A stretch of DNA of 63,452 nucleotides from Candidatus Omnitrophota bacterium (GCA_049642015.1 JBAROI010000095.1:1-63452); one strand, 5' to 3'. Shown: positions 1 through 63,452, counted from the first letter of the stretch. The notes: generated by a model not told the origin, from the sequence alone. Translations and numbers: made by a program.

Positions 1-1007
1 CCATAATTATAAGTATGCTTATCATGACATACGCTATTGCAAAACATAATCTTTTAAACATTAATATCGTTATAAGAAAAGGCTTGGTTTACTCTGTCTT
101 AATTTCGATAATAACAATTTTTTATACAGTTATTGCATTATTAGTTGAAAATCTCTTCAGGGGAATTATCGGCTATAGATCCCTCCCTATCACTATTTTT
201 ACAATAACCCTGCTCGTTATCTTTTTTCAGCCTCTTAAAAATCGTATTCAAAAGATAATTGATAAATACTTTTTTCACGGCACGATAGACCAAATAGATG
301 AGGAAAACATCAAGCTTCGCGAAGAATTACAAAAAAGCGAAAAACTCAAAGCCGTGGCAACGCTGGCAGCAGGAATGGCGCACGAGATCAAAAATCCATT
401 AACCTCAATAAAAACCTTCAATGAGTATTTGCCAAGCAAGCACAAAGATCTGAATTTTGTAAATAAATTCAATAAGATCGTCGGTGATGAGGTTGATAGA
501 ATAAATTATATCGTCAAACAGCTGCTGGAATTTTCAAAGCCAAGTGAACTTGAACTTAAAGAAACGAACGTTACCGAACTGCTGGATGAAACCCTGGATC
601 TGTTAAACAATGATTTCCTGAAACATAACATAAAGTTAGAGAAAAAATATTCCCCCCTTCCGCCGCTCAAGATAGATCCCCTGCAAATAAAGCAGGTTTT
701 TCTTAACATTCTGCTAAACGCTATTGATTCTATGAAAGGTGGCGGTGTCATCACAATAGAGGCAAGAGAAAGCAAAGAAATAACGATAGCAATAGCTGAT
801 ACAGGCAAAGGGATAGAAAAAGAAGATCTAAAACGTATCTTCGATCCCTTTTTCAGTAAAAAAGAAGATGGCACCGGCCTGGGCCTCAGTGTAGTCCATG
901 GGATAATAGAAAAACACGGCGGGAAAATCAGTGTTGAAAGTGCGCCAGACAAAGGAACGTGCTTTGAAATCGCTTTACCGTTTTCTAGACGTAGCGAAAT
1001 AAAATAA
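1..1007 (+). CDS. sensor histidine kinase, 5'-truncated at the window edge (last TM helices + HisKA + HATPase_c)
   Basis: The frame is open from nt 3 with no stop before the listed ATG at 15, so the gene begins upstream of the window. H-box AAGMAHEIKNPLTSI, N-box LNILLNAIDSMKGGG, G-boxes DTGKGI and GTGLGLSVV. Paralogue of 1026..2627. Confidence 0.85.
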   Translation, partial: IIISMLIMTYAIAKHNLLNINIVIRKGLVYSVLISIITIFYTVIALLVENLFRGIIGYRSLPITIFTITLLVIFFQPLKNRIQKIIDKYFFHGTIDQIDEENIKLREELQKSEKLKAVATLAAGMAHEIKNPLTSIKTFNEYLPSKHKDLNFVNKFNKIVGDEVDRINYIVKQLLEFSKPSELELKETNVTELLDETLDLLNNDFLKHNIKLEKKYSPLPPLKIDPLQIKQVFLNILLNAIDSMKGGGVITIEARESKEITIAIADTGKGIEKEDLKRIFDPFFSKKEDGTGLGLSVVHGIIEKHGGKISVESAPDKGTCFEIALPFSRRSEIK

Positions 1008-1025
1008 AAAATGGAAAAAATTTAA

Positions 1026-2627
1026 ATGAATCCCTACTTTATTTCGTTAGCATTTACAAGTGTTAGCAGCTTTGCATTGGGTCTTTTCGTTTGGCTCAAG
1101 AACAGAGACTCAACAATTAACAAAACATGGTTTCTAACATGCGTTGCTGTATCAATGTGGTCTCTTTGCATGGCTATTTATGTGCCAAATCCAATTAGTT
1201 ATAAATCGGCATTACTGCTTGGAAAATTAACAAATATATTCGCAACGTTTATTCCCATCTTTTTTACCCATTTTTCACTTGCTTTTGTTGGAAGAAAAAC
1301 ACTAAAAAATAAAATGCTTTTATTTGGCTATTTATTTTGCCTGTTCATTTTATGCGTTGGTTTCTCGTCTTATTTTGTTCCTTCCGTTAGGCCTTGGAGA
1401 AACTTTTATTATTATGTAACACCTGGGGTCTTCTTCCATGCACATACTGTTTCATTTGCGTTTTTTACTATATATGCAGAATATGTCCTTTTTAAAGGAT
1501 TGAAATATAGCTCACCCTCCAAGAGAAATCAAATAAAATATATGCTCATTAGCACATCAGCTGCCTTTATCTGTGGTTCTTTTGCGTTTTTTGGTGTTTA
1601 TGGAATAAATATTACCACCCTTCCCATTCATTTCGTTTTTCTTTATGTGCTTACAATATCTTACGCTATTGTAAAACACAATCTTTGGGACATAAACATT
1701 GTAATAAGAAAAGGTTTAATATACTCCGCCTTGATCTCATTAATAACGGTATCGTATATTATCATCGCCTTGCTTGTCGAAACCTTGTTTAGAGGAATAA
1801 TTGGTTATAAATCCCTTCCTATTACTATTTTTACAATAACCCTGCTCGTTATCTTTTTTCAGCCTCTTAAAAATCGTATTCAAAAGATAATCGACAAATA
1901 CTTTTTCCACGGCACGATAGACCAAATTGATGAGGAAAACATTAAATTACGTGAAGAATTACAAAAAAGCGAAAAACTCAAAGCCGTGGCGACGCTCGCA
2001 GCAGGAATGGCGCACGAGATCAAAAATCCATTAACATCAATTAAAACGTTTACAGAATATTTGTCTGAAAAAAAGAACGATCCTGAATTTTTCAATAAAT
2101 TTCAGAAGATCGTAGGCGGAGAGGTAGGTAAGATAAACGATATCGTCCAACAGCTCTTGGAATTCTCAAAACCAAAAGATCTTCAACTTAAAGAAGTCAG
2201 TATAAATAACTTGCTTGAAGAAACCCTTATACTTTTGAGCAATGATTTCCTAAAAAACAATATTAAAGTTGAAAGATCCTTGGCTACAACCCCTTCTATT
2301 AAAGTCGATTCCTCGCAAATGAAGCAGGTTTTCGTGAACATACTTTTAAATGCTATTGATTCCATGAAAAATGGAGGAACCATTAAAGTTGAAACAAGGT
2401 CGGATAAGAATATTTCCATTGCCATAAAAGATACAGGCAAGGGAATTGATAAAGAAGACCTCAAGCGTATTTTTGATCCCTTTTTCAGCAAAAAAGATAA
2501 TGGAACAGGGCTGGGTTTAAGTGTTGTTCATGGAATAATAGAAAAACACGGCGGAAAAATAAACGTTGAAAGCATACCGAACATCGGCACTTCTTTTAAA
2601 ATTACCCTACCGATCACTTATCGCTAA
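1026..2627 (+). CDS. sensor histidine kinase with polytopic (about 7 TM) N-terminal sensor, HisKA + HATPase_c
   Basis: 533 aa. The hydrophobic N-terminal half has multiple TM helices. H-box AAGMAHEIKNPLTSI, N-box VNILLNAIDSMKNGG, DTGKGIDKEDLKRIFDPFFSKK, GTGLGLSVVHGIIEKHGGKI. Confidence 0.9.
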   Translation: MNPYFISLAFTSVSSFALGLFVWLKNRDSTINKTWFLTCVAVSMWSLCMAIYVPNPISYKSALLLGKLTNIFATFIPIFFTHFSLAFVGRKTLKNKMLLFGYLFCLFILCVGFSSYFVPSVRPWRNFYYYVTPGVFFHAHTVSFAFFTIYAEYVLFKGLKYSSPSKRNQIKYMLISTSAAFICGSFAFFGVYGINITTLPIHFVFLYVLTISYAIVKHNLWDINIVIRKGLIYSALISLITVSYIIIALLVETLFRGIIGYKSLPITIFTITLLVIFFQPLKNRIQKIIDKYFFHGTIDQIDEENIKLREELQKSEKLKAVATLAAGMAHEIKNPLTSIKTFTEYLSEKKNDPEFFNKFQKIVGGEVGKINDIVQQLLEFSKPKDLQLKEVSINNLLEETLILLSNDFLKNNIKVERSLATTPSIKVDSSQMKQVFVNILLNAIDSMKNGGTIKVETRSDKNISIAIKDTGKGIDKEDLKRIFDPFFSKKDNGTGLGLSVVHGIIEKHGGKINVESIPNIGTSFKITLPITYR

Positions 2628-3936
2628 GCAGTTTTCCCTTTTTATGCGCAAGAAGAAACGCGCTCACCACAATAGGATCAAACTGAGTGCCTGAATTTTC
2701 CTTTATTATTTTTACCGCTATCTCTGACATGCTTTTCTGGCGGTATGGCCTATCGCTGGTTATAGCATCATAGGTATCCGCAACAGCGATTATACGGGAT
2801 ATAAACGGTATGCTTTCTCCCCTCAGGCCATCGGGGTATCCGGTGCCGTCATATCTTTCGTGGTGGGCCCTGACTTCCTTCGCAATATCTCCAAGTTCGC
2901 TTATGGGATAAAGTATTGCCGCGCCTGTAACGGAATGCTCTTTTACTCGTTCATATTCTTCTTTGGTCAGCTGGCTTTTCTTGTTCAATATGCTGTCCGG
3001 AACACCTATCTTGCCTACATCGTGCAATAATCCCGCCACGTGAAGCGTCTCTTTGAAGTTCTGATATGCCTGGGCTTCCGGTATGCCGTCCAGTTCATCC
3101 GCAATAGCCAAGGCATAGCTAGTAACCCTCTCAGTATGGCCCCGCGTGTAAGGATCTCTGGCGTCAATAGCGGCCGCGAGAGATATGGAAGTCTGGATAA
3201 ATAATGTATGTTCCCTTTCGTAAAGGGTATGGACCTCGTGGATCTTCTCCTGCAGGTCCTGTATTAACTGGGCGTTTGACAGGGCCATTGCCACGTCATT
3301 AGCAAGGGTTCTGAAAAAACCTATTTCCTGTCTTGAAAATTTTTCACCAGACAGTTTCTTGCCCAGGACAAACACCCCCGTGAGATCCTTTTTATAATAA
3401 ACGGGAAGACAAACATTCGCTTTTAAAAGATCCATCTGCTTAAGGGCAAGTTCGACTATACTGATAAGCTCTGCATCTTTTTCTTTATTTCTGTTATCGT
3501 GTATTAGATCTTTAAGCTCATCGTATTCTACAGCCCCGGTTTGGGATATCCTGAAATTATAACCTTCATTAAAAAAACGTATGAGCGGGTTATCAAAAGT
3601 AAGCCTTATAAATCCTATAGGTATCTTTACTCCTTCGGTGCCTTTGCTGTCAATAAGATTAAAATAATCCCTTTCTTTATGATGCAATAGCATGGCGGTA
3701 TGCGTAACTTTAACGAGTTCGTCTATGATCCTGACGATCATCCGTATAAGACGCTCCGGTTTTTTAAAACGGATCATGCTGCGTGAGGCGTTCTCCAGAA
3801 AATATTGGTAATCCAGCTCCGGCTCTTCCCTCGTTCTTAGACTTTCATCATCAAGAGGTATAAGCGCCCCGTCAGTATTTTTCATCTTCTCTATTATCCA
3901 GTCATGTATTTCCCGCCAGCTCGTTTCCTCGTTCAT
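2614..3936 (-). CDS. GAF-like domain + HD-GYP domain protein (putative c-di-GMP phosphodiesterase)
   Basis: 440 aa. HD motif LLHDVGKIGVPDSILNK and GYP motif HHERYDGTGYPDGL. The central region VCLPVYYKKDLTGVFVLGKK resembles a GAF core. The 3' end overlaps the convergent kinase gene by 14 nt. Confidence 0.85.
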   Translation of the reverse strand: MNEETSWREIHDWIIEKMKNTDGALIPLDDESLRTREEPELDYQYFLENASRSMIRFKKPERLIRMIVRIIDELVKVTHTAMLLHHKERDYFNLIDSKGTEGVKIPIGFIRLTFDNPLIRFFNEGYNFRISQTGAVEYDELKDLIHDNRNKEKDAELISIVELALKQMDLLKANVCLPVYYKKDLTGVFVLGKKLSGEKFSRQEIGFFRTLANDVAMALSNAQLIQDLQEKIHEVHTLYEREHTLFIQTSISLAAAIDARDPYTRGHTERVTSYALAIADELDGIPEAQAYQNFKETLHVAGLLHDVGKIGVPDSILNKKSQLTKEEYERVKEHSVTGAAILYPISELGDIAKEVRAHHERYDGTGYPDGLRGESIPFISRIIAVADTYDAITSDRPYRQKSMSEIAVKIIKENSGTQFDPIVVSAFLLAHKKGKLLSDK

Positions 3937-3956
3937 ACACGCTCCTGTTTTTATTT

Positions 3957-4331
3957 TTACATTTCCATCTTGATCTGCTCAGCGATCGTCATAACAGACC
4001 TTTCCAGCTGTTCCAGAACAAGAGGTTTGGTTATATACTCAACAGCATTATGCTGTTTCGCTTCTTCCGCTTTTTCAACATCTTCTACCGCAGTGACTAT
4101 TATAACTTTGGCATCCGGTTTTCGCTTGTTTATCTCTTTAAGGATCTCCATGCCTCCCATTACGGGCATCTTCAGGTCCAGAAGAATTATGTGAGGATTA
4201 ACGGAATCAATAAGACCCAGTGCCTCTTTGCCGTTATAAGCCACAAAAACTTCAAAATCTCTTTCTTTGAAGAAATTTTTCACAAAATCGCAGATATCAA
4301 CTTCATCATCCACAACTAATAATCTGATCAT
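3957..4331 (-). CDS. single-domain response regulator receiver (CheY-like)
   Basis: 124 aa. LVVDDE acidic pocket, phospho-acceptor context ILLDLKMPVMGG, VIIVTAV, ITKPL. No output domain. Confidence 0.9.
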   Translation of the reverse strand: MIRLLVVDDEVDICDFVKNFFKERDFEVFVAYNGKEALGLIDSVNPHIILLDLKMPVMGGMEILKEINKRKPDAKVIIVTAVEDVEKAEEAKQHNAVEYITKPLVLEQLERSVMTIAEQIKMEM

Positions 4332-4343
4332 AATGCCTGCCTC

Positions 4344-4721
4344 CTATTTATCTGTATTTGCAGCTTTATTTACTAAGTTTTCCAGATTTTTCAAGCTGGT
4401 TACCGGTTTTTCGATATAAGCATAAGCCCCTTCTCTTAATAGCCGCGCTTTAGTAGCCCCTGAGTCGGTATAAGCGGTTATAAATATAGTCTGAATGCTA
4501 CTATCCAGCTTTTTTATCTCGCGCAGCACCTCTTGTCCGTCAAGACCAGCCATCTTCAGATCAAGAAGCACAACATCATATTTCTTCTCTTTTAATAACT
4601 GAAGCCCTTCCGTGCCTTCCGAGGTCACGTCTATTTCATATCCTCTTGGTTCAAAATACTGTTTCAAAAAATCCGTAAAATTAACTTCATCATCGATCGA
4701 TAATATTCTTGGCTTTTTCAT
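4344..4721 (-). CDS. single-domain response regulator receiver (CheY-like)
   Basis: 125 aa. LSIDDE, VVLLDLKMAGLDG, IFITAY, IEKPV. No output domain. The start overlaps the kinase stop by 4 nt. Confidence 0.9.
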   Translation of the reverse strand: MKKPRILSIDDEVNFTDFLKQYFEPRGYEIDVTSEGTEGLQLLKEKKYDVVLLDLKMAGLDGQEVLREIKKLDSSIQTIFITAYTDSGATKARLLREGAYAYIEKPVTSLKNLENLVNKAANTDK

Positions 4722-6874
4722 CTGCTTTTAGCCTTCACACCCTCCCTTGCGGCATTAAACATCAAGTGAACGATTGTTCCCTTGCCGAGTTCGCTTTCAA
4801 TGGTTATTTCCCCGTCGTTTTTCTCGACGATCTGTTTAACAATAAAAAGACCCAATCCCGTACCTTCTCCGGGGCTTTTGGTCGTAAAGAACGGATTAAA
4901 TATTTGTTTAAGCAACTCCTCATCTATGCCCGTGCCCGTGTCTTCGATGTCAATATAAATTTTCTTTTTGTCGCTCTTCGCCCGTATAGTTATGCTTCCG
5001 CCTTCCTTGATCGCCTGGGCCCCATTCCTTATGATATTAAAGAATATCTCCTGAAGCTGTTTTGGATCAGCTAAAACACAGGGAAGATCATCCGCCATCT
5101 CTCTCAATATTGCTATATTGGACAATTTAAGGTCATGCTCTACAAGAGATATAACCTCTCCCACCTCATCCTCCACGCGAATATTGTTCTCGCTCCGTCT
5201 TTCGGCGGGCTTGGCAAAAGAAGAAAGTTTCCTTGTTATGATGGTCGCCCGGTCTGCTTCATCGATCACCTTTGACATTATGCCCTGGGCCATTTTAAGC
5301 AATTCTTGAGGTTTTTTGGTCTTGTAAAGACCTTCTTTAAGGTTCAAAAGAAACATCTCACATTGCCCGCGTATAATACTGAGTGGATTGCATATCTCAT
5401 GGTTTATCCCCGCTGAAAGAGTACCAATAACCGCCATTTTCTCCCTCTGCGCGGCTTGAGCCTGGGATTCGGATAACCTTACAAAAAGCTGGGCATTAGT
5501 TATAGCTATCGTGAGTGTGCGCGCTAAGGGTAATAAAATATCGATATCATCCTGCGTAAATTCTTCATCTGACTTCTTTTTTCCTAGAGATAATATACCA
5601 ATAACTTTTTTGCTGTGCACCAAAGGTATAATTAATTCGGAATGGAGTTCACGCAGTTTATTTTCAAAGCTTTGATCTGTGGATTTTTTTTGCCCAATGC
5701 CTTCCAGAGCAATATATTCACCGCTTTGCTCCATATATTCTACCAAATCGTCTTCGTCTGATAAAACATACTTAAGTTTTTTAAGACCGATCGATGCGAC
5801 CGTCTTAAGCTCTTTATTCTCCTCATCGTGAAGTAATATTGCAGCGCTTTCCAGTTTTATAATATTCGCCAGCTTATTTACTGTAATATCAACCAGTTCG
5901 TTAAGATTCAGCACAGTAAGCACTTCATCGGTAAACGTCTTTAAAAGCTGCTTGTAGTCATATTTCTTTTGAAAAAGATATTTATCCGTCGCAGTTCTAA
6001 GGAAACTCTCTAGAGGACGAAGCATTAAAACTATGATTAATACAGACGGCGCCATTGCAAGCCACCTATTCTGGATCACATTGGCAAATACAACAGAACC
6101 AAGATAGGCAAAACTTGCTAAAACGGCATAAGAAGCAATTAAAAGACCTGCGAAAACAAGGGTCTTCTTGATGATTACTTCTATATCCATAAGCTGATGG
6201 CGAACAATAGCGTAAGCTATTAAGATTCCATAAATGCCAACTGCATAATTTCCGCATGGAATCACATTATATGGTGGTATATTAAAAACAAGATTGAAAT
6301 TAAACCCTCCACCGGTATACCCTAACAGTGTAGCCCAAAAGAGAAAAAACACTTGCTTGCGGTAGTATGTCTCCTTTGGCAAAGTTATCATTTTTCTATA
6401 TAAACAAAATATTCCATAAATGCTAGCGGTAAAAAAGTATAATATAAACAAAGCATACAAAAAACTTGGCTTTGAAAAATATAGTCCTACACTTTTAAAT
6501 TCCGTTCCTTGAATAAAAAATGGCGTAAAAAGAGATATCCAAAAAATAGATGATAATCCGTAGCAAATTTTTATAATTTTTGCTTTCTTTTTATTTAATT
6601 TTAAGAAAGTATAATTAAAATGTATAAAAGTAGATGGAATAAAAACCGTCCCCATTAAACATAACCTATCCCAAAATGTTGCTTGCATCGCATCATTGGC
6701 CTGTATCATAGGAATTGAGAATAATGACCACCAAGAAATAGACAGTGTGTATATAGCGTAAATTCTATTTAAAAATCGTTTTGGATTTTTTACATAAACG
6801 AAAAAAGCTAAAAACAAAAGGAATAATCCTGTAAAAAGATACGATATTGTAAAATTAAGTTTAAAAAAATTCAT
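4718..6874 (-). CDS. sensor histidine kinase: polytopic N-terminal sensor + GAF + HisKA + HATPase_c
   Basis: 718 aa. About 7 N-terminal TM helices. GAF-like region ESAAILLHDEENKELK...IIPLVHSKKVIGILSLGKK. H-box LSAGINHEICNPLSII, N-box FNIIRNGAQAIKEGG, DTGTGIDEELLKQIFNPFFTTK, GTGLGLFIVKQIV. Confidence 0.9.
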   Translation of the reverse strand: MNFFKLNFTISYLFTGLFLLFLAFFVYVKNPKRFLNRIYAIYTLSISWWSLFSIPMIQANDAMQATFWDRLCLMGTVFIPSTFIHFNYTFLKLNKKKAKIIKICYGLSSIFWISLFTPFFIQGTEFKSVGLYFSKPSFLYALFILYFFTASIYGIFCLYRKMITLPKETYYRKQVFFLFWATLLGYTGGGFNFNLVFNIPPYNVIPCGNYAVGIYGILIAYAIVRHQLMDIEVIIKKTLVFAGLLIASYAVLASFAYLGSVVFANVIQNRWLAMAPSVLIIVLMLRPLESFLRTATDKYLFQKKYDYKQLLKTFTDEVLTVLNLNELVDITVNKLANIIKLESAAILLHDEENKELKTVASIGLKKLKYVLSDEDDLVEYMEQSGEYIALEGIGQKKSTDQSFENKLRELHSELIIPLVHSKKVIGILSLGKKKSDEEFTQDDIDILLPLARTLTIAITNAQLFVRLSESQAQAAQREKMAVIGTLSAGINHEICNPLSIIRGQCEMFLLNLKEGLYKTKKPQELLKMAQGIMSKVIDEADRATIITRKLSSFAKPAERRSENNIRVEDEVGEVISLVEHDLKLSNIAILREMADDLPCVLADPKQLQEIFFNIIRNGAQAIKEGGSITIRAKSDKKKIYIDIEDTGTGIDEELLKQIFNPFFTTKSPGEGTGLGLFIVKQIVEKNDGEITIESELGKGTIVHLMFNAAREGVKAKSR

Positions 6875-6889
6875 TTTAAATATCTTTCT

Positions 6890-8119
6890 TTATAAATCCT
6901 CACTTGCAATAGTTCTCTTACACAAAATATTCTCTAATTCTTCTTTGGAAATAACTTTGTCTTGGGTTTTAAAATCTCCTACAGTAATTTCATTTTCCTG
7001 GCAAAATTTCATCATTTCATGAAAATTTTCTATACTTACGTCGCCAAGCGTTGGTTCCAATGTATGCTTTTTATCTAACGCCAAAGCATATGTTTCAGCT
7101 AAACATCCAAAAACATTTTCATCCATGCCAAACCCATAATCGTAATACATATCAATGCCCTTTATCTTCAGCAATCCACCTTCTAATACTATTTTCTTTT
7201 CTGCAAGATCCGTTCGAGATATAGCTTCCGGCCTAGAATCATCAATAATAACAAAATTATCCGGGATATCGCTTTGTTTGATAATTCTATTTGCGTTAGA
7301 TGTAACACATATAGCAAGGTGATATTTTCCAAAAATATTTTCTAAATTTGTATTTTTTGTTCTTAAAATTTTCTCGATTTCTGTACCACTACCTTTTTTA
7401 TATACATTATCTATAAGCCGAATTAATCTCTTTTCGTTTATATCTATTACACCAATTTTTTTAACTTTGTTAATCAAAACCCGTACAAGATTTGTCCCCA
7501 TTTTGCCTGCGCCTACAATAGCAACTTTTAAATCTGAGGTTTTAAGTCCCATCAAATGTGATATTTTTTCTGTCATAAGATATAGCGAAACTAACGTTCC
7601 TGTATGACCATTCGTGATGATAATATCTCTCTTTTTTGCAGCCTCTTTCAGGGCAAGACCCCTTCTTGTGACAATGGGCCACCACGCTCCTAGCCCCATA
7701 TACGTTTTTCCATGCGTAATTTTTCCTACAAATTTTATTGTCCTAAAATACTCCCTTAGTGTCTTCCTGCGGCTTTTTATTAAAAATTTTGGTAAATATA
7801 AGCTTGAAATAACCACTCCCTCTAATCCTGTTGGGCTTTTTATCGTAGCTATTACAAAGGGGGGTATTTTCTTAATTAGCTTTACTGCTTTTGTTTTGGG
7901 CAAAAACTTTCTTAAAATAGACAAAAATGGTAAAGCAATAAAAATATCTTCTGATCTACGAGGGTGTACTAAGAAAACAAATTTAGGAATAACTCCATAT
8001 AGTGTTCGTAAAACAAAATATGGTAAATAGGGAATGGGTAAATAGAATATTAGATAATCTCTCAAATATTGAAAGAAAGAAGAGATAGGCCTTTTTACCC
8101 ACTTCGTTCTATATATCAT
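6890..8119 (-). CDS. Rossmann-fold NAD(P)-binding oxidoreductase, acyl-ACP reductase / COG5322-like (putative)
   Basis: 409 aa. Dinucleotide-binding loop KVAIVGAGKMGTNLV. It resembles cyanobacterial acyl-ACP reductase in the blocks TNGHTGT (cf. TTGNTHT) and VFGCLAETYALAL (cf. MFACFAEAMLLEF). It has a hydrophobic N-terminal extension of about 60 aa. The functional call is from remembered similarity only. Confidence 0.45.
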   Translation of the reverse strand: MIYRTKWVKRPISSFFQYLRDYLIFYLPIPYLPYFVLRTLYGVIPKFVFLVHPRRSEDIFIALPFLSILRKFLPKTKAVKLIKKIPPFVIATIKSPTGLEGVVISSLYLPKFLIKSRRKTLREYFRTIKFVGKITHGKTYMGLGAWWPIVTRRGLALKEAAKKRDIIITNGHTGTLVSLYLMTEKISHLMGLKTSDLKVAIVGAGKMGTNLVRVLINKVKKIGVIDINEKRLIRLIDNVYKKGSGTEIEKILRTKNTNLENIFGKYHLAICVTSNANRIIKQSDIPDNFVIIDDSRPEAISRTDLAEKKIVLEGGLLKIKGIDMYYDYGFGMDENVFGCLAETYALALDKKHTLEPTLGDVSIENFHEMMKFCQENEITVGDFKTQDKVISKEELENILCKRTIASEDL

Positions 8120-8140
8120 TATATTGCCTACTTTCGCACA

Positions 8141-8323
8141 TTATTTATTTTCTCCCTTCTCTTGTTTTTCGATCCATTTGTCGATTGTTTCTTTTTTGAA
8201 GCGCCATTTTGAGCCAACTTTGAAGGCCGGGATCTTGCCCTCCTGGGCATGCTTATAGATAGTGACTTCTTTCATCTTCAAATATTCAGCCAGTTCTTTC
8301 AGGGTCATCATTGAACTCGCCAT
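8141..8323 (-). CDS. excisionase-family (MerR-like) helix-turn-helix DNA-binding protein
   Basis: MTLKELAEYLKMKEVTIYKHAQEGKIPAFKVGSKWRFKKETIDKWI is the typical excisionase-type HTH. I prefer the ATG at 8323 (MASSMM...), preceded by GAGGAG 7 nt upstream, over the listed start at 8377. Confidence 0.75.
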   Translation of the reverse strand: MASSMMTLKELAEYLKMKEVTIYKHAQEGKIPAFKVGSKWRFKKETIDKWIEKQEKGENK

Positions 8324-8485
8324 TATAAGCTCCTCATTAATGTAAGCATTACATAAAAGCAAACTAACCCGTTTCAAAATCTATTGATTTGATACGAATT
8401 AGTACTAATTAATACGAATTAATACGCATTTGTAAGTATACGGATAAATTGGACGGAGTCAAGTGATCTGACGGATCTAACCCGG

Positions 8486-8929
8486 TTAGATTAACCTAGT
8501 TAGGATTTGGAGGAGGATATTGGTATAGATGGCGGCGAGGGCGTCGTCCAGCATTATGCCCCACCCTCCTTCACGTTTCTCCAGGAGTCTGATGGGTGGC
8601 GGTTTTGTAATATCGATTATTCGATATATTATAAAGCCTGTAATTACATATAAGGGTTTGAGCGGAATGAGCAGAAATACAAGAAAAATACACGCAAACT
8701 CGTCAATAATGACATATGAAGGGTCTTTCTGGCCGGATTCCTTTTCTACTTTTCCCGAGGTAATAACTCCTGCGGCGAAAAGTATAATAAAGATGATAAT
8801 ATATAGTATTACATACTTATGCAGGAGGAGGCACAATAAAAGCCCTGCAAAACTTCCTACCGTACCCGGCGCAATTGGAAAATACCCCAGGCCCAGCACG
8901 GTTGCTATGTATCTATGTATCTTCTTCAT
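8486..8929 (-). CDS. pgpA: phosphatidylglycerophosphatase A
   Basis: 147 aa. GLGYFPIAPGTVGS, IIDEF, DITKPPPI, GGWGIMLDD. Confidence 0.85.
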   Translation of the reverse strand: MKKIHRYIATVLGLGYFPIAPGTVGSFAGLLLCLLLHKYVILYIIIFIILFAAGVITSGKVEKESGQKDPSYVIIDEFACIFLVFLLIPLKPLYVITGFIIYRIIDITKPPPIRLLEKREGGWGIMLDDALAAIYTNILLQILTRLI

Positions 8930-9513
8930 TTCCCGTTATTTAGTAAGTATCCTTTACCTTTTATCAGATAAGAGGCGCCGCTTATTATTGTAATCGCGAC
9001 TGTTATAAGCATCAGTATGAAGATCATCTGCCTGTACCAATATTCAAATGTCAGGCTCCAGAAACCAAACGTCCTGATGCCCGCCTCTTTAAATACGATA
9101 AATATCAATATCACGAAAATAGAGAACATCTGTGAGGCGGTCTTCTGTTTGCCCCCAAGTCCTGCAGGCAGGACTTCTCCTTTGTTGAGGGCGAAAAAGC
9201 GGATACCTGTTATCACCAGTTCTCTCATGAGTATGATAACGACCATCCATGCCGGAATGAGCTTCATCTCCACAAAAGCCAGGAACGCGGCGAGGGCCAG
9301 TATCTTGTCCGCGATCGGGTCCATCAGCCTCCCGAAATCGGAAGTCATTCCGCTTCTCTTGGCGATAAACCCGTCAAGGTAATCGCTGAAAGCCGCTATC
9401 ACGAACGTTGCCAGGGCAAGGGTTTTAAAGATCACACCTTTTGAAAAAAGGAAAAACATGAAGACAAAGACAAGCGCTACCCTCGCAAGCGTTATCTTGT
9501 TGGGTAAATTCAT
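8926..9513 (-). CDS. pgsA: CDP-diacylglycerol--glycerol-3-phosphate 3-phosphatidyltransferase
   Basis: 195 aa. NLPNKITLARV, and the CDP-alcohol phosphatidyltransferase motif DYLDGFIAKRSGMTSDFGRLMDPIADKI. Multiple TM helices. Confidence 0.85.
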   Translation of the reverse strand: MNLPNKITLARVALVFVFMFFLFSKGVIFKTLALATFVIAAFSDYLDGFIAKRSGMTSDFGRLMDPIADKILALAAFLAFVEMKLIPAWMVVIILMRELVITGIRFFALNKGEVLPAGLGGKQKTASQMFSIFVILIFIVFKEAGIRTFGFWSLTFEYWYRQMIFILMLITVAITIISGASYLIKGKGYLLNNGK

Positions 9514-10841
9514 AAAGATTCTCCTATGAGGTCGTATTCCATGGATCCTGTTACTTTTACGTCAACGAATTCTCCCACGCTGATGTTCTTGCCGCGTAAA
9601 TAAATCACTCCGTCCACTTCAGGCGCATCCATCTGCGTCCTGCCGATGAACTGTTCGGGGTCTTCTTCGTCTTTATCGTCCACGATGATCTTCAAGGCCT
9701 TGCCCGTGTATTTCAGGTTATTTTCAAGGGATATCTCCTGCTGGAGTTTCATTATCTCGTCGAACCTGGCCTTTTTTATTTCTTCGGGAACCTGGCCGTC
9801 AAATTTGACCGCTTCGGTCCCTTCTTCAGGCGAATAGATAAACGCTCCAAGTTTATCAAACCTGATCTCTTTCAAAAAATCCACGAGCTCCTTAAAATCA
9901 CTGTCAGTTTCTCCGGGAAAGCCGACTATCACGGAGGTTCTGAGCGTCACGTCCTTTATCCCGCCGCGTATCTTCCCGATAAGGTCTTTTATTTCATTCT
10001 TTGACGACCTGCGGTTCATTTGCCGCAATATTTTATCACTCGCGTGCTGAATTGGCAAATCTATATATTTGCAAACGTTATCGGCGCGGGCGATCGTCTC
10101 GATCAGTTCATCCGTAAAATGCGCCGGATGGGTATAGAGCAGTCTTACCCAGCTATCCCCCATTACGGCACTCACTTTTTTTAGAAGCTCCGCGAGCTCG
10201 GGCTTACCGCTCCTGTCGATACCGAACGAGGTCGTGTCCTGGCCTATCAGAATAACTTCTTTCACGTTATGAGATGTTTTGAGGTCTTTTACTTCATTAA
10301 GAACGGATTCTATCGTTCTGCTGCGGCGGGGCCCTTTAAGTTCCGGGATAACACAATACGAGCACCTGTTAGAACAGCCCTCCTGGATCTTTACATACGC
10401 ATAATGAGCGGGGGTGAGGAACTTTCTTTCGTATTTTTCGTCGTACATAAAATCCGGCGAACGGGAAACCTCTTTTATTTTTTCGCCGGCGGCGATAGCT
10501 GAGATCATGTCCGGGATCTTTACAAAATCGGCGGTCCCGAATACTCCGTCAATTTCCTTTATCTCTTTCGTCAGCTCAAACGGATATCTCTGTGAAAGGC
10601 ATCCCGCCACGATGAGTTTGCCTATCTTTCCCTCTTTTTTAAGCTCGGCCAGGCGGAGAATAATATCCACTGATTCCTGTTTCGCGTCCTCAATGAAACC
10701 GCAGGTATTAACAATAGCCACATCGGAGCCCTCGGGGTCATCGACCAAAGAGAAGCCCTTTTTATCAAGAAGGCCCCGCAGGACCTCGCTGTCGACAAGA
10801 TTTCGCGGACAACCAAGACTTAAAAGATAGATATTTTTCAT
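9510..10841 (-). CDS. rimO: ribosomal protein S12 methylthiotransferase
   Basis: 443 aa. N-terminal SLGCPRNLVDSE, radical-SAM CSNRCSYCVIP, C-terminal TRAM (GEFVDVKVTG). Confidence 0.85.
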   Translation of the reverse strand: MKNIYLLSLGCPRNLVDSEVLRGLLDKKGFSLVDDPEGSDVAIVNTCGFIEDAKQESVDIILRLAELKKEGKIGKLIVAGCLSQRYPFELTKEIKEIDGVFGTADFVKIPDMISAIAAGEKIKEVSRSPDFMYDEKYERKFLTPAHYAYVKIQEGCSNRCSYCVIPELKGPRRSRTIESVLNEVKDLKTSHNVKEVILIGQDTTSFGIDRSGKPELAELLKKVSAVMGDSWVRLLYTHPAHFTDELIETIARADNVCKYIDLPIQHASDKILRQMNRRSSKNEIKDLIGKIRGGIKDVTLRTSVIVGFPGETDSDFKELVDFLKEIRFDKLGAFIYSPEEGTEAVKFDGQVPEEIKKARFDEIMKLQQEISLENNLKYTGKALKIIVDDKDEEDPEQFIGRTQMDAPEVDGVIYLRGKNISVGEFVDVKVTGSMEYDLIGESL

Positions 10842-10870
10842 GTGTGGAATTACGGATCGGAGGAGCGGGT

Positions 10871-11689
10871 TCAGAAGCGGGTAACCCAGTTGTCGTCTAT
10901 CGTGATTCCCTCTTTTGAAATTTTTATGTTCTTTATAACTCCATCGGCAATTTTTCCGAGCTTTTTTCTATTCACGATAAAGTCCAGCATCTCGGCCCTG
11001 CCGGTCCATATGGCAATGGCCTTATCCGACTCAAAGCTCTTTTTATCGCCTTTTCTGAGCACGCCGACAAAGAGGGTTTTATTTCCCTCCGTGACCTTTA
11101 CCCAGGCTTCACCGCGCGCTTCAAGCGTCAGCTCCACGGTCGGCTTTTTAGCCGCCTGAGTCGTTCTTCCCTCACGGGTAGACGCTGCCGGAGCTTTTTC
11201 TTTTTTCACTACCGGCGCAGTTGTAGCTTTTGCTTCAGTAACAGTAGCCGCTCTTCTTTGTCTGGCTTCAACAAATTTCGACTTCAGCCTTCCGGCAAGC
11301 ACGAATATAAGGACTAAAAGGACTACTGAAAAAAGTCCTATCAGCACCATCTGGATCGTTTTTTCCGGCATGGCAAAGGAGGGGCCTCTTTCTATCGGCT
11401 CCTCCTTCATCTTGATGTCCGGATTGAATTCTGCCTTAGGAAGTTCTCCTGATAATTCGTCAAATTTTTTAAGAATATTTCCGGCATCCAGATTGAGAAA
11501 TATCGCGTATTTCTTTAAAAAACTCTTCACGTAAAGTTTGTTAAGCCTGCCGAACACGCCGCTTTCGATGTCGTTAATGACATTCAGGTGGATGCGGGAG
11601 CGCTCGTTCGCTTCTTCTACGCTGATACCAATCTTTTCACGGGCTTCTTTGTAGATCTTTCCTATTTCTTTAGCTTCAGGATTTATCAT
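10871..11689 (-). CDS. RodZ-like cytoskeleton protein (HTH + TM + DUF4115-like C-terminus)
   Basis: 272 aa. N-terminal XRE-type HTH (IGISVEEANERSRIHLNVINDIESG), a single TM (IQMVLIGLFSVVLLVLIFVLA), a low-complexity linker, and a C-terminal beta domain WVKVTEGNKTLFVGVLRKGD. Confidence 0.7.
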   Translation of the reverse strand: MINPEAKEIGKIYKEAREKIGISVEEANERSRIHLNVINDIESGVFGRLNKLYVKSFLKKYAIFLNLDAGNILKKFDELSGELPKAEFNPDIKMKEEPIERGPSFAMPEKTIQMVLIGLFSVVLLVLIFVLAGRLKSKFVEARQRRAATVTEAKATTAPVVKKEKAPAASTREGRTTQAAKKPTVELTLEARGEAWVKVTEGNKTLFVGVLRKGDKKSFESDKAIAIWTGRAEMLDFIVNRKKLGKIADGVIKNIKISKEGITIDDNWVTRF

Positions 11690-11691
11690 AA

Positions 11692-13932
11692 TTATTCCTC
11701 TTCCGCCTCTATTTCATCCAGGCCTTCTATCAAGATCTCTCTCGGCTTTGCGCCGTTATATGGTCCGACAATACCTTCTTCTTCCATGATATCTATCATT
11801 CTGGCCGCTCTTGTATATCCCACCCTGAGCCTGCGCTGTATCATTGAGACTGACGCCTGCCGGGTCTGTATAACCATCTCTACGGCCTGCCTGTAAAGCT
11901 CGTCCCTCTCCTGTTCGACGCCGCTTGCCTTCTTTTCCTGCGTCCTTATGACCTCTTCCACATATTGCGGACCTGCCTGGTCCTTTATGACCTTGACGAG
12001 ATTCTTGATCTCGCTGTCTTCGACAAGACTGCATTGTCCGCGGATCAGATCCGTCTCTCCCGGCTCCATGAACAACATATCGCCCCTGCCCAGAAGTTTC
12101 TCCGCACCGTTCATGTCAAGAACCGTTCTTGAATCTACTTTTGAGGCTACCTTGAACGATATTCTCGCGGGGAAATTGGCTTTAATGACACCCGTAATAA
12201 CGTTGACTGACGGCCTCTGCGTGGCAAGTATCATGTGTATGCCGGCGGCGCGCGAAAGCTGCGCTATGCGCATAATGGCCCCTTCGATCTCATTTTGAGC
12301 TATCACCATGAGGTCCGCGAGTTCATCCACGATGACTATGATGTAAGGCAGGTTCTCCCAATCTTCTTCGGCTTTTTCTTTATATCTTGTTATGTTCCTG
12401 ACACCCTGTCCCGCGAATATCTCGTAGCGCCTTTCCATCTCCTTGACCACCCAGCCGAGTGCCGCGGATACCTTTTTGGGATTCGTAACGATCGGGGAAA
12501 TAAGATGAGGAATGCCTTCAAACATCATAAGCTCGACGCGTTTCGGATCCACCATCAGGAATTTCAGCTCATCGGGAGAGGAGTTGAACAAAAGACTGGA
12601 GATGATGCCGTTCAGACAGACTGTTTTTCCTGAACCGGTAGCGCCGGCGATCAGAAGGTGCGGCATCTTTTCAAGGTCGGTGACTATCGGCGAACCTTCC
12701 AGGTCCTTTCCCAGGGCCATTTTAAGCGCGGATTCCTCTTCGCCGTATTCTTCTGTCTCCAGTATCTCCTTGAGAAGAACCAGTTCACTTTTGTCGTTCG
12801 GGACCTCGATACCTATAGTTCCCTTACCCGGCAGCGGAGCGACGATCCTTATGTTTGACGACTTCATTGCAAGCGAAAGGTTATCCCCGAGCGAAGTGAT
12901 CTTGTTCACTTTCGTGCCGATAGCAGGCTCCAGCTCGAACATGGTTATGACGGGACCCCTGTTTATCGCCACGACTTTCGCTTCTACGCCGAACTCGCCA
13001 AGCGTGGATTCCAAAAGAGCCGCCTTCGCTTTCAGGTCTTCTGTTTTCGCCTTTTCCCCGCCTTTTGCCGAGCTCTTCAACAGATTATATGTTGGTAATT
13101 TATACTCGAGTTTCTCTCCAGCTGAACCGCTCGATACGGCCGCAACCCTCGCGGGCTTTGCCGTCGCTCTCGCAGGCTCCTTCGGGGTAGCTATCCTGGG
13201 AGCGAAGAGTTTTTTTGGCACGGCTTCTTTCGGCGCCCTGGAAGCCAGGGAAGTCCTCCTGACCTCCTCGACCTGCTTTTTCATCGATTCGAGCTTTTTT
13301 GCTATTTCTTTCTTTGCGGATTTTATCCTGCTTCGTCTTTCGACTCTCCCGGAAGCGATCGCCTCCGCCCTCCCGGAAATGCCTTCTTTTGTGCGTGACA
13401 ACATTCCTGTGAAAAATTTATAGATCGCTATAACCACCGGAAGTATTAAAAATTCCGTGGCGACAAGCACGGAAAGTATTATCATGGCGCTGATAAAAAC
13501 GGTAGCGCCTGCCCTTCCGAGATATTTGATCAGAAAATGCGAAACGAACGAACCGATCAACCCGCCTTGCGCGAAAGCCGCGGTCTTCCCGGTACCGGAT
13601 AACATGCTCAAACTCGCGCTTACCGCGGTAACGAGAAATACCGTTCCGAAGATCTTAAAGAACATCTTCCTCGGTTCCATCTGGAGGAGTCTGGATATTC
13701 CCCAGATCATAATAAGGAAAGGGACCACGTACGAGGCGCTGCCAACAAGAAAAACCAGAATGCCGCCGATATACGAACCGACGATCCCCGTGACGTTCTG
13801 TTTTGACACGTTGGGACTGCTGGTGTAAAAAGAAAGGTCCTGATCACTGAAAGTAAAAATACTCAAAAACAGGAAAAGGCTTACAGTGAACAGTACGACT
13901 GCTTTTATTTCATTCCTTCTTGTCACGTCCAT
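11692..13932 (-). CDS. ftsK: DNA translocase FtsK
   Basis: 746 aa. N-terminal TM helices, Walker A GATGSGKTV, Walker B IIVIVDELADLM, gamma winged helix SVSMIQRRLRVGYTRAARMIDIMEEEGIVG. Confidence 0.95.
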   Translation of the reverse strand: MDVTRRNEIKAVVLFTVSLFLFLSIFTFSDQDLSFYTSSPNVSKQNVTGIVGSYIGGILVFLVGSASYVVPFLIMIWGISRLLQMEPRKMFFKIFGTVFLVTAVSASLSMLSGTGKTAAFAQGGLIGSFVSHFLIKYLGRAGATVFISAMIILSVLVATEFLILPVVIAIYKFFTGMLSRTKEGISGRAEAIASGRVERRSRIKSAKKEIAKKLESMKKQVEEVRRTSLASRAPKEAVPKKLFAPRIATPKEPARATAKPARVAAVSSGSAGEKLEYKLPTYNLLKSSAKGGEKAKTEDLKAKAALLESTLGEFGVEAKVVAINRGPVITMFELEPAIGTKVNKITSLGDNLSLAMKSSNIRIVAPLPGKGTIGIEVPNDKSELVLLKEILETEEYGEEESALKMALGKDLEGSPIVTDLEKMPHLLIAGATGSGKTVCLNGIISSLLFNSSPDELKFLMVDPKRVELMMFEGIPHLISPIVTNPKKVSAALGWVVKEMERRYEIFAGQGVRNITRYKEKAEEDWENLPYIIVIVDELADLMVIAQNEIEGAIMRIAQLSRAAGIHMILATQRPSVNVITGVIKANFPARISFKVASKVDSRTVLDMNGAEKLLGRGDMLFMEPGETDLIRGQCSLVEDSEIKNLVKVIKDQAGPQYVEEVIRTQEKKASGVEQERDELYRQAVEMVIQTRQASVSMIQRRLRVGYTRAARMIDIMEEEGIVGPYNGAKPREILIEGLDEIEAEEE

Positions 13933-13941
13933 AGGCTTATA

Positions 13942-14712
13942 TTACTCCCAAAATAGTATACCTGCTAAACCCAGTAGTAGGCAATATATACCGAAAATAA
14001 ACAAGCGTCTGGCCTTTACGGCCCTCCACAAAAGCATCAGACTCAAAAACCCTACCACAAAGGCGGCGATCATTCCCGTTGCGTAGTTTCCCACATTACT
14101 CAAGACAGCGCTGGCGAAGTCTATCTTGAGGGCTTTATACAAAGTTGCCCCGAGAATAACGGGGATCGATAACAAAAACGAAAATTTAAAGGCGTTTTCC
14201 GCGTTCATCCCGCCCAATAGCCCGCTGGAAATCGTCATGCCGCTGCGCGAAACTCCCGGAAGAAGGGCAAACGCCTGGCCTATCCCCACCAATAGCGACG
14301 TCAATGCCGTCGGGCCTTTGCCGGGGCATGCTCTTTTAACCTGACTTATCTGTCCCACGAAAAGCGCAAGCGCCGTCACGATAAACATAAACGCTACTTT
14401 TTTAGGGCTTATGAACACGAGCGATATTTTTTCCTCAAAAAGCAACGCCGCGATCACCGCCGGGACAGTACCAATGGCAATAAACAAAAGCCAGTCGGTT
14501 CTCTTTTCCCGTATCATGGAAAGAATGTCTTTCCCGAAATATATCAAAACCGCCATTAACGTCCCTACGTGAAGGCATATGTCAAAGAAAATGCTCGGCT
14601 CAGATAAACCGAAAAACTTATGCACCAGGACCAGATGTCCTGAACTTGAAACCGGCATAAACTCCGTCAGTCCCTGCACAACGCCTGATATCAAAGCTTC
14701 AGTTATCGACAT
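13942..14712 (-). CDS. uppP: undecaprenyl-diphosphate phosphatase
   Basis: 256 aa. GLTEFMPVSSSGHL and PGVSRSG motifs. Polytopic. Confidence 0.9.
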   Translation of the reverse strand: MSITEALISGVVQGLTEFMPVSSSGHLVLVHKFFGLSEPSIFFDICLHVGTLMAVLIYFGKDILSMIREKRTDWLLFIAIGTVPAVIAALLFEEKISLVFISPKKVAFMFIVTALALFVGQISQVKRACPGKGPTALTSLLVGIGQAFALLPGVSRSGMTISSGLLGGMNAENAFKFSFLLSIPVILGATLYKALKIDFASAVLSNVGNYATGMIAAFVVGFLSLMLLWRAVKARRLFIFGIYCLLLGLAGILFWE

Positions 14713-14720
14713 TTTAAATC

Positions 14721-15170
14721 CTAAACCCCGGTGTGACCAAAACCGCCATGCGCCCGCGCGGTCTCGTCAAGCTCTTCCACTTCAACGAATTCAGCCCGCG
14801 TGACCTCTTTTATCACCATCTGGGCGAGCTTCATCCCCCGTTTTATCGTAAAATCCTCTTTGCCCAGATTAGTGATAATGAGATTTATTAATCCGCGGTA
14901 ATCGCTGTCGATCGTTCCGGGAGTATTAACAAGGCTTATGCCGTGCTTGATGGCGAGGCCACTTCTCGGCCTGACCTGGGCTTCGTAACCCTGCGGTAAT
15001 CCTATATATATGCCGCACGAGATGAGTTTTATATCTCCGGGGGACAGCGCAACGTCCTCTTGAACGTCGGCGTAGAGATCCACGCCACTTGAACCATCTG
15101 TGGCGTAAGCTGGAATTGGCAGGTCTTTCGCGCTTTCCTTGCGTTTTATATTAACTTTTATCTTCTTCAA
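14721..15170 (-). CDS. dut: dUTP diphosphatase
   Basis: 149 aa. [33 protein letters not shown]. Confidence 0.95.
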
Positions 15171-17238
15171 CTTGTTTCATGCTCAGCTTGACGCGGTTTT
15201 GATCGTCAATGCCGATAAGCTTAACTTTAATCATCTGCCCTTCTTTTACAACATCCGTTACTTCTTTTACGTATTCATTCGAAAGCTCCGAAACGTGTAT
15301 AAGTCCTTCCTGCCCGGGCAGAAATTCACAAAAAGCGCCGAAATTCATGATCTTCGTTATCTTGGCATCGTACACTCTACCGATTTCAGGCTCTTCAAGG
15401 ATACCTTCTATGATCGCAACTGCCTTATCGAGAGACTCCTTGTCAGCCGAAGCTACCTGACAAGTTCCGTCGTCCTCTATGTTTATGTCGGCTCCTGTGT
15501 CGGCGATTATCTTCCGGATAACCTTACCCCCGGACCCTATGACCTCTCTTATCTTATCTACCTTGATCTTGATCGTGACTATTCTCGGCGCGTGCGGTGA
15601 TATCTCTTCCAGGGGCTTGGAAATAGTCTTTCCCATATGGTCCAGTATTTCCAAGCGGGCTTTTTTTGCCCTTTCAAAAGCCTCTGCGAGGATATCAAAA
15701 CTTATTCCGCCGATCTTCAGGTCCATCTGCACGGCCGTGATTCCGTCTTTCGTTCCCGCAACCTTGAAGTCCATATCCCCGTAGTGGTCTTCAGCTCCGG
15801 CGATATCCGTGAGAATAGCGTACTCCGAGTCGCCCTTGACCAATCCCATTGCTATTCCGGAAACAGCGTCCGTTACGGGTACGCCTGTAGCCATCAGAGA
15901 AAGGGAGGTCGCGCATACTGAAGCCATCGAACTTGACCCGTTCGACTCCAGAATCTCGGATACGACTCTTACCGTGTAAGGGAAATCTTCTTTTGAGGGA
16001 AGAACGGGCGTAATCGCCTTTTCGGCAAGAGCCCCGTGGCCTATTTCACGTCTGCCGGGCCCTCTCATGGGCCTTGTTTCGCCTACGCTGAAAGGCGGAA
16101 AATTATAGTGCAGCATGAAAGATTTAAAAAATTCGCCTTCAAGAGCGTCGATGATCTGCTCGTCCGAACTTGTTCCCAGCGTAGTAACTGCCAGCGCCTG
16201 TGTCTCTCCGCGCGTAAAAAGGCCGGATCCGTGCGTGCGTGGAAGTATATTGACGTCTGACTGTAAATCTCTTATCTCGTCAAACTTTCTCCCATCAATG
16301 CGCTTTTTATTGTTCAGGATGAAATCCCTGACCACTTCCTTTTCGACTTTTTCCAGGGCGAGGCTTACCGCCGCCTCAACGTTTTCGTATTTTTCAGGAT
16401 CCTCGGCTTTGACCAGCTCTTCCTTTAAAGAGTCGCGCCCTTCAGAGCGCTGCTTTTTCTCGGAGAGCTGCAGGACCTTTTTCAATTCGTCTGATGCTTT
16501 CGGTTTGATTTTTTCGTAAAGCTCTTCGTTTACCCTTGCAAACGATATGTCTTCTCTTTTTGGTTTGCTGGCTTTTTTACCAAGTTGTTTCTGTAGGTCC
16601 AAAAGAACCTTAAGATTTTCATGGCCGAACTTTATCGCTTCTATTGTTTTTTCCTCGCTGATCTTGTCCGCGCCGGCTTCCAGCATAATAACGCTTTCCT
16701 CATTTGCCACGACAACAAGATCGAGCTTGCTCTCTTCAAGGTCCTTGAATGTCGGATTAATTACGAATTGGTCATTTATCATACCCACCCTTACGGCTCC
16801 GATAGGCCCGTCAAAAGGAATATCGGAAATCATAAGCGCGGCCGAAGCGCCTATAAGCGCCAAAATGTCAGAATCATTTTTCCCGTCCGAAGACAAGACA
16901 GTCGCTACAACCTGAACTTCGTTTAACATGCCTTGGGGGAATAACGGCCGGATCGGCCTGTCTATCATTCTTGCAGTTAGAACCGCTTTTGTAGAAGGGC
17001 GTCCTTCTCTCTTAAAAAAACCACCGGGGATCTTTCCGGCAGCGAAAGTTTTTTCCTGATATTCAACGGTCAAAGGAAAAAATCCCAGACCTTCCCTTGG
17101 CTGTTTTGAAGAAACACATGTCACCAAAACCATGGTCCCGCCGTACGTAACAGTTACAGAACCGCTTGCCTGTTTGGCCAGCTTTCCGGTTTCGATTAGC
17201 ATCTCTTCCTGGCCGATCTTAGCGCTAGCTTTTTCCAT
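15151..17238 (-). CDS. pnp: polyribonucleotide nucleotidyltransferase (PNPase)
   Basis: 695 aa. Two RNase PH-like halves ([13 protein letters not shown]), a KH domain ([10 protein letters not shown]) and an S1 domain ([18 protein letters not shown]). Confidence 0.97.
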
Positions 17239-17297
17239 TATCTTCTCTTTCTTTTGTGCAAAAGATTAATAAAACGACACGAAAAACACAATGTGGG

Positions 17298-17567
17298 TTA
17301 CTTTCTCAGGCCGAGTTTCTCGATGACCTGACCATACCGTTCCCTGTCACTCTTTTTCAGATACGCAAGAAGCTTTCTCCGAGAATTGACAAGTTTTAGC
17401 AGGCCTCTTCTGGAGTGATAGTCCTTTTTATGCTTCTTGAAATGCCCCGTAAGCTGTCCGATACGTTCGGTCAAAAGTGCTATCTGGACCTCCGGCGAAC
17501 CCGTATCTCCCTCGTGTGTCTTAAAGGCGCCTATAACCTCTTGTTTCTTTTCCTTTACAAGAGACAC
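17298..17567 (-). CDS. rpsO: 30S ribosomal protein S15
   Basis: 89 aa. [17 protein letters not shown]...[28 protein letters not shown] start, preceded by GGAGGTGAGG. Confidence 0.95.
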
Positions 17568-17690
17568 TGTTCCTCACCTCCTTCTGTTTAGATTTGTCAT
17601 TTTTACCTTACATAACTGCAAATGTATGTTAGCACATGGATAGATTTTTGTAAATAGCTTTTAATATTATATATAGCGGACGGAAACAGC

Positions 17691-18665
17691 TCAGATGGGT
17701 TTGTATTTGCGTATTTTATAAAGGATCCTCTTGCCGCCAAGGACTTTTTCGGCTCTTTCGGCGTCTTTTTTTATCTGCTCTATGAGCCCTTCAACGTTTT
17801 TGAACCTTTTTTCATTGCGCAGTTTCTTGATAAAAAATATTTCCATGGAACTGCCGTACAGGTCCCTATCAAGATCAAATATATGCACTTCCATAAGAGG
17901 TTCTTTTCGCCTGAAAGGGCTTCTTCCGTAAAATGTAGGCCTGAAACCGATATTCAAAATCCCGTCATGCAGCTTTCCGCCCGTATCTACCTTGACGGCA
18001 TAAACGCCCGGCGGCGGGATGACTTCCTGGTGCGGATCTATGTTGGCCGTAGGGGCGCCCAGGATCTTACCGCGCGCGTCCCCCTTAACAACCGTGCCAA
18101 GGACGGATACGGGGCGCCTCAAGAGTTTTTCGGCCTTTTCAAGATTACCTTTCGTGATAAGCCTTCTAAGCCACGTACTGCTTACGATCTTTCCGTTTTT
18201 CCTGACGGGCTGCACGGTGTGAACTTCCAAGCCGTATCTTTTTCCTACTTCCCGGAACGATTCGATGTTTCCCGCTCTGCCCTTCCCGAAGTGAAAGTTT
18301 CCCCCGACATAAACCGTCCGCGCGCCTATTCCATTTATTATGATCTTCTGTATGAATTCTCCAGGATTCATCGAAGCTATAAAATCACTGAAATTGATGA
18401 CGATAGCCGCGTTCAGCCCCATCTTCTCGAATATAAACAGTCGGTGTTCCAGGGACATGATCCGGGGAGGGGTTCTTCTGGGATTTAGAACAGCTTGCGG
18501 ATGGGGATCAAACGTAACGATCGTTCTGTCCCTGCCGTGTCCGGGCGAGTTCAGGATCCTTTTGATAAGACGCTTGTGTCCGATGTGGACCCCGTCAAAT
18601 ATGCCTATCGCGGCGATCGGATCCTTAAGCTCCGCGCTATTTCTGTATCCGTATAATATTTTCAT
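17691..18665 (-). CDS. ribF: bifunctional riboflavin kinase / FMN adenylyltransferase
   Basis: 324 aa. IGIFDGVHIGH, TFDPHP, GDARGKILGAPTANI. Confidence 0.92.
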   Translation of the reverse strand: MKILYGYRNSAELKDPIAAIGIFDGVHIGHKRLIKRILNSPGHGRDRTIVTFDPHPQAVLNPRRTPPRIMSLEHRLFIFEKMGLNAAIVINFSDFIASMNPGEFIQKIIINGIGARTVYVGGNFHFGKGRAGNIESFREVGKRYGLEVHTVQPVRKNGKIVSSTWLRRLITKGNLEKAEKLLRRPVSVLGTVVKGDARGKILGAPTANIDPHQEVIPPPGVYAVKVDTGGKLHDGILNIGFRPTFYGRSPFRRKEPLMEVHIFDLDRDLYGSSMEIFFIKKLRNEKRFKNVEGLIEQIKKDAERAEKVLGGKRILYKIRKYKPI

Positions 18666-19329
18666 TCAGCTTCTCCCGGCTCATACCCGACAGGGACGAA
18701 AGCGCTACGGCATCTTCCAGGGAGAAATCGCCGGACCTGGTGCGTTTTAGTTCCGTGAGATGAGCCCCGCATCCTATTCTTTCCCCGATATCTTCAGCCA
18801 GCTTACGTATATAAGTTCCCTTGCTGCATACCACGCGGAAGACAACATAGGGAGATTTTACATCCATCACTTCAAGTTCCTTTATGACAACTTTTCTCGG
18901 CTCCCTCTCAACTTCCACGCCTTTCCTCGCAAGCTTGTACAGCCTCTTTCCGTTAATCTGCTTAGCCGACACCATGGGGGGAACCTGGTCGATCTCGCCC
19001 ACAAAATCCGCCATCACATCTTTTACTTCTTTTTCCGAAACGCGGACGTCGGCGCTTTCGATCAATTTGCCGTCACGATCTCCGGTATCGGTCCTCTCTC
19101 CGAGCTTCATCGTGGCTACGTATTCTTTTTCCTGGCTTAAAAATTCGGCGGAAAGTTTGGTGGCTTTCCCCAGCAAAAGGACCAGGACTCCCGTAGCGTT
19201 GGGATCAAGCGTCCCGGCGTGGCCGACTTTTTTTATGCGGAACTGTCTGCGCACGAGGTCAACAACGTCGTGACTCGTCATATTCTTTTCTTTATCGACT
19301 ATAAGTATGCCGGCCGGATCCTCACTCAT
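18637..19329 (-). CDS. truB: tRNA pseudouridine(55) synthase
   Basis: 230 aa. GILIVDKEKNMTSHDVV, catalytic GHAGTLDPNATGVL. Confidence 0.92.
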   Translation of the reverse strand: MSEDPAGILIVDKEKNMTSHDVVDLVRRQFRIKKVGHAGTLDPNATGVLVLLLGKATKLSAEFLSQEKEYVATMKLGERTDTGDRDGKLIESADVRVSEKEVKDVMADFVGEIDQVPPMVSAKQINGKRLYKLARKGVEVEREPRKVVIKELEVMDVKSPYVVFRVVCSKGTYIRKLAEDIGERIGCGAHLTELKRTRSGDFSLEDAVALSSLSGMSREKLNENIIRIQK

Positions 19330-20297
19330 AATTCCTTTCTCACTTCCCTGAGCACATTTTCCCTCGCTTTTTCAATGCCTCCCCTTACTACGCACCCCGC
19401 TGCCCTTTTGTGCCCACCGCCGCCGAAACGCGAAGCGATCACGTCAACGTCGACTTCCTCGGACGAGCGGAAACTCACGTCGATAGCGCCGGGATTATTG
19501 ACCCTCTCCTTGAAAAATACGGCTACTTCGACGCCTTTAATGGATCGCGGATAATTGATAAATTCGTCAGTGGCAACGTCTCTAACGCCTTCTTTCTCGC
19601 ACATATCACGGGTCAGGCACATGTGAGCCAGCCTGCCGCTTTCTTCCACCTCTATCGTGGTCAACACCCTCCCGAGCACTCTTATCTGCGAAAGGTCTTT
19701 GTCTTCGAATATCCTGCCATGCATCGCTTTCGGACTTATCCCGCTGGCTATAAGCTTTCCGGCGACCTCGTGAGTCCTTGCGGACGTATTGTCGTAGTTG
19801 AACATGCCTGTATCGGTTACGATCGCCGCGTAAAGCGCGGAACTTATGTCGTGGTCGAGATCTATTCCCATTTTTTCAACGATAGCGAAGATCATTTCAC
19901 CCACCGAACTCGATTCAGCCTCAACCCAGTTGATCTCGCCAAAGTACTCGTTGCTTACGTGATGATCTATGTTCACTATCAGCTGGACGTCGTCCAGTCG
20001 TCCGGCCAGGTTTCCTACCCTGCCCTTGGTCGGGCAGTCAAGGACAATAGCTATTTCCGGCTGAAAATCCCCGGATATGTCACTTAGAATATATTCCGTG
20101 CCGGGCAAAAATTTTAAATTCTCCGGGACCGTGTAATTTCCCGCCATAACGGCTTTTTTTCCCAATTTTTTCAGGATACAAAAAATACTTAACTGGCTCC
20201 CGATGGAATCGCCTTCCGGATTTATGTGGCCGGTTACCATAAAATTATCTTTCGTCTTTAGAACTTCTATTACTTGTTCGATCATTTCATCATTCAT
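19326..20297 (-). CDS. DHH/DHHA1 phosphoesterase, NrnA-like oligoribonuclease / pAp phosphatase
   Basis: 323 aa. GHINPEGDSIGS, NIDHHVSN, GGGGHKRAAG. Confidence 0.8.
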   Translation of the reverse strand: MNDEMIEQVIEVLKTKDNFMVTGHINPEGDSIGSQLSIFCILKKLGKKAVMAGNYTVPENLKFLPGTEYILSDISGDFQPEIAIVLDCPTKGRVGNLAGRLDDVQLIVNIDHHVSNEYFGEINWVEAESSSVGEMIFAIVEKMGIDLDHDISSALYAAIVTDTGMFNYDNTSARTHEVAGKLIASGISPKAMHGRIFEDKDLSQIRVLGRVLTTIEVEESGRLAHMCLTRDMCEKEGVRDVATDEFINYPRSIKGVEVAVFFKERVNNPGAIDVSFRSSEEVDVDVIASRFGGGGHKRAAGCVVRGGIEKARENVLREVRKEL

Positions 20298-20673
20298 TTT
20301 CCGTTCCTTCCCCGCTCTCGTCCGTTTTTTCGTGTTCTTTTTCTATGACATCAAACGTTCTTTCGATGTTCTCTTCTGCCTCTTCTTCTTTATCTTCCAA
20401 AAAAGTGAGCTTTGGCGTAAATTTCATTTTGGCCCTTCCCGCAAGTTCGGACCGGATGAAACTCGCGGCCCTTTTCAGGATCTTCTCGATGACCTGGATC
20501 TCGTGTTCGTCTGAAAATTTCAGGAAATATGCCTTCGCGGTCCTGAGGTCCCGGGAAACTTCGACTTTGGTGATCGACAGGCCGCTTATCCTGGGATCTT
20601 TGATCTTCTCCTGAAGGATCAGGGAAATTTCTCTCTTTATCGCCTCCGATACCCTGTCCATTCTGTCGATCAT
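20290..20673 (-). CDS. rbfA: ribosome-binding factor A
   Basis: 127 aa. RVSEAIKREISLILQEKIKDPR...ITKVEVSRDLRTAKAYF, with an acidic C-terminal tail. Confidence 0.88.
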   Translation of the reverse strand: MIDRMDRVSEAIKREISLILQEKIKDPRISGLSITKVEVSRDLRTAKAYFLKFSDEHEIQVIEKILKRAASFIRSELAGRAKMKFTPKLTFLEDKEEEAEENIERTFDVIEKEHEKTDESGEGTENE

Positions 20674-20685
20674 TCCCGCTCCCTT

Positions 20686-20967
20686 TTAAATTATTTCCGT
20701 CGCGTAATCTATTATCGTTACCCTTCTGTCTTCCCGGATGGAGTTCATTATGTTATCAAGATACGCCGAGATGTGCTTGCTGCCGTTGGAAACTACCGCG
20801 ATACCGAGAGTCGACCTGCGCCATTTATCAGTATGGCCTACCTCGGCGACCGAAGCGTTGAATTCTTTCCTGACGTGGTCTTTCAGTCTCTTGAGAACTC
20901 CCCTCTTGTCCTTGAGAGAATTTCCGTCGCCCAGCAAGATCTCTACTTGCAGCAATCCTACTTTCAT
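20686..20967 (-). CDS. DUF503 (YlxP-like) protein
   Basis: 93 aa. MKVGLLQVEILLGDGNSLKDKRGVLKRLKDHVRKEFNASVAEV is the typical DUF503 pattern, and its position next to rbfA is typical. Confidence 0.75.
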   Translation of the reverse strand: MKVGLLQVEILLGDGNSLKDKRGVLKRLKDHVRKEFNASVAEVGHTDKWRRSTLGIAVVSNGSKHISAYLDNIMNSIREDRRVTIIDYATEII

Positions 20968-20969
20968 CG

Positions 20970-23624
20970 CTACTTTTTTGCCTTCTTTATCAGCTTTTTC
21001 AGGTACTGGATCTCGTTCTGTTTTGTCAGGAGCTTTTCGTCAAGTTTTTTGCACAAAACCTGGTCCAGCATCTTCTTGTACTGGGGGCCTGGTTTGATCC
21101 CTTCTTTTTTTATGTATTTTCCGGTTATTTTCAAACGCATGCCGTTGTAAGTCGTAAAGAATTTCCTGGTACGGCCACGTGCCAGCTTTGACCTGGCCTT
21201 CGCCATGATGCAGAGAGTGACTTCATGGGAGAAAGGCTCAAGCAGCTTATATATGGCGCTTGGTTTCATTTTTTCTCTCGAGGACAGTTTCCGGAGCACT
21301 CTATCCCCTTTCTCCTTGTAGGACATCACCCTCATGGCCTCGCTCCTTGTAAAAACAAATCCTTCCAATACCCCCTCGACCTGTTTTGCCGGAAGAGAAT
21401 CAAGGATGATCATGAAATTTATAAGCCACGTATCCAGCTTTCGCTTTTTGATACTGTCTTCCGAGTTATACCACTGGACGCATTTCTTTGCTTCGTCGAG
21501 TTTCTTTTTTATGGCCCTTGGCAGAACGAGGTCCGGGTGTATAAAGCGCATCTCGTGGAGCTCCCTCATCCTGAAAACCGCTTTCTCCGGGTTTTCCTCC
21601 TTGAGGATCAATATGAGTTCGTCTCTTATCCTCTGGTTTTCAGTCCTCCTGAACATCTCCTGCTTTACGGCATGCTGTATGAGGTATTCGGTATGCTTTT
21701 CGATCGCAAAGCCGAACCTTTGCTCGAACCTCACCGCCCTGAATATCCTCGTGGGGTCGTCTATAAAGCTCCTGTCGTGCAATATTTTTACTGTTCCGTT
21801 CTCCAGATCCCGCAGCCCTCCGAAAAAGTCTACGAAAAGTCCGAAATTCTTTTTATTGATATTAACGGCCATGGCGTTAATGGTGAAATCCCTGCGGTAA
21901 AGATCTTCTCTCAGGGAGCTGAACTTGACCGTAGGAAGCGCGGCGGGTTTCGCGTATACCTCTTTTCTCGCTGTCGCGATATCTATCTTAAACTTGTTGT
22001 CGGGATGAAGAGAAGGCCCGAGCCACTTCGGCCAGTCGTTGACCAGTGTCGCCGTGCCGAACTTCTTGTGAACGACAAGGCTTCCGCCTATTGTGTCACC
22101 CAGGACCCTGCCGAATTCAATGGCACTGCCTTCGACCACGATATCCAGGTCGTAATTTTTTCTGCCAAGAAGAATGTCGCGCACAAAACCTCCGACCAGG
22201 AACACGTTGATACCTCTAGTATCGGCTTCCTTTCCGATGGACATTATAAGAGCCCGGAGCTTTTTGGGAAGCATGGTCTTCATTTTCGAAGAGATATCGG
22301 CCGTCCACGCCTCGACCTTCTTTGGAAACAAAGAGCTGTGGACTTTCTTAAGCACGTCCGTTCGGGAAACGAGCCCGACCAACTTATTATCCTTGTCAAT
22401 GACCGGTATGCGCCCCTTGTCCTGCTCCAGCATGATGTTTTGCAGCACGTAAAGCGGCGCGTCGGGGTTTACTGTCACCACTTTTGAGGACATGTACCCT
22501 TTCACCCGCGAGTGGCCCATGCCGTGCTTAAAGGCTTTTTTAAGATCTCCTAAAGTCACGATCCCTACGAGCTTTCCGTCTTCATCGAGGACGGGCGCCC
22601 CTTTATATCCGAGCTGGTTCAGCTTTTTCCAGACGTCATTTATCTTCTCTTCCTGCGAAACGGTTTTTACCGGGAAGGACATAATGTGCCTGGCTTTGAT
22701 CTCAGGCTGGATGACTTTTTCGAGCCCCTGGATTATTTTCTTGCGGATCTGGCCGGGCGACTCCCCGGCAAGCCTGACACTGGCTGCACTGGAATGGCCC
22801 GCTCCGCCGAAATGCGAGAGAAGCTTGTTAACGTCTATGCTTTCCAGGCGGCTCCGGGCAAGCATCTTCACCTTGTCCCCGTATTTGAACATCACGAAAA
22901 GAACGGGATAATTATCTACCTCCTGCAGTTTATGGACCACGGTGCCCATCTCCCCGTCAAAATGTTCCGGCTCTATCAGTGAAAAAGCGATATTAACCCC
23001 GTTCACGTTGACTATGTCGGTAGATTCCAGGAGCTTAATAAGCGCCGTAAGCTCATCCTCTGAAAGCTCCCTGTTGAGATAAGACGACACTGAATTCAGG
23101 TTGGCGCCCTGCTCAAGCAGCTTACTCACAACGTCGATGTCAAGCTTGGTCGTCGTCCTGTAAGAAAGGTATCCCGTCTCTTCATAAATACCGAGAAGCA
23201 TCAGGGTCGCCTCAAGGGGCGTCAGTGAGAGCTTCCCTTTTTTTATCAATCTTTCAAGGAGGATCGTAACGGTAGCGCCGACTTCTTTGAAGACGTCTTT
23301 GTCCGCTTTTATGTCGAATCTGGTGCGCGGGTGGTGATCGTAAATGTGCACTTTCATCCCTTTTTTGCCTAAAAGCGCCGCGGTGTCACCGATCCGGGAC
23401 TTATGGCGGTTGTCCACGATTATGAGCCGCTTAACATCGTCCATCCGGCAGGTCTTTTCGCTCTCGATCTTTATCTTGTCCTTAAAGAGCGCCATGAACT
23501 TCCGGACCGCTTTTTCCTGGGAACCCGGGAGCAAAAGACGCGCCTTTGGATAAAGCTTCTTGGCCGCGACCAGCGAGCTTAAAGCGTCAAAATCAGCGTT
23601 TTTATGCGTAACTATTAGGTCCAT
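20970..23624 (-). CDS. DHH-DHHA1 + CBS pair + poly(A) polymerase / CCA-adding tRNA nucleotidyltransferase fusion
   Basis: 884 aa. THKNADFDALSS, IYDHHP, GGAGHSSAAS. Two CBS units (GAPVLDEDGKLVGIVTLGDL; IPVIDKDNKLVGLVSRTDV). Nucleotidyltransferase head LVGGFVRDILLGRKNYDLDIVVEG, RDFTINAMAV. Confidence 0.85.
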   Translation of the reverse strand: MDLIVTHKNADFDALSSLVAAKKLYPKARLLLPGSQEKAVRKFMALFKDKIKIESEKTCRMDDVKRLIIVDNRHKSRIGDTAALLGKKGMKVHIYDHHPRTRFDIKADKDVFKEVGATVTILLERLIKKGKLSLTPLEATLMLLGIYEETGYLSYRTTTKLDIDVVSKLLEQGANLNSVSSYLNRELSEDELTALIKLLESTDIVNVNGVNIAFSLIEPEHFDGEMGTVVHKLQEVDNYPVLFVMFKYGDKVKMLARSRLESIDVNKLLSHFGGAGHSSAASVRLAGESPGQIRKKIIQGLEKVIQPEIKARHIMSFPVKTVSQEEKINDVWKKLNQLGYKGAPVLDEDGKLVGIVTLGDLKKAFKHGMGHSRVKGYMSSKVVTVNPDAPLYVLQNIMLEQDKGRIPVIDKDNKLVGLVSRTDVLKKVHSSLFPKKVEAWTADISSKMKTMLPKKLRALIMSIGKEADTRGINVFLVGGFVRDILLGRKNYDLDIVVEGSAIEFGRVLGDTIGGSLVVHKKFGTATLVNDWPKWLGPSLHPDNKFKIDIATARKEVYAKPAALPTVKFSSLREDLYRRDFTINAMAVNINKKNFGLFVDFFGGLRDLENGTVKILHDRSFIDDPTRIFRAVRFEQRFGFAIEKHTEYLIQHAVKQEMFRRTENQRIRDELILILKEENPEKAVFRMRELHEMRFIHPDLVLPRAIKKKLDEAKKCVQWYNSEDSIKKRKLDTWLINFMIILDSLPAKQVEGVLEGFVFTRSEAMRVMSYKEKGDRVLRKLSSREKMKPSAIYKLLEPFSHEVTLCIMAKARSKLARGRTRKFFTTYNGMRLKITGKYIKKEGIKPGPQYKKMLDQVLCKKLDEKLLTKQNEIQYLKKLIKKAKK

Positions 23625-24508
23625 TATGCTCTTGGATGATATTTATCGTGCACTTTCCTAAGCTTGTCCTTATTAATATGCGTATAGATCTGAGTCGTCG
23701 ATATGTCCGCGTGACCCAGCATTTCCTGGACTCCCCTGAGTTCGGCGCCGCCTTCAAGAAGATGCGTGGCGAAAGAATGTCTCAGCGTATGAGGCGTTAT
23801 GTGTTTCTTTATCCCCGTCTCTTTCGAGTATTTCCGGATCATCTTCCAGATGCTTTGCCGCGAAAGGCTTTTGCCCAGCTTAGACAAAAACAAATGTTCA
23901 TCCCCGGTCCTTTTGGACAGTTTCTGCCGCGCGGACTCCAGGTACTTCTCAATGGCTTTTTTCGCTACGCTTCCCAGCGGAACTATCCTTTCCTTCCCGC
24001 CTTTTCCGGAACACTTCACGAACCCAGCTTCAAGATTAACGTTCGTCTTTCTCAAGTCCTTGACTTCAGAAACCCTTAGCCCCGTGGCATACATGAGCTC
24101 GAGTATGGCCCTGTCCCTGATACCGGCCGCTCCCTTGCGGGGAGGCGCGTCCAGGAGTTTTTCAACTTCCTGCCTGTTGAGCACATCGGGGATCGTCTTC
24201 CAGGTTTTCGGCGTCTCGATCACAGCGGCAATGTTTTCCGGGACAATGTGTTCCATTACGAGGAACTTCCAGAACGTCTTCAGGGAAGCCAGATTCCTGG
24301 CGATAGTCCCTGCCGAAAGACCTTTTTGCTTTAAATCCTTCATGAAACCGGTTACATCGTCCCGGCTGACATCGCTTATGTCTTTCTTTATCTTGCGGAT
24401 ATAATTTATGAACTTCTTGATGTCCCTGCGGTAGGACTGGATGGTGTTCGGGCTGACCCCGCGCTCAACTTCCATGAAATCTATGAATTGATCGATATAT
24501 TCTTCCAT
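23624..24508 (-). CDS. XerC/XerD-type site-specific tyrosine recombinase
   Basis: 294 aa. N-terminal SAM-like domain (VERGVSPNTIQSYRRDI). Catalytic region GLRVSE, GKGGKERIVPL, HTLRHSFATHLLEGGAELRGVQEMLGHADISTTQIYTH, ending in HPRA. Confidence 0.88.
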   Translation of the reverse strand: MEEYIDQFIDFMEVERGVSPNTIQSYRRDIKKFINYIRKIKKDISDVSRDDVTGFMKDLKQKGLSAGTIARNLASLKTFWKFLVMEHIVPENIAAVIETPKTWKTIPDVLNRQEVEKLLDAPPRKGAAGIRDRAILELMYATGLRVSEVKDLRKTNVNLEAGFVKCSGKGGKERIVPLGSVAKKAIEKYLESARQKLSKRTGDEHLFLSKLGKSLSRQSIWKMIRKYSKETGIKKHITPHTLRHSFATHLLEGGAELRGVQEMLGHADISTTQIYTHINKDKLRKVHDKYHPRA

Positions 24509-24517
24509 AGCCGTGCA

Positions 24518-25144
24518 CTATAAAAAAGGATTACTCTTTCTCTCATGCCCTATGGTCGTCTCCGGGCCATGGCCGGGAAACACGCGCACAAAATCCGGCA
24601 GCGCCATGAGTTTTTCATTGATCGACCTGAACAATGCTTCATGATCGCCGCCCGGGCAATCGGTCCGCCCTACTCCTTCGAAGAAAAGCGTATCACCGCT
24701 GAAGAGAAAAGAATCCAATTTTACCGATATACCTCCCGGGGTGTGTCCCGGTGTATGCATAACTTCAAAAATAAGACTGCCTACCACTACGTCGTCGCCG
24801 TCCTTAAGGAGCCGCTCGGTCTTTACCGGCTTCATGACCTCGTTCAGCCAGCCCGCGAGGTTCTTTTCACCGTCCCGGAGATAGGGCTCGTCCAGCTCGT
24901 GTATCAATACCGGATAACCGAAACCCGAATCGCCGAAAATGTGATCAGCGTGCCCGTGCGTGTTCAGGGTATAAAGAACGTCAATATTGTTATCCCGGAT
25001 ATATTTGACAACATCCGGGTCATAGACGCCGGGGTCGATGAGCAGGCCCTTAAGCGAACTCCTCTCATGAATGACATAACAATTTGTTTCCAGCGGTCCT
25101 ACTACGAACTTGCTGATCACAGCATTATTCTCTTCTAAAATCAT
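24518..25144 (-). CDS. MBL-fold metallo-hydrolase (glyoxalase II-like)
   Basis: 208 aa. NTHGHADHIFG, HTPGHTPGG, and a C-terminal GHG. Confidence 0.85.
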   Translation of the reverse strand: MILEENNAVISKFVVGPLETNCYVIHERSSLKGLLIDPGVYDPDVVKYIRDNNIDVLYTLNTHGHADHIFGDSGFGYPVLIHELDEPYLRDGEKNLAGWLNEVMKPVKTERLLKDGDDVVVGSLIFEVMHTPGHTPGGISVKLDSFLFSGDTLFFEGVGRTDCPGGDHEALFRSINEKLMALPDFVRVFPGHGPETTIGHERKSNPFL

Positions 25145-25622
25145 CCCTTATGAATCCCTGCACCTTCGTATATGAAAACTCTCTTTTTATCTCCCTGCCC
25201 ACTGATTCGATCTTTCTTCTCAACCTGACCCTGTTCGCCCCGGTGATCCTCTGGGTCTTGATCGTATCCTCTACGCCTACCATCTGGTCTATAAGTTTTT
25301 GCAGCTCGTCTCCTTTTTCGTCCACCAGCATCCCTTTCATGTCGTAGAGGTTCGAAACGAGCTGTTCCGCGGCAACGACTTTCTTCTTGTGGCTGTCTTC
25401 GGGAAGAACTTCTAAAAGCTCTCTCTGCCAGTTTTTCCAGAAAATATATCTTTTTGTATAAAGCTCTATGTTCGGATGAACGTCGTACTGCCTTACGACC
25501 TGATAGCGCCTGGTCTCCTTCTCTTCATCTTTGGGCTTCCTTACGAATTTCTCCCTAACTGAAGCGCATCCGGAGACCAAAAACGCTAACGACAGGATCA
25601 CGGCCATTATCTTGATTTTCAT
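25125..25622 (-). CDS. hypothetical lipoprotein
   Basis: Signal peptide with lipobox MKIKIMAVILSLAFLVSGC|AS. I prefer the ATG at 25622, behind RBS GAAGGAAGGG, over the listed TTG at 25640. No recognisable family. Confidence 0.6.
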   Translation of the reverse strand: MKIKIMAVILSLAFLVSGCASVREKFVRKPKDEEKETRRYQVVRQYDVHPNIELYTKRYIFWKNWQRELLEVLPEDSHKKKVVAAEQLVSNLYDMKGMLVDEKGDELQKLIDQMVGVEDTIKTQRITGANRVRLRRKIESVGREIKREFSYTKVQGFIRDDFRRE

Positions 25623-25650
25623 ATTTTTCCCTTCCTTCAATGAGTATGCA

Positions 25651-25773
25651 ACTTATGGAACGCCAGTGAACATAAGTCGCTGTGCGAATTGAACCCCACA
25701 CCCAGTGTATCACAAAAATAGCATACTGGGTGTGGGGTAAATTCAGCCATCGAACTTACGTCCCGTAAGTTCG
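25651..25773. repeat. triple-hairpin intergenic repeat, copy 1
   Basis: Hairpin A ACTTATG/CATAAGT (25651-25677). Hairpin B CCCCACACCCAGT/ACTGGGTGTGGGG (25694-25706 / 25725-25737). Hairpin C CGAACTTAC/GTAAGTTCG (25751-25773). Homologous to 27228..27362. Confidence 0.8.
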
Positions 25774-25781
25774 GGCTTCAT

Positions 25782-26507
25782 TTACCTCCCGAACGCAAGC
25801 CGCTCGGCCAGCATCCTGGGAAGACCGGCATCAATGATCTTTTTCTGCGCGGTTTCTATGTCGTACTCTACCCTGCGAAGCTCGACCTCTTCCTTGCCGG
25901 AGTCGTACACACAGTAACACGCGCGCCAGTCACCGTCACGCGGCTGTCCTACGCTACCCACGTTTATTATATATTTTGCCTCTTTTTTCAGTTTGACTTT
26001 ATTTTTAAAAGACAGGTCCACCCTCCCGTCTTCAAGCGAAAAAACGGCAGGAACGTGGGAATGGCCCACAAAACATATTTTCTTTTCCAGGACCTCAAAA
26101 GTCCGCGTCGCCTCTACGTTGGTCAGCATGTACCTGAAATCCCCCGGGTCATGCAGCGTGCCGTGGACCATAGTAAAAGAAGGCTCTTCATGTATCAGCG
26201 GCAAACTTTCAATGTACGCGTTACCGTCCGGCGTCAGCTGCTTCATTGTCCAGCGGACGGCTTCCGCGGCGCTCCTGTTAAAGATAGAGATGTCCGTTTG
26301 TCCGAGCGCGGCGGACTCATGGTTGCCTTTGATGCTCGGAGCCCCGAGAGATATTACTTTATCGATACATTCGTTGGGATTGGCCCCGTAACCGACGATA
26401 TCTCCCGCGCATAACAGCTTTTTATCCTTCGCGTCTGGCATGGACTTTACCGCGGCATCAAACGCCTCAAGGTTTCCGTGGACATCTGAGAAAATTATAT
26501 AAATCAT
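25782..26507 (-). CDS. metallophosphoesterase (YfcE / MJ0936-like)
   Basis: SDVHGN, GDIVGYG, GNHE, GHSH motifs. The start is set at MIYIIFSDVHGN (ATG 26507). The listed 39-codon N-terminal extension runs into the tRNA-fragment region and looks spurious. Confidence 0.85.
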   Translation of the reverse strand: MIYIIFSDVHGNLEAFDAAVKSMPDAKDKKLLCAGDIVGYGANPNECIDKVISLGAPSIKGNHESAALGQTDISIFNRSAAEAVRWTMKQLTPDGNAYIESLPLIHEEPSFTMVHGTLHDPGDFRYMLTNVEATRTFEVLEKKICFVGHSHVPAVFSLEDGRVDLSFKNKVKLKKEAKYIINVGSVGQPRDGDWRACYCVYDSGKEEVELRRVEYDIETAQKKIIDAGLPRMLAERLAFGR

Positions 26508-26525
26508 GGTTGGAGGATCTATAAA

Positions 26526-26562
26526 TGGTCGGGGCGCTGGGATTTGGCGCCTCCGTCCCGCA
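26526..26562 (-). pseudogene. decayed copy of the 3' half of tRNA-Pro(CGG)
   Basis: 26526-26546 (TGGTCGGGGCGCTGGGATTTG) is identical to 26728-26748. The upstream part, GCGCCTCCGTCCCGC, still aligns with the variable and anticodon arm (CCTCCACGTCCCGAA) but has a deletion in the T arm. There is no 5' half. Confidence 0.75.
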
Positions 26563-26727
26563 AAACATTTCTTTAGCTGCGACCTTCGTCTTGCTAAAGA
26601 AATTGCGTGACTCCGGTCGGCCATCCGCCGCCTCGGTGGTGGTCGTCTCCTCGCCAGTTCGGAGACTTCCTAGATTAAAGACTCAGCGGCTCCCTTCAAA
26701 TCCCACGCTTATTCCGTTTTAGACAAC

Positions 26728-26805
26728 TGGTCGGGGCGCTGGGATTTGAACCCAGGACCTCCACGTCCCGAACGTGGCGCGCTAGCCAAGCTGCGCTACG
26801 CCCCG
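26728..26805 (-). tRNA. tRNA-Pro (anticodon CGG), CCA encoded
   Basis: Minus-strand read: CGGGGCG TA GCGC AGCTTGGCTA GCGC G CCACG TTCGGGA CGTGG AGGTC CTGGG TTCAAAT CCCAG CGCCCCG A CCA. This folds as a full cloverleaf. Confidence 0.93.
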
Positions 26806-26858
26806 AAGAATCACGCTATATTATCATTATAATAAAACAGCGTCAACGAATAATCGTT

Positions 26859-27203
26859 TTAATAGATCTCTTTCTGTAAAAAGAATTCCGGGTCTGTAAG
26901 TATCGGCTTATAGTCACTCGGAAAAGGTATGGGAAATGTGGCGATCTCGTATACGCCTACCACAGCCCTTTTTACAATATTATACGTGCCTTGAAGGACG
27001 CCCCATGTGAGTCCGGCGAACATACCGTATTCATCCTTTATATCCCCTATCCCCTTTGTGAGCTCAAACGGACAGGTTAAGACATTTGCTACGCCCCTGC
27101 CCAGCTTCTCTATGGGACCTTTGGTGATATCATCGGCATGCGCACAGACCGGGACAGAAAAGATCAGTCCGGCAACGACCAGTAACGAAATAAGCTTTTT
27201 CAT
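26859..27203 (-). CDS. secreted small protein, TIGR04073-like (exosortase-system-associated family)
   Basis: Signal peptide MKKLISLLVVAGLIFSVPVCAHA, KLGRGVANVLTCPFEL, GVYEIATFPIPFP...PEF. I prefer the ATG at 27203, behind RBS GAAGGGGG. The family call is from memory. Confidence 0.6.
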   Translation of the reverse strand: MKKLISLLVVAGLIFSVPVCAHADDITKGPIEKLGRGVANVLTCPFELTKGIGDIKDEYGMFAGLTWGVLQGTYNIVKRAVVGVYEIATFPIPFPSDYKPILTDPEFFLQKEIY

Positions 27204-27227
27204 TTTACCCCCTTCTTTAATGAGACC

Positions 27228-27362
27228 ATAACTTATGTGCCATAAGGCGCGTAAGTTATTTGGTCGAATTAAACCCCACATCCAGTATATCATATTTATA
27301 CTTTACTGGGTGTGGGGTAAAGTTCGGACATACAACTTACGTTCGTTTCCTCCGTAAGTTGT
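27228..27362. repeat. triple-hairpin intergenic repeat, copy 2
   Basis: Hairpin A' ATAACTTA/TAAGTTAT (27228-27259). Hairpin B' CCCCACATCCAGT/ACTGGGTGTGGGG (27274-27286 / 27305-27317). Hairpin C' ACAACTTACG/CGTAAGTTGT (27332-27362). Confidence 0.8.
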
Positions 27363-27370
27363 GTCCTCAC

Positions 27371-27997
27371 TTAAAATCCTTTATCCCTAAGCATATCCTC
27401 TGTGATCGGATTTTTCAACTTTTTTTTCTCGGCATACTTGCCCATCATGTCAAACTCCACATTAACATAATCTCCGGCTTTTTTCAATTTTAACGTGGTA
27501 TTTTCAAGCGTATGGGGTATCAGGAATATCCTGAAGGACCCGCCGTGCAGCTCTCCAATGGTGAGACTTACCCCGTCAACAGCTACGGCACCCTTCGAAA
27601 CCAGGTATTTTTCATCACCGGAAAGAGCAGAGATATCGATCGCCCATCCTTTTGCGGTCTTCGTGTTGCCTTTTATCGCGCGCTCCCCGTCAACGTGGCC
27701 GGTCACCATGTGTCCGCTGACCTTATCGCCCATCCTTAAAGCGTCTTCCAGGTTGACGGCGTCACCGGCCTTCAACCTTTTAAGGTTAGTCGTGTCGAAG
27801 GTGTTTTTTACGACGTCAAAAGTAACGCTCCCGGAGTCGCTGCTTACCGCACTCAGGCATACACCATTAGCGGCAACGCTGTCACCGGCCTGAACGTCCT
27901 TGTTCACATCCGCGCACGCTACCTGTAGCGAAAAGGAGGATCCTTTGCGCGTTATTTTTTTGACCTTACCTATCTCTTTTATTATCCCCGTAAACAT
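27371..27997 (-). CDS. ribE: riboflavin synthase (alpha chain)
   Basis: 208 aa. MFTGIIKEIGKV, GDSVAANGVCLS, and the second-half repeat GVSLTIGEL. Confidence 0.92.
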   Translation of the reverse strand: MFTGIIKEIGKVKKITRKGSSFSLQVACADVNKDVQAGDSVAANGVCLSAVSSDSGSVTFDVVKNTFDTTNLKRLKAGDAVNLEDALRMGDKVSGHMVTGHVDGERAIKGNTKTAKGWAIDISALSGDEKYLVSKGAVAVDGVSLTIGELHGGSFRIFLIPHTLENTTLKLKKAGDYVNVEFDMMGKYAEKKKLKNPITEDMLRDKGF

Positions 27998-28011
27998 ATC
28001 AACCTCTACGT

Positions 28012-28447
28012 GTCATTCCGAGCGAACAAAGCAAACAATATATGTCATTCCGAGCGACCCCGGGCGAAGGCCCGGGGGAGTCGAGGAATCTAAACTATAG
28101 TTCCGTACAAATCCTTCCATTCGGGATTCATTTTAGTTATCAATTTTTGCTTCTTCTCTCTTCTCCAATTTTTTAATTGCTTTTCTCTGCTTATGGCGCT
28201 TTCAACATCTTTTGTAATCTCATAATATACTAATTTTTTCGTTTTATATTTTGCTGAAAAGCCTTCAATCAATTCATTTTTATGTTCATATACCCTTTTT
28301 ACTAAATCGCTCGTTACTCCGATATATAATACCTTACTATAACTGCACATCATATATACGTAATATTGTTTCATCTCAGATCCCTCGACTCGCTTCGCTC
28401 GCTCGGGATGACAACAGCTTTGACCCATTTCGCTCGCTCGGGATGAC
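28012..28447 (-). mobile_element. GIY-YIG mini-cassette bounded by nested inverted repeats
   Basis: GTCATTCCGAGCGA occurs at 28012-28025 and 28044-28057, opposed by TCGCTCGGGATGAC at 28399-28412 and 28434-28447. The inner pair is GAGTCGAGGAATC (28078-28090) versus GATCCCTCGACTC (28379-28391). A perfect 8-bp GAAG-tetraloop hairpin lies at 28058-28077. The cassette fills the ribD-ribE spacer. Confidence 0.6.
28090..28374 (-). CDS. GIY-YIG (URI-domain, COG2827-like) nuclease family protein
   Basis: YYVYMMCSYSKVLYIGVTSDLVKRVYEH ... REKQLKNW. I prefer the start at MKQYYVY (28374). The listed upstream extension (CCHPERAKRVEGS) is a translation of the flanking repeat. Confidence 0.8.
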   Translation of the reverse strand: MKQYYVYMMCSYSKVLYIGVTSDLVKRVYEHKNELIEGFSAKYKTKKLVYYEITKDVESAISREKQLKNWRREKKQKLITKMNPEWKDLYGTIV

Positions 28448-28455
28448 AATAACTT

Positions 28456-29559
28456 TTATCGCAAAAACCCTTCGATCAACATGTCCTGTCCGATCCTCTT
28501 CATCTCGACCTTTTTTAGATCTATTGCTGAAGCGATGTTCTTCGCGCTGCCGATCAGTTTAGGCGCGATGAAAAACGCGATCTCGTCCACCATGCCTTCT
28601 TCCAGAAAGCCTCCCGCCAGTTCTCCCCCGCCCTCTACAAGGACGTTAACGATCCCCCTTGAGGCAAGTTTCTTTAAAAAGGACTTGAGCGAAACTTTCC
28701 CTCTCCTGCTTCTGGTCTCTATAAGCTCTACGCCATCGGCCCGTCTGAATTTCTTTGCGCGGGAAGCCGGCGCAAGCTCCGTTGTCGCTATGATAACCGT
28801 GGACCCGGCAGCGGTCCTGACAAGTTTTGAGCCTAAGGGGGACCTGAGACGCGAATCTACGACTACGCGGGTTATCTTCTTGCCCCGTTCTCCTTCCCCG
28901 AGAAGAAGCGGGTCATCATTAAGCACAGTATTAATGCCTACAATGATCGCGTCAAAATCAGAACGGAATCTTTTGACATACTTTCTGGAATCCTCAGACG
29001 TTATCCATTTTGAAGACCCGTCTCTGGCAGCCGTCTTTCCGTCAACCGACTGCGCCAGTTTCAAGGTCACATAAGGCAGATCCCTGGTAACAAACTTGAT
29101 ATATTTTCTGTTCAAAGAATATGTTTCTTCGGCGCAAGCGACTTCGCCCACAGAAACTCCGTGCTTACGCAGTTTTCTGATCCCCCTGCCGTTATTCAGG
29201 GGATTAGGGTCTTTCATGGCGAACTTAACGGTTTTGATCCCGCTATTAATGATGGCTTTGGTGCACGGTGGGGTCTTGCCAAAGTGATCGCAGGGCTCAA
29301 GCGTAACGAACATCGTGGCCCCACGGCACTTCTCGCCCGCGTCTTTAATAGCCACTATCTCGGCATGATCTTCCCCGGACCTGCGGTGGTAACCTTTGCC
29401 AACGATCCTGCCGTTTTTCACTATGACAGCGCCTACCATGGGATTCGGATATGTTCTGTCTTTAGCTTTCGCGGCCAGCTCAAGCGCGAGGCGCATGTAT
29501 TTGATATCGGACTTTTTACGCATTGCGGATCTTTTCTGCTTCTTCTCGCAGTTTTTCAA
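28456..29559 (-). CDS. ribD: bifunctional riboflavin biosynthesis deaminase / reductase
   Basis: 367 aa. YMRLALELAAKA, zinc deaminase motifs HAEIVAI and TLEPCDHFGKTPPC, and a C-terminal reductase domain. The true start may be the internal ATG at 29523. Confidence 0.9.
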   Translation of the reverse strand: MKNCEKKQKRSAMRKKSDIKYMRLALELAAKAKDRTYPNPMVGAVIVKNGRIVGKGYHRRSGEDHAEIVAIKDAGEKCRGATMFVTLEPCDHFGKTPPCTKAIINSGIKTVKFAMKDPNPLNNGRGIRKLRKHGVSVGEVACAEETYSLNRKYIKFVTRDLPYVTLKLAQSVDGKTAARDGSSKWITSEDSRKYVKRFRSDFDAIIVGINTVLNDDPLLLGEGERGKKITRVVVDSRLRSPLGSKLVRTAAGSTVIIATTELAPASRAKKFRRADGVELIETRSRRGKVSLKSFLKKLASRGIVNVLVEGGGELAGGFLEEGMVDEIAFFIAPKLIGSAKNIASAIDLKKVEMKRIGQDMLIEGFLR

Positions 29560-30376
29560 CTACGTCGTAGCCGAGCATCACCCTGCCGATCAGGACTTTT
29601 CCCTTCCTGGTGCCGTGGCAGTCGGAGCCTCCAGTCGCTATAAGTCCGTACTCCTGGGCTTTTTTCAGATATTTATCACTCTCGGGCGTCTCGTGACCGG
29701 AATGGTAAACCTCTATGCCTCTCAACCCGGCCTTCACGTAATCCGGCAGAAATTCGTCTTCTCCCATCGTCCCTGGATGGGCCAGAACGGGGACTCCCCC
29801 CGCATCTTTTATCATATCGATCGCTTTCGTATAATCCAGGCGTTTATGGCGTGCGTGGCACGGCTTGCCGTTCCCGATGTATTTGTCAAAAGCTTCCTTC
29901 GTGTCGCTCACCAGACCTTCTTCTTCCATTATGCGGGCCAGATGAAGCCGTCCGATCGTGCCCTTTGAGGAGGATTCAAGCACTTTATCTATGCTGATAT
30001 CCAGGCCCGCGTCCTGCAAGAGCCCGACCATCTTACGCATCCTCTCGACCCTGCCCGCCTGCATCTTGTTCAAAAGTTCGGTCAGGGACGCGTTACGCCA
30101 ATCAATAAAGTACCCCAGAACGTGTATCTCGACATCATCCTTGACGGCGGATATCTCTATGCCGGGGATAACCTCAATATCGGTGGCTTTGGAAGCGTCT
30201 ATGGCAGGCGAGATCCCGTCCACGCAATCATGGTCGGTTATAGCGATGGCTTTCAGGTTCAGCTCTGCGGCCTTCTGGACAACTTCTTCTGGTGTGTACG
30301 TCCCGTCCGAATAGACAGTATGGACGTGCAGATCGACAAGCCCCTTGTCGCTGCCGGCTTCAATATCAGGATTCAT
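29516..30376 (-). CDS. PHP-domain metal-dependent phosphoesterase (TrpH/YciV-like)
   Basis: [30 protein letters not shown] prefer the start at 30376 (MNPDIE), behind AGAGGGAAGG. Confidence 0.8.
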
Positions 30377-30788
30377 CCTTCCCTCTTTCTGTCTTGTTGA
30401 TGTTATCAAGGATCCCGTTTACGAATTTTCCGGAGTCCTTATCGCCGTATTTCTTTGCCATCTCTATGGCTTCATTAATAGCGACTTTCGGGGGGATATC
30501 AGACACAAAGAGTAGCTCAAAGGAGGCGATCCTCAGAACGTTCCTGTCTATCGTGGCCATCCGCTCCATCCTCCAGTTGATAGCGTGTTTGGCGATGACC
30601 TCGTCAAGCTTCTCCCGGTTGGTCTCCACTCCGAAAACAAGAAAATCCGAAAATTCTTTTATTTCTTTACCCTTGATATCGCTCTTCTCCCAGAACTTCC
30701 TGTTGCATTCTTCCACCGGTTCTTTCGCGATATCCCAGGCGTACAGGATCTTCAGTGCTGTTTCACGTGATAATGTACGTTTTCGCAT
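30366..30788 (-). CDS. nusB: transcription antitermination factor NusB
   Basis: 140 aa. [12 protein letters not shown], and [26 protein letters not shown]. Confidence 0.9.
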
Positions 30789-30789
30789 A

Positions 30790-31272
30790 TTATTTCTTCT
30801 TCCCTATCTCGGAATACAGGTTGCAAAGCTCTATCGCTGCCAGGGCGGCGTCTCTGCCTTTGTTACCGCTCTTTAAGCCGGCCCTGTCGATCGCCTGCTC
30901 GAGATTGTCCGCAGTTACAACACCGAAAACACAGGGAATATCGCTTTCCATCGCGACTTTCGCGACTCCCTTGGCGGTCTCGCTCGCGACAAAATCGAAG
31001 TGCGGAGTTTCTCCCCTGATGACGACACCCAGACATAAAACAGCGTCGAATTTTCCGGAAGAGGCCATCTTCTGCGCGATCACGGGCAACTCGAACGAAC
31101 CGGGCACCCACGCAGTGGTGATCTCACTCTCCTTTACACCGTGTCTGGTTAGAGCGTCAACGGCGCCGTCCACCAGCTTCGATGAGACGAACTCGTTGAA
31201 CCTTGATACGGCGATCCCGAATTTCTTCCCTCTTATGATCAGGTCGCCTTTGATTAAATTACCTGCTGCCAT
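30790..31272 (-). CDS. ribH: 6,7-dimethyl-8-ribityllumazine synthase
   Basis: 160 aa. [38 protein letters not shown]. Confidence 0.95.
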
Positions 31273-31289
31273 TTTACACCTCCGTTAAT

Positions 31290-32489
31290 TTAGACTTTTT
31301 TCAGTTTATGACCTAATTTTTGCTTCTTTGTTTTAAGATAAGACCTGTTCCGGGCCTTGGGTTTTATTTCAAGCGGGATCCTTTTTACTATCTTCAACCC
31401 GTACCCCTCAAGCCCGATGACCTTCCTGGGATTATTCGTCAAAAGCTGTATTTTTTTAAGCCTTAGGTCTGCCAGTATCTGCGCTCCGATGCCGTAATCC
31501 CTGAGGTCCGCCTTGAACCCCAGTTTCTCGTTGGCCTCCACGGTATCGCACCCCTTGTCCTGCAGTTCGTACGCCCTGAGTTTATTCAGTATGCCTATCC
31601 CGCGGCCTTCCTGGGAAAGATACAGTATGACCCCTTTGTTTTTCCCGGAAATATATTTCATCGCTTCTTCAAGCTGTTCCCCACAATCGCACCGGAGAGA
31701 ATGGAAAATATCCCCCGTCAAGCACTGGGAATGGACCCTTACGGGCACTTCCCCTTTGGTTATATCACCTTTCACAAGGGCAAGGTGCTGATAATCGTCT
31801 ATTTTTGACTGGTAAGCGTAAAGCTTGAATTCACCGTACGGTGTCGGCAAAACCGTTTCCGCCTGTTTGATTATAAGGTTCTCTTTTTTTCTCCTGTAAC
31901 GAATAAGGTCCTCGATGGCGCATATTTTAAGCTTGTGATCTTTGGCAAAATCCACCAGGTCAGGCATCCGCGCCATCGTCCCGTCTTCGTTCATTATTTC
32001 GCAGATAACACCGACCGGCGCCTTCCCAGCAATCTGCATGAGATCGACGCACGCTTCTGTGTGGCCTGCCCGGACAAGCACGCCGCCCTCCCGGGCTCTT
32101 AGCGGGAAAACGTGGCCGGGTTTTACAAAATCTTTTCTGGCCGAACGCTGGCTGGCGAGAAGCTTTATCGTCTTGGCCCGGTCGTGCGCTGAGATCCCCG
32201 TAGTTATCCCTTCCCTGGCGTCCACGGATACCGACCAGGCAGTTTTATAGGGATCCTGCGACGCCTGCGACATAAGGTGAAGCCCCAGTTTTTCGGCTAC
32301 TTTTTCCTCCATCGGGACGCATATCAGGCCCCTGCCGTGCTTGGCCATGAAGTTGACCATCTCTGCTGTAATCCCGGAAGCCGAAGCGATGAGGTCTCCC
32401 TCGTTCTCCCTGGAGGGGTCATCGACCACCACGACCATCTTCCCTTTTCGCAGATCTCTTATTACTTCTTCTATGGTATTTAACTTCAT
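31290..32489 (-). CDS. ribBA: bifunctional 3,4-dihydroxy-2-butanone-4-phosphate synthase / GTP cyclohydrolase II
   Basis: 399 aa. VVVDDPSRENEGDLI, RAREGGVLVRAGHTE, VRVHSQCLTGDIFHSLRCDCG, EGRGIGILNKLRAYELQ. Confidence 0.95.
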   Translation of the reverse strand: MKLNTIEEVIRDLRKGKMVVVVDDPSRENEGDLIASASGITAEMVNFMAKHGRGLICVPMEEKVAEKLGLHLMSQASQDPYKTAWSVSVDAREGITTGISAHDRAKTIKLLASQRSARKDFVKPGHVFPLRAREGGVLVRAGHTEACVDLMQIAGKAPVGVICEIMNEDGTMARMPDLVDFAKDHKLKICAIEDLIRYRRKKENLIIKQAETVLPTPYGEFKLYAYQSKIDDYQHLALVKGDITKGEVPVRVHSQCLTGDIFHSLRCDCGEQLEEAMKYISGKNKGVILYLSQEGRGIGILNKLRAYELQDKGCDTVEANEKLGFKADLRDYGIGAQILADLRLKKIQLLTNNPRKVIGLEGYGLKIVKRIPLEIKPKARNRSYLKTKKQKLGHKLKKV

Positions 32490-32491
32490 AA

Positions 32492-32522
32492 TAAAAAAAG
32501 CCCTGAAGATATCTTCAGGGCT
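32492..32522 (-). terminator. intrinsic terminator acting as the expression platform of the FMN riboswitch
   Basis: Minus-strand read: AGCCCTGAAG-ATAT-CTTCAGGGCT, a 10-bp stem, followed by TTTTTTTAT. The U-tract ends 3 nt before the ribBA ATG (32489). Confidence 0.75.
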
Positions 32523-32539
32523 TTTGTAAACATTAGCCT

Positions 32540-32710
32540 ACAGTCTTCTCCCATCCCGGCTTAACCCATTAGAAATCTTGATTTCTAACGGGTCTCACGG
32601 TCGGTATTCGATTTTCACGAATTCAGACCCTATTGGGTCTCGCGGACTTATCCCCTCAAAGGAGAATCACCGCCGACTGAGGAATTTCACCTCACCCTGA
32701 AGTTGCAATC
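32540..32710 (-). promoter_or_regulatory. FMN (RFN) riboswitch aptamer
   Basis: Minus-strand read: CTTCAGGGTGAGGTGAAATTCCTCAGTCGGCGGTGA ... AGTCCGCGAGACCC ... GGTCTGAATTCGTGAAAATCGAATACCGACCGTGA ... AGCCGGGATGGGAGAAG. This matches the conserved RFN core blocks (GGTGAAATTCC..CGGCGGT, CCGCGAG, CCGAC.GT, GGATGGGAGAAG). It lies directly upstream of ribBA. Confidence 0.88.
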
Positions 32711-32738
32711 ATTTTACCACACAACAGAACTATGTCAA
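32711..32738 (-). promoter_or_regulatory. predicted sigma70-type promoter of the rib operon
   Basis: Minus-strand TTGACA (32738-32733), 16 nt, TAAAAT (32716-32711), just upstream of the riboswitch. Confidence 0.55.
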
Positions 32739-32772
32739 CAAGGTATGTGCGGCACACCATTGTTTACTATTT

Positions 32773-33024
32773 AAATTGCCAAGCTTATGCGATGTGTCTT
32801 CGCTGCAGAATAACAAAGGGCTAAACGAGCAAGCAGTGTGGGGTATTCCGCGCGCAGTTCCGCTCTGAGCAAAGGGAAATATTTGAGCTGTTTGAGCGGG
32901 CATCGATGGACCCCCGCTGAAATTGCCAAGCTTATGCGATGTGTCTTAGCTGCGAGTTCCGCAGAACGGCAAAAATGTTTGCCGTTCGAGGACTGTCTGA
33001 GCAGCGAAGACACATCGCATGAGC
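32773..33024. repeat. direct and inverted repeat structure downstream of groEL
   Basis: AAATTGCCAAGCTTATGCGATGTGTCTT occurs at 32773-32800 and 32920-32947. Its inverted partner GCAGCGAAGACACATCGCATGAGC lies at 33001-33024. There is an inner hairpin GAACGGCAAA..TTTGCCGTTC at 32964-32987. Confidence 0.8.
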
Positions 33025-33033
33025 TCAATATCG

Positions 33034-34990
<1,957 letters not shown>

Positions 34991-35039
34991 AGTCTTTCCT
35001 CCATTTTGTTTTTATGGTCTTTGAACTTACAACCCTATA

Positions 35040-35066
35040 TTAGCACTCTCGACCAATGAGTGCTAA
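35040..35066 (-). promoter_or_regulatory. CIRCE operator (HrcA binding site)
   Basis: TTAGCACTC-N9-GAGTGCTAA, a perfect inverted repeat, between the promoter and groES. Confidence 0.9.
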
Positions 35067-35076
35067 CGAATTTACC

Positions 35077-35104
35077 ATTATAGGAAAATCTACTTTTTTG
35101 TCAA
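35077..35104 (-). promoter_or_regulatory. predicted sigma70 promoter of groESL
   Basis: Minus-strand TTGACA (35104-35099), 16 nt, TATAAT (35082-35077), immediately upstream of CIRCE. Confidence 0.7.
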
Positions 35105-35155
35105 GGATTTTTTTAGGGGTGAGTTAAATAGCCGCCTGGAGCGGAAATCCTTATA

Positions 35156-38100
35156 TTATGCGGCTTCGATGACCTGCCTCATGGTCGCGTACCTATCCAT
35201 CCGCCTGTCGTGGTCATACCGTTCAATGTTCGGGAGGAGTTTGAATATTAAGGGGCTGTTTGGCGCCGCGGATTCCGACCTCATTTCCGCGATATTTATC
35301 GCATCCAGCTCTTCTTTGGTAAAGCCGCTTAAGCGCCCTTTACTGATATAGCGGGCCAGGGTAATTGTCACTATCTCGGCAAGAGGATAATAATGGATCT
35401 TGCGGAATTCCTCTGTTCTCTGGATATATGCTAACTGGACATTATCCTTATTTCTGGCCCACGAAAGCTCGTCTTCAGCGCTCTCCTCGGCGAACACGAA
35501 GATCACGGCGTCCTCTTTCCTAAAGCCTTTTTCCTTCAGGCGCTCATCGATCGCTTCTGAAAGAGTTTGTTTGCTTCCCGGTATGACGATCTCCAGATTA
35601 TTTAGAAGTTTCTTGTAATTGTCGTCCCCTTTGAGGTCTTCCAGTATTCTGAAAATATTTACTGCCTCGTCGCTATCTATGCTCCTGTCAAAAGTCAGGA
35701 AGATCTTTTTCTTCAACGGGTCGATCTTTGTCCTCGAAAGCGTGCCGGAGACGACCATTTCCACAAGGTTTTTCGCCAGTTCATCCGGATCACTGACATC
35801 ACGCAGGAGGAATTTCAGGTCAGCTTCGGGCTTTTCTCCGGTATCGGGCATTTTCCTTATATTAATGGGAACGCTTGCTAATGCCTGTTCGAATTTTTCA
35901 TTATCTCTTAAGGCGTGCCCTGTAAACAGGCAAACCGGATCATACCCTTTGAGGTCAACGGCCTCGAGCTCTTCGCCTGCGGCTTCAACCTGGTATTGAT
36001 ACTGATCAACGATACCTGCCATATCTCTAAATCGAATTCTCGTATCAGCATCTTTGAAACAGATTCGGAATTTCTTATCGTGCCTCTGGCGTAAAATGCT
36101 ATCTTTCCCGGTGCGCCTGTACCAGGCGCTCGGTTCGGAGCCTTCTTCCGGCTCAAAGCCGTACTCTTTGCCAAGAAAATCAAGCGTAAGGGGATTGGAA
36201 AAACCCGGATGAATGCGCTTAACATCCGGGTACATGGTAAAGAACATATTCAAAAGCGGCCGGAGCAGGCCCTTTTCCTGCAGGTCCTCACTTATTAAAA
36301 TGCCCTTTAAGCCGTGCCGATCCTCATCGCCCTCGATCGGCACACTGTAGATCAACATATCCGGCGGCGTTCCTTTTGCCCTGGATATGCCCACTTGATT
36401 TAAAATTATCCCCTTCCTGCCATCCGACATCCGCTTAAACGGGGAAATTTCAAATGAATAATAAGCACCCTTCCGGGAAATTAAAACTCTGTCACCGCTA
36501 ACGGTTACTTCATCTTCCGGGAATCTAGCGCTCTCTCTATCTCCAGGCGAAGCAGCAAGCGCCTCTTCGAGGGGTGATTCTTTGACGGACGGTTCCTCGA
36601 CGGGTGGTTTTTTGACAGGCGGTTCCTTGGCAGGCGCTTCACCGCGCGTACCCTCTGTCAATTCTTTAGTCGCTTCGACCAGTTCTCTTCTTTTTTCTTC
36701 GTCCTTCTTCTCCCTGACCACTACTTCAACCGTCGCCCACAATATGGCCGTATCAGAACCGCTGTAATAAACATCAATAGTCAATATATATCCGCCTTTT
36801 TCACGGTCGGGCCTCCAGCCGCTCAATATCGCGCCGCAGCTGTATATAACGCCCGGTATCCAGAGATCATGTTCATTTTCCAGTTCGTATGGTTGGCCCT
36901 TCTCCGGCTTCAAGATCGGTTCGCTGATAAATTTTTTCCTGGGATCCTTATTGTCGGTCAAAAGCAGCCTTAAATCATAGTACTTATCCTCCCCGTCCAT
37001 GGCCGCGGCATGAACGAGCGTGAGATCGAAGCCATTTAATTCAATAAACTCCTCCGTGGGCACATTGGCTACATAAGCTGAAGGCCCCATCCAATGAAAG
37101 GGCGGAAGAGCCGTTAACTTATAAGGCCCGACGGTTTTCCATGTCCCGTACATGTCCCCTGAAGAATCAATCTCCGCTATCCACATCTGAGAATTGTGAT
37201 TCATTGAAGGCCGGAATAGGGCATACCATTTTCCGTTAGCAGGGTTACCAAAAGGTACAAAATTTTTGATATTCCCGGGCATATCAGTGATCAATTTCTT
37301 CAGTGGCTTCCATTCCCAATTAACTTCCGCGCTCTTTCCCTTTTCCAGTAGCTGAACGTTTTTCAAGAACTTATGTGAATCATGTTTTGTAACTGCGGAA
37401 AAGTATTGTCCGTCTCTTCTTACCGCCGTCAGGAAAACATAGACATATCTATTCTTTTCCATTTTGCCGTTAACTTCCTCCCATATTTCCCTCTCAATAG
37501 CGCGCGCGTCCTCAAGAGCGATGATCTCAGAATCTCTCTCGATCTTTGACATCACGCTTTGCCAATGTTCCACATCATCTCCTGTCGCATGAAGATAGTT
37601 GTACTGGGCATCCAGGTATTCCTTAGAACCGACATCTGAAAGCTGCGAACAAAGGCTTTCATCCTCGGGCATAAGCATCTTTTCGTCGAGCTCTTTAATT
37701 TCTCTTTTTTTACCCCCTTCTTCATCGCGCTCTTCGCCTTCTTTTGGGTCGCTCTTATCGTGGAGAAGGAGCCCTATCCAGGACTTTCGTAGCACGTCCT
37801 TTTTGCCGGGAATATTGATAGCGATCCTGTTAAAAAGCAGGCGCCTGCCGGCTAGAGCCAGAACTCCGGCGTTTAAGTTGTATTCCAGGCTTTTATCTCT
37901 CGGTTTCATCAAGGGGCCGTTCCTCTCCACTTTTCTAATTTCCATCTCTATCGGCAACTCGCCACGAAATTCTTCAAACATGGGATCCTTAAATTTTATC
38001 TTGTCCGGGGGAAACTCAGGGGGATACTTACCCTGGGGAGAAAAAGGCCTTATCATGCGGTCCCTTAATATCTTATCCTCTTCCATCAAATACTGTTTCT

Positions 38101-41100
38101 GATAGAGACGGAGAGCGTAATGTGCGCGCCACGCATCCTTCCATTTCCGTCCGACTTTATCATCATCGGGTATTCCGTATCTTTTCATTTTTTCCTTTAG
38201 ATATTCCTCGATCGCCTCTTCGCCGATCTTTCCCTCATATACAAGTTTAGATATAATATATTCAAGAAAGACCGACCTTCCTTCCCTGCTTTCCCTTATT
38301 TGTTTATCTATTAACGCGTGCGCCAGTTCATGAAGTTTCGCCATTTTACTGGCAATTTTATCATCCTTCTCTAATCGACTTGATGCTTCGTCTTTTTTAT
38401 TCGTACCCCCGAACGGCTTTAAAACGGCAACAAGGTTCCTCGCCCCTATCCCCTCTATGCCGTAATCGTTGGGCTCTATGAGAAAAGCTTCTCCTTTAAA
38501 GACCGAATTGATAAACTCATTAAGCTGTACATTGATCCCTTCGTGCGAAGTTTCATAAAAATTATCGAATATATCCGGTGATGCTCTTTTAACTCTTAAT
38601 TTTATCTCTATCGGTTTTCCTTCCGGGTGCGTGATATCCACGGCTTGAAAAATCAAAACTCCCTCGCTGCTTCCTTCACTATCGGGCACAAATGTTATAT
38701 TGGAGAGGATCTTCCACTTGCCGATAAGGCCGGTAAGGAATGATTTGACGCACGGCGCTTTCGAAATAGCTTGTTGAATGGCGGAAAGAATAGCTTGGTT
38801 GTCCAGAATTTCTTTTGTAATGTCGAATTCTTTCAGTATTGTTTTGCGAAAAACACCATATACTACTTCTGCTTCTTTCACAACAAATGCCTTTAGGGGC
38901 TGGCCGATTATGCTTCCGGTTTTAGGGTCATATTTGTGCCAGACAAGTATTATCCCGAAGTTCGGCACATTGACAAGGGTGCCAAGAACAAAAACATCTT
39001 CTCCCTTTTTGGCCAATTTCTTTCCGATGTAATGGCTTGTTTTTGACGCCCTCCCGCTCTTGTCCAGCTTGCTGACAACATAACTTGTCCCGTCCTCCCG
39101 CGGCTTGATCCATTCTTCTCCTAATTGCCATCTTTTGATATCCGCCCATCCCAGGGTGCGGTCTTTTGCAATTCCCGCATTCAAATTATCGCCAATATGG
39201 TAGTTCACTGTAATATGATCGATCACTTTGCCTTTATCCTCTACAATTCCCACAATACCGTGATTGGGGTCTTCGACAAACCGCAAGGTCATACCCGCCT
39301 TCTTTTTAAAATATGTGCTACTGGAAAGGCCCGGCGTCTTCTCTTTTCCGGTAATAACGTAGCTTTCTGCACTTGCCAGGATGATATCGACCCATTCAGA
39401 TGTAAATACGTCCCTGAGAAAATACCGCAAGGCTTGTCTAAAAGCCTCGACTTTGAGTTCTTCCGGTGGCGGGGGAATAGTGACTTCCGGTGTTCGCTCA
39501 TCGGCTTTCGGCGTTTTTTCCCGACCCTCAATATCCACATATGGCGTAGAATCATTTATAGCGGTTACGGTGTTAAGGTCAAATTCCACAACCTTCAATA
39601 GTGCTTTATGAAGAACTTTTCCGGCGAAATTTTTACGCCACACAGGCGACATGGTCTTTCTTACAACATCACGATCGATTTTATTCCTGAAATAAGCCCT
39701 TGTCGCGGTATCAACTTCATCTTCAGGGTCTATCAGAGCCATTGCTACGCACTCCGTCAGATCTATGGCAAAATCCCGGGAAGGCAGATGAAGTCCGGGT
39801 TCAGGGAGATCTACTTCGACAAGTTTGGTATCCGGCTCGACCCCGGCCCTTAGGAATACGCCGTTTCCATTTACAAATATCCTTTTCACTTCTCGATTGT
39901 AGGCATCTTTTATTGTTTCACCCTCCGAAAGATCTTCAGGAAGCCACCAGTCTATCCCGCCTTCAAATTTCTCGAATGGTTTTTTCAGCTGAGATGCCGG
40001 AGTCAATACAACCACGTCAATATCCGAATGTTTCTTTAGATCCTTATCCTTTTTTCGGCGGTTATATAAAGAAGCCGCCGTGCTGCCAATGATAATACCT
40101 ACCGCGCCGTGCTCTTTCAATATCCTGTCAGCTTCTTTTAACCCCTCGAGACCTACTTTGGCCTCAGGTGGAACGGGGTCTTCTTTTTCGATCCTGATTG
40201 TAATCTTCATCAGCTGTTTAAGGGTCATCTTTAACTTCACATTGAGTTCTTCTATCATCTCCAGGCTCAATCGAGGACCTCCCATACCCATGCCCATCAT
40301 ACCAAGGAAGCTAAACACTATGATGCCTACCATAATCAACGGAACAATCACCCAGGAAGCCCCTATCCCCTGTCCCAGCTGCAACCCCACCTCGGCAGCT
40401 TGAACTAGCCGCGGAGTAAGAAGACCGGCAAGCAGGATCCCCAGGATCGTCCTGCCGGACAATAGCTTTTGTAAAGGACCCGGGACATGCATGCTGAAAG
40501 TGGTCCACCCGTTTTCTATCGAATAGGCCAGACTCCCGCCTGCCTTCTCGGCGGTCTCCCTAGCTATGGCTATGCCCCTTCCCGTGCAGGAAAAGGCCCG
40601 GGTAGCAACGGCATCCCCGTCAAAACGTCCTTCCTCGACCAAGGATACTATGTCAGGAGACGATACATAGCTTTCCTTTATTCTGGCAAGGTGATACTGG
40701 TCAGGTACTGAATCGTTACTGACGGCGATCTTGATGTTTTGATCGTTTATTTCCCACTGTATTCTGAGCTTCGTTATCTTATATCCCTCTTCAAGGTACT
40801 GTCTTACTATTTTATATTTTTCTTCACCCTTCATATCTTTTCTTGCTATAAAGCTCTCGACGCTTCCGTATTTATCCGTAAAACGCATGAATCCTTTTGC
40901 CTTCATCGCATTCATCATGATCTCATGGAAAAACGAATCAAGGGCCACTTCCGCATCTTCACTATACCCGTGCTTCGAAAGAAGTGATCCCAGCGCCACT
41001 CGTAACCCAAATATCGTCTTATACTTTCCGCCGGAAAGATCCGCAAAAGAGACCGCCCCCGAATCAGTAATTTCTATAACCGGCTCCCCGGGAACATCTT

Positions 41101-44100
41101 CCTGTTCCGCAGAAGGCGGGCCCCTGGTTTCCGGGACACTTTCTTCAAAGAGATATCCCGCTGAACCGAAGAATCTGAATATTGAAAGAAGCTGCTTGGG
41201 TATTCTAATTTTATGTTTTTCGAGGATGTTAAAGAGCTTTAGTATCTTATTCACGGCGCTGCCCTTTGACTTGATGACTCCGGTGTCAATTTCACTCTTT
41301 AACTCTTCAGATACGGGGCTGAATGTCCGCACAGCAGAAACAATGGTACTCAAATCGTTATTTTTTACGCCATTAATGATATCGCGCAGATTTCTCTGAT
41401 TCTCATCATTGATCTCACTGCAGGAGCCAAGGTCAATAAAGACTATCGTCTTTCCGTCATCCTTCAGGAAGATATTTCCGCTATGGGGGTCGGAGTGGTA
41501 AAAACCGTCCACGAATATCTGGCGCAGGAGCTCATTGGCTATCGCCCTCCTTATTTCTACCGGGATGTATTCCATGTCGCTCAGCTTTACGCCGTCCACG
41601 AATTCCTCGATCATGATGGAATTGTTACCTGCATCGATTGCTTGCGGCACCTCGAACCTATATGAACCGGATTGGGGCAGGTAATTCCATTTGCCCGTAA
41701 AATACATCGCTACCGCTTTTACAAACCTCTTCAAACCTCTCCACGGATGGAACCTTGTCCTGAGATTCCTCGCAAGCCTCTTCTGGTTTTTAGCCTCGCG
41801 GTTAAAGTCCATTTCTTCGTTGATCATCTCTTCGATGCGCTCAAACATATCATCCGGCAGGCTTATATCCCGCTGCGCAAGATCATCCCGGATATCCCCA
41901 AGGGCCCTCCTGAAGAAAGCCAGGTCGCTCTCTATCTTCTTTTGCGCTTCCGGCCTTTTGACCTTGATAACACCCTTCCTGCCGTTCTTCAACAAAGCTT
42001 TATAAACGGATTTGATCGACGCGCTTCCTACTTCTTCGCCCAGGGATCTGAACTTTTTATAAAAACCGCCGAAGAACTTCTTTATGGCGTCAAAGACAAC
42101 TCCCTTATTGAGGGGCTTTGCGCTATCCTTGAGGCCTTGCAGGGCCTTCTTTATGGGGCCCTCGTCTATCAGGCCGGAACTGACAAGAAACTGGCCCAGC
42201 TTTACACCCACCACTCCCAGTGATTCCAGAAAGATGCGTATGACTGCCGCTTCTTTTTCCTCTCCGGAAAGACCTTCGGCCCGGGAAAGCTGGGACAATT
42301 TCTTGATCATCGCAAGGATAACCTCTTCTCTTCTGAGCTCGTCCGTAGTGGTATCGGTATCTCTTTTCCTGAATACGCTGTCGTAAATAGTTTTAAAGAT
42401 GCTGCCGGTTTTCCCCGGGAGAACAGCATCAAAGAGCGCATCAAGAAATTCCCTTGAGGCATTATCGTCAGCAAGGATCCCCTTCTCCCCATACAAGAAG
42501 CTAACGAAAAAGTCGTCAAGCTCGCTTGTGCCAACGCCCTTATAGTGCTTTCCTTCTTTGCCGGAGAACCTATCCTTTAAAGAATCAAGTTTGACTCTCA
42601 TCTCATACTCAAAATAGACCATGTTGTATGGTTTTTCATCCCGCAGGCCCATGAACCACAAAAGTAAATCTTTTTTATCCGAGGGATTCATGGCCTTGAT
42701 CGCTTCCCTTATCGCGTCTTCATAAAACGTAAACTGGGATTGCGTTTTTTTCCTGAGATTGTCCGGGTGCTGAAGCATGAGACTGTTTATAAGATCTCCG
42801 TCTTCCGGCGTCAGAGCACAAGACTGCACATTAAGAAGGATATCGTCACGGTTAAAGCAAAGATAAGGAAAATAATGTGTTACGCGTTCAAGCTCTCCTT
42901 CAAGCGCCTCAAACTTCTCCGGGGATTCTTCTCTTTCCATCTCGAGCGCTCTAAGGGCGAACTTCTCCCTTATATGCGGGTTGTAAAATAAAGGAAGGGC
43001 TTCATCTATGTCCCGGATGGAGGGCTCGCCCTTTTCCAAAACCTCCCTGAGGTGGTTGTCTCTCGTATTAGACGGCCTCGCAAGTAATCCGGAAATAAGC
43101 CTTATCTTGTCTTTCGTTTCTATCGGCTTAGTAAGCATTTCCGCGAGAATGCCTGACGCTAATTCAGGTACCATTAGATCGAATTGCGCCAGTATCCCGC
43201 CGGGCTCCGCCCGGTACAGGCCAGGGTAAGACGCGAATTCTCCGTCATGCGCGGCGATAATGCTAGCTTCAGCGATCCTGGCATCATCTTTGGTGCTTTT
43301 GTAGGCTACATTTGCCATAACACCCAGGTTCTCCTCTTCTATCTTTTTGTCTTTTGAAAGAAGCGGAATAATTCTTTGCGTCAAAAGTTCCAGGAACTGT
43401 TGTTTTTTTGACTCGTCAAGAGAGGCGATCTTCCCTGAAATACTTGCCGCGTCATAAATGGCATCATCTTCGATCCGGACCCCCCATTCATCCCTTAACT
43501 TTTTCTCGACGAGTAGGCAATAGAGGATGAAATTTCTGTATGGTGAAGGAGGAACGATGCGCGCAAGATCGTTAAGGATCTCATCAAAACTTCTCTGCGA
43601 ATCGCGTATTATGCCGACAAAGCCTCTCACCTCATCTTCTGACACATGCCGTGAACGGTTAAAACGGGTTACGTCTACCGAGCTCGTTGGGTCTCCAAGG
43701 TCTCTCTGTCGGGAAACTTCCCCTGGGAAGTATTCCCGCGGAAAAAATACTTCCAGAATAGGACTGTCTACCTCGGACACACCCCCGGGTCCGTAATAAC
43801 CATCGAATTCTCTGGCAGGCATTTTTTTTCCGGTAATACGAATCGAAAATACTTGGATCTGTAAAGGTAAGATATAAAAATTCCAAAGCTCGTCTTTTTC
43901 CTTATTCTTATGTCTTGCTGCATAATAATGGAGAGGTACCTCTTGGACGATCTTGTAAAGCACGCTTTTAGGGTCTGACCCAAAGCGTTTAATATGCTCA
44001 TAAAGAACCAAAAGATCCCGTTCGCTCAAATCCTCTTCAAGAACAATCCTGCGGAATATCCTTTCATCGGCTATTCCGCCCTTTGAATAAAAATATATTA

Positions 44101-47100
44101 ATAGTTTTACATCCGGATGGACGGAAGGATCAAGATGAATACCCTGGCGTGCAAGCTTTTCTTCGATCAAAGAAATAGGGATCCTTTTTACTCTTTTGAA
44201 AACGCTGCGTGCTATATCTCCTCCCGTGGTAAATTCATGAGTTTCCACATCGTAAAGGTCTGTTCTTTCAAGGAGCCAGTCAACAACTTCCATCTGCTTT
44301 TCAGGAGAAAATGAAAAAAGTGGCGTTTCATCTTCGTCTACCAGTCCGATAATAGGAAGCAAGTGCTCCCACACGTTGACGCCTGAACGCTTAAACAGGT
44401 ATTCAGCATTGCCAAGCCTGCTAAATATCGTCTCTGGATTGATATCTCCAAACCATTCAGTGAACGCGTGTTCGATGCTCCCTGGAAAATCTTTGCGTGA
44501 ATGGAAAAAATAACTAAAAGCACTAAGCCAAAAACGGTCTTTTAACGCACTTTTTTCGCCTCTGTCTTCGCATAACCATCCCCAGACCAAAGAGCTTATT
44601 TCCGGACCTGCCTCTATTAGAAGATCAAACATAGCATGCACAACAGGAGAATGCTGATATGAATCGAGATCGAGCACGGTTATCCTGTCAGCAAGAGATA
44701 ATAGCTCCCTTACGTCTTCAGGTGTGAGGTTATTTACGATTTCGAGTTCACCTAAAATGCCTCCCAGGATGCTCTGTTGCGCTTGTAGAATCGCACTGGG
44801 CCCCTCGTTTCCTACAAAACTGTCCCAGGAGACGGCATCCATGACTGCCATCTGCTTTTTCCACTTCTCAAGCCCTTCTACCGCGGACCTAACGTCTTTG
44901 ATCCTTCCCGGATCCTGTTTGACCATTTCCGTCATTTTTTCTTCCAAAGTATAAGGTATAACCCCTAGTAAAAACTTATTCATGAGCCCTTGGAAGAATG
45001 ATTTAAGACGAGGCTCCATCTCATAAGGAAGGCGCGCCTTAAGCGCGGAAAGTATATTATCAAGGCCGATCCTTTCGGCAATGGCCCGCTCTGCTTCACG
45101 GTTCAAGTTGCCTTCCATGGTACCTAATTCAAAGAATATCCGGAAAAGTTCTATCATACTCTTATCTTCCCCCGCAACGCGGGAGGCCTGCTCTTCAAAA
45201 GCCGACCGAATTCGTCTCTGCGCCTCTTCGTCGTGCGCAAGTGGACGTTCCTCAGGGCTTCTCTCTTCTGTCGGAAAAACATACATTATGAGAAAATCAA
45301 GCGCGAGAAACAGCTTTTCCGGCGAATCGGACCTTCTTATAAGTTCCAGTGCGGTATCAATGTCCTGTAATCTTAAATTAGGATGAGGATATTGCGGATA
45401 AACCCAATCTTTGAACTCTCTGTTCCTTGTCTTGAGATTTACCGCTTCTTTGAACTCTTCGCTGAATTCTGTCGGATCATTGTAGTAAGAAGGCCAGTGA
45501 AGACCGTTAACTTGTTTTTCCAGCTTCCTTATCCTTTCATCGGTCAACGGGTGAGAAAGCATGGTGAGGATCATTTGAAGCGCTGACTGTCCTCTTTCTC
45601 TTTCACGAAAGGCCTTCATCATGTCAAGCGCGCCCCTTACTGTATAACCCGCTTTATCTATTGTCGAAAGTGACTCTATATCCGCCTGGTATTCGTCGGC
45701 ATGCCGCCCTTGTAATTTTTGTATAGCGTCCCACGAATGGAAATCCCTTGGGAACGTGAGCTCTTTTCCTTCAAAAATGTCGTCAACAAACTGGTCAACA
45801 TGCGCAAGCTCATGCGCTAATATGTGCGCAAAACTGTCAACCGTCCCTCCGTTATCTACCACGAACCTGATGAGTCCCATGTTGATGCATACCGTGTTTG
45901 AATAAGGCAGGACAAATCCCCGCGGATAAGAATAACCGTCATCCAGTATCACGAGGTTAAAATCATCCGGATCGTATCCCCTGGCTTTTAAGGCCCTGTC
46001 AAAAACCTCCCGCGTATCGCTGTAAAACGCCTTGAATCGTTCATCTGATGGGTCAACGGTCCCCATGGTAGAATCCCAGTTCTCAATAAGCTGACCGTAA
46101 AAATCATTATTCGCAAGAATAGTCTCAAGCTGTTTTTCCAGGAGCTTCACCTGATCAGGATTCTGCCTCTTCCATTCATCCAGTTTATCGAGCGGTATGT
46201 TTTTACGCGAAGCAACCATCCGCCAGAGGATATCCTCATCAGCAAGCTTGTAACGATATTCTTCCGCGCCGGTTTGTTTCCTGGCGGTCCACGCGCGGTA
46301 GATCCTGTAAGCAAGGTACGCGAAAAGAAGCCCGCCCACGACTATAGCGAAAGTGGTCCACGAAAAATCCAATGTCTGCTCGCCGAGAAAGAGAGGCATG
46401 GCAAAAAATGCGGAGCTGTCTTTTTTGGGCGGAGTTGAGAGCTCTCCCGCCTTAAGGGCTAAATGGATACTGTTGAAAAGTCTGACTGCGGGAATGTCCT
46501 CCTCTTCGATCTTGCCTGTCTCACAAAAATTACGGGGGATATATGCGACTCCTCTTTCGCTATAATTATGTCCTTCGGAAAAATTGATCCACACATGTCC
46601 GGGGTCGTTCCCCAGTTTATAAATATCTACGCTACGATACTCAGGAAATCGGCTTTGGACCCGCTCCGCGGTAACGGACCCGTAATAAGCAATAACAAAG
46701 TTGTCCCTTTCAAGGCCCAGCATCTTTACGAGTCCTTCAACGGCGTTAAAAGTGTCTTCGCTGTCAACTTTAAGGATCAATTTCGCGCCCTTACCCTTAA
46801 GAAACCACTTCAAATCGATGTGCCCGCTATCGTCAATGTAATCTAAGATCTCCTCTATTGGGCCGCTATATAGATCAAGAATTGAGCAAAAGATGAAAAA
46901 GTAGTACGGATTAAAAACAAACAGCTTTCGCAAGGCATCATGATCAATGGAAGTATCTTTCAGAGCATTTAAAGACCGCTGAACGCGCATTTTTGTTCCT
47001 GAAAGCACGTCCACGGCGCGCCACACGTCCCAGGGTTTCTTCAAAATCGCCTCTTTTAAAACATCGATTCCGATAAGCTCGGAATTGGCAAGTATCCTTA

Positions 47101-50100
47101 TAAACTGTTTATGCCCGGAAAGTCTGGAGATCAAAAGATCAAAGTCGCCTCTCTTGCCCTTGAAAAACGGTTCAAGTTCATTCTTTAATGCTTCAAAGGC
47201 CGCGTCACCGGACCTGAAGTGTTTTTGTCTCTTTCTTTTTTCGGGTGAAGGTTTTGCTTTTTCGCGGTCTTTCGTTTTTTCCTCATTCAACACTTGCCTG
47301 AATATTTTTATCGCCGGTGCCGGACTTACGTTCATCGTCCTGGCCATGGTTTCAATTACACCTTTTGCCTCTTCGATGTCCTTACGAAAAGCGTCTTTCC
47401 TTTGTTTCTCCGGCAAGTCAAGCCTGAATGTATCGTAATCAAAAAGTGTGAGCGGATTGTGATTATGCGGAATGTTAAAAACGCCGCCGTACTGATTGAA
47501 CGTGCAGCCATTAAACTCATTATGGAGGATATGCAGGAACAGGCCATACCTTGCCGCAGCGCCTTTAAGAACTTCCTGGGCCATTTCTTCATACGGAACT
47601 GCTTTTCCATCTTTCGTCGCTTTCCGGACATCACCGTTGCTGTCATAATCGACTTTGTACCCGTAATATTCAAAAAAGGACCTCAGGTCAAGCTTTCCAT
47701 ATACTTCGCTCATCCTCTCGTTGCAGGGAACATCATACACGTATATAACGGGCTCCCTTTCTTCCGGATGTCCTTTTTTGGGAATACCTATAAAGTCCAG
47801 ATAATCTTCAGTCGGGATCAGTTTCACCTGGGGCGGCATTTCAAGTTCTTTGGGGACTCTTCTGGCCGTGGGCAATTTTTTGGCCCCTTTCTTTTCTTTA
47901 TCGGCCACAATTGCAGGAAAAGCCAGGACATCCGCCTCTACTACCGGCCTCCTTATCATGTCTATCCGGGCTCCGTGCTGTTTTGCAAAAGTCATAGCGG
48001 GGTTACCGGCTTTTTCAAGGCGTTCGAACGCTTCTCTGAGTACAACATCAACTTCTATGGAGGCTTCCGATCTGGGTAGTCCCCCATGCAGGAGATGAAC
48101 GCCACTGCCCTTTCTCACTCCCACCAGGACCCCGGACTGATTAGTTGCCATGGAAGCTCCTGTTCCTTTATATACAACCATATGTCCCTCCGATAAGTAA
48201 TAATGATGGGCCCTATTGTGCTCATCGCTGAACGAAAAGGACAAGGGGTTTTTCATGGGGAAGTAATACCTTTTCCCTATTTTCTTTATGCGTCCGGCGC
48301 GCACTTCTCTTTCGAGAAGCTCCCTTGAAATAATACTTATGCTCTTTCCACTTGTCTCTTCGTCCTTCTTTGTGTTTATTTCTACGGGAACATAAAAATA
48401 GTTCCCCAGCATCCTGAGTTCCGCGACCATTCTTTTCATTTCATCTTTGGTTCTTTCTTTAGAGGTCACGGCAGGAATATACTGGCCCAGTATCGAAGAA
48501 AATGACAATTGATACATCTCAAGGGTAGGAGCAAGCTCAAGGGCTTTTCTGAATTCTCCGGCTGATCCTACGGCCTTTGCGGTCTCCTGGAGGGCCGTCC
48601 CGACGCTGTTAACATTAAATGCTTTTTGTTCCGCAAAAATGGCCGTTTGGAATTCTATCGCCGCTTCAAGGGCATCCGGAAGATCTCTTTTCGATCTTGA
48701 CGCTTTTATTGCCGCGGGAGCGGCGTATCTCAGGTAAAAGTGATGAGCTGGATTGACGCTATGAGGAGTATTGGTCTGTGGGATCATTTTGAGCAATCTC
48801 TGGAGAACCATCTCGAGCTTGTCAATCGACTTTGCAGCCTCGGCTGCATGTATAAGGCCGTCATCCAAAAAACGGCCTATTTCTAATTCACCGCGGATCG
48901 CTTCCAGATCGATCAGAAATTTCTTAACAACTTCGATAGCTTTTAAAAAATTCTCTTCGGATTTTGATGTCACTGTTGCCGCCGGAACACCACATTTGAG
49001 AAAGATCTCCGGATTCACACCTTCTTTGCAGAGTGAATCAGCGGCCTCCAAGGCCGCTATAAGATCTTTTTCAGTTCTTACACATGTACTGCCCCAGAAA
49101 ACCCCGCGCTCAAGAACCCCCTCACCGGCAAAAATCCTTTCCGAAACTGTTATCACGAGCTTTTCCATAGACTCGAGGACTTTTATGAATCCTTCTTCCG
49201 ACTTGATCGCATTTATTGCCGCCGGGAAAACACGCTGAATGGTAATATCAGAAATGTTAGCCCCTGCCTTTTCATAAATGTTAGAAGTAAATGTCCGGAT
49301 GGCGTCGAGAAGTCTTTCGAGGCCTTCCCTTGACCGGGAGAACATTGCCGCCTGTATAATGATAAAATCGAACTGGGAAGGAACTTCTTTTCCGGCAAAA
49401 AGAGACGCTTTCATCTCTTCTATTTTTGGCCTGAAAAGGGCCACCCTTTCTTCATCCGGCATATCTTCCCATTTTCTTTCCTCAGCCGCCGCAGAAGCCC
49501 TTTTCCTCTCTTTTAGAAATACAGTAGCACGTGTACCTATCACCCCTTTACGGTCGTCTTCAATGCTTTTCTTTTCGTATCCCCACTCCCCTTTGATCAG
49601 TTTTATTCCTTGGTCACGGATATTCTCCTGATCGCCATTCACTGCCGCTACCATGCGCTTATCCGCGTCACCGGGCTTTGCCGCGTCAAAAACATCGAGC
49701 CTTTCCGCCTTTCCCTTGCCATCTAACTTTATGTGCATAAAAACAGGGAGAGAAAGATCAAACTTATTCCCGTGCTCTAAAGCATTTTTAAGCAGCTCTT
49801 TGATGGGAAAGACAATATCATGAGTATCTTTACTGCTGAATTTCTTACTTAAGTCTCCGGCAAGAAATTCGAGTTGTTTTCTTATCTTTTTGTACGCGTT
49901 GTCAATATCCACAAAGTTATCGAATCTCAAAGAGATGAGTTTGCCCGACTCTATCGCTGCTATCACATCCTTAACAAGGCCCCAGCTCCCCTTCGTATCC
50001 AGCGGAACCTTGAATTCGGTTAATTCGCTCGCACCCGTTTCCTCCATCATACGTTTTTTAAGCAGGTCCGGCCGGGAGCCGTATTCAACATCCCTAATGA

Positions 50101-51955
50101 GCTTTACGGCGGGGTGATCCGCTTCAGCAACGGGCCTACTCATGGAAGGCCTGTACGGGTCGGCTGCACTTAGCGCTTTATAAAGAACTTCGATCCTTGG
50201 GTCATCCTTCCTGTCGTGGAAATACCCTTCAAGGAACACGCGGATAGGATCAACCCCGGTCCGTTCGAGCAGCATTTTAAAAGATGCGTGTTTTACAAAA
50301 AAATCTTTATAATGCCGGATCGCCTGGAAGACGCCAATAAACCGGCAGGCGATCATCTTTTTGGGGTTTGAAATTCTGTCGACACGTTTCGATGTCTCAA
50401 AATCTTTCATCCGCTGTTCAGGCCCCTGTTCGCCCTCAATGAGCAGACAATTGTTCTGGTGGGGCCATTTGAGAAAATAACCTTTATCGTTGGCCCGCCT
50501 GACCTGCACGCCGTGATTGAGGGCAAAATTTCTAACTCTTTCGATAACCTCTGGGATGTTTTCGCTTATACTTTCATCCGGTCCTCCCGATCTTTCGGCA
50601 GCCTTTAAACGATCCGCTTCTTCTTTTACCTCCGGAAGGTCTTCGAAGAGTAATTGTTCCAGCGTGATCTCGGGGGCCTCGGGCACGAGCATGGCCACAA
50701 AATGTCCCTTTTCTTCTCCAAGCTGAATGTCCGGGTAAACGCCTCGAGCCAATCGTAAAGCCCTTGATATATCGTCTTCGAGGGCCGGCTTCATGATATC
50801 AAACTCATTTTTTGCCCCATCCTTGGACATCGCCCCTAAAATATGTTTAGCTTCTACGAATTCTATCTTTCCCTCGTCATCCGCAACCCAGGTTTTAGTG
50901 GGGCCGTCCTTGAATTCTTCCGAGGAAGGGGGAAATATACCGTGGTACGTCGTGCCTTTTAATTTTACGTAACGGAACGTAACGTTATTTACCGTTATCG
51001 GCTCTTTAAGTTTGAGCCACATGGACCTTGCGGCAAAAAGATGATCCGGGTCCATGTTTTGCCGGTCCCACGAAAGGCATTGCTGGATCCTTTTAAATAT
51101 TCCCGGGTCATGTTCTTCCAAAAGTTTCCTTGTTTCTTCGTCCCATTCTATTATCTTTGAACGCAGCGGCTGGGGCCTGATCACTTTCCACAAGGACCTG
51201 GCGATCTCCATGTAAACATTATTGACATCTTTTACTGGAAGCCATAACGCGTCTTTCTTCTTTAGCAGCCCTACTTTGCCTCCCAGCGCTTTATGCGCTT
51301 CATCATCCGGATTATAAAGCACTATTCTTTTAAGGTTTTCTAGATCGTAGTCATATAATTTTCCGGAACTTCTTAATCGTCTTAGTATTGTTGCGTCCGA
51401 AAAAATAAACTTGATGTATGTTATGAATCGCTTTGCCAGGTATTTATCAAACCCTCTTATTTCAATGTCGATCTCGGGATCATCCGGGTTTTTCTTCGGG
51501 AAACGCAACCGAAATCTTTTCTCTTCTACCTTCTCTAAAGAAACAGATTTATTCTTTGCGTCGACAACGGCATTGTATTTGTTTACGGGACCTCCCGCTT
51601 TATCCACGACTGAACATGGAATAATCCATTTTTCGGCCTTTTCATCGTATTCTTTGTTTTCAAAATCAAGAACGATGAACTGCCCATCAAGAGCCGGAAG
51701 CGTAAGCCTAAGTTTGAAATCCTCCTGCTTCTCGAGCGACTCTACGATGCCCTTCGTGTAGAACTTCAGCATCATCTCATGTGTTATTGTCTGGCTAACG
51801 ATAGGATTAAAAGCGGATTGGACTTGAAGACAGGTATTGTTTTTCGATGTGAAGAGATCCGGGTTTGCCGATGAGATGTTATTTATAGTGAAAAGACACA
51901 CTATTACGATAGATATGATCTTAATCCAAATAGTGTGCCTTTTTTGCCAAGCCAT
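35156..51955 (-). CDS. giant (5,599 aa) membrane-anchored multidomain protein of unknown function
   Basis: Uninterrupted 16,800-nt ORF. ATG at 51955 lies 8 nt after AGGGGGT. N-terminal TM anchor. Recognisable modules are listed as separate 'other' features below. No alternative long ORF exists on any other frame of this interval. Confidence 0.9.
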   Translation of the reverse strand: MAWQKRHTIWIKIISIVIVCLFTINNISSANPDLFTSKNNTCLQVQSAFNPIVSQTITHEMMLKFYTKGIVESLEKQEDFKLRLTLPALDGQFIVLDFENKEYDEKAEKWIIPCSVVDKAGGPVNKYNAVVDAKNKSVSLEKVEEKRFRLRFPKKNPDDPEIDIEIRGFDKYLAKRFITYIKFIFSDATILRRLRSSGKLYDYDLENLKRIVLYNPDDEAHKALGGKVGLLKKKDALWLPVKDVNNVYMEIARSLWKVIRPQPLRSKIIEWDEETRKLLEEHDPGIFKRIQQCLSWDRQNMDPDHLFAARSMWLKLKEPITVNNVTFRYVKLKGTTYHGIFPPSSEEFKDGPTKTWVADDEGKIEFVEAKHILGAMSKDGAKNEFDIMKPALEDDISRALRLARGVYPDIQLGEEKGHFVAMLVPEAPEITLEQLLFEDLPEVKEEADRLKAAERSGGPDESISENIPEVIERVRNFALNHGVQVRRANDKGYFLKWPHQNNCLLIEGEQGPEQRMKDFETSKRVDRISNPKKMIACRFIGVFQAIRHYKDFFVKHASFKMLLERTGVDPIRVFLEGYFHDRKDDPRIEVLYKALSAADPYRPSMSRPVAEADHPAVKLIRDVEYGSRPDLLKKRMMEETGASELTEFKVPLDTKGSWGLVKDVIAAIESGKLISLRFDNFVDIDNAYKKIRKQLEFLAGDLSKKFSSKDTHDIVFPIKELLKNALEHGNKFDLSLPVFMHIKLDGKGKAERLDVFDAAKPGDADKRMVAAVNGDQENIRDQGIKLIKGEWGYEKKSIEDDRKGVIGTRATVFLKERKRASAAAEERKWEDMPDEERVALFRPKIEEMKASLFAGKEVPSQFDFIIIQAAMFSRSREGLERLLDAIRTFTSNIYEKAGANISDITIQRVFPAAINAIKSEEGFIKVLESMEKLVITVSERIFAGEGVLERGVFWGSTCVRTEKDLIAALEAADSLCKEGVNPEIFLKCGVPAATVTSKSEENFLKAIEVVKKFLIDLEAIRGELEIGRFLDDGLIHAAEAAKSIDKLEMVLQRLLKMIPQTNTPHSVNPAHHFYLRYAAPAAIKASRSKRDLPDALEAAIEFQTAIFAEQKAFNVNSVGTALQETAKAVGSAGEFRKALELAPTLEMYQLSFSSILGQYIPAVTSKERTKDEMKRMVAELRMLGNYFYVPVEINTKKDEETSGKSISIISRELLEREVRAGRIKKIGKRYYFPMKNPLSFSFSDEHNRAHHYYLSEGHMVVYKGTGASMATNQSGVLVGVRKGSGVHLLHGGLPRSEASIEVDVVLREAFERLEKAGNPAMTFAKQHGARIDMIRRPVVEADVLAFPAIVADKEKKGAKKLPTARRVPKELEMPPQVKLIPTEDYLDFIGIPKKGHPEEREPVIYVYDVPCNERMSEVYGKLDLRSFFEYYGYKVDYDSNGDVRKATKDGKAVPYEEMAQEVLKGAAARYGLFLHILHNEFNGCTFNQYGGVFNIPHNHNPLTLFDYDTFRLDLPEKQRKDAFRKDIEEAKGVIETMARTMNVSPAPAIKIFRQVLNEEKTKDREKAKPSPEKRKRQKHFRSGDAAFEALKNELEPFFKGKRGDFDLLISRLSGHKQFIRILANSELIGIDVLKEAILKKPWDVWRAVDVLSGTKMRVQRSLNALKDTSIDHDALRKLFVFNPYYFFIFCSILDLYSGPIEEILDYIDDSGHIDLKWFLKGKGAKLILKVDSEDTFNAVEGLVKMLGLERDNFVIAYYGSVTAERVQSRFPEYRSVDIYKLGNDPGHVWINFSEGHNYSERGVAYIPRNFCETGKIEEEDIPAVRLFNSIHLALKAGELSTPPKKDSSAFFAMPLFLGEQTLDFSWTTFAIVVGGLLFAYLAYRIYRAWTARKQTGAEEYRYKLADEDILWRMVASRKNIPLDKLDEWKRQNPDQVKLLEKQLETILANNDFYGQLIENWDSTMGTVDPSDERFKAFYSDTREVFDRALKARGYDPDDFNLVILDDGYSYPRGFVLPYSNTVCINMGLIRFVVDNGGTVDSFAHILAHELAHVDQFVDDIFEGKELTFPRDFHSWDAIQKLQGRHADEYQADIESLSTIDKAGYTVRGALDMMKAFRERERGQSALQMILTMLSHPLTDERIRKLEKQVNGLHWPSYYNDPTEFSEEFKEAVNLKTRNREFKDWVYPQYPHPNLRLQDIDTALELIRRSDSPEKLFLALDFLIMYVFPTEERSPEERPLAHDEEAQRRIRSAFEEQASRVAGEDKSMIELFRIFFELGTMEGNLNREAERAIAERIGLDNILSALKARLPYEMEPRLKSFFQGLMNKFLLGVIPYTLEEKMTEMVKQDPGRIKDVRSAVEGLEKWKKQMAVMDAVSWDSFVGNEGPSAILQAQQSILGGILGELEIVNNLTPEDVRELLSLADRITVLDLDSYQHSPVVHAMFDLLIEAGPEISSLVWGWLCEDRGEKSALKDRFWLSAFSYFFHSRKDFPGSIEHAFTEWFGDINPETIFSRLGNAEYLFKRSGVNVWEHLLPIIGLVDEDETPLFSFSPEKQMEVVDWLLERTDLYDVETHEFTTGGDIARSVFKRVKRIPISLIEEKLARQGIHLDPSVHPDVKLLIYFYSKGGIADERIFRRIVLEEDLSERDLLVLYEHIKRFGSDPKSVLYKIVQEVPLHYYAARHKNKEKDELWNFYILPLQIQVFSIRITGKKMPAREFDGYYGPGGVSEVDSPILEVFFPREYFPGEVSRQRDLGDPTSSVDVTRFNRSRHVSEDEVRGFVGIIRDSQRSFDEILNDLARIVPPSPYRNFILYCLLVEKKLRDEWGVRIEDDAIYDAASISGKIASLDESKKQQFLELLTQRIIPLLSKDKKIEEENLGVMANVAYKSTKDDARIAEASIIAAHDGEFASYPGLYRAEPGGILAQFDLMVPELASGILAEMLTKPIETKDKIRLISGLLARPSNTRDNHLREVLEKGEPSIRDIDEALPLFYNPHIREKFALRALEMEREESPEKFEALEGELERVTHYFPYLCFNRDDILLNVQSCALTPEDGDLINSLMLQHPDNLRKKTQSQFTFYEDAIREAIKAMNPSDKKDLLLWFMGLRDEKPYNMVYFEYEMRVKLDSLKDRFSGKEGKHYKGVGTSELDDFFVSFLYGEKGILADDNASREFLDALFDAVLPGKTGSIFKTIYDSVFRKRDTDTTTDELRREEVILAMIKKLSQLSRAEGLSGEEKEAAVIRIFLESLGVVGVKLGQFLVSSGLIDEGPIKKALQGLKDSAKPLNKGVVFDAIKKFFGGFYKKFRSLGEEVGSASIKSVYKALLKNGRKGVIKVKRPEAQKKIESDLAFFRRALGDIRDDLAQRDISLPDDMFERIEEMINEEMDFNREAKNQKRLARNLRTRFHPWRGLKRFVKAVAMYFTGKWNYLPQSGSYRFEVPQAIDAGNNSIMIEEFVDGVKLSDMEYIPVEIRRAIANELLRQIFVDGFYHSDPHSGNIFLKDDGKTIVFIDLGSCSEINDENQRNLRDIINGVKNNDLSTIVSAVRTFSPVSEELKSEIDTGVIKSKGSAVNKILKLFNILEKHKIRIPKQLLSIFRFFGSAGYLFEESVPETRGPPSAEQEDVPGEPVIEITDSGAVSFADLSGGKYKTIFGLRVALGSLLSKHGYSEDAEVALDSFFHEIMMNAMKAKGFMRFTDKYGSVESFIARKDMKGEEKYKIVRQYLEEGYKITKLRIQWEINDQNIKIAVSNDSVPDQYHLARIKESYVSSPDIVSLVEEGRFDGDAVATRAFSCTGRGIAIARETAEKAGGSLAYSIENGWTTFSMHVPGPLQKLLSGRTILGILLAGLLTPRLVQAAEVGLQLGQGIGASWVIVPLIMVGIIVFSFLGMMGMGMGGPRLSLEMIEELNVKLKMTLKQLMKITIRIEKEDPVPPEAKVGLEGLKEADRILKEHGAVGIIIGSTAASLYNRRKKDKDLKKHSDIDVVVLTPASQLKKPFEKFEGGIDWWLPEDLSEGETIKDAYNREVKRIFVNGNGVFLRAGVEPDTKLVEVDLPEPGLHLPSRDFAIDLTECVAMALIDPEDEVDTATRAYFRNKIDRDVVRKTMSPVWRKNFAGKVLHKALLKVVEFDLNTVTAINDSTPYVDIEGREKTPKADERTPEVTIPPPPEELKVEAFRQALRYFLRDVFTSEWVDIILASAESYVITGKEKTPGLSSSTYFKKKAGMTLRFVEDPNHGIVGIVEDKGKVIDHITVNYHIGDNLNAGIAKDRTLGWADIKRWQLGEEWIKPREDGTSYVVSKLDKSGRASKTSHYIGKKLAKKGEDVFVLGTLVNVPNFGIILVWHKYDPKTGSIIGQPLKAFVVKEAEVVYGVFRKTILKEFDITKEILDNQAILSAIQQAISKAPCVKSFLTGLIGKWKILSNITFVPDSEGSSEGVLIFQAVDITHPEGKPIEIKLRVKRASPDIFDNFYETSHEGINVQLNEFINSVFKGEAFLIEPNDYGIEGIGARNLVAVLKPFGGTNKKDEASSRLEKDDKIASKMAKLHELAHALIDKQIRESREGRSVFLEYIISKLVYEGKIGEEAIEEYLKEKMKRYGIPDDDKVGRKWKDAWRAHYALRLYQKQYLMEEDKILRDRMIRPFSPQGKYPPEFPPDKIKFKDPMFEEFRGELPIEMEIRKVERNGPLMKPRDKSLEYNLNAGVLALAGRRLLFNRIAINIPGKKDVLRKSWIGLLLHDKSDPKEGEERDEEGGKKREIKELDEKMLMPEDESLCSQLSDVGSKEYLDAQYNYLHATGDDVEHWQSVMSKIERDSEIIALEDARAIEREIWEEVNGKMEKNRYVYVFLTAVRRDGQYFSAVTKHDSHKFLKNVQLLEKGKSAEVNWEWKPLKKLITDMPGNIKNFVPFGNPANGKWYALFRPSMNHNSQMWIAEIDSSGDMYGTWKTVGPYKLTALPPFHWMGPSAYVANVPTEEFIELNGFDLTLVHAAAMDGEDKYYDLRLLLTDNKDPRKKFISEPILKPEKGQPYELENEHDLWIPGVIYSCGAILSGWRPDREKGGYILTIDVYYSGSDTAILWATVEVVVREKKDEEKRRELVEATKELTEGTRGEAPAKEPPVKKPPVEEPSVKESPLEEALAASPGDRESARFPEDEVTVSGDRVLISRKGAYYSFEISPFKRMSDGRKGIILNQVGISRAKGTPPDMLIYSVPIEGDEDRHGLKGILISEDLQEKGLLRPLLNMFFTMYPDVKRIHPGFSNPLTLDFLGKEYGFEPEEGSEPSAWYRRTGKDSILRQRHDKKFRICFKDADTRIRFRDMAGIVDQYQYQVEAAGEELEAVDLKGYDPVCLFTGHALRDNEKFEQALASVPINIRKMPDTGEKPEADLKFLLRDVSDPDELAKNLVEMVVSGTLSRTKIDPLKKKIFLTFDRSIDSDEAVNIFRILEDLKGDDNYKKLLNNLEIVIPGSKQTLSEAIDERLKEKGFRKEDAVIFVFAEESAEDELSWARNKDNVQLAYIQRTEEFRKIHYYPLAEIVTITLARYISKGRLSGFTKEELDAINIAEMRSESAAPNSPLIFKLLPNIERYDHDRRMDRYATMRQVIEAA
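36715..37465 (-). other. giant ORF: GH130-like (5-bladed beta-propeller glycosidase/phosphorylase-like) domain (aa ~4830-5080)
   Basis: NGKWYALFRP, IAEIDSSGD, HWMGPSA, LVHAAAMDGEDKYYDLRLLLTDNKDPRK, EPILKPEKGQPYELEN, IPGVIYSCGAIL, VYYSGSDTAILWATVE. The block order is as in GH130 proteins (GkyymlyR .. yHGv....Y..G..lLD..dP .. pil.P...yE .. nVvF.cG .. iYYGaaDt). Confidence 0.6.
39950..40140 (-). other. giant ORF: minimal nucleotidyltransferase-fold motif (aa ~3940-4000)
   Basis: GIIIGSTAASLYNRRKKDKDLKKHSDIDVVVL fits hG[GS]-x(9-25)-D-h-D-h (DID at aa 3978-3980). It is preceded by two TM helices at aa ~3838-3890 (nt 40285-40444). Confidence 0.5.
40490..40975 (-). other. giant ORF: GHKL / HATPase_c-like module 2 (aa ~3660-3822)
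   Basis: N-box FFHEIMMNAMKAKG (Asn at aa 3682) and G2-like TGRGIAIARETAEKAGGSLAYSIENGWTTFSMHVP. Confidence 0.6.
41370..42240 (-). other. giant ORF: UbiB/ABC1 (AarF)-family atypical kinase domain (aa ~3240-3530)
   Basis: GVKLGQFLVSSGLI...LQGLKDSAKP, GSASIKSVYKALLKNGRKGVIKVKRPEAQKKIESDL, MDFNREAKN, FYHSDPHSGNIFL, VFIDLGSC. These are all the family signature blocks, in the canonical order. Confidence 0.8.
45506..46003 (-). other. giant ORF: peptidase M48-like zinc metalloprotease domain (aa ~1985-2150)
   Basis: NTVCINMGLIRF...FAHILAHELAHVDQ (HELAH at aa 2048-2052; nt 45800-45814), a downstream E..AD (HADEYQADIESL), and LSHPLTDERIRKL (aa ~2134). It follows a TM helix at aa ~1866-1888 (nt 46292-46360). 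Confidence 0.75.
48370..49360 (-). other. giant ORF: array of about 8 helical repeats with ~40-aa period (aa ~865-1195)
   Basis: Recurring pattern h-P-A-A-x4-S/K-x-E-x-F/L-x-K-A-L-E. Examples: VFPAAINAIKSEEGFIKVLESMEKL; CVRTEKDLIAALEAADSL; VPAATVTSKSEENFLKAIEVVKKF; LIHAAEAAKSIDKLEMVLQRLLKM; AAPAAIKASRSKRDLPDALEAAIEF; ALQETAKAVGSAGEFRKALELAPTL. Confidence 0.6.
49555..49858 (-). other. giant ORF: GHKL / HATPase_c-like module 1 (aa ~700-800)
   Basis: N-box-like IKELLKNALEHGNKF (Glu at aa 727) and a downstream glycine-containing segment DQGIKLIKGEWGY...GVIGTRATVFL. There is no adjacent H-box. Confidence 0.5.
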
Positions 51956-52003
51956 ATATATTTACCCCCTAATCTGCCTTTTTATTAATATAACATTAAT
52001 ACT

Positions 52004-52032
52004 ATAATAGCATATAGGGAGTGTTAAGTCAA
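52004..52032 (-). promoter_or_regulatory. predicted sigma70 promoter of the giant ORF
   Basis: Minus-strand TTGACT (52032-52027), 17 nt, TATTAT (52009-52004). It sits in an AT-rich 167-bp spacer, about 50 nt upstream of the ATG. Confidence 0.55.
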
Positions 52033-52122
52033 ACGAAAGTTATATAACTTTTTTAACACCTAACATTTCATAAGTGCTTTTGAGTATTATAGATAGGAAT
52101 GTAGATATGACCTCAACACACT

Positions 52123-52875
52123 TCAATGCCCGGCATTGAAGGTTAGGAGGGTTAGTCCGGTGATTACAAGGTTGGGGTGGACTTTCTTTATATGATGAGA
52201 ATATTTGGCGACGAGTTTCGCGTCGCCACCCGTAGCAACGATCTTTAAAGACCTGCCGTATTTCTTTTTCAGCTTCTCCGCGAGGCCGTCGCACATTGAC
52301 GCATAACCGTAAAGTACGCCGTTGTTCATGCTGCCGCGCGTATCGCGTCCTACCAGGCCTTTGGCGGGTTTAATGTCTACTTTCGGGAGAAGGGCCGCTT
52401 CCTGGATGAGTGAACCAAGGGCTAAACGCAGGCCGGGAAATATCAAGCCGCCCTCGTACTCCCCTTTTCTGTTAACGCAATCCAGGGTCACGGCCGTTCC
52501 GAAATCGATAGAAACGACCGGTGAACCAAAAAGTTCTTTTGCGGCAAACGCGGCGACAAGGCGGTCCTGCCCGACTTCCCGCGGCTTTTTGTACTTATTC
52601 TTTATCGGCACCTTTATGTTTTTTCCGACTACAAGGATGCGGTGCTTCGGCAGGATCATCTTTAGGCTTCTTTTTAAAATGCGCAAAAATTCGGGAACGA
52701 CGCTCACTATTATGATCTTATCGATAGCGCGGATGTTCCTTCCAAGAAGGCGCCTCAGGGCTTTCGACGAAACGGTTTTGCGGGAAGTGCGTATAAAATA
52801 CCGCTTCACGATCCTCTTTCCCTGAGCGATCGCTAAAGACGTATTCGTGTTTCCTATATCTATCAGTAGATCCAT
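52123..52875 (-). CDS. coaX: type III pantothenate kinase
   Basis: 250 aa. LLIDIGNTNTSLAI, SIDFGTAVT, GGDAKL. Confidence 0.9.
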   Translation of the reverse strand: MDLLIDIGNTNTSLAIAQGKRIVKRYFIRTSRKTVSSKALRRLLGRNIRAIDKIIIVSVVPEFLRILKRSLKMILPKHRILVVGKNIKVPIKNKYKKPREVGQDRLVAAFAAKELFGSPVVSIDFGTAVTLDCVNRKGEYEGGLIFPGLRLALGSLIQEAALLPKVDIKPAKGLVGRDTRGSMNNGVLYGYASMCDGLAEKLKKKYGRSLKIVATGGDAKLVAKYSHHIKKVHPNLVITGLTLLTFNAGH

Positions 52876-52877
52876 AT

Positions 52878-53861
52878 TTAACCCGGTTGATTCTTGGCGA
52901 CGTCGCCGCTGAAGACCCTGCGCCTTGAACCGTCGTCCAGTTTAAGAATAAGAGCGCCTTTTTCGTCTATGTCGACAGCGCGTCCTTCAACTATCTTATG
53001 ATGTTCGGTAACTTTCACGTGTTTACCGAGAACGGACGAAACGGCCTTGCACTCATCGCGCAGCGACACAAATCCTTCTCTTTTGAGTGTCGCGTAATCT
53101 TTTTCAAAAATTTCCAGAAAGCGCCTGACCAGTCCGGTGCGGCTGACGCTGTGCCGGCACTCCTCCTTCAGGCTGGTTCCTACCCGCGGCAGCTTCTCCC
53201 GGGCCGTATTGACGTTTATGCCTATACCGAGGATCAAAAAATCCACCCTGTCCGGCTGGGCCTTGATCTCCGTCAATATCCCTCCCGCCTTTTTGCCGTT
53301 TATTATTATATCATTAGGCCATTTTATTTTTACATCTAATTCGCACAATCCGCTTATGGCCTTCGCGGCGCTGATCGCCGCAATAAGAGTGACAGCAGGG
53401 ATCTCGTCTGTTTCAAGATCGGGGCGCAAAATAAGCGACATATAGGCACCGCCGCTTTTCGGCGAGACCCACTCCCTTCCCACTCTTCCTTTGCCGTGAG
53501 TCTGGGATTCGGCGACAACGATCGTCCCTTCCGGCTCGCCTTTCTCGGCCAGCTCATACGCTCTGATATTTGTCGAGCCGACACTTTCATAATGATAGAT
53601 ACCCTTCTTGCCGATAGTCTTCGTATTGAGATTATAATCGATCTCGTACCCGAAAAGTTTGTCGGGGGCGGAAGTTATCCTGTAGCCAAGATGCGGGACG
53701 GCGTCTACGGAATAGCCGTCTTCGCGGAGTTTGGTGATGTATTTCCACACACTGGCACGCGAGACTTCCAGCTTTTTGCTTATGTCTTCTCCGGACACGA
53801 AGTTCCCCGCGTTCTTATAGAAGATGTCCAGTATTTTCTTTTTACTCTCGAATTCCTTCAT
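52878..53861 (-). CDS. birA: bifunctional biotin--[acetyl-CoA-carboxylase] ligase / biotin operon repressor
   Basis: 327 aa. N-terminal winged HTH ([29 protein letters not shown]), [22 protein letters not shown]. Confidence 0.9.
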
Positions 53862-55833
53862 GTTCTTTTCTCAACCGTTTCTTAAGCCGCGCGATCTGAT
53901 CACGGAAGACTATCGCCTTTTCAAACTGCAAGTTCCTCGCCGCTTCTTCCATGTCCATTTCAAGCTCCGCTATAACCTCCATTACGTCCCATTCTTCGGG
54001 GGTTTCACTGATAACGTCCGCCGTAATTTCTTTTGCCCTCCTGTACGATTCGAGCCCTTCCCTTACGGCCTTCATGATCGTTTTTGGTGTAATGCCGTGT
54101 TCCTGGTTGTATTTAAACTGCCTCTCCCTGCGGACGTTTGTAGTCTCGATGGCGTGCTTCATTGAATCGGTCACGTTATCCGCGTAAAGTATTACTTCAC
54201 CGTTGATGTTCCTCGCGGCCCTCCCGGCTACCTGTATTAAAGAGGTGCCGCTTCTCAGGAAACCTTCTTTGTCCGCGTCCAGAACGGCAACCAGGGAGAC
54301 CTCCGGCAGATCCAGGCCTTCCCTCAGCAAATTAATACCGACGAGGCAGTCGAACTTTCCCAAGCGCAGGTCGCGTATTATTTCAACCCGGTCGAGGGCG
54401 TTGATCTCTGAATGAAGGTAACGCACTCTCAATTTCCGCTCCTTAAGAAAACGGGTAAGCTCTTCCGCCAGGCGTTTGGTAAGAGTGGTTACCAGGACTC
54501 TTTCGTTCTTTTCGGCGCGTTTCTTTATTTCCTCAATAAGATCATATATCTGGTCTTTTGTAGAGCGCACGGATATCGGCGGGTCGACCAATCCCGTGGG
54601 ACGAATGACCTGCTCCGTCACGACACTGCTGTTTGAGATCTCGTAGTTCGTGGGAGTTGCTGAAACAAAAAGAAGCGGCTTTACTATATCCATGAACTCT
54701 TCGAACTTGAGGGGTCTGTTGTCCAGCGCCGACGGAAGCCGGAAACCGTAATCCACAAGGGTTCGCTTTCGCGCCTGGTCCCCGTTATACATCGCGCGCA
54801 GCTGCGGCAACGCCACGTGGGACTCGTCTATTATAACAAGAAAATCATCCCCAAAGTAGTCAAGAAGGCACCACGGCCGGCTGCCCGGCTCCCTCCCGGA
54901 TATATGCCTTGAATAATTTTCAATGCCGCTGCAGTAACCGAGCTCGTTCAGCATCTCCATGTCGTACTTGGTCCTGGACTCGAGCCGCTGGGCCTCAAGG
55001 AGCTTGTTCTCTCCCTTGAGCTCTTTAAGCCTTTCTTCCAGCTCTTCCCCTATGGATTTCACGGCCTTTTTCACTTTGTCTTCTGTCGTAACAAAATGCT
55101 TGGCGGGATAAACCGCAACCTTGTCCAGACTTGTAAGGATATCTCCCGAGACCGGATCTATCTCGGAGATGCGCGTGACTTCGTCCCCGAAAAACTCTAT
55201 CCTTAGAGCGGTCTCCTTGTACGCCGGGAGGATCTCCACGATATCGCCCCGCACCCTGAACTTTCCGCGCTGCAGGTCATAATCGTTGCGTTCGTACTGG
55301 ATATCCACAAGTTTCTTCAGGAATTCGTCCCTGGATACTTCTTCTGAAAGGCGCGCTTCCGCCAGCATACTGGAATAGTCTTCCGGGGAACCGAGTCCGT
55401 AAATACACGAAACACTGGCAACGATCACAACGTCATTGCGGGAAAAAAGCGAGCTTGTAGCGGACAATCTCAGCCGGTCTATGTCCTCGTTTATCGAAGC
55501 GTCTTTTTCGATATAGAGATCCGTCTGGGGTACATACGCTTCCGGCTGATAATAATCATAGTAACTGACAAAGTATTCCACGGCGTTTTTCGGAAAAAAA
55601 CCCTTGAACTCCGCGTAAAGCTGCGCCGCGAGGGTCTTGTTGTGGGATATCACCAGAGTGGGCTTGTTCAATGCCGCGATGATGTTGGCCATCGTAAAGG
55701 TCTTGCCGCTCCCCGTCACGCCAAGAAGCGTCTGAAAACGATGTCCCGCGTCTATGGACTTCGTGATCTTTTCGATTGCTTCGGGTTGGTCGCCTGAAGG
55801 CTTGAAATCAGCTACTATCTGAAACTTATCCAT
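53842..55833 (-). CDS. uvrB: excinuclease ABC subunit B
   Basis: 663 aa. [10 protein letters not shown], Walker [19 protein letters not shown]-terminal UVR domain ([17 protein letters not shown]). Confidence 0.97.
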
Positions 55834-55839
55834 GGGGCG

Positions 55840-56736
55840 TTAATCTTTTCCCAGAATTATTTCCAGGCTGAAATCTACCGGTTCGATAGAACTTGTGATC
55901 GACCCGGCAGATATGATCTCTGCGCCGGTATGCGCGTATTCACTTATATTTTCGAGGGTTATTCCTCCGGATACTTCAAAAAGAACTTTACCCTCAAGGT
56001 CTTTTTCCTTACGCAGGGCTACCGCTTTTTCTACCGTATCCGGCGGCATGTTATCCAGCATTATGATGTCCGGCCTCTCTTCCAGCGCGTATTCGCATTC
56101 TTTCAGCGTTTCAACTTCTATTTCCACGCGGATGTTCTTCTGGACGGAAGACCTTGCCTGCTCGATGAGGTCCTTTATGTTTTTTTCGCTATCAGTGCTT
56201 TTCTTCTGGATGCCGTACGCCCTTATGTGATTGTCTTTGATGAGGACCATGTCCCAGAGGCCGCTCCTGTGATTTGTCCCGCCTCCGACGGCTACCGCGT
56301 ATTTCTGCAGATACCTGTGGAGCGGGACCGTCTTTCTGGTATCGTACAAAACAGCTTTTGTACCTTTGATCTTGTCGGTCATCTCGCGGGTCTTGGTAGC
56401 GACCCCGCTCATAAGGCTGAGAAAATTCAATGCTGTCCTTTCGCCTTTCAAGATAGATTGCGCTTTACCTTCCGCAAAGGCTATTTCCTGCCCGGGTTCA
56501 ACGTGATCGCCGTCCTTGACTAACGGGCGGAACTTCAGATCGGGATCAACGCCGTCAAATACCCTTTCGGCAACATCTATCCCGCAGACCATACCTGTCT
56601 GGCGCGCCAATATGACGGCGTCGACGACCAGAGACCGGCTCAACACGGCCTGCGAGGTAATATCCCCGGTCCATACGTCCTCTTTAAGGGCGTACCTCAC
56701 TATAAGATCTATTCTTTTTCTGTTGAGCTCCATCAT
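55840..56736 (-). CDS. nadC: nicotinate-nucleotide diphosphorylase (carboxylating)
   Basis: ERTALNFLSLMSGVAT, DTRKTVP, GGGTNHRSGL, MLDNM. The start is set at MMELNRK (56736). The listed 60-codon extension is a translation of the upstream palindromic repeat cluster. Confidence 0.88.
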   Translation of the reverse strand: MMELNRKRIDLIVRYALKEDVWTGDITSQAVLSRSLVVDAVILARQTGMVCGIDVAERVFDGVDPDLKFRPLVKDGDHVEPGQEIAFAEGKAQSILKGERTALNFLSLMSGVATKTREMTDKIKGTKAVLYDTRKTVPLHRYLQKYAVAVGGGTNHRSGLWDMVLIKDNHIRAYGIQKKSTDSEKNIKDLIEQARSSVQKNIRVEIEVETLKECEYALEERPDIIMLDNMPPDTVEKAVALRKEKDLEGKVLFEVSGGITLENISEYAHTGAEIISAGSITSSIEPVDFSLEIILGKD

Positions 56737-56758
56737 TTCACTATATGTTATCCTGACC

Positions 56759-56940
56759 CCGGATATTCGCCTTCGGCGAATTCCGGGGTGACACCAAAAG
56801 TATGTCATCCCGGGCGAGGCCACAGGCCGAGACCCGGGATCACATAATATTTTTATTTGATTCCCGCTTTCGCGGGAATGACAACTCGTTTTGCTTTCGC
56901 GGGGACGACAACTCATTTCCGCTTCTGCGGGCCCCGTTAG
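56759..56940. repeat. cluster of short palindromic units (GTCATyCC...GGrATC family)
   Basis: Hairpin CCGGATATTCGCC-TTC-GGCGAATTCCGG (56759-56786). Unit GTCATCCCGGGCGAGGCCACAGGCCGAGACCCGGGATC (56804-56841). Three tandem ~27-nt units in reverse orientation: GATTCCCGCTTTCGCGGGAATGACAACTC / GTTTTGCTTTCGCGGGGACGACAACTC / ATTTCCGCTTCTGCGGGCC (56859-56933). Confidence 0.8.
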
Positions 56941-56951
56941 AACTTCATTTT

Positions 56952-57680
56952 CTAACGGGGCAGGAATGCCATTTTTTTTAATCTTTCTATTTCTCTATCA
57001 GTTAGTACCCGGTATTCGCCTTCTTTAAGCGTGCCCAGTGTAAGTCCCGCGTACCTCACCCGTTTGAGAGCCGTAACCTTGCCTTCTACCGCTTCAAACA
57101 TGCGCCTTATCTGGCGCTTTTTCCCTTCATGAAGCGTTATCCTGTAGACCGTGGTATCTTTGCCTTTTCTCCGGAGTTTTATATGGCACGGAGCTGTTAT
57201 TTTCCCGTCAACCTCAATGCCTTTTTCTATTTTTTTTATCTTCTCCAGCGACACAAACCCTTTAACCGTAACCAGATACTCTTTTTCTACTTCAAAACTG
57301 GGATGCGTCATCCTGTGCGCCAGGTCCCCGTCGTTAGTGACGAGAAGTATCCCGGTCGTGTCTTTGTCAAGCCGCCCTACCGGATAAAGGCGCGCTTTCA
57401 CTTTCTCGAAAAAATCTGTCACCTTCTTCCGGGAATGAGTATCCTGCGTCGTGGAGATAACGTTTTTGGGCTTATTCAGTAAAAAATAATATTTTTTCTC
57501 GCCCCTGGGGAGAAGGCGCCCGTTCACAAGTATCTCGTGACGGTCCGGGTCGACCCGGAGGCCCTTTTCCGTGACACACCGGCCGTCTATCTTAACCTTT
57601 CCGCTTTCGATCAATTCAACGGCGCGCCTTCTTGAAGAGACGCCAGCATGGGAAAGAATTGTCTGCAACCGCTTCTTCAT
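56952..57680 (-). CDS. rluB: RsuA/RluB-family rRNA pseudouridine synthase with S4 domain
   Basis: 242 aa. S4 domain RLQTILSHAGVSSRRRAVELIESGKV. Catalytic PVGRLDKDTTGILLVTNDGDLAHRMTHP. Confidence 0.8.
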   Translation of the reverse strand: MKKRLQTILSHAGVSSRRRAVELIESGKVKIDGRCVTEKGLRVDPDRHEILVNGRLLPRGEKKYYFLLNKPKNVISTTQDTHSRKKVTDFFEKVKARLYPVGRLDKDTTGILLVTNDGDLAHRMTHPSFEVEKEYLVTVKGFVSLEKIKKIEKGIEVDGKITAPCHIKLRRKGKDTTVYRITLHEGKKRQIRRMFEAVEGKVTALKRVRYAGLTLGTLKEGEYRVLTDREIERLKKMAFLPR

Positions 57681-60364
57681 TTTAAAGCATCCAGGTTTTC
57701 CTGCAGGTTTCTGATCTGCCGTTCGAATCTGTCTTTCTTCTCTTTCTCCTGCCGGACGACTTCTTCCGGCGCTTTGTCAAGAAAACCCTTGCTGCCAAGC
57801 TTTTTTTCTATACCGCCGAGTATGCCCTGGAACTTCTCGATCTTTTCTTCTACCCGTTTTTTCTCTTTCTCAACGTCTATGGCCTCTCCGATCGGGATGA
57901 ACACCGATATGTTCTCAACCAGCGCCGCTACGGACTGTCCGGGCCTTGAAAGGTCTTTTCCTATTGTTTCGACCTTGCAGCGCGCCAGTTTCTCTATCAG
58001 CAGTTTATTCTCTTCAAGGATATCCGCGTCGCCTTTTTCTTTGACGCTAAACAGGGCCTTGATCTCTTCCTTGTTCGGTATATTCCAGAAAGCTCTCGCG
58101 TTCCTGACAGCCGTGATCACGCCTATCAATTTTCCCATCACGCGAACGGCTTTTTCGTCAACGGCTCCGGCCTGCGGCCATTCCGCGCTCATGATCCATT
58201 TTGAGGGCTTCTCCGGGATCTTTTGCCAGATCTCTTCGGTGGCGAAAGGCATAAAGGGATGAAGCAGCTTCAGGCATCCGCGTAAAACGGTCAAAAGGAC
58301 CCTCTGGGTGGTCTCTTTATCCGGCGAGAATTTGGAGATCTCCAGGTACCAGTCGCAGTATTGGTGCCAGATAAAATCGTACAGGACCGAAGCGGCATCG
58401 TTGAACCTGTAAGCTTCAAGTGATCTTGTGACCTTCTGTATCGCCTCGGAAAGACGGCTTAAGATCCACCTGTCCTCGAGCGTTTTTACGCCTTCAAGCC
58501 CTACGTCTTCGACTGAGAGACTTTCATCAAGACTCATCAAGACGTATCTTGACGCGTTCCATAACTTATTCGTAAAATTACGCCCTAGTTCAAACTTCTC
58601 TCTGGACAGGAAGACATCCTGCCCCTGGGAAGTGATAGAGATGATACTGAACCTCAGGGCATCGCTTCCTACTTCCTCTATGATCTCCAATGGGTCGATA
58701 ACGTTCCCGAGGGATTTTGACATTTTTGTCCCGGTGGCGTCACGGACGGTCCCATGTATATACACATCCCTGAACGGTATGTCCTTGATAAATTTTAAGC
58801 CGGACATGATCATTCTCGCCACCCAGAAAAAGATTATCTCCTGCGCGGTCACCAGAACATCCGTAGGGTAAAATACTTTCAGCTCTTTTGTTTTCTCCGG
58901 CCAGCCCATCGTGGAGAACGGCCAGAGCCACGAACTGAACCATGTATCCAGAACATCCGGGTCCTGCTCTATGTTTTTCCCTCCGCAACCGGGGCATCCT
59001 TCCGGCTTGTTATCACTAATAAAAACTCCGGGCGTACCCGGTCCCGCTACTTCAACGTCGCGCACGTTCTCATATTTTAGACAATCCTTGCAGTACCATA
59101 TGGGTATGCGGTGACCCCACCAGATCTGCCGCGAGATGCACCAGTCCCGGATATTTTCCATCCAGTTCAGGTAAACCTTGGTCCACCTCGGAGGATAAAA
59201 TTTTATTTTGCCTTTTTTGACGACTTTTATGCCGTCTTCTGCCAGCGGCTTCATCCTGACAAACCACTGCTTTGAAAGTCTTGGTTCGACGATAACGTGA
59301 CAACGGTAGCAGTGCCCCACAGCGTGAGCGTGTTTCTCGGTCTTTACCAGGAGTTTCTTCTCCTTCAGGACTTCAATCAGGGCTTCCCGGCATTCAAACC
59401 TGTCCATCCCTTCAAAATCGCCGCCGAGAATATTTATCGACCCGTCGGGATTCATAACGTTGACCGATTCAAGGCCGTGCCTCTGGCCGAGCTCAAAGTC
59501 CACGGGATCATGGGCCGGGGTGACCTTCAAAGCGCCCGTCCCGAATTCAGGGTCGACGCTCTCGTCAAAAACAACCTTTAGCTCGCGCTCGACCACCGGC
59601 AGGATCAACGTCTTGTCTTTAAGATGCGTATATCTGCCATCTTTCGGGCTCACTGCGACAGCAACGTCTCCCAGCATCGTCTCGGGCCGGGTCGTCGCTA
59701 CCACTACGTAATCTTCGCCTTCTTTCTCAAGCTTTTCCCTTCCCTTGATCGGGTACTTTATAAAATAAAGCATCCCTTCTACTTCGTGGTGCTCCGCCTC
59801 TTCGTCGCTTAGCGCCGTACCGCACCTTGGGCACCAGTTTATAATATAATCGCCTTTATAGATCAGGCCTTCTTCATACAGTCTCGTAAAGACTTCCCTT
59901 ACCGCGCGGGAAAGGCCCTCGTCCATCGTGAAGCGCGTCCTGCTCCAGTCGCACGCGCACCCCAGCTTTTTCAACTGATGGATGATGGTCGAGCCGTACT
60001 CATCCTTCCACTGCCAGACTCTTTTAAGGAATTTTTCCCGTCCGAGATCATGCCTTTTCTGGCCCTCTTTAGCGATCTCACGCTCGACCACGTTCTGCGT
60101 CGCGATCCCCGCGTGATCCGTACCGGGCATCCACAGAACCTCAAAGCCCTGCATCCGCTTCCACCTGATCAGGATATCCTGAATGGTATTATTCAAGGCG
60201 TGCCCCATGTGGAGTATGCCCGTGACGTTCGGGGGCGGAATAACGATAGAATAAGGTTTCTTTTTCGCATCGGTCTCGGCGCGAAAAAGATTTTCGTCTG
60301 ACCAGGACTTATAGATACCTTCTTCTATGTTTTTGGGATCGTATTTGGAAGGAAGCTCTTTCAT
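57677..60364 (-). CDS. valS: valine--tRNA ligase
   Basis: 895 aa. HIGH region PPPNVTGILHMGHA, KMSKS region GTKMSKSLGN, editing domain, C-terminal coiled coil. Confidence 0.97.
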   Translation of the reverse strand: MKELPSKYDPKNIEEGIYKSWSDENLFRAETDAKKKPYSIVIPPPNVTGILHMGHALNNTIQDILIRWKRMQGFEVLWMPGTDHAGIATQNVVEREIAKEGQKRHDLGREKFLKRVWQWKDEYGSTIIHQLKKLGCACDWSRTRFTMDEGLSRAVREVFTRLYEEGLIYKGDYIINWCPRCGTALSDEEAEHHEVEGMLYFIKYPIKGREKLEKEGEDYVVVATTRPETMLGDVAVAVSPKDGRYTHLKDKTLILPVVERELKVVFDESVDPEFGTGALKVTPAHDPVDFELGQRHGLESVNVMNPDGSINILGGDFEGMDRFECREALIEVLKEKKLLVKTEKHAHAVGHCYRCHVIVEPRLSKQWFVRMKPLAEDGIKVVKKGKIKFYPPRWTKVYLNWMENIRDWCISRQIWWGHRIPIWYCKDCLKYENVRDVEVAGPGTPGVFISDNKPEGCPGCGGKNIEQDPDVLDTWFSSWLWPFSTMGWPEKTKELKVFYPTDVLVTAQEIIFFWVARMIMSGLKFIKDIPFRDVYIHGTVRDATGTKMSKSLGNVIDPLEIIEEVGSDALRFSIISITSQGQDVFLSREKFELGRNFTNKLWNASRYVLMSLDESLSVEDVGLEGVKTLEDRWILSRLSEAIQKVTRSLEAYRFNDAASVLYDFIWHQYCDWYLEISKFSPDKETTQRVLLTVLRGCLKLLHPFMPFATEEIWQKIPEKPSKWIMSAEWPQAGAVDEKAVRVMGKLIGVITAVRNARAFWNIPNKEEIKALFSVKEKGDADILEENKLLIEKLARCKVETIGKDLSRPGQSVAALVENISVFIPIGEAIDVEKEKKRVEEKIEKFQGILGGIEKKLGSKGFLDKAPEEVVRQEKEKKDRFERQIRNLQENLDALK

Positions 60365-61941
60365 TACTTCTTTCGCTTCTCGTCTTTCAGGAATTTATAC
60401 TCGATGGAATCGATAAGCGCCAGCCAGCTGGCCTCTATGATGTTTTCCGAGACTCCTACCGTCCACCAGGAATCGGACGCATCCTGCGACTGGATAAGAA
60501 CGCGGACTTTGGCCGCGGTTCCCGCTTTTTCATCCAGAACCCTTACCCTGAAATCTGAAAGATGCATCTCGTTGAGCGAAGGAAAATATTCTACCAGCGC
60601 TTTTCTCAGCGCCTGGTCCAGGGCGTGTACGGGTCCGTCGCCGAGGGCCACCGTATGTTTTCTTTTGTTCCCGATCTTCAGCTTTACCGTCGCTTCGGAG
60701 ACAATTTGACCGCCGGACCTCTTTTCAACAATGACCCTGAGGTCCTGAAGCTCAAAATGTCTCTCAAAGACTTCCGAAGCGCGCCGCATCAAGAGCATCA
60801 AAGAAGCTTCTGCCAGTTCGAACTGGTATCCGGCCTTCTCGAGATCCTGCACATCGGAAAGGATCTTACTCGCCTTGTCGGACTCTTTTTCTATTCTAAG
60901 ACCGAGTTCCCCGGCTTTGCTTATTATGCTCGACTTTCCCGAAAGCTCCGAGATCAGCATCCTCCGCTTGTTCCCGACTTTAGTGGGGTCCATATGCTCG
61001 TAAGACCTGGGGTTTTTAAGCATCGCGTTAACGTGAACGCCGGCTTTATGCGCAAAGGCGCTGGCGCCCACGTAAGGCTGTGAATCTTGTTGTTTCACGT
61101 TCGATATTTCGGCGATATACCTGGAAGTGTCCGTAAGCTCTTTTATCGCGAAGTCCGACATGCAATCCATGCCAAGCTTTACCCTCAAGGCAGGAATGAT
61201 CGAAACAAGGTTCGCGTTTCCGCATCTTTCCCCGTAACCGTTAAAGGTGCCCTGGACGTGAACACACCCCGCCTGCACCGCAGCGATGGAATTGGCTACC
61301 GCCATATCGTTATCATTGTGCGTATGGATCCCCAGCGGAGCGCTTATTTTTTCCCTCACTTCTTCCACGATCTCAAATACCTGACTGGTGAGGGTGCCGC
61401 CGTTCGTATCGCAGAGAACCAGGCACTCGGCCCCGCCTTCAAGCGCGGCTTCAAGCGTATCGACCGCGTATTTTGGGTTTTCTTTGTAGCCGTCAAAAAA
61501 ATGCTCCGCGTCGAAGATGACGTGCCGTCCTCTTTTTTTCAGGTACTTCACCGAATCGCCGACCATCTTCAAGTTCTCTTTCAAGGAAGCCCTCAAAACA
61601 GCTTTTACGTGGAGGTCCCAGCTCTTTCCAAAGATGGTCACATATTTAGTTTCAGCTTTTAGTAAGTTCTTTATGACGATGTCTGATGAAACTTTTGTAT
61701 CAGCCCGTCGCGTGCTGCCGAACACGGCAAGCTTGGATCTTTTCAGTTTAAGGGACTTTTTGGCCTCTTTGAAAAACTCGTCGTCTTTGGGGTTAGACCC
61801 GGGCCAGCCGCCTTCTATAAAATCTATACCCAGATCGTCAAGCTTCCGGGCTATACGGAGCTTGTCTTTTACGGTAAACGAGATCCCCTCCGACTGCGCC
61901 CCGTCTCTCAACGTGGTGTCATAGATATATACTTTTTCCAT
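60364..61941 (-). CDS. cimA: citramalate synthase (LeuA-related, TIGR00977-like)
   Basis: IYDTTLRDGAQSEGISFTVKDKLRIARKLDDLGIDFIEGGWPGSNPKD, HTHNDNDMAVANS, and a C-terminal LeuA-dimer-type regulatory domain. I prefer the start at MEKVYIYD (61941). Confidence 0.8.
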   Translation of the reverse strand: MEKVYIYDTTLRDGAQSEGISFTVKDKLRIARKLDDLGIDFIEGGWPGSNPKDDEFFKEAKKSLKLKRSKLAVFGSTRRADTKVSSDIVIKNLLKAETKYVTIFGKSWDLHVKAVLRASLKENLKMVGDSVKYLKKRGRHVIFDAEHFFDGYKENPKYAVDTLEAALEGGAECLVLCDTNGGTLTSQVFEIVEEVREKISAPLGIHTHNDNDMAVANSIAAVQAGCVHVQGTFNGYGERCGNANLVSIIPALRVKLGMDCMSDFAIKELTDTSRYIAEISNVKQQDSQPYVGASAFAHKAGVHVNAMLKNPRSYEHMDPTKVGNKRRMLISELSGKSSIISKAGELGLRIEKESDKASKILSDVQDLEKAGYQFELAEASLMLLMRRASEVFERHFELQDLRVIVEKRSGGQIVSEATVKLKIGNKRKHTVALGDGPVHALDQALRKALVEYFPSLNEMHLSDFRVRVLDEKAGTAAKVRVLIQSQDASDSWWTVGVSENIIEASWLALIDSIEYKFLKDEKRKK

Positions 61942-61951
61942 GTTGACCTCT

Positions 61952-63190
61952 TTATTTTTTGCGTCTTGCCTTTTGCAGGCCAAACGCTTTGTGAATTGCC
62001 CTTACGGCTTTATCGGTGTCTTTTCTGCTGATCACGCACGATATTTTTATCTCGCTGGTCGAAATCATCTCTATGTTTATTTTCGCGGAAGCGAGCGACG
62101 TGAACATCTTAGCCGCCACACCCGAATGGCTGCGCATGCCTATCCCGACAACAGAAACCTTGGCGATGTCACTATCGTACCTGGCCCCTTTAGCGCCGAT
62201 CTTTTTGACGACCTTTTTAATAACTTCCTTGGTCTTATCCAGGTCCTTCTTATCAATGGTAAAGGAAATATCCGTCGACCTGGTGCGAGAGATGTTCTGA
62301 ATGATCATATCCACGTTTATACCGGCCTTTGCCAGTTGTTCAAACAGTATGCTGGCTTCACCCGGTCTATCCGGAACGTCGCATACCGTGACCTTCGCTT
62401 CATTTTTATTCGCGGTAACGCCTCGGACCAGAACGTCTTCCATGTCTCTGACCTCCTTAGTTATCAAAGTGCCCTCTTCACTGGAAAAACTCGACCGCAC
62501 GTGTATCGGTATCCCGAACTTGCTGGCGACTTCCATGCTTCTTGCCTGCATGACCTGCGCCCCTAAAGAGGCCATCTCCAGCATCTCCTCAGAACTTATA
62601 GTGCTCAGCTTTCGGGCGTCTTTCACGACGCGCGGGTCAGCTGTATAAACACCTTTAACATCCGTATATATTTCGCAAACCTTTGCCTTTAAAACTTTGG
62701 CCAGGGCCACGGCAGTCATATCCGAACCACCTCTCCCGAGAGTTGTTATTTCCTGATCCAGGTTAACTCCCTGGAAACCGGCCACTATGACTACCCTGCC
62801 CTTGCGCAACTGTTCCTGGATCTTGCTCGTATTTATATCTCTTATCTTTGCTTTGGTATGTGACGAATCCGTTATTATGCCGACCTGTGCTCCCGTGAAA
62901 GAGATCGCTTTCTGTCCGGCCTTGTGCAAAGCCATGGCTAGAAGAGCGACAGATACCTGCTCCCCGGTCGACATGAGCATGTCAAGCTCTCTTTCAACCG
63001 GCGTTTTACTTATCTGCGAAGCCAGACCAAGAAGTTCATTTGTCGTATCGCCGAGCGCTGAGACCACAACGACTACGTCGTATCCCTTTCTTCTATACGA
63101 AGCGACCCTTTTCGCTACCCCTATTATCTTCTCGGGGTTCGCCACGCTTGTCCCGCCGTACTTTTGAACTATTATTCCTTTTTTTCTCAT
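61952..63190 (-). CDS. lysC: aspartate kinase
   Basis: [22 protein letters not shown], and two C-terminal ACT domains. I prefer the start at MRKKGIIV (63190), behind GGAG, where it forms an ATGA overlap with the upstream gene's stop. Confidence 0.92.
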
Positions 63191-63452
63191 GATAATTTCT
63201 CCGCCAACAGCATTTTCATTAATTCTGAACCGCACTCCAGCTTGACGCTCCCGGCCTTCGCCGACCGTTCGGTAAAAACCACAACGTCGTCGGGGTTTAT
63301 TCCCTTGCCTGCCATAGCAAACGGCACCGGGTCCTTCGTGTGCGTCCTTTTCTTTATCGGCGTTGGATGATCCGGTAAAACAAGCGCGCGGTAATCTACT
63401 TTTCCGGAAAGTTCATTTATGATCTTTTTGACTATCTTGCTGTCAAAATTCT
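63187..63452 (-). CDS. 3' end of a cofactor-independent phosphoglycerate mutase-like protein (ApgM / 'proposed homoserine kinase' family); 5' part lies outside the window
   Basis: My own translation of the minus strand gives ...[87 protein letters not shown]. The blocks PDHPTP..H..DPVPF are typical of the family. It is not in the ORF track because no start codon lies in the window. Confidence 0.65.

Follow-up and report, generated by a model that had tools for sequence, protein, structure and literature searches.

A giant gene between housekeeping neighbours

The window analysed here is a stretch of 63,452 nt from a Candidatus Omnitrophota bacterium (GCA_049642015.1, JBAROI010000095.1:1-63452). 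Its minus strand carries an open reading frame of 16.8 kb. The upstream neighbours are coaX, birA, uvrB, nadC, valS and others, and the downstream neighbours are groES, groEL, ribBA, ribD and others; a first-pass annotation had already recognised coaX/birA and groES/groEL on the two sides. The annotated ORFs of the window are all housekeeping genes, except for signalling genes in the low-GC first 9 kb, and the flanks of the giant gene include, among these ORFs, none for secretion, pili, glycoside hydrolases or mobile elements. The name Ca. Omnitrophota is carried by both an identical fragment and the orthologue described below. The near-consensus promoter and the ribosome-binding site that had been proposed were both located and open the list of features.

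52004..52032, minus strand: promoter-like site TTGACT-17-TATTAT with a TG extension upstream (consensus match only)
51965..51970, minus strand: AGGGGG ribosome-binding site, ~9 nt before the ATG (direct sequence reading)
35156..51955, minus strand: whole ORF, 5,599 aa plus stop (ATG-to-stop reading)
51506..51955, minus strand: A1, family leader, aa 1-150 (~30 protein clusters bear A1 at the extreme N-terminus; AF2 model)
50066..51088, minus strand: A2, atypical protein-kinase-like cassette, aa ~290-630 (AF2 and Foldseek)
49511..49978, minus strand: GHKL1, divergent HATPase_c_2 of RsbW/SpoIIAB type, aa 660-815 (sub-threshold Pfam match, N-box ELLKNALEHGN)
48371..49363, minus strand: ~7 helical repeats of ~43-48 aa, aa 865-1195 (periodicity, recurring motif)
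46301..46366, minus strand: TM2, hydrophobic segment, aa 1864-1885 (Kyte-Doolittle 1.73)
45506..45838, minus strand: M48-like zinc metalloprotease core, aa ~2040-2150 (HELAH 2048, EYQAD 2088, Pfam, PDB)
41144..43555, minus strand: cassette C, helical N-domain and UbiB/ABC1 kinase, aa 2801-3604 (alignment to P0002)
41336..42238, minus strand: UbiB/ABC1 atypical kinase domain, aa ~3240-3540 (HMMs, PDB ABC1 and COQ8 matches, motifs)
40469..41086, minus strand: cassette D, GHKL2, aa 3624-3829 (N-box HEIMMNA, G2 box GRGIAIA, sub-threshold Pfam match)
40295..40450, minus strand: hairpin of paired hydrophobic helices, start of cassette E, aa 3836-3887 (hydropathy)
39518..40276, minus strand: nucleotidyltransferase-like (NTase-like) cassette, aa 3894-4146 (IIGS, HSDIDV, FEGGIDWW; metagenome homologues)
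38738..39517, minus strand: second half of cassette E, β-rich, aa 4147-4406 (no family match)
38048..38731, minus strand: cassette F, small HExxH domain with HELAHA 4542, aa 4409-4636 (motif conservation)
36644..38026, minus strand: cassette G, GH130-like, aa 4644-5104 (NCBIfam, orthologue Pfam, PDB profile, Foldseek)
36521..36643, minus strand: Pro/Glu/Lys-rich linker, aa 5105-5145 (direct reading)
35834..36520, minus strand: H1, aa 5146-5374 (common to the orthologue only)
35159..35833, minus strand: H2, family C-terminal α/β domain, aa 5375-5599, ending ...RYATMRQVIEAA-COOH (13 sampled proteins)

The 5,599-aa ORF is intact and lies in a single coding frame. Under a codon-usage model trained on the neighbouring housekeeping genes, 36 of 36 windows of 900 nt favoured the ORF's own frame, and the ORF therefore reads as native coding sequence from end to end. 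ENA scaffold_901 matches at 100% identity across 13.6 kb, with a gene call of 4,049 aa that reaches the contig end; fragments in NCBI MAGs match at 99.9-100% identity, and P0001 spans aa 2712-4254 of the protein. Every cassette junction up to aa 4254 recurs in other assemblies; these assemblies may stem from the same sample. For the final ~1,350 aa there is only one assembly, and the cassette order there is backed solely by the orthologue. The earlier description of the frame as uninterrupted stands on the single frame, the native codon usage and the matches in other assemblies.

Cassettes along the protein

The protein contains at least nine different cassettes, and BLAST detected no internal repeats. 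Hydropathy gave candidate transmembrane segments at aa 9-27, 1864-1885, 3836-3854 and 3869-3887, in agreement with those proposed. About 40% of the protein is without family assignment (aa 1200-1860, 2150-2800, 4147-4406 and 5146-5374). The picture of a mosaic, anchored in the membrane and joining enzyme families that are normally separate, was largely right; the cassettes differ in how firmly they can be named.

The N-terminal ~650 aa, which the first-pass annotation could not assign, resolve into a family-wide leader and a kinase-like cassette when HMMs, AF2 and Foldseek are used. The leader consists of a basic N-terminus, a hydrophobic helix (predicted by AF2 at aa 3-30; aa 9-27 by hydropathy), A30-x-P32 ('SANPD'), the peptide LQVQSxFxP (aa 43-51; predicted disordered by AF2) and a small α+β domain. 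The A-x-P is invariant and LQVQSxFxP conserved among family leaders, and the leader HMM matches the window protein at aa 4-153 with an E value of 1e-64.

The AF2 model of A2 (pLDDT 86.9) has a bilobal protein-kinase-like fold. Foldseek returned 17 PDB matches at E<=1e-3, all of them kinase folds (SelO/YdiU, WaaP, Bud32/PRPK) bar the top one, 6iii, an uncharacterised protein. The matches to SelO/YdiU, Bud32/PRPK and WaaP had E values of 3e-5 to 1e-3 and a probability of 1.0, at only 9-13% identity. Carrying the motifs VKLKG 330, NEF 382, PHQNN 498 and KDFE 517, A2 keeps the β3 lysine, an αC Glu-like NE, the catalytic-loop Asn and a DFG-like Asp; however, the HRD aspartate is absent, with W-P-H-x-N-N where it would be expected (family consensus P-H-x-x-N, with W/Y-P replacing (H)RD). 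The A2 HMM also touches the UbiB catalytic loop, and the cassette is found both stand-alone and within other large proteins.

For the two proposed GHKL modules, the motifs and the HMM matches agree with the assignment, but the gathering scores were not reached (GHKL1 to PF13581, E 0.0011, 19.5 bits against 27.4; GHKL2 to PF02518, E 0.005, 17.6 bits against 26.4), and a motif check found the G1 glycines missing from both. PF13581 was matched by 10 of the 23 GHKL1 family members, and the best PDB match of GHKL1 was the RsbW-like Rv1364c (E 0.13). The ~8 helical repeats of ~40 aa described earlier become ~7 of ~43-48 aa, weakly supported by a periodicity of z = 2.9 at a 48-aa offset, a recurring AA..KS.E.F..LE motif and a multi-stretch match to P0095.

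The M48 zinc protease predicted from HELAH 2048 found moderate support. The core scored 30.9 bits against PF01435 (gathering score 20.3), with only profile positions 137-184, the C-terminal core, aligned, and it matched PDB 3c37 with an E value of 0.0011. HELAH 2048 supplies the HExxH of the M48-like core, and EYQAD 2088 provides the Glu ligand expected downstream of it in ExxAD.

Support for a complete UbiB/ABC1 kinase, as first proposed, is strong. The domain matched PF03109 with an E value of 4e-38 (131.4 bits; gathering score 22.9), and all signature motifs are intact: KLGQ 3252, GSASI 3310 (A-rich loop), EMDFNREAKN 3381, DPHSGN 3489 and IDLG 3507. The match to TIGR01982 (E 1e-44, 153 bits) fell below the cut-off of 487.55, as did that to NF003404 (95 bits, cut-off 667). 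An orthologue of the ubiquinone-pathway UbiB was ruled out because the equivalog score was 153 against 488 bits. The domain resembles UbiB/COQ8 in its signature motifs (KxGQ, A-rich loop, ExDFxxEAxN, DPHxGN, DxG) and membrane association, but it is embedded in a 5.6-kaa protein and preceded by a helical domain of ~440 aa. That domain is shared with P0002, a complete stand-alone gene of 869 aa, to which cassette C aligns end to end at 31% identity.

Homologues of the NTase-like cassette were found at 17 metagenome loci, as stand-alone ORFs of ~250 aa and as copies inside other large proteins. Residues of the G[SG]...DxD...acid type are invariant across 16 homologues, which upholds the motif part of the earlier call of a minimal nucleotidyltransferase; the HMM matches were sub-threshold only (Pfam NTP_transf_2 and DUF2204 at E 0.05-0.08; with MdcG and NTP_transf_6 included, E 0.05-0.2), and a PDB sequence search gave no match. 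The second HELAH, at aa 4542 in cassette F, proved to be conserved: HEL.HA, GLIGKW, NPYGI.G and HYA.R are kept in the homologues L008g and P0073. Cassette F had neither a Pfam nor a PDB match.

Moderate support as GH130-like was obtained for the propeller proposed at cassette G. NCBIfam mannobiose phosphorylase models matched at E 1e-7, far below cut-off; the window protein had no Pfam match here, and the cassette of the orthologue matched PF04041 with 27.2 bits (gathering score 26). A profile of cassette G matched PDB 9fj8 (E 0.0018), including the GH130 C-terminal motif. The top Foldseek matches, the GH130 structures 3WAS and 4UDK, had TM-scores of just 0.16-0.20, from a poor AF2 model (pLDDT <50). 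The Pro/Glu/Lys linker that follows is visible by eye in the translation, as had been noted. The H2 HMM matched aa 5374-5599 with an E value of 2e-73, up to the terminal residues QVIEAA; the core of its AF2 model has a pLDDT of 63-89. H2 had no PDB sequence match and also occurs as a stand-alone ORF in L026.

Conserved ends and reshuffled interiors

The orthologue L008g (locus L008, from another MAG) lies in the same coaX-X-groES-groEL context and is 3,859 aa long. Its identity to the window protein is 46% for cassette A, 74% for E (entire, aa 3827-4406), 64% for D, 31% for F, 48% for G and 44% for H. The stretch aa 626-3623, which includes M48 and UbiB, is absent from L008g, as is any equivalent of TM2; 440 other residues stand in place of the Pro/Glu/Lys linker, and there are three unique inserts. 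The cassette order is E-D in L008g versus D-E in the window protein, with GHKL2 (L008g 1814-2020) after the hairpin; the E-F-G-H order agrees in both. The joints are sharp: in both proteins D ends ...GWTTFSMH[VI]PGP and F begins GLIGKW. Comparison of the junction sequences revealed no common sequence or cleavage motif. With ~3,000 residues missing and GHKL2 and the hairpin-NTase swapped in a syntenic orthologue, the domain combination is therefore contingent, and the first-pass view of it as a unit does not hold.

A further homologue from the same metagenome, L028, has 72% identity and keeps the TM2 region. It contains two in-frame stops, possibly a sign of relaxed selection.

A2-matching proteins of 580-660 aa and GHKL1-matching proteins of 150-300 aa exist apart from the giants (their completeness was not checked). 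Stand-alone versions of three cassettes exist, as the idea that the pieces are separate genes would in part have it; these versions, however, are distantly homologous, belong to other genomes and do not indicate artificial joining here.

Profile HMMs of the head (first 175 residues) and the tail (last 235 residues) both matched 13 sampled proteins of 646, 741, 842, 1374, 1378, 1890, 2709, 3119, 3488, 3834, 3859, 5599 and 6938 aa. In these proteins the head begins no later than residue 51, and the tail extends to the last residue (in P0091, the penultimate one), ending in -L-x-[AS]-A. The interiors are unrelated; that of P0040, for example, contains a methyltransferase, an HD domain and a radical SAM domain, and the members of 646-842 aa have no protease domain detectable by Pfam. 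Members were collected by similarity to residues 1-1,200; tail-only and head-only architectures are therefore under-sampled, and many head-only matches are contig-end fragments. The few family members with a name are all Ca. Omnitrophota. The giant protein belongs to an Omnitrophota family that had not been remarked on before, with fixed ends and reshuffled enzyme cassettes.

The claim that no described protein fuses these families is contradicted by MDD5488487.1, in which GHKL, HExxH and ABC1 occur with the same ends in another order. MDD5488487.1 and MDD4956307.1 (Ca. Omnitrophota, 3,117-3,119 aa; GenBank 'AarF/UbiB family protein', an automatic annotation of unstudied proteins) belong to the P0073 cluster, which has A1, a GHKL1-type cassette, cassette F, the ABC1 kinase and H2 (ending -FLEAA). 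They differ from the window protein in that the HExxH cassette precedes ABC1, in having one hydrophobic segment, and in that A2, M48, NTase and GH130 were not detected by BLAST.

Relation to known giants and possible roles

Modular, TM-anchored multi-enzyme giants are a described phenomenon of the Omnitrophota (West-Roberts et al. 2023, 10.1101/2023.11.21.568195; Nielsen & Lui 2026, 10.64898/2026.06.07.730766), and the proposal of an undescribed system in one polypeptide has to give way to that extent. The likeness includes the phylum, one polypeptide of many unrelated enzyme domains with TM helices between them, many divergent or unannotatable stretches, and HATPase_c among the commonest domains; radical SAM, methyltransferase and HD domains are also found in paralogues of the head-and-tail family. 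The published sets are defined at >=10-30 kaa, whereas the window protein has 5.6 kaa. Archaeovorin-type giants (10.1101/2023.11.21.568195) have at least 30,000 aa, divergent SecA DEAD/preprotein-binding domains, numerous transmembrane regions, a T2SS/T4P-like locus upstream and pilZ/sugar-import genes downstream; the window protein has 5,599 aa, no such SecA domain in any tile (Pfam/NCBIfam, E<=0.1) and neither type of flank; for transmembrane regions, hydropathy gives four candidates in 5.6 kaa. Nor does it have C39/S8, dockerin or TSP3 domains, by which it differs from the published giants, and instead of glycoside-hydrolase or transposase flanks it has a conserved housekeeping locus (coaX-groES). 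The 'multi-enzyme metabolic cluster' class (10.64898/2026.06.07.730766) fits in that many enzyme families are present with none dominant by copy number, and in the TM helix/signal peptide and Omnitrophota host, although the window protein is below the catalogue threshold of at least 10,000 aa. The two reports mention none of ABC1/UbiB, M48 and GH130, and the passages searched in them do not describe a common head-and-tail frame. The window protein belongs with the known modular giants of the Omnitrophota, as a small variant that is built differently.

Polymorphic toxins are similar in having a conserved targeting-like end, fast-exchanged enzymatic cargo and cassettes common to unrelated proteins. 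However, their toxin is single, terminal and variable at the C-terminus, whereas here both ends are conserved and the cargo is many cassettes; the adjacent immunity gene and dedicated secretion system are also missing, the next genes being groES and groEL.

The reading we favour, with modest confidence, is that of a fixed frame bearing independent, membrane-held cassettes, a lineage-specific draw from a common pool. The frame would consist, at the N-terminus, of a leader whose helix inserts into the membrane and is followed by a conserved motif and a small domain, and, at the C-terminus, of an α/β domain ending -L-x-A-A; the cassettes between would be gained, lost and reordered by recombination at short Pro/Gly-rich joints. 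In order, the string would comprise a SelO/Bud32-like atypical kinase fold, an RsbW-type GHKL, helical repeats, a TM segment, an M48-like zinc protease, a UbiB kinase with its helical N-domain, GHKL2, the hairpin with the NTase-like domain, a small HExxH domain and a GH130-like propeller.

The body of the protein probably faces the cytoplasm, because ATP or NTP is required by folds of the UbiB, GHKL, NTase and kinase types, and because radical SAM, methyltransferase and UbiB cassettes occur even in members whose sole hydrophobic segment is the N-terminal one. The position of GHKL2 on opposite sides of the hairpin in the two orthologues fits the same compartment on both sides. Simple topologies of the two proteins disagree because the orthologue lacks the segment at aa 1864-1885. 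Against a cytoplasmic body, the leader resembles an export signal (basic N-terminus, hydrophobic core, invariant A-x-P), which would place the body outside.

That resemblance is the starting point of an alternative we hold possible but unlikely, in which the protein is an exported carrier of effectors. The leader would serve as a signal for export or sorting, either of Sec type or particular to the family, and the tail for docking or secretion. The interior would be an enzyme battery that is displayed at the cell surface or passed to a host or prey, the lineage being episymbiotic or predatory, and that uses ATP, NTPs and SAM of the target cell; cassette turnover would mirror an arms race. The signal-peptide anatomy with its invariant A-x-P, the predicted disorder of LQVQSxFxP, typical of a recognition site, and the hypervariable cargo bracketed by conserved ends all speak for it. 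The cargo would suit such a role, since effectors commonly act as kinase-fold AMPylases (SelO/YdiU-like), NTases or zinc proteases. Two reports interpret the giants of this phylum as batteries for predation or of effectors (10.1101/2023.11.21.568195; 10.1101/2025.01.14.632903). However, secretion or pilus genes flank 13 of the 14 very large giants but not the window gene; Pfam detected no SecA-like, dockerin, adhesin or repeat domains; and the radical SAM cargo of a paralogue needs a cytoplasmically assembled cluster, with no conserved Tat motif. UbiB-family proteins, moreover, normally work on the producer's own membrane.

In another alternative, the M48-like and/or HExxH modules of the protein, or a protease of the host, would cut it at the joints and so set free independent enzymes at a fixed stoichiometry. 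Such a self-processing polyprotein is improbable in our judgement: stand-alone cassette homologues, sharp boundaries and two HExxH modules, the small F module being kept in the orthologue and P0073, would suit it, and the literature proposes self-cleavage of other Omnitrophota giants through C39 and S8 peptidase domains, but the joints share no motif, the M48 module is absent from the orthologue, and the smallest members (646-842 aa) lack a Pfam-detectable protease domain. M48 enzymes are not known to process polyproteins. A chimeric assembly, or non-functional domain debris still open by chance, could account for the stops in L028, the single assembly behind the final ~1,350 residues and the very different cassette content of the orthologues, but is largely refuted and very improbable given a single open frame of 16.8 kb whose codon usage is native in all the 900-nt windows, the recurring junctions up to aa 4254, the shared E-F-G-H order, the intact UbiB, M48 and NTase catalytic motifs and GHKL N-boxes, and a head and tail conserved family-wide.

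In the favoured reading of a fixed frame with independent cassettes, the giant protein would stay in one piece, tethered to the inner membrane by the leader and the internal helices. It would hold modifying enzymes, mostly nucleotide-using (two kinase folds, two GHKLs, one NTase), at the membrane, where the protease-like and glycan-active modules would also be kept, each cassette acting independently. The head and tail are fixed and the cassettes freely reshuffled; therefore the mix of enzymes in this protein is unlikely to represent a dedicated system, and the combination of cassettes is probably a lineage-specific draw from a common pool rather than a co-adapted pathway.

The reading frame and its surroundings

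The first-pass annotation described one uninterrupted giant reading frame with its own promoter and ribosome-binding site, set among housekeeping genes, and all of these points held. The frame is ATG-initiated and runs for 5,599 codons (35156..51955, minus strand; 26% of the window). A codon-usage model trained on eight neighboring housekeeping genes favored this frame in 36 of 36 windows of 900 nt. ENA ERZ23498717 scaffold_901 is 100% identical to the window across 13,638 nt, and the gene called there reaches the contig end after 4,049 aa. Identity to the window DNA is 99.9-100% in two Logan contigs and two NCBI MAG contigs, and an NCBI fragment covers aa 2712-4254 of the giant. These matching assemblies may come from the window's own sample. 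The last ~1,350 residues are supported by the window assembly and by collinearity with an ortholog. A promoter-like TTGACT-17-TATTAT, extended by a TG, and the ribosome-binding site AGGGGG both precede the ATG; coaX and birA lie upstream, groES and groEL downstream.

Several other features of the window were recorded. The groES promoter is a perfect sigma-70 consensus (TTGACA-16-TATAAT, 35077-35104, minus strand) directly past the stop codon of the giant, and no terminator-like hairpin was found between the two. At the uvrB/nadC junction, the window (55706-55760) and scaffold_901 (1109-1210) disagree over ~100 nt, two BLAST segments overlapping in the window and leaving a gap in the scaffold; this assembly difference is unrelated to the giant gene. 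Positions 1-9000 are low in GC (0.32-0.42 versus ~0.49 elsewhere) and encode three histidine kinases (two with a HisKA_7TM sensor region) and a GAF-HD(HD_5) protein; this stretch may be a signaling island of different origin. An 884-aa fusion of DHH/DHHA1, two CBS domains, and a poly(A) polymerase/CCA-adding head domain is encoded at 20970-23624 (minus strand).

Enzyme cassettes and a second kinase fold

The N-terminal region had been considered unassignable. An exhaustive HMMER search with aa 1-1200 of the giant as query returned 87 clusters, which resolve into independent modules: a leader (A1, aa 1-150), a kinase-like cassette (A2, aa ~230-630), and GHKL1 (aa 660-815). In the matched proteins, A1 is invariably N-terminal, whereas A2 occurs at any position within large proteins or in proteins of just 580-660 aa. 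The AlphaFold2 model of aa 1-660, built from a 36-row alignment, has a mean pLDDT of 86.9 and a pTM of 0.76. Foldseek returned 17 PDB matches to it at E<=1e-3, all kinase-fold proteins (YdiU/SelO, WaaP, Bud32/PRPK) save the top match, 6iii, an uncharacterized protein. A2 retains VKLKG, NEF, the catalytic-loop Asn, and KDFE, with W-P-H replacing the HRD aspartate, and its HMM gives a weak match to the catalytic loop in the giant's own UbiB domain. Model, structural matches, motifs, and HMM therefore indicate that the giant holds two kinase folds, not one, and the supposedly unassignable region is accounted for by leader and A2.

In the leader, a basic N-terminus is combined with a hydrophobic helix, and A30 and P32 are 100% conserved. 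LQVQSxFxP (aa 43-51; window 51803-51829) is among its most conserved stretches and is the only low-confidence, disordered part of an otherwise confident model. Recognition or processing motifs typically show this combination of conservation and predicted lack of structure.

Among the enzymes named in the first-pass annotation, the UbiB/ABC1 kinase is solid (PF03109, E 4e-38; PDB matches to ABC1 and COQ8; every signature motif intact). TIGR01982 matched this domain with an E of 1e-44 at a score far under the equivalog cut-off, so identity as a UbiB ortholog was rejected. The M48 protease is supported by HELAH at 2048, EYQAD at 2088, PDB 3c37 (E 0.0011), and PF01435 (30.9 bits versus a gathering score of 20.3, the match being confined to the last ~50 profile positions). 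Support for the GH130-like cassette is moderate: NCBIfam mannobiose-phosphorylase models match at E 1e-7, the orthologous cassette is above the Pfam GH130 threshold, and a two-sequence profile found the GH130 structure 9fj8 in the PDB (E 0.0018), with the characteristic C-terminal motif present. GH130 phosphorylases also head its Foldseek list, which comes from a poor model of the C-terminal 1,199 aa (pLDDT 49), usable for the GH130 lead and a Rossmann-like tail only.

GHKL1 reads as a divergent HATPase_c_2 with the N-box ELLKNALEHGN; 10 of 23 homologs match HATPase_c_2, and no rival family recurs. For GHKL2, the N-box and G2 box are present, but the HMM match is below threshold. The nucleotidyltransferase (NTase) motifs G-S, D-I-D, and FEGGIDWW are invariant in 16 homologs, but no family assignment is statistically significant. 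The second HELAH belongs to a cassette of ~200 aa, and the HEL.HA, GLIGKW, and HYA.R motifs of this cassette are kept in two distant homologs. The helical repeats were supported weakly.

PADLOC and PHROGs scans gave kinase-type matches and nothing else. In the PDB, single-sequence queries matched ABC1/COQ8 plus a lone M48 entry only, and profile searches with the NTase cassette and with the C-terminal module turned up no related structure. Self-BLAST of the giant revealed no internal duplication, and HMMs for GHKL1, A2, the NTase cassette, and the small HExxH cassette found no additional hidden copies in it. A homology search with aa 3620-4640 returned the giant's own fragment as its sole match.

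A fixed head and tail with exchangeable interiors

Scanning genomes yielded a single relative, L008, from Ca. Omnitrophota MAG MFD13425 bin19, and its synteny is that of the window: coaX, large gene, groEL. The large gene encodes 3,859 aa, and six blocks match the window protein.

Blocks of the window protein (encoded on the minus strand) matched in L008
aa 6-625: 46% identity
aa 3827-4406: 74% identity
aa 3624-3829: 64% identity
aa 4409-4636: 31% identity
aa 4644-5104: 48% identity
aa 5146-5599: 44% identity

L008 is without aa 626-3623 (GHKL1, repeats, TM2, M48, and UbiB) and carries three unrelated inserts. Conservation of domain order, proposed as a check in related MAGs, did not hold, as the GHKL2 and hairpin-NTase cassettes are in reverse order in L008. 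Comparison of the two proteins revealed clean cassette joints (...GWTTFSMH[VI]PGP / P..K.L[ST]GRTILG, and GLIGKW). The unique inserts of L008 and the middles of the smallest proteins sharing the leader had no match to the giant.

A locus from the same metagenome as the window (ENA ERZ23498717 scaffold_7717, 2-5878) is 72% identical and spans giant aa 153-2093; the giant's central region is therefore not unique to the window genome. Although this locus aligns in a single reading frame, it is interrupted by two in-frame stop codons, for which a pseudogene, a gene that is truly split, and an error of assembly are candidate explanations. Protein cluster P0073, identical in architecture to GenBank MDD5488487.1 (3,117 aa), has A1, GHKL, the HExxH cassette, the ABC1 kinase, and the same C-terminus as the giant, in a different order.

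Proteins that share the leader also share their last ~225 residues. HMMs of head and tail detected both end modules in 13 proteins of 646 to 6,938 aa, a set ascertained through an N-terminal query for which many head-only matches are contig-end fragments. In these 13, the head begins within the first 51 residues, the tail extends to the last residue (the penultimate in cluster P0091), and the C-termini read ...Y-x-x-x-[KR]-x-x-L-x-[AS]-A. Several more large matches have no significant tail match but the same ending. Full-length members end in -L-x-[AS]-A-COOH (window 35159-35200 in the giant), with one exception carrying a single extra Leu. This ending is reminiscent of the Ala-Ala with which the ssrA degradation tag closes. 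The interiors are unrelated to each other, one member containing methyltransferase, HD, and radical SAM domains; members with names are Ca. Omnitrophota. One metagenome locus (JGI Ga0366824_1011439, 163-11436) holds a tandem of three family genes, two of which are separated by a radical SAM gene. An ORF there (1557-2444) encodes little beyond the C-terminal module, a stand-alone tail, and overlaps the stop of an upstream 464-aa gene. The frame is fixed, the cassettes are exchangeable, and their catalytic motifs are intact.

Cassettes also occur as independent genes. A complete 869-aa gene (cluster P0002) aligns end to end with giant aa 2801-3604. The NTase-like cassette forms ~250-aa ORFs, eleven complete from stop to stop and two cut by contig ends; their neighbors are not conserved and therefore give no functional hint. 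It also lies within three otherwise unrelated large ORFs on JGI metagenome contigs (L009, L010, and L011; 2,226-3,940 aa), which have only this cassette in common with the window protein and are devoid of head and tail modules. Two of the three contain His_Phos_1, PRTase-CE, NUDIX, LOG-like, and acyltransferase domains; L009 had no Pfam match.

Topology, proposed handling, and relation to other Omnitrophota giants

Hydropathy gave four candidate segments in the window protein and three in the ortholog. GHKL2 lies on opposite sides of the hairpin in the two proteins, which argues that both sides are in the same compartment. Members whose sole hydrophobic segment is the N-terminal one still hold radical SAM, methyltransferase, and UbiB cassettes, which argues for a cytoplasmic body, whereas the leader anatomy argues for export. 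The same topology paradox has been noted for larger giants in the literature.

On balance, a tethered, intact scaffold is the best explanation, slightly more likely than not. The giant would stay whole, tethered to the inner membrane, and would hold mostly nucleotide-using modifying enzymes, together with protease-like and glycan-active modules, at the membrane. A carrier of exported effectors would agree with the leader but less well with a body that probably faces the cytoplasm, and we consider it rather unlikely. A polyprotein that processes itself, with the joints as processing sites in place of a protein that stays whole, is distinctly unlikely. An artefact or decaying gene is highly improbable, and an assembly artefact was rejected on the frame-consistent codon usage in 36 of 36 windows and the same DNA in other assemblies up to aa 4254.

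Omnitrophota giants in which many enzyme domains are strung between TM helices have been described in two preprints (10.1101/2023.11.21.568195; 10.64898/2026.06.07.730766), and the window protein fits the same kind. ABC1, M48, and GH130 are mentioned in neither of them, and no shared head-and-tail frame was found in the passages searched. The neighborhood of the window protein is purely housekeeping, whereas very large giants have secretion or pilus flanks in 13 of 14 cases. Membership in the Archaeovorin and dockerin classes was rejected, as size, SecA-DEAD domains, and secretion or pilZ flanks all fail, and so was identity as a polymorphic toxin.

The first-pass annotation had stressed the particular enzyme combination. 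Protease, kinase, ATPase, NTase, and glycosidase are not conserved together even between orthologs, which lowers the significance of that specific combination. The giant is real and interesting, yet no categorically new system. Its value lies in a compact, analyzable frame for Omnitrophota modular proteins and not in the specific enzyme mix. Giant mosaic proteins are the signature oddity of this phylum and have been hard to analyze because of their enormous size, their largely unannotatable sequence, and their usual fragmentation in assemblies. The giant's locus is a tractable small-scale version: its family, with members of 646 to ~7,000 aa, has a recognizable fixed head and tail and clear cassette boundaries, and the syntenic ortholog pair displays cassette loss, gain, and order swap. 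It provides two HMMs for a family census, defined joints where processing can be looked for, and a leader motif that can be tested for export or cleavage. These handles could bear on the construction and evolution of such proteins and on whether the enzymes work inside or outside the cell.

We tentatively propose, while holding it to be doubtful, that the leader (A-x-P, LQVQSxFxP) and the C-terminal domain with its -AA ending together make up a dedicated system, specific to Omnitrophota, for handling enzyme cargo of any kind. Such a system could export, sort, or display the cargo, or unfold and degrade it in a controlled way. If this proposal is true, the family would act as a natural 'plug-in' carrier that swaps its cassettes through recombination and would parallel polymorphic toxins in a two-ended form, and it could be the founding frame for the phylum's 10-150-kaa giants.

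Follow-up and report, generated by a model that had tools for sequence, protein, structure and literature searches.

Does a UbiB-type kinase form a functional tandem with a GHKL ATPase inside a giant bacterial protein? The question is raised by one gene in a stretch of 63,452 nucleotides of DNA from a Candidatus Omnitrophota bacterium, the whole of which we refer to as the window. In this gene, located between groEL (33034-34686) and coaX (52123-52875), an earlier note based on sequence reading had described, at nucleotides 40490-42240 (amino acids ~3239-3822 of the giant protein), a complete UbiB/ABC1 kinase fused to a second GHKL ATPase module. Our analysis shows that the giant is a membrane-anchored protein with two evolutionarily separate modules in the segment studied, and the features concerned are collected in Table 1. 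Farther along the chain, a GH130-type mannobiose phosphorylase was matched at aa ~4895-5076 (NCBIfam, E 5e-7), which lends the glycosidase mentioned in the note weak support.

Table 1. Features of the giant protein and their positions in the window
Feature	Amino acids	Nucleotides	Strand	Basis
Giant ORF	5,599 aa	35156..51955	(-)	Stop-free reading frame; locus recurs in other assemblies
TM helix (predicted)	1864-1885	46301..46366	(-)	Hydropathy; basic residues next (YRIYRAWTARK)
M48-type zinc metalloprotease region	~1950-2190	45386..46108	(-)	PF01435; HExxH; homologous region in 67/148 representatives
Long region without Pfam domain	2191-3235	42251..45385	(-)	Pfam search; extension homology
UbiB/ABC1 atypical kinase-like domain	3236-3604	41144..42250	(-)	PF03109; PDB UbiB-family matches; residue conservation
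GHKL-fold (SpoIIAB/RsbW-like) cassette (predicted)	3624-3829 (~205 aa)	40469..41086	(-)	Sub-threshold Pfam, profile search, AlphaFold + Foldseek
TM hairpin (predicted)	3836-3854 + 3866-3887	40295..40450	(-)	Hydropathy; kept in P0152

Membrane topology

Hydropathy located TM segments at aa 9-27, 1864-1885, 3836-3854 and 3866-3887, in agreement with the helix at ~1866 and the hairpin at ~3838 that had been proposed. Using a simple hydropathy scan and the positive-inside rule rather than a dedicated predictor, we predict that the helix at aa 1864-1885, at which the conserved supermodule described below begins, returns the chain to the cytoplasm. The kinase, the GHKL-like cassette and the M48 protease all fall within the cytoplasmic stretch predicted in this way, as expected from the earlier suggestion that they share one compartment.

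The UbiB domain

The PF03109 (ABC1) model was matched over positions 2-241 of 244 with a score of 133.1 bits (cutoff 22.9; E 1.2e-38; Pfam), and the PDB matches of the domain were all to UbiB-family proteins (5yjz, 7cy2, COQ8A/B). The UbiB signature blocks follow one another in the order claimed, namely KLGQ at 3252, GSASI at 3310, MDFNREA at 3382, HSDPHSGN at 3487, IDLG at 3507 and IPKQLLSIFRFF at 3585; every motif had been quoted exactly except 'VKVKRP', for which the actual sequence is VIKVKRP. In an NJ tree of ABC1 domains, which carries no support values, the domains from proteins of at least 1,000 aa all fell (72/72) in one clade of 83, so the phylogenetic placement proposed earlier yields a large-protein-specific clade set apart from the canonical UbiBs of ~550 aa. 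The KxGQ motif is present (K3252 and Q3255 of KLGQ, aa 3252-3255, with K in 81/83 and Q in 83/83 members of the clade), and the Gly-rich loop is replaced by an Ala-rich loop, GSASIK, in which A3312 and S3313 are conserved. The clade has an 'ASIK' signature (K3315), whereas the sampled canonical UbiBs carry A, G or S at that position. The catalytic core comprises beta3 K3331, alphaC E3387, catalytic D3489, N3494 and DLG D3508, each aligning with the equivalent residue of 5yjz and 7cy2; in the clade K3331, D3489 and D3508 are invariant, while E3387 is kept in 79 and N3494 in 82 of the 83 members. The loss of catalytic Lys or Asp, which would have undermined the assignment, was thus not seen on alignment, and judged from its residues the UbiB domain is complete, with all ATP-binding and catalytic positions in place.

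The M48-UbiB supermodule

Upstream of the UbiB domain by ~1,400 residues, PF01435 was matched at 29.3 bits (cutoff 20.3; Pfam) over only part of the model, with a zinc site HELAH at aa 2048-2052 (nt 45800-45814) and RHADEYQAD downstream. The region between the two domains is without a Pfam match; its proximal ~450 aa (aa ~2780-3235) are conserved and extend the kinase on its N-terminal side. Kinase homologues were sampled as the best 150 of 8,109 matching representatives in a library of 1.84 billion, and when the 148 top ones were compared with the giant by BLAST the extension and ABC1 domain were common to 112 and the M48 region to 67. The supermodule is borne by at least 67 representative large proteins of 1,200-7,085 aa, and PF01435 and PF03109 were matched together by Pfam in four (L008, L009, L010 and L012). 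In those members that were compared, HExxH and the catalytic loop lie ~1,400-1,600 aa apart, and proteins of ~1,800-1,900 aa exist which comprise little beyond the supermodule. The bearers and the members of the clade belong to Omnitrophota, Elusimicrobiota and CPR/Patescibacteria, with Peregrinibacteria, Uhrbacteria and Magasanikbacteria among the taxa recorded. Combined together, these comparisons define a conserved unit of ~1,700 aa (aa ~1890-3615), consisting of a TM anchor, the M48 protease, a long helical region, the N-terminal extension and, at the C-terminal end, UbiB. The conserved fusion partner of the kinase is the M48 protease, overlooked in the earlier note, and not the adjoining GHKL-like cassette. 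M48 may not be obligatory in UbiB-bearing large proteins, as the region was unmatched by BLAST in about half of the long representatives, some of which are fragments, and is absent from L014, L015 and P0001. The last is a stand-alone protein of 869 aa, made of the N-terminal extension and ABC1 and aligning to aa 2801-3604 of the giant, so that the possibility of this segment being an independent gene in homologues is partly realised.

The GHKL-like cassette

Separated from UbiB by a Pro/Glu-rich linker of ~20 aa, the cassette carries EIMMNAMKA at 3678 and GRGIAIARETAEKAGGSL at 3792. The PF02518-type search that had been proposed did return HATPase_c, but the match scored 19.5-21.9 bits (E 1.4e-3 to 2.5e-4), short of the 26.4-bit cutoff, and covered the C-terminal part of the model only. 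Three cassette homologues, 44-64% identical and with conserved motifs, all matched HATPase_c sub-threshold (best E 7.4e-5). A profile of the three sequences gave 8 weak PDB matches (best E 5.8e-5) and a search with the single sequence gave 11, all of them to histidine-kinase CA domains and in the same F/G2 region. AlphaFold modelling from the alignment gave a pLDDT of 73.7 and a pTM of 0.74, a model of medium confidence built on three sequences, with a lid region (model residues 142-169) below pLDDT 50. Foldseek top matches to the model of aa 3621-3835 were RsbW, SpoIIAB, UsfX, histidine-kinase CA domains and PDK/BCKDK, the GHKL matches having probability 1.00 and target-normalised TM of 0.59-0.76. 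The cassette is therefore predicted to have the Bergerat (GHKL) alpha/beta fold, nearest to RsbW and SpoIIAB.

An N box, ExxxNA, assigned by the position of the motif in a model helix, is present as E3678-IMM-N3682-A and is invariant in the three homologues. A G2 box, TGRGIAIA, is placed at a helix N-terminus and followed by a beta-hairpin; the pattern [ST]G[RI]GI[AS]IA aligns with GTGLGLAIAK of WalK, VanS and SrrB. Between the N box and G2, a G1 box of the form D.G.G or [DE].G.[GA] is absent from all three homologues. In the medium-confidence model, on whose 3-sequence alignment the G1 call depends, an invariant S-N-[DN]-S-x-P-D closes the strand expected to bear the G1 Asp, with an invariant Asn3746 at the expected Asp site. 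As DxGxG is missing, the label of GHKL ATPase is unproven: of the claimed second ATPase module, a GHKL fold following the kinase stands by profile and model. Nucleotide binding by the cassette is most likely altered or lost, with a regulatory or partner-binding role, and possibly it does not bind ATP. No HisKA/DHp family was matched in aa 3186-3852 at E<=1 (Pfam).

Alternative explanations

The favoured explanation, which we regard as reasonably probable, is that of a conserved M48-UbiB supermodule at the membrane and a separate, lineage-specific GHKL-like accessory. The reading of the earlier note, in which UbiB and GHKL make a functional two-ATPase tandem, one regulating or phosphorylating the other, and represent a novel unit, draws on the adjacency of the two domains across their short linker, within one predicted compartment. 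It draws also on their continuity in an independent MAG contig, L018, which spans aa 2712-4254 of the giant with 1 mismatch in 4,765 nt; L018 comes from a different MAG and bears out that the kinase, the GHKL-like segment and the TM hairpin are contiguous. A further point in its favour is the fragment P0182, in which the cassette precedes an M48-like region by ~220 aa and may thus associate loosely with the supermodule. Against these, the tandem occurs only in the window's own species among the best 150 kinase matches and the 9 genome loci to which the genome-level comparison extended. In 148/148 top representatives and in all nine loci, homology to the giant extends no farther than the point where the kinase C-lobe ends (aa ~3604-3639), and only two non-self homologues of the cassette were found. 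P0152, the syntenic orthologue, has another insertion point for the cassette, and the available 2,372 aa of that protein contain no UbiB; the DxGxG box, too, is missing from the cassette. The cassette is rare, differently sited in related genes and untied to the kinase; a conserved UbiB-GHKL tandem was rejected, and a functional one we consider unlikely. A chimeric metagenome assembly, producing the whole giant ORF or bringing its modules together artificially, might be suspected from the short contigs of MAGs and from the mosaic build of the gene relative to its syntenic orthologue. This we hold to be extremely improbable, as the frame is uninterrupted over 16.8 kb, L002 is 100% identical to the giant over aa 1-3277, L018 differs by a single SNP and spans both junctions of the UbiB/GHKL segment, and M48-UbiB order and spacing are common to many independent proteins.

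Two more rivals concern the identity of the domains. The kinase-like domain could act as a canonical UbiB/COQ8 that regulates quinone biosynthesis or serves as its assembly factor and lies incidentally inside a large protein; its signature motifs are all kept, and partial pathways to ubiquinone or menaquinone are encoded in some Omnitrophota classes (PMC10066038). Yet its scores are far under the UbiB equivalog cutoffs (TIGR01982, 151.2 bits vs 487.55; PRK04750, 93.3 vs 667; NCBIfam), its clade is separate from the ~550-aa UbiBs, the long extension is always fused to it and the protease usually, and no quinone genes were found within the 63-kb window. Close relatives occur, moreover, in CPR lineages (Peregrinibacteria, Uhrbacteria), which to our knowledge generally have neither respiratory chains nor quinone synthesis. 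The domain thus appears not to be an equivalog of the quinone-pathway UbiB, and a canonical role is quite improbable. Very improbable, too, is the reading of the GHKL-like segment as lineage-specific filler whose N-box and G2 strings arose by chance. It would fit the score under the Pfam gathering threshold, a word-indexed search that gave no cassette homologue, a poor single-sequence AlphaFold model (pLDDT 44), uninformative hhalign comparisons with single GHKL sequences and the missing DxGxG. It does not fit the restriction of every PDB match, from single sequence and profile alike, to one region of histidine-kinase CA domains, nor the independent HATPase_c matches of 3/3 homologues, nor an alignment-based model whose top Foldseek matches are GHKL proteins.

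Proposed function

We propose that the supermodule would be placed at the cytoplasmic membrane face, between the TM helix at 1864-1885 and the hairpin at 3836-3887. Cardiolipin membranes and phenols stimulate the ATPase of COQ8/UbiB, and membrane contact is made via the KxGQ domain (10.1101/149823). Reasoning from COQ8 and UbiB, we suggest that on engaging the membrane the domain of the giant may hydrolyse ATP or act as a kinase on a lipid or protein. This activity could be coupled to the fused M48, either by drawing out or presenting a substrate, lipid or protein, that is embedded in the membrane or by regulating the protease, a coupling suggested by the conserved fusion and by the co-localisation of unrelated plastid homologues. 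Overall, the supermodule would serve in the remodelling or quality control of the membrane or envelope and not in quinone synthesis, with the GHKL-like cassette acting as a lineage-specific accessory, perhaps a regulatory or partner-binding module.

Comparison with known systems

Very long proteins of the same phylum share with the giant a mosaic multi-enzyme build, sparse domain annotation and TM anchors. One of the commonest domains reported in them is HATPase_c (10.1101/2023.11.21.568195; 10.64898/2026.06.07.730766), and a TM-anchored, mainly cytoplasmic reading is favoured for them (10.64898/2026.06.07.730766). Compared with these the ORF, at 16.8 kb, is below the >20 kb threshold of a 'giant ORF' and below the 'Archaeovorin' class of >=30,000 aa. 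UbiB is absent from the main texts of 10.1101/2023.11.21.568195, 10.64898/2026.06.07.730766 and PMC10066038, ABC1 and M48 from those of the first two, and we found no literature on the M48-UbiB fusion.

The cassette resembles SpoIIAB, RsbW, UsfX and histidine-kinase CA domains in its predicted structure, to which they are the best fold matches. With the CA domains it shares an alignable N box, the G2-like TGRGIAIA and a C-terminal beta-hairpin (GWTTFSMHVP), and with SpoIIAB and RsbW the absence of a DHp/HisKA domain. Unlike all of these families, it is without DxGxG, having in its model an invariant Asn at the expected site of the adenine-binding Asp, it has a helical insert of ~40 aa after the N-box helix, and no STAS, PP2C or sigma partner was found by Pfam in the giant protein. 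It also differs from the three genuine histidine kinases of the window, which match HisKA plus HATPase_c, at 89-102 bits (Pfam).

Like other members of the UbiB/ABC1/ADCK family (E. coli UbiB, COQ8A/ADCK3, plant ABC1K, Mycobacterium MABP-1), the domain of the giant fills the whole PF03109 model, has KxGQ, Ala-rich loop, beta3 Lys, alphaC Glu, HxDxHxxN loop and D[FL]G Asp, together with a predicted membrane tether. Unlike them, it is embedded in a chain of 5,599 aa, preceded by the conserved extension and, in its clade, usually by an M48 protease. A parallel to this pairing comes from the proteomes of plastoglobules and cyanoglobules, where kinases of the ABC1K type share one lipid-associated compartment with an M48 protease (PGM48, sll1280), the link between ABC1K and PGM48 drawn from there being co-residence and co-variation (PMC8956952, PMC12223511). 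In those systems members of the same two families are distinct proteins located on the lipid droplets of plastids and of cyanobacteria, whereas in the giant UbiB and M48 belong to a single chain, ~1,400 aa from each other, and its hosts are ultra-small bacteria that do not photosynthesise.

The UbiB domain of the giant protein

The giant ORF lies in ordinary bacterial chromosome; its coordinates and those of its neighbours and domains are collected in the table, and residue numbers below refer to its product. The earlier note had read window positions 40490-42240 (giant aa ~3239-3822) as a complete UbiB/ABC1 kinase in tandem with a second GHKL ATPase module. All motif strings quoted for it were found in the stated order, with the sole exception of VKVKRP, which is VIKVKRP in the sequence. 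The kinase, the GHKL-like segment (the cassette) and the following transmembrane (TM) hairpin were also contiguous on a contig of another MAG, with 1 SNP in 4,765 nt, and their continuity in this species is real.

Features of the giant protein and of its locus
Feature	Giant residues	Window position	Strand	Remark
Canonical HisKA+HATPase_c histidine kinases (n=3)		15-1007, 1026-2627, 4718-6874		two with 7TM sensor
GAF-HD(-GYP-type) protein		2614-3936		signalling cluster at left end of window
groEL		33034-34686		borders giant ORF on one side
Giant ORF	5,599 codons	35156..51955	-	single open frame
TM segments	9-27, 1864-1885, 3836-3854, 3866-3887			by hydropathy
First GHKL-like region (ELLKNALEHG...)	~660-830	~49400-50000	-	
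M48 region	~1900-2230			HELAH at aa 2048, RHADEYQAD downstream
Extension N-terminal to kinase	~2780-3235			~450 aa
UbiB/ABC1 domain	3236-3604			
GHKL-like cassette	3624-3829			
Second HExxH (KLHELAHAL)	4542-4546	~38315-38332	-	C-terminal third of giant
GH130-type match	~4895-5076	~36728-37272	-	
coaX, birA, uvrB, nadC, valS		52123 onward		other side of giant ORF; riboflavin genes beyond

PF03109 (ABC1), whose cutoff is 22.9 bits, matched the giant at 133 bits (E 1.2e-38), the match covering positions 2-241 of the 244-position model, and the solved structures matched by the kinase domain were those of the UbiB family alone (5yjz, 7cy2, COQ8A/B). Residue conservation was judged on an alignment of 217 ABC1 domains, in which the key UbiB residues are invariant or nearly so in the giant's clade and in canonical UbiBs alike. 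The giant keeps K3252 and Q3255 of KxGQ, A3312-S3313 of the Ala-rich loop, beta3 K3331, alphaC E3387, the catalytic D3489 and N3494, and D3508 of D[FL]G. Absence of a PF03109 match or loss of the catalytic Lys/Asp had been named in the earlier note as what would speak against a UbiB kinase; the match is strong and the residues are kept, so the UbiB identity stands on both counts, and the domain is, as read from its sequence, real and intact.

Membership of the UbiB family, as indicated by Pfam and motifs, does not extend to equivalence with canonical UbiB. The NCBIfam UbiB equivalog models gave 151 bits against a cutoff of 487.55 and 93 against 667, and PF03109 scored canonical UbiBs at 228-248 bits versus 135 for the giant; because it falls so far below the equivalog cutoffs and has the lower PF03109 score, the domain is not a canonical UbiB. 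In precomputed annotation, canonical UbiBs carry PF27536 alongside PF03109. A neighbour-joining tree put the domain outside the 132 canonical ~550-aa UbiBs and in a large-protein clade of 83, which takes in every one of the 72 ABC1 domains whose proteins reach 1,000 aa or more and has the signature ASIK (K3315 in the giant). The best relative of the kinase module in the genome collection was an Omnitrophota MAG, and ValRS proteins with identity of 90% or higher likewise bear the name 'Candidatus Omnitrophota bacterium'.

A conserved M48-UbiB module

We searched aa 2760-3900 against 1.84 billion representative proteins, which gave 8,109 matches at E<=1e-3, of which 71 reached E<=1e-30, and the best 148 of the 8,109 were then compared by BLAST with the whole giant. 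Among these best 148, the extension N-terminal to the kinase was common to 112, and 67 had the M48 region as well. In the giant, the M48 region has the HELAH motif followed by RHADEYQAD, which we take to resemble the third-ligand motif of M48. Pfam detected PF01435 and PF03109 together in proteins of 2,929 aa (locus L008), 3,558 aa (L009, Omnitrophota), 1,874 aa (L010, Elusimicrobiota) and 2,585 aa (L012), and in members with both sites located the HExxH lies ~1,400-1,600 aa ahead of the catalytic loop of the kinase. Compact proteins of ~1,800-1,900 aa, with M48 N-terminal, UbiB C-terminal and little else, were found in Peregrinibacteria (P0210) and Uhrbacteria (P0234), and also, among others, as P0203. 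In P0001, extension and kinase form a stand-alone 869-aa gene. Thus a unit of ~1,700 aa, comprising TM anchor, M48 metalloprotease, helical region, N-terminal extension and UbiB domain, is conserved in CPR, Omnitrophota and Elusimicrobiota, and is better supported than the UbiB-GHKL tandem.

Basic residues lie before the first TM segment, after the second and on the flanks of the hairpin. Together with hydropathy, they predict an extracellular location for aa 28-1863 and a cytoplasmic one, with access to ATP, for aa 1886-3835, which carry M48, extension, UbiB and cassette. The prediction fits the earlier placing of the UbiB-GHKL pair and M48 in the same compartment, and also a 2026 preprint on long Omnitrophota proteins, which reads them as TM-anchored and cytoplasmic (10.64898/2026.06.07.730766).

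The kinase and the cassette are not a conserved tandem

In every kinase-bearing relative among the best 148 of 8,109 matches, likeness to the giant ended at aa ~3604-3672, mostly by ~3639, just beyond the C-lobe of the kinase; the sole exception, P0133, is a 100%-identical fragment of the giant's own gene. In nine loci from GTDB species genomes the likeness ended likewise. The closest relative, L007 (Omnitrophota MAG JAFGLX010000143.1, 1-13871), matches aa 2358-3615 at 37% identity. It belongs to the giant's family as a further very long mosaic protein: a single frame, truncated at either end, runs open through the entire 13.9 kb and codes for at least 4,623 aa, with the UbiB module near the start. 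It does have a genuine HATPase_c (E 3e-17), which lies ~3,000 residues downstream of UbiB and is unrelated to the cassette. A further candidate for a second kinase-GHKL tandem, P0195, was rejected: its BLAST alignment reaches aa 3726, but N box and G2 box are absent from the multiple alignment.

The cassette was likewise found apart from the kinase in both of its other occurrences. P0152 is the syntenic orthologue of the giant, downstream of a 73%-identical coaX on a contig of MAG GCA_049645405.1 (L016, 1165-8281). It shares with the giant aa 6-625 (47% identity), aa 3827-4406 (74%) and aa 4409-4636 (32%), and a clean insertion places its cassette between the residues that correspond to aa 4406 and 4409; M48 and UbiB were not found in the 2,372 residues covered, roughly aa 625-3620 being missing there. 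P0182 is a fragment with the cassette, then TM segments, then an M48-like region. The strong mosaicism between giant and P0152 points to shuffling of domain cassettes within one locus, and the ~205-aa cassette behaves as a shuffled accessory domain, because its homologues have it apart from the kinase. The observation made in the earlier note is confirmed and its interpretation partly supported: the two domains do adjoin in this mosaic gene, where their juxtaposition is lineage-specific.

The cassette as an aberrant GHKL-fold domain

HATPase_c scored the cassette at 19.5-21.9 bits, below the cutoff of 26.4, versus 89-102 bits for the three genuine, HisKA-carrying histidine kinases that the window has at its left end; Pfam search found no HisKA/DHp domain beside the cassette. 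The exhaustive search of 1.84 billion representatives (best 148 of 8,109 matches compared) gave two non-self homologues, P0152 (64% identity) and P0182 (44%). All three members matched HATPase_c independently, and their alignment has four invariant blocks: FF.E...NA.KAK (the N box), W-E-I-N...K....S-N-[DN]-S-x-P-D-x-Y-H..RI.ESY, [ST]G.GI.IA (the G2 box) and AGG.L......GWTTF.M..P. Against the PDB, the alignment profile matched nothing but histidine-kinase CA domains (best E 5.8e-5, 8dx0). AlphaFold with this alignment gave pLDDT 73.7 and pTM 0.74, superseding an unusable single-sequence model of aa 3616-3832 (pLDDT 44), and the best Foldseek matches in the PDB were RsbW, SpoIIAB, UsfX, HK CA domains and PDK/BCKDK. 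By hhalign, the cassette profile gave a probability of 0.3, too low to be informative, both with SpoIIAB (approximate query sequence) and with the genuine L007 HATPase_c. Since profile, HATPase_c in all three members and AlphaFold/Foldseek concur, we accept a predicted Bergerat fold and regard the cassette as a real but aberrant GHKL-fold domain.

A DxGxG motif between N box and G2 box was found in none of the three sequences, and in the AlphaFold model an invariant Asn (IAVS-N3746) occupies the end of the strand where the adenine-binding Asp would be expected. Asp-to-Asn at this position abolishes ATP binding in Hsp90 and GyrB, and by this analogy the cassette is plausibly a pseudo-ATPase. 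A DesK-style register with the G1 box at VEEGRF or ESYVSSP is not favoured, because in the model a strand terminates at IAVSN and QYHLARIKESY is helical. Of the second GHKL ATPase module proposed earlier, the fold, N box and G2 box hold, while the Pfam threshold is missed and the G1 box is lacking.

A word-indexed homologue search with the cassette alone returned nothing. With the same kind of search, the giant itself and the relatives of at least 1,357 aa (P0134 and P0136, for example) that the exhaustive search had found were not returned, long proteins evidently being missing from its index, so we did not rely on it; such negatives are unreliable for domains of very long proteins.

Other regions of the giant and the window

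Neither the first 1,866 aa nor the last 1,699 aa of the giant had a match in PDB sequence searches. The second HExxH, conserved in P0152 as HELLHA and lying in a region without Pfam match, may be a second metallopeptidase-like site. The glycosidase ascribed to the giant found its sole support in an NCBIfam match to GH130-type beta-mannobiose phosphorylase, far under cutoff (E 5e-7, 28.9 bits); Pfam and PDB sequence searches were negative. The first GHKL-like region, predicted on the extracytoplasmic side, had no Pfam match at E<=0.01; its counterpart in P0249, another UbiB-bearing large protein, spans aa 3605-3752 at 26% identity. Window 1-8200, with GC of 0.32-0.41 against ~0.45-0.52 elsewhere, may be an acquired island.

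Discussion

To our knowledge, there is no settled view of the biochemical job of the UbiB family, whose members include COQ8A/B, of importance in human disease, the ABC1Ks of plants and bacterial UbiB. The lineages carrying the M48-UbiB fusion are mostly without quinone pathways, and a conserved covalent fusion to M48 in them offers a concrete hypothesis of a quinone-independent UbiB function, for which the compact ~1,800-aa CPR proteins (P0210, P0234) are a natural construct. No account of an M48-UbiB fusion, or of a giant protein with UbiB, turned up in the literature searches; ABC1, PF03109 and M48 were not found in the giant-gene preprints, and a pairing of ABC1 with Peptidase_M48 was not found in the literature either. 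The proteins themselves are already in public databases under automatic names, those of the compact CPR family varying between 'AarF/UbiB family protein', 'M48 family metalloprotease' (P0234) and 'ubiquinone biosynthesis protein'; on large proteins the first and last of these labels are misleading. HATPase_c is among the most frequent domains of Omnitrophota giant proteins (10.1101/2023.11.21.568195; 10.64898/2026.06.07.730766), so a GHKL domain in the giant is not surprising, and in such mosaics conserved adjacency is needed before neighbouring domains are read as a functional tandem. The M48-UbiB module is the more interesting result, and more so if the coupling is functional.

In COQ8 and UbiB, cardiolipin-containing membranes and phenols stimulate a conserved ATPase activity, and contact with the membrane is made by the KxGQ domain (10.1101/149823); ABC1K kinases occur together with an M48 protease in plastoglobule and cyanoglobule proteomes (PMC8956952, PMC12223511). 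Taken with the conserved fusion, these facts best support a model in which the UbiB module would use ATP at the membrane surface and, jointly with the fused M48, would act on a lipid or protein embedded in the membrane by extracting, presenting or phosphorylating it. Alternatively, it may gate the M48 protease. In either case the cassette would be an optional addition, serving in regulation or in the binding of a partner. A bolder reading, which we consider unlikely, is that M48, helical region and UbiB form an undescribed, widely conserved molecular machine of ultra-small bacteria that for the most part do not respire (CPR, Omnitrophota, Elusimicrobiota). The unit would then be a 'Rosetta-stone' fusion, revealing that ATPases of the UbiB family and M48 membrane proteases work together physically. 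If true, this would point to a core function of the UbiB family that is independent of quinones, in which ATP drives the extraction of membrane-embedded substrates, or their presentation, for proteolysis or remodelling. Plastoglobules and cyanoglobules have the same pairing of a UbiB-type protein with M48, but there the two are unfused, whereas in the giant they are joined in one chain.
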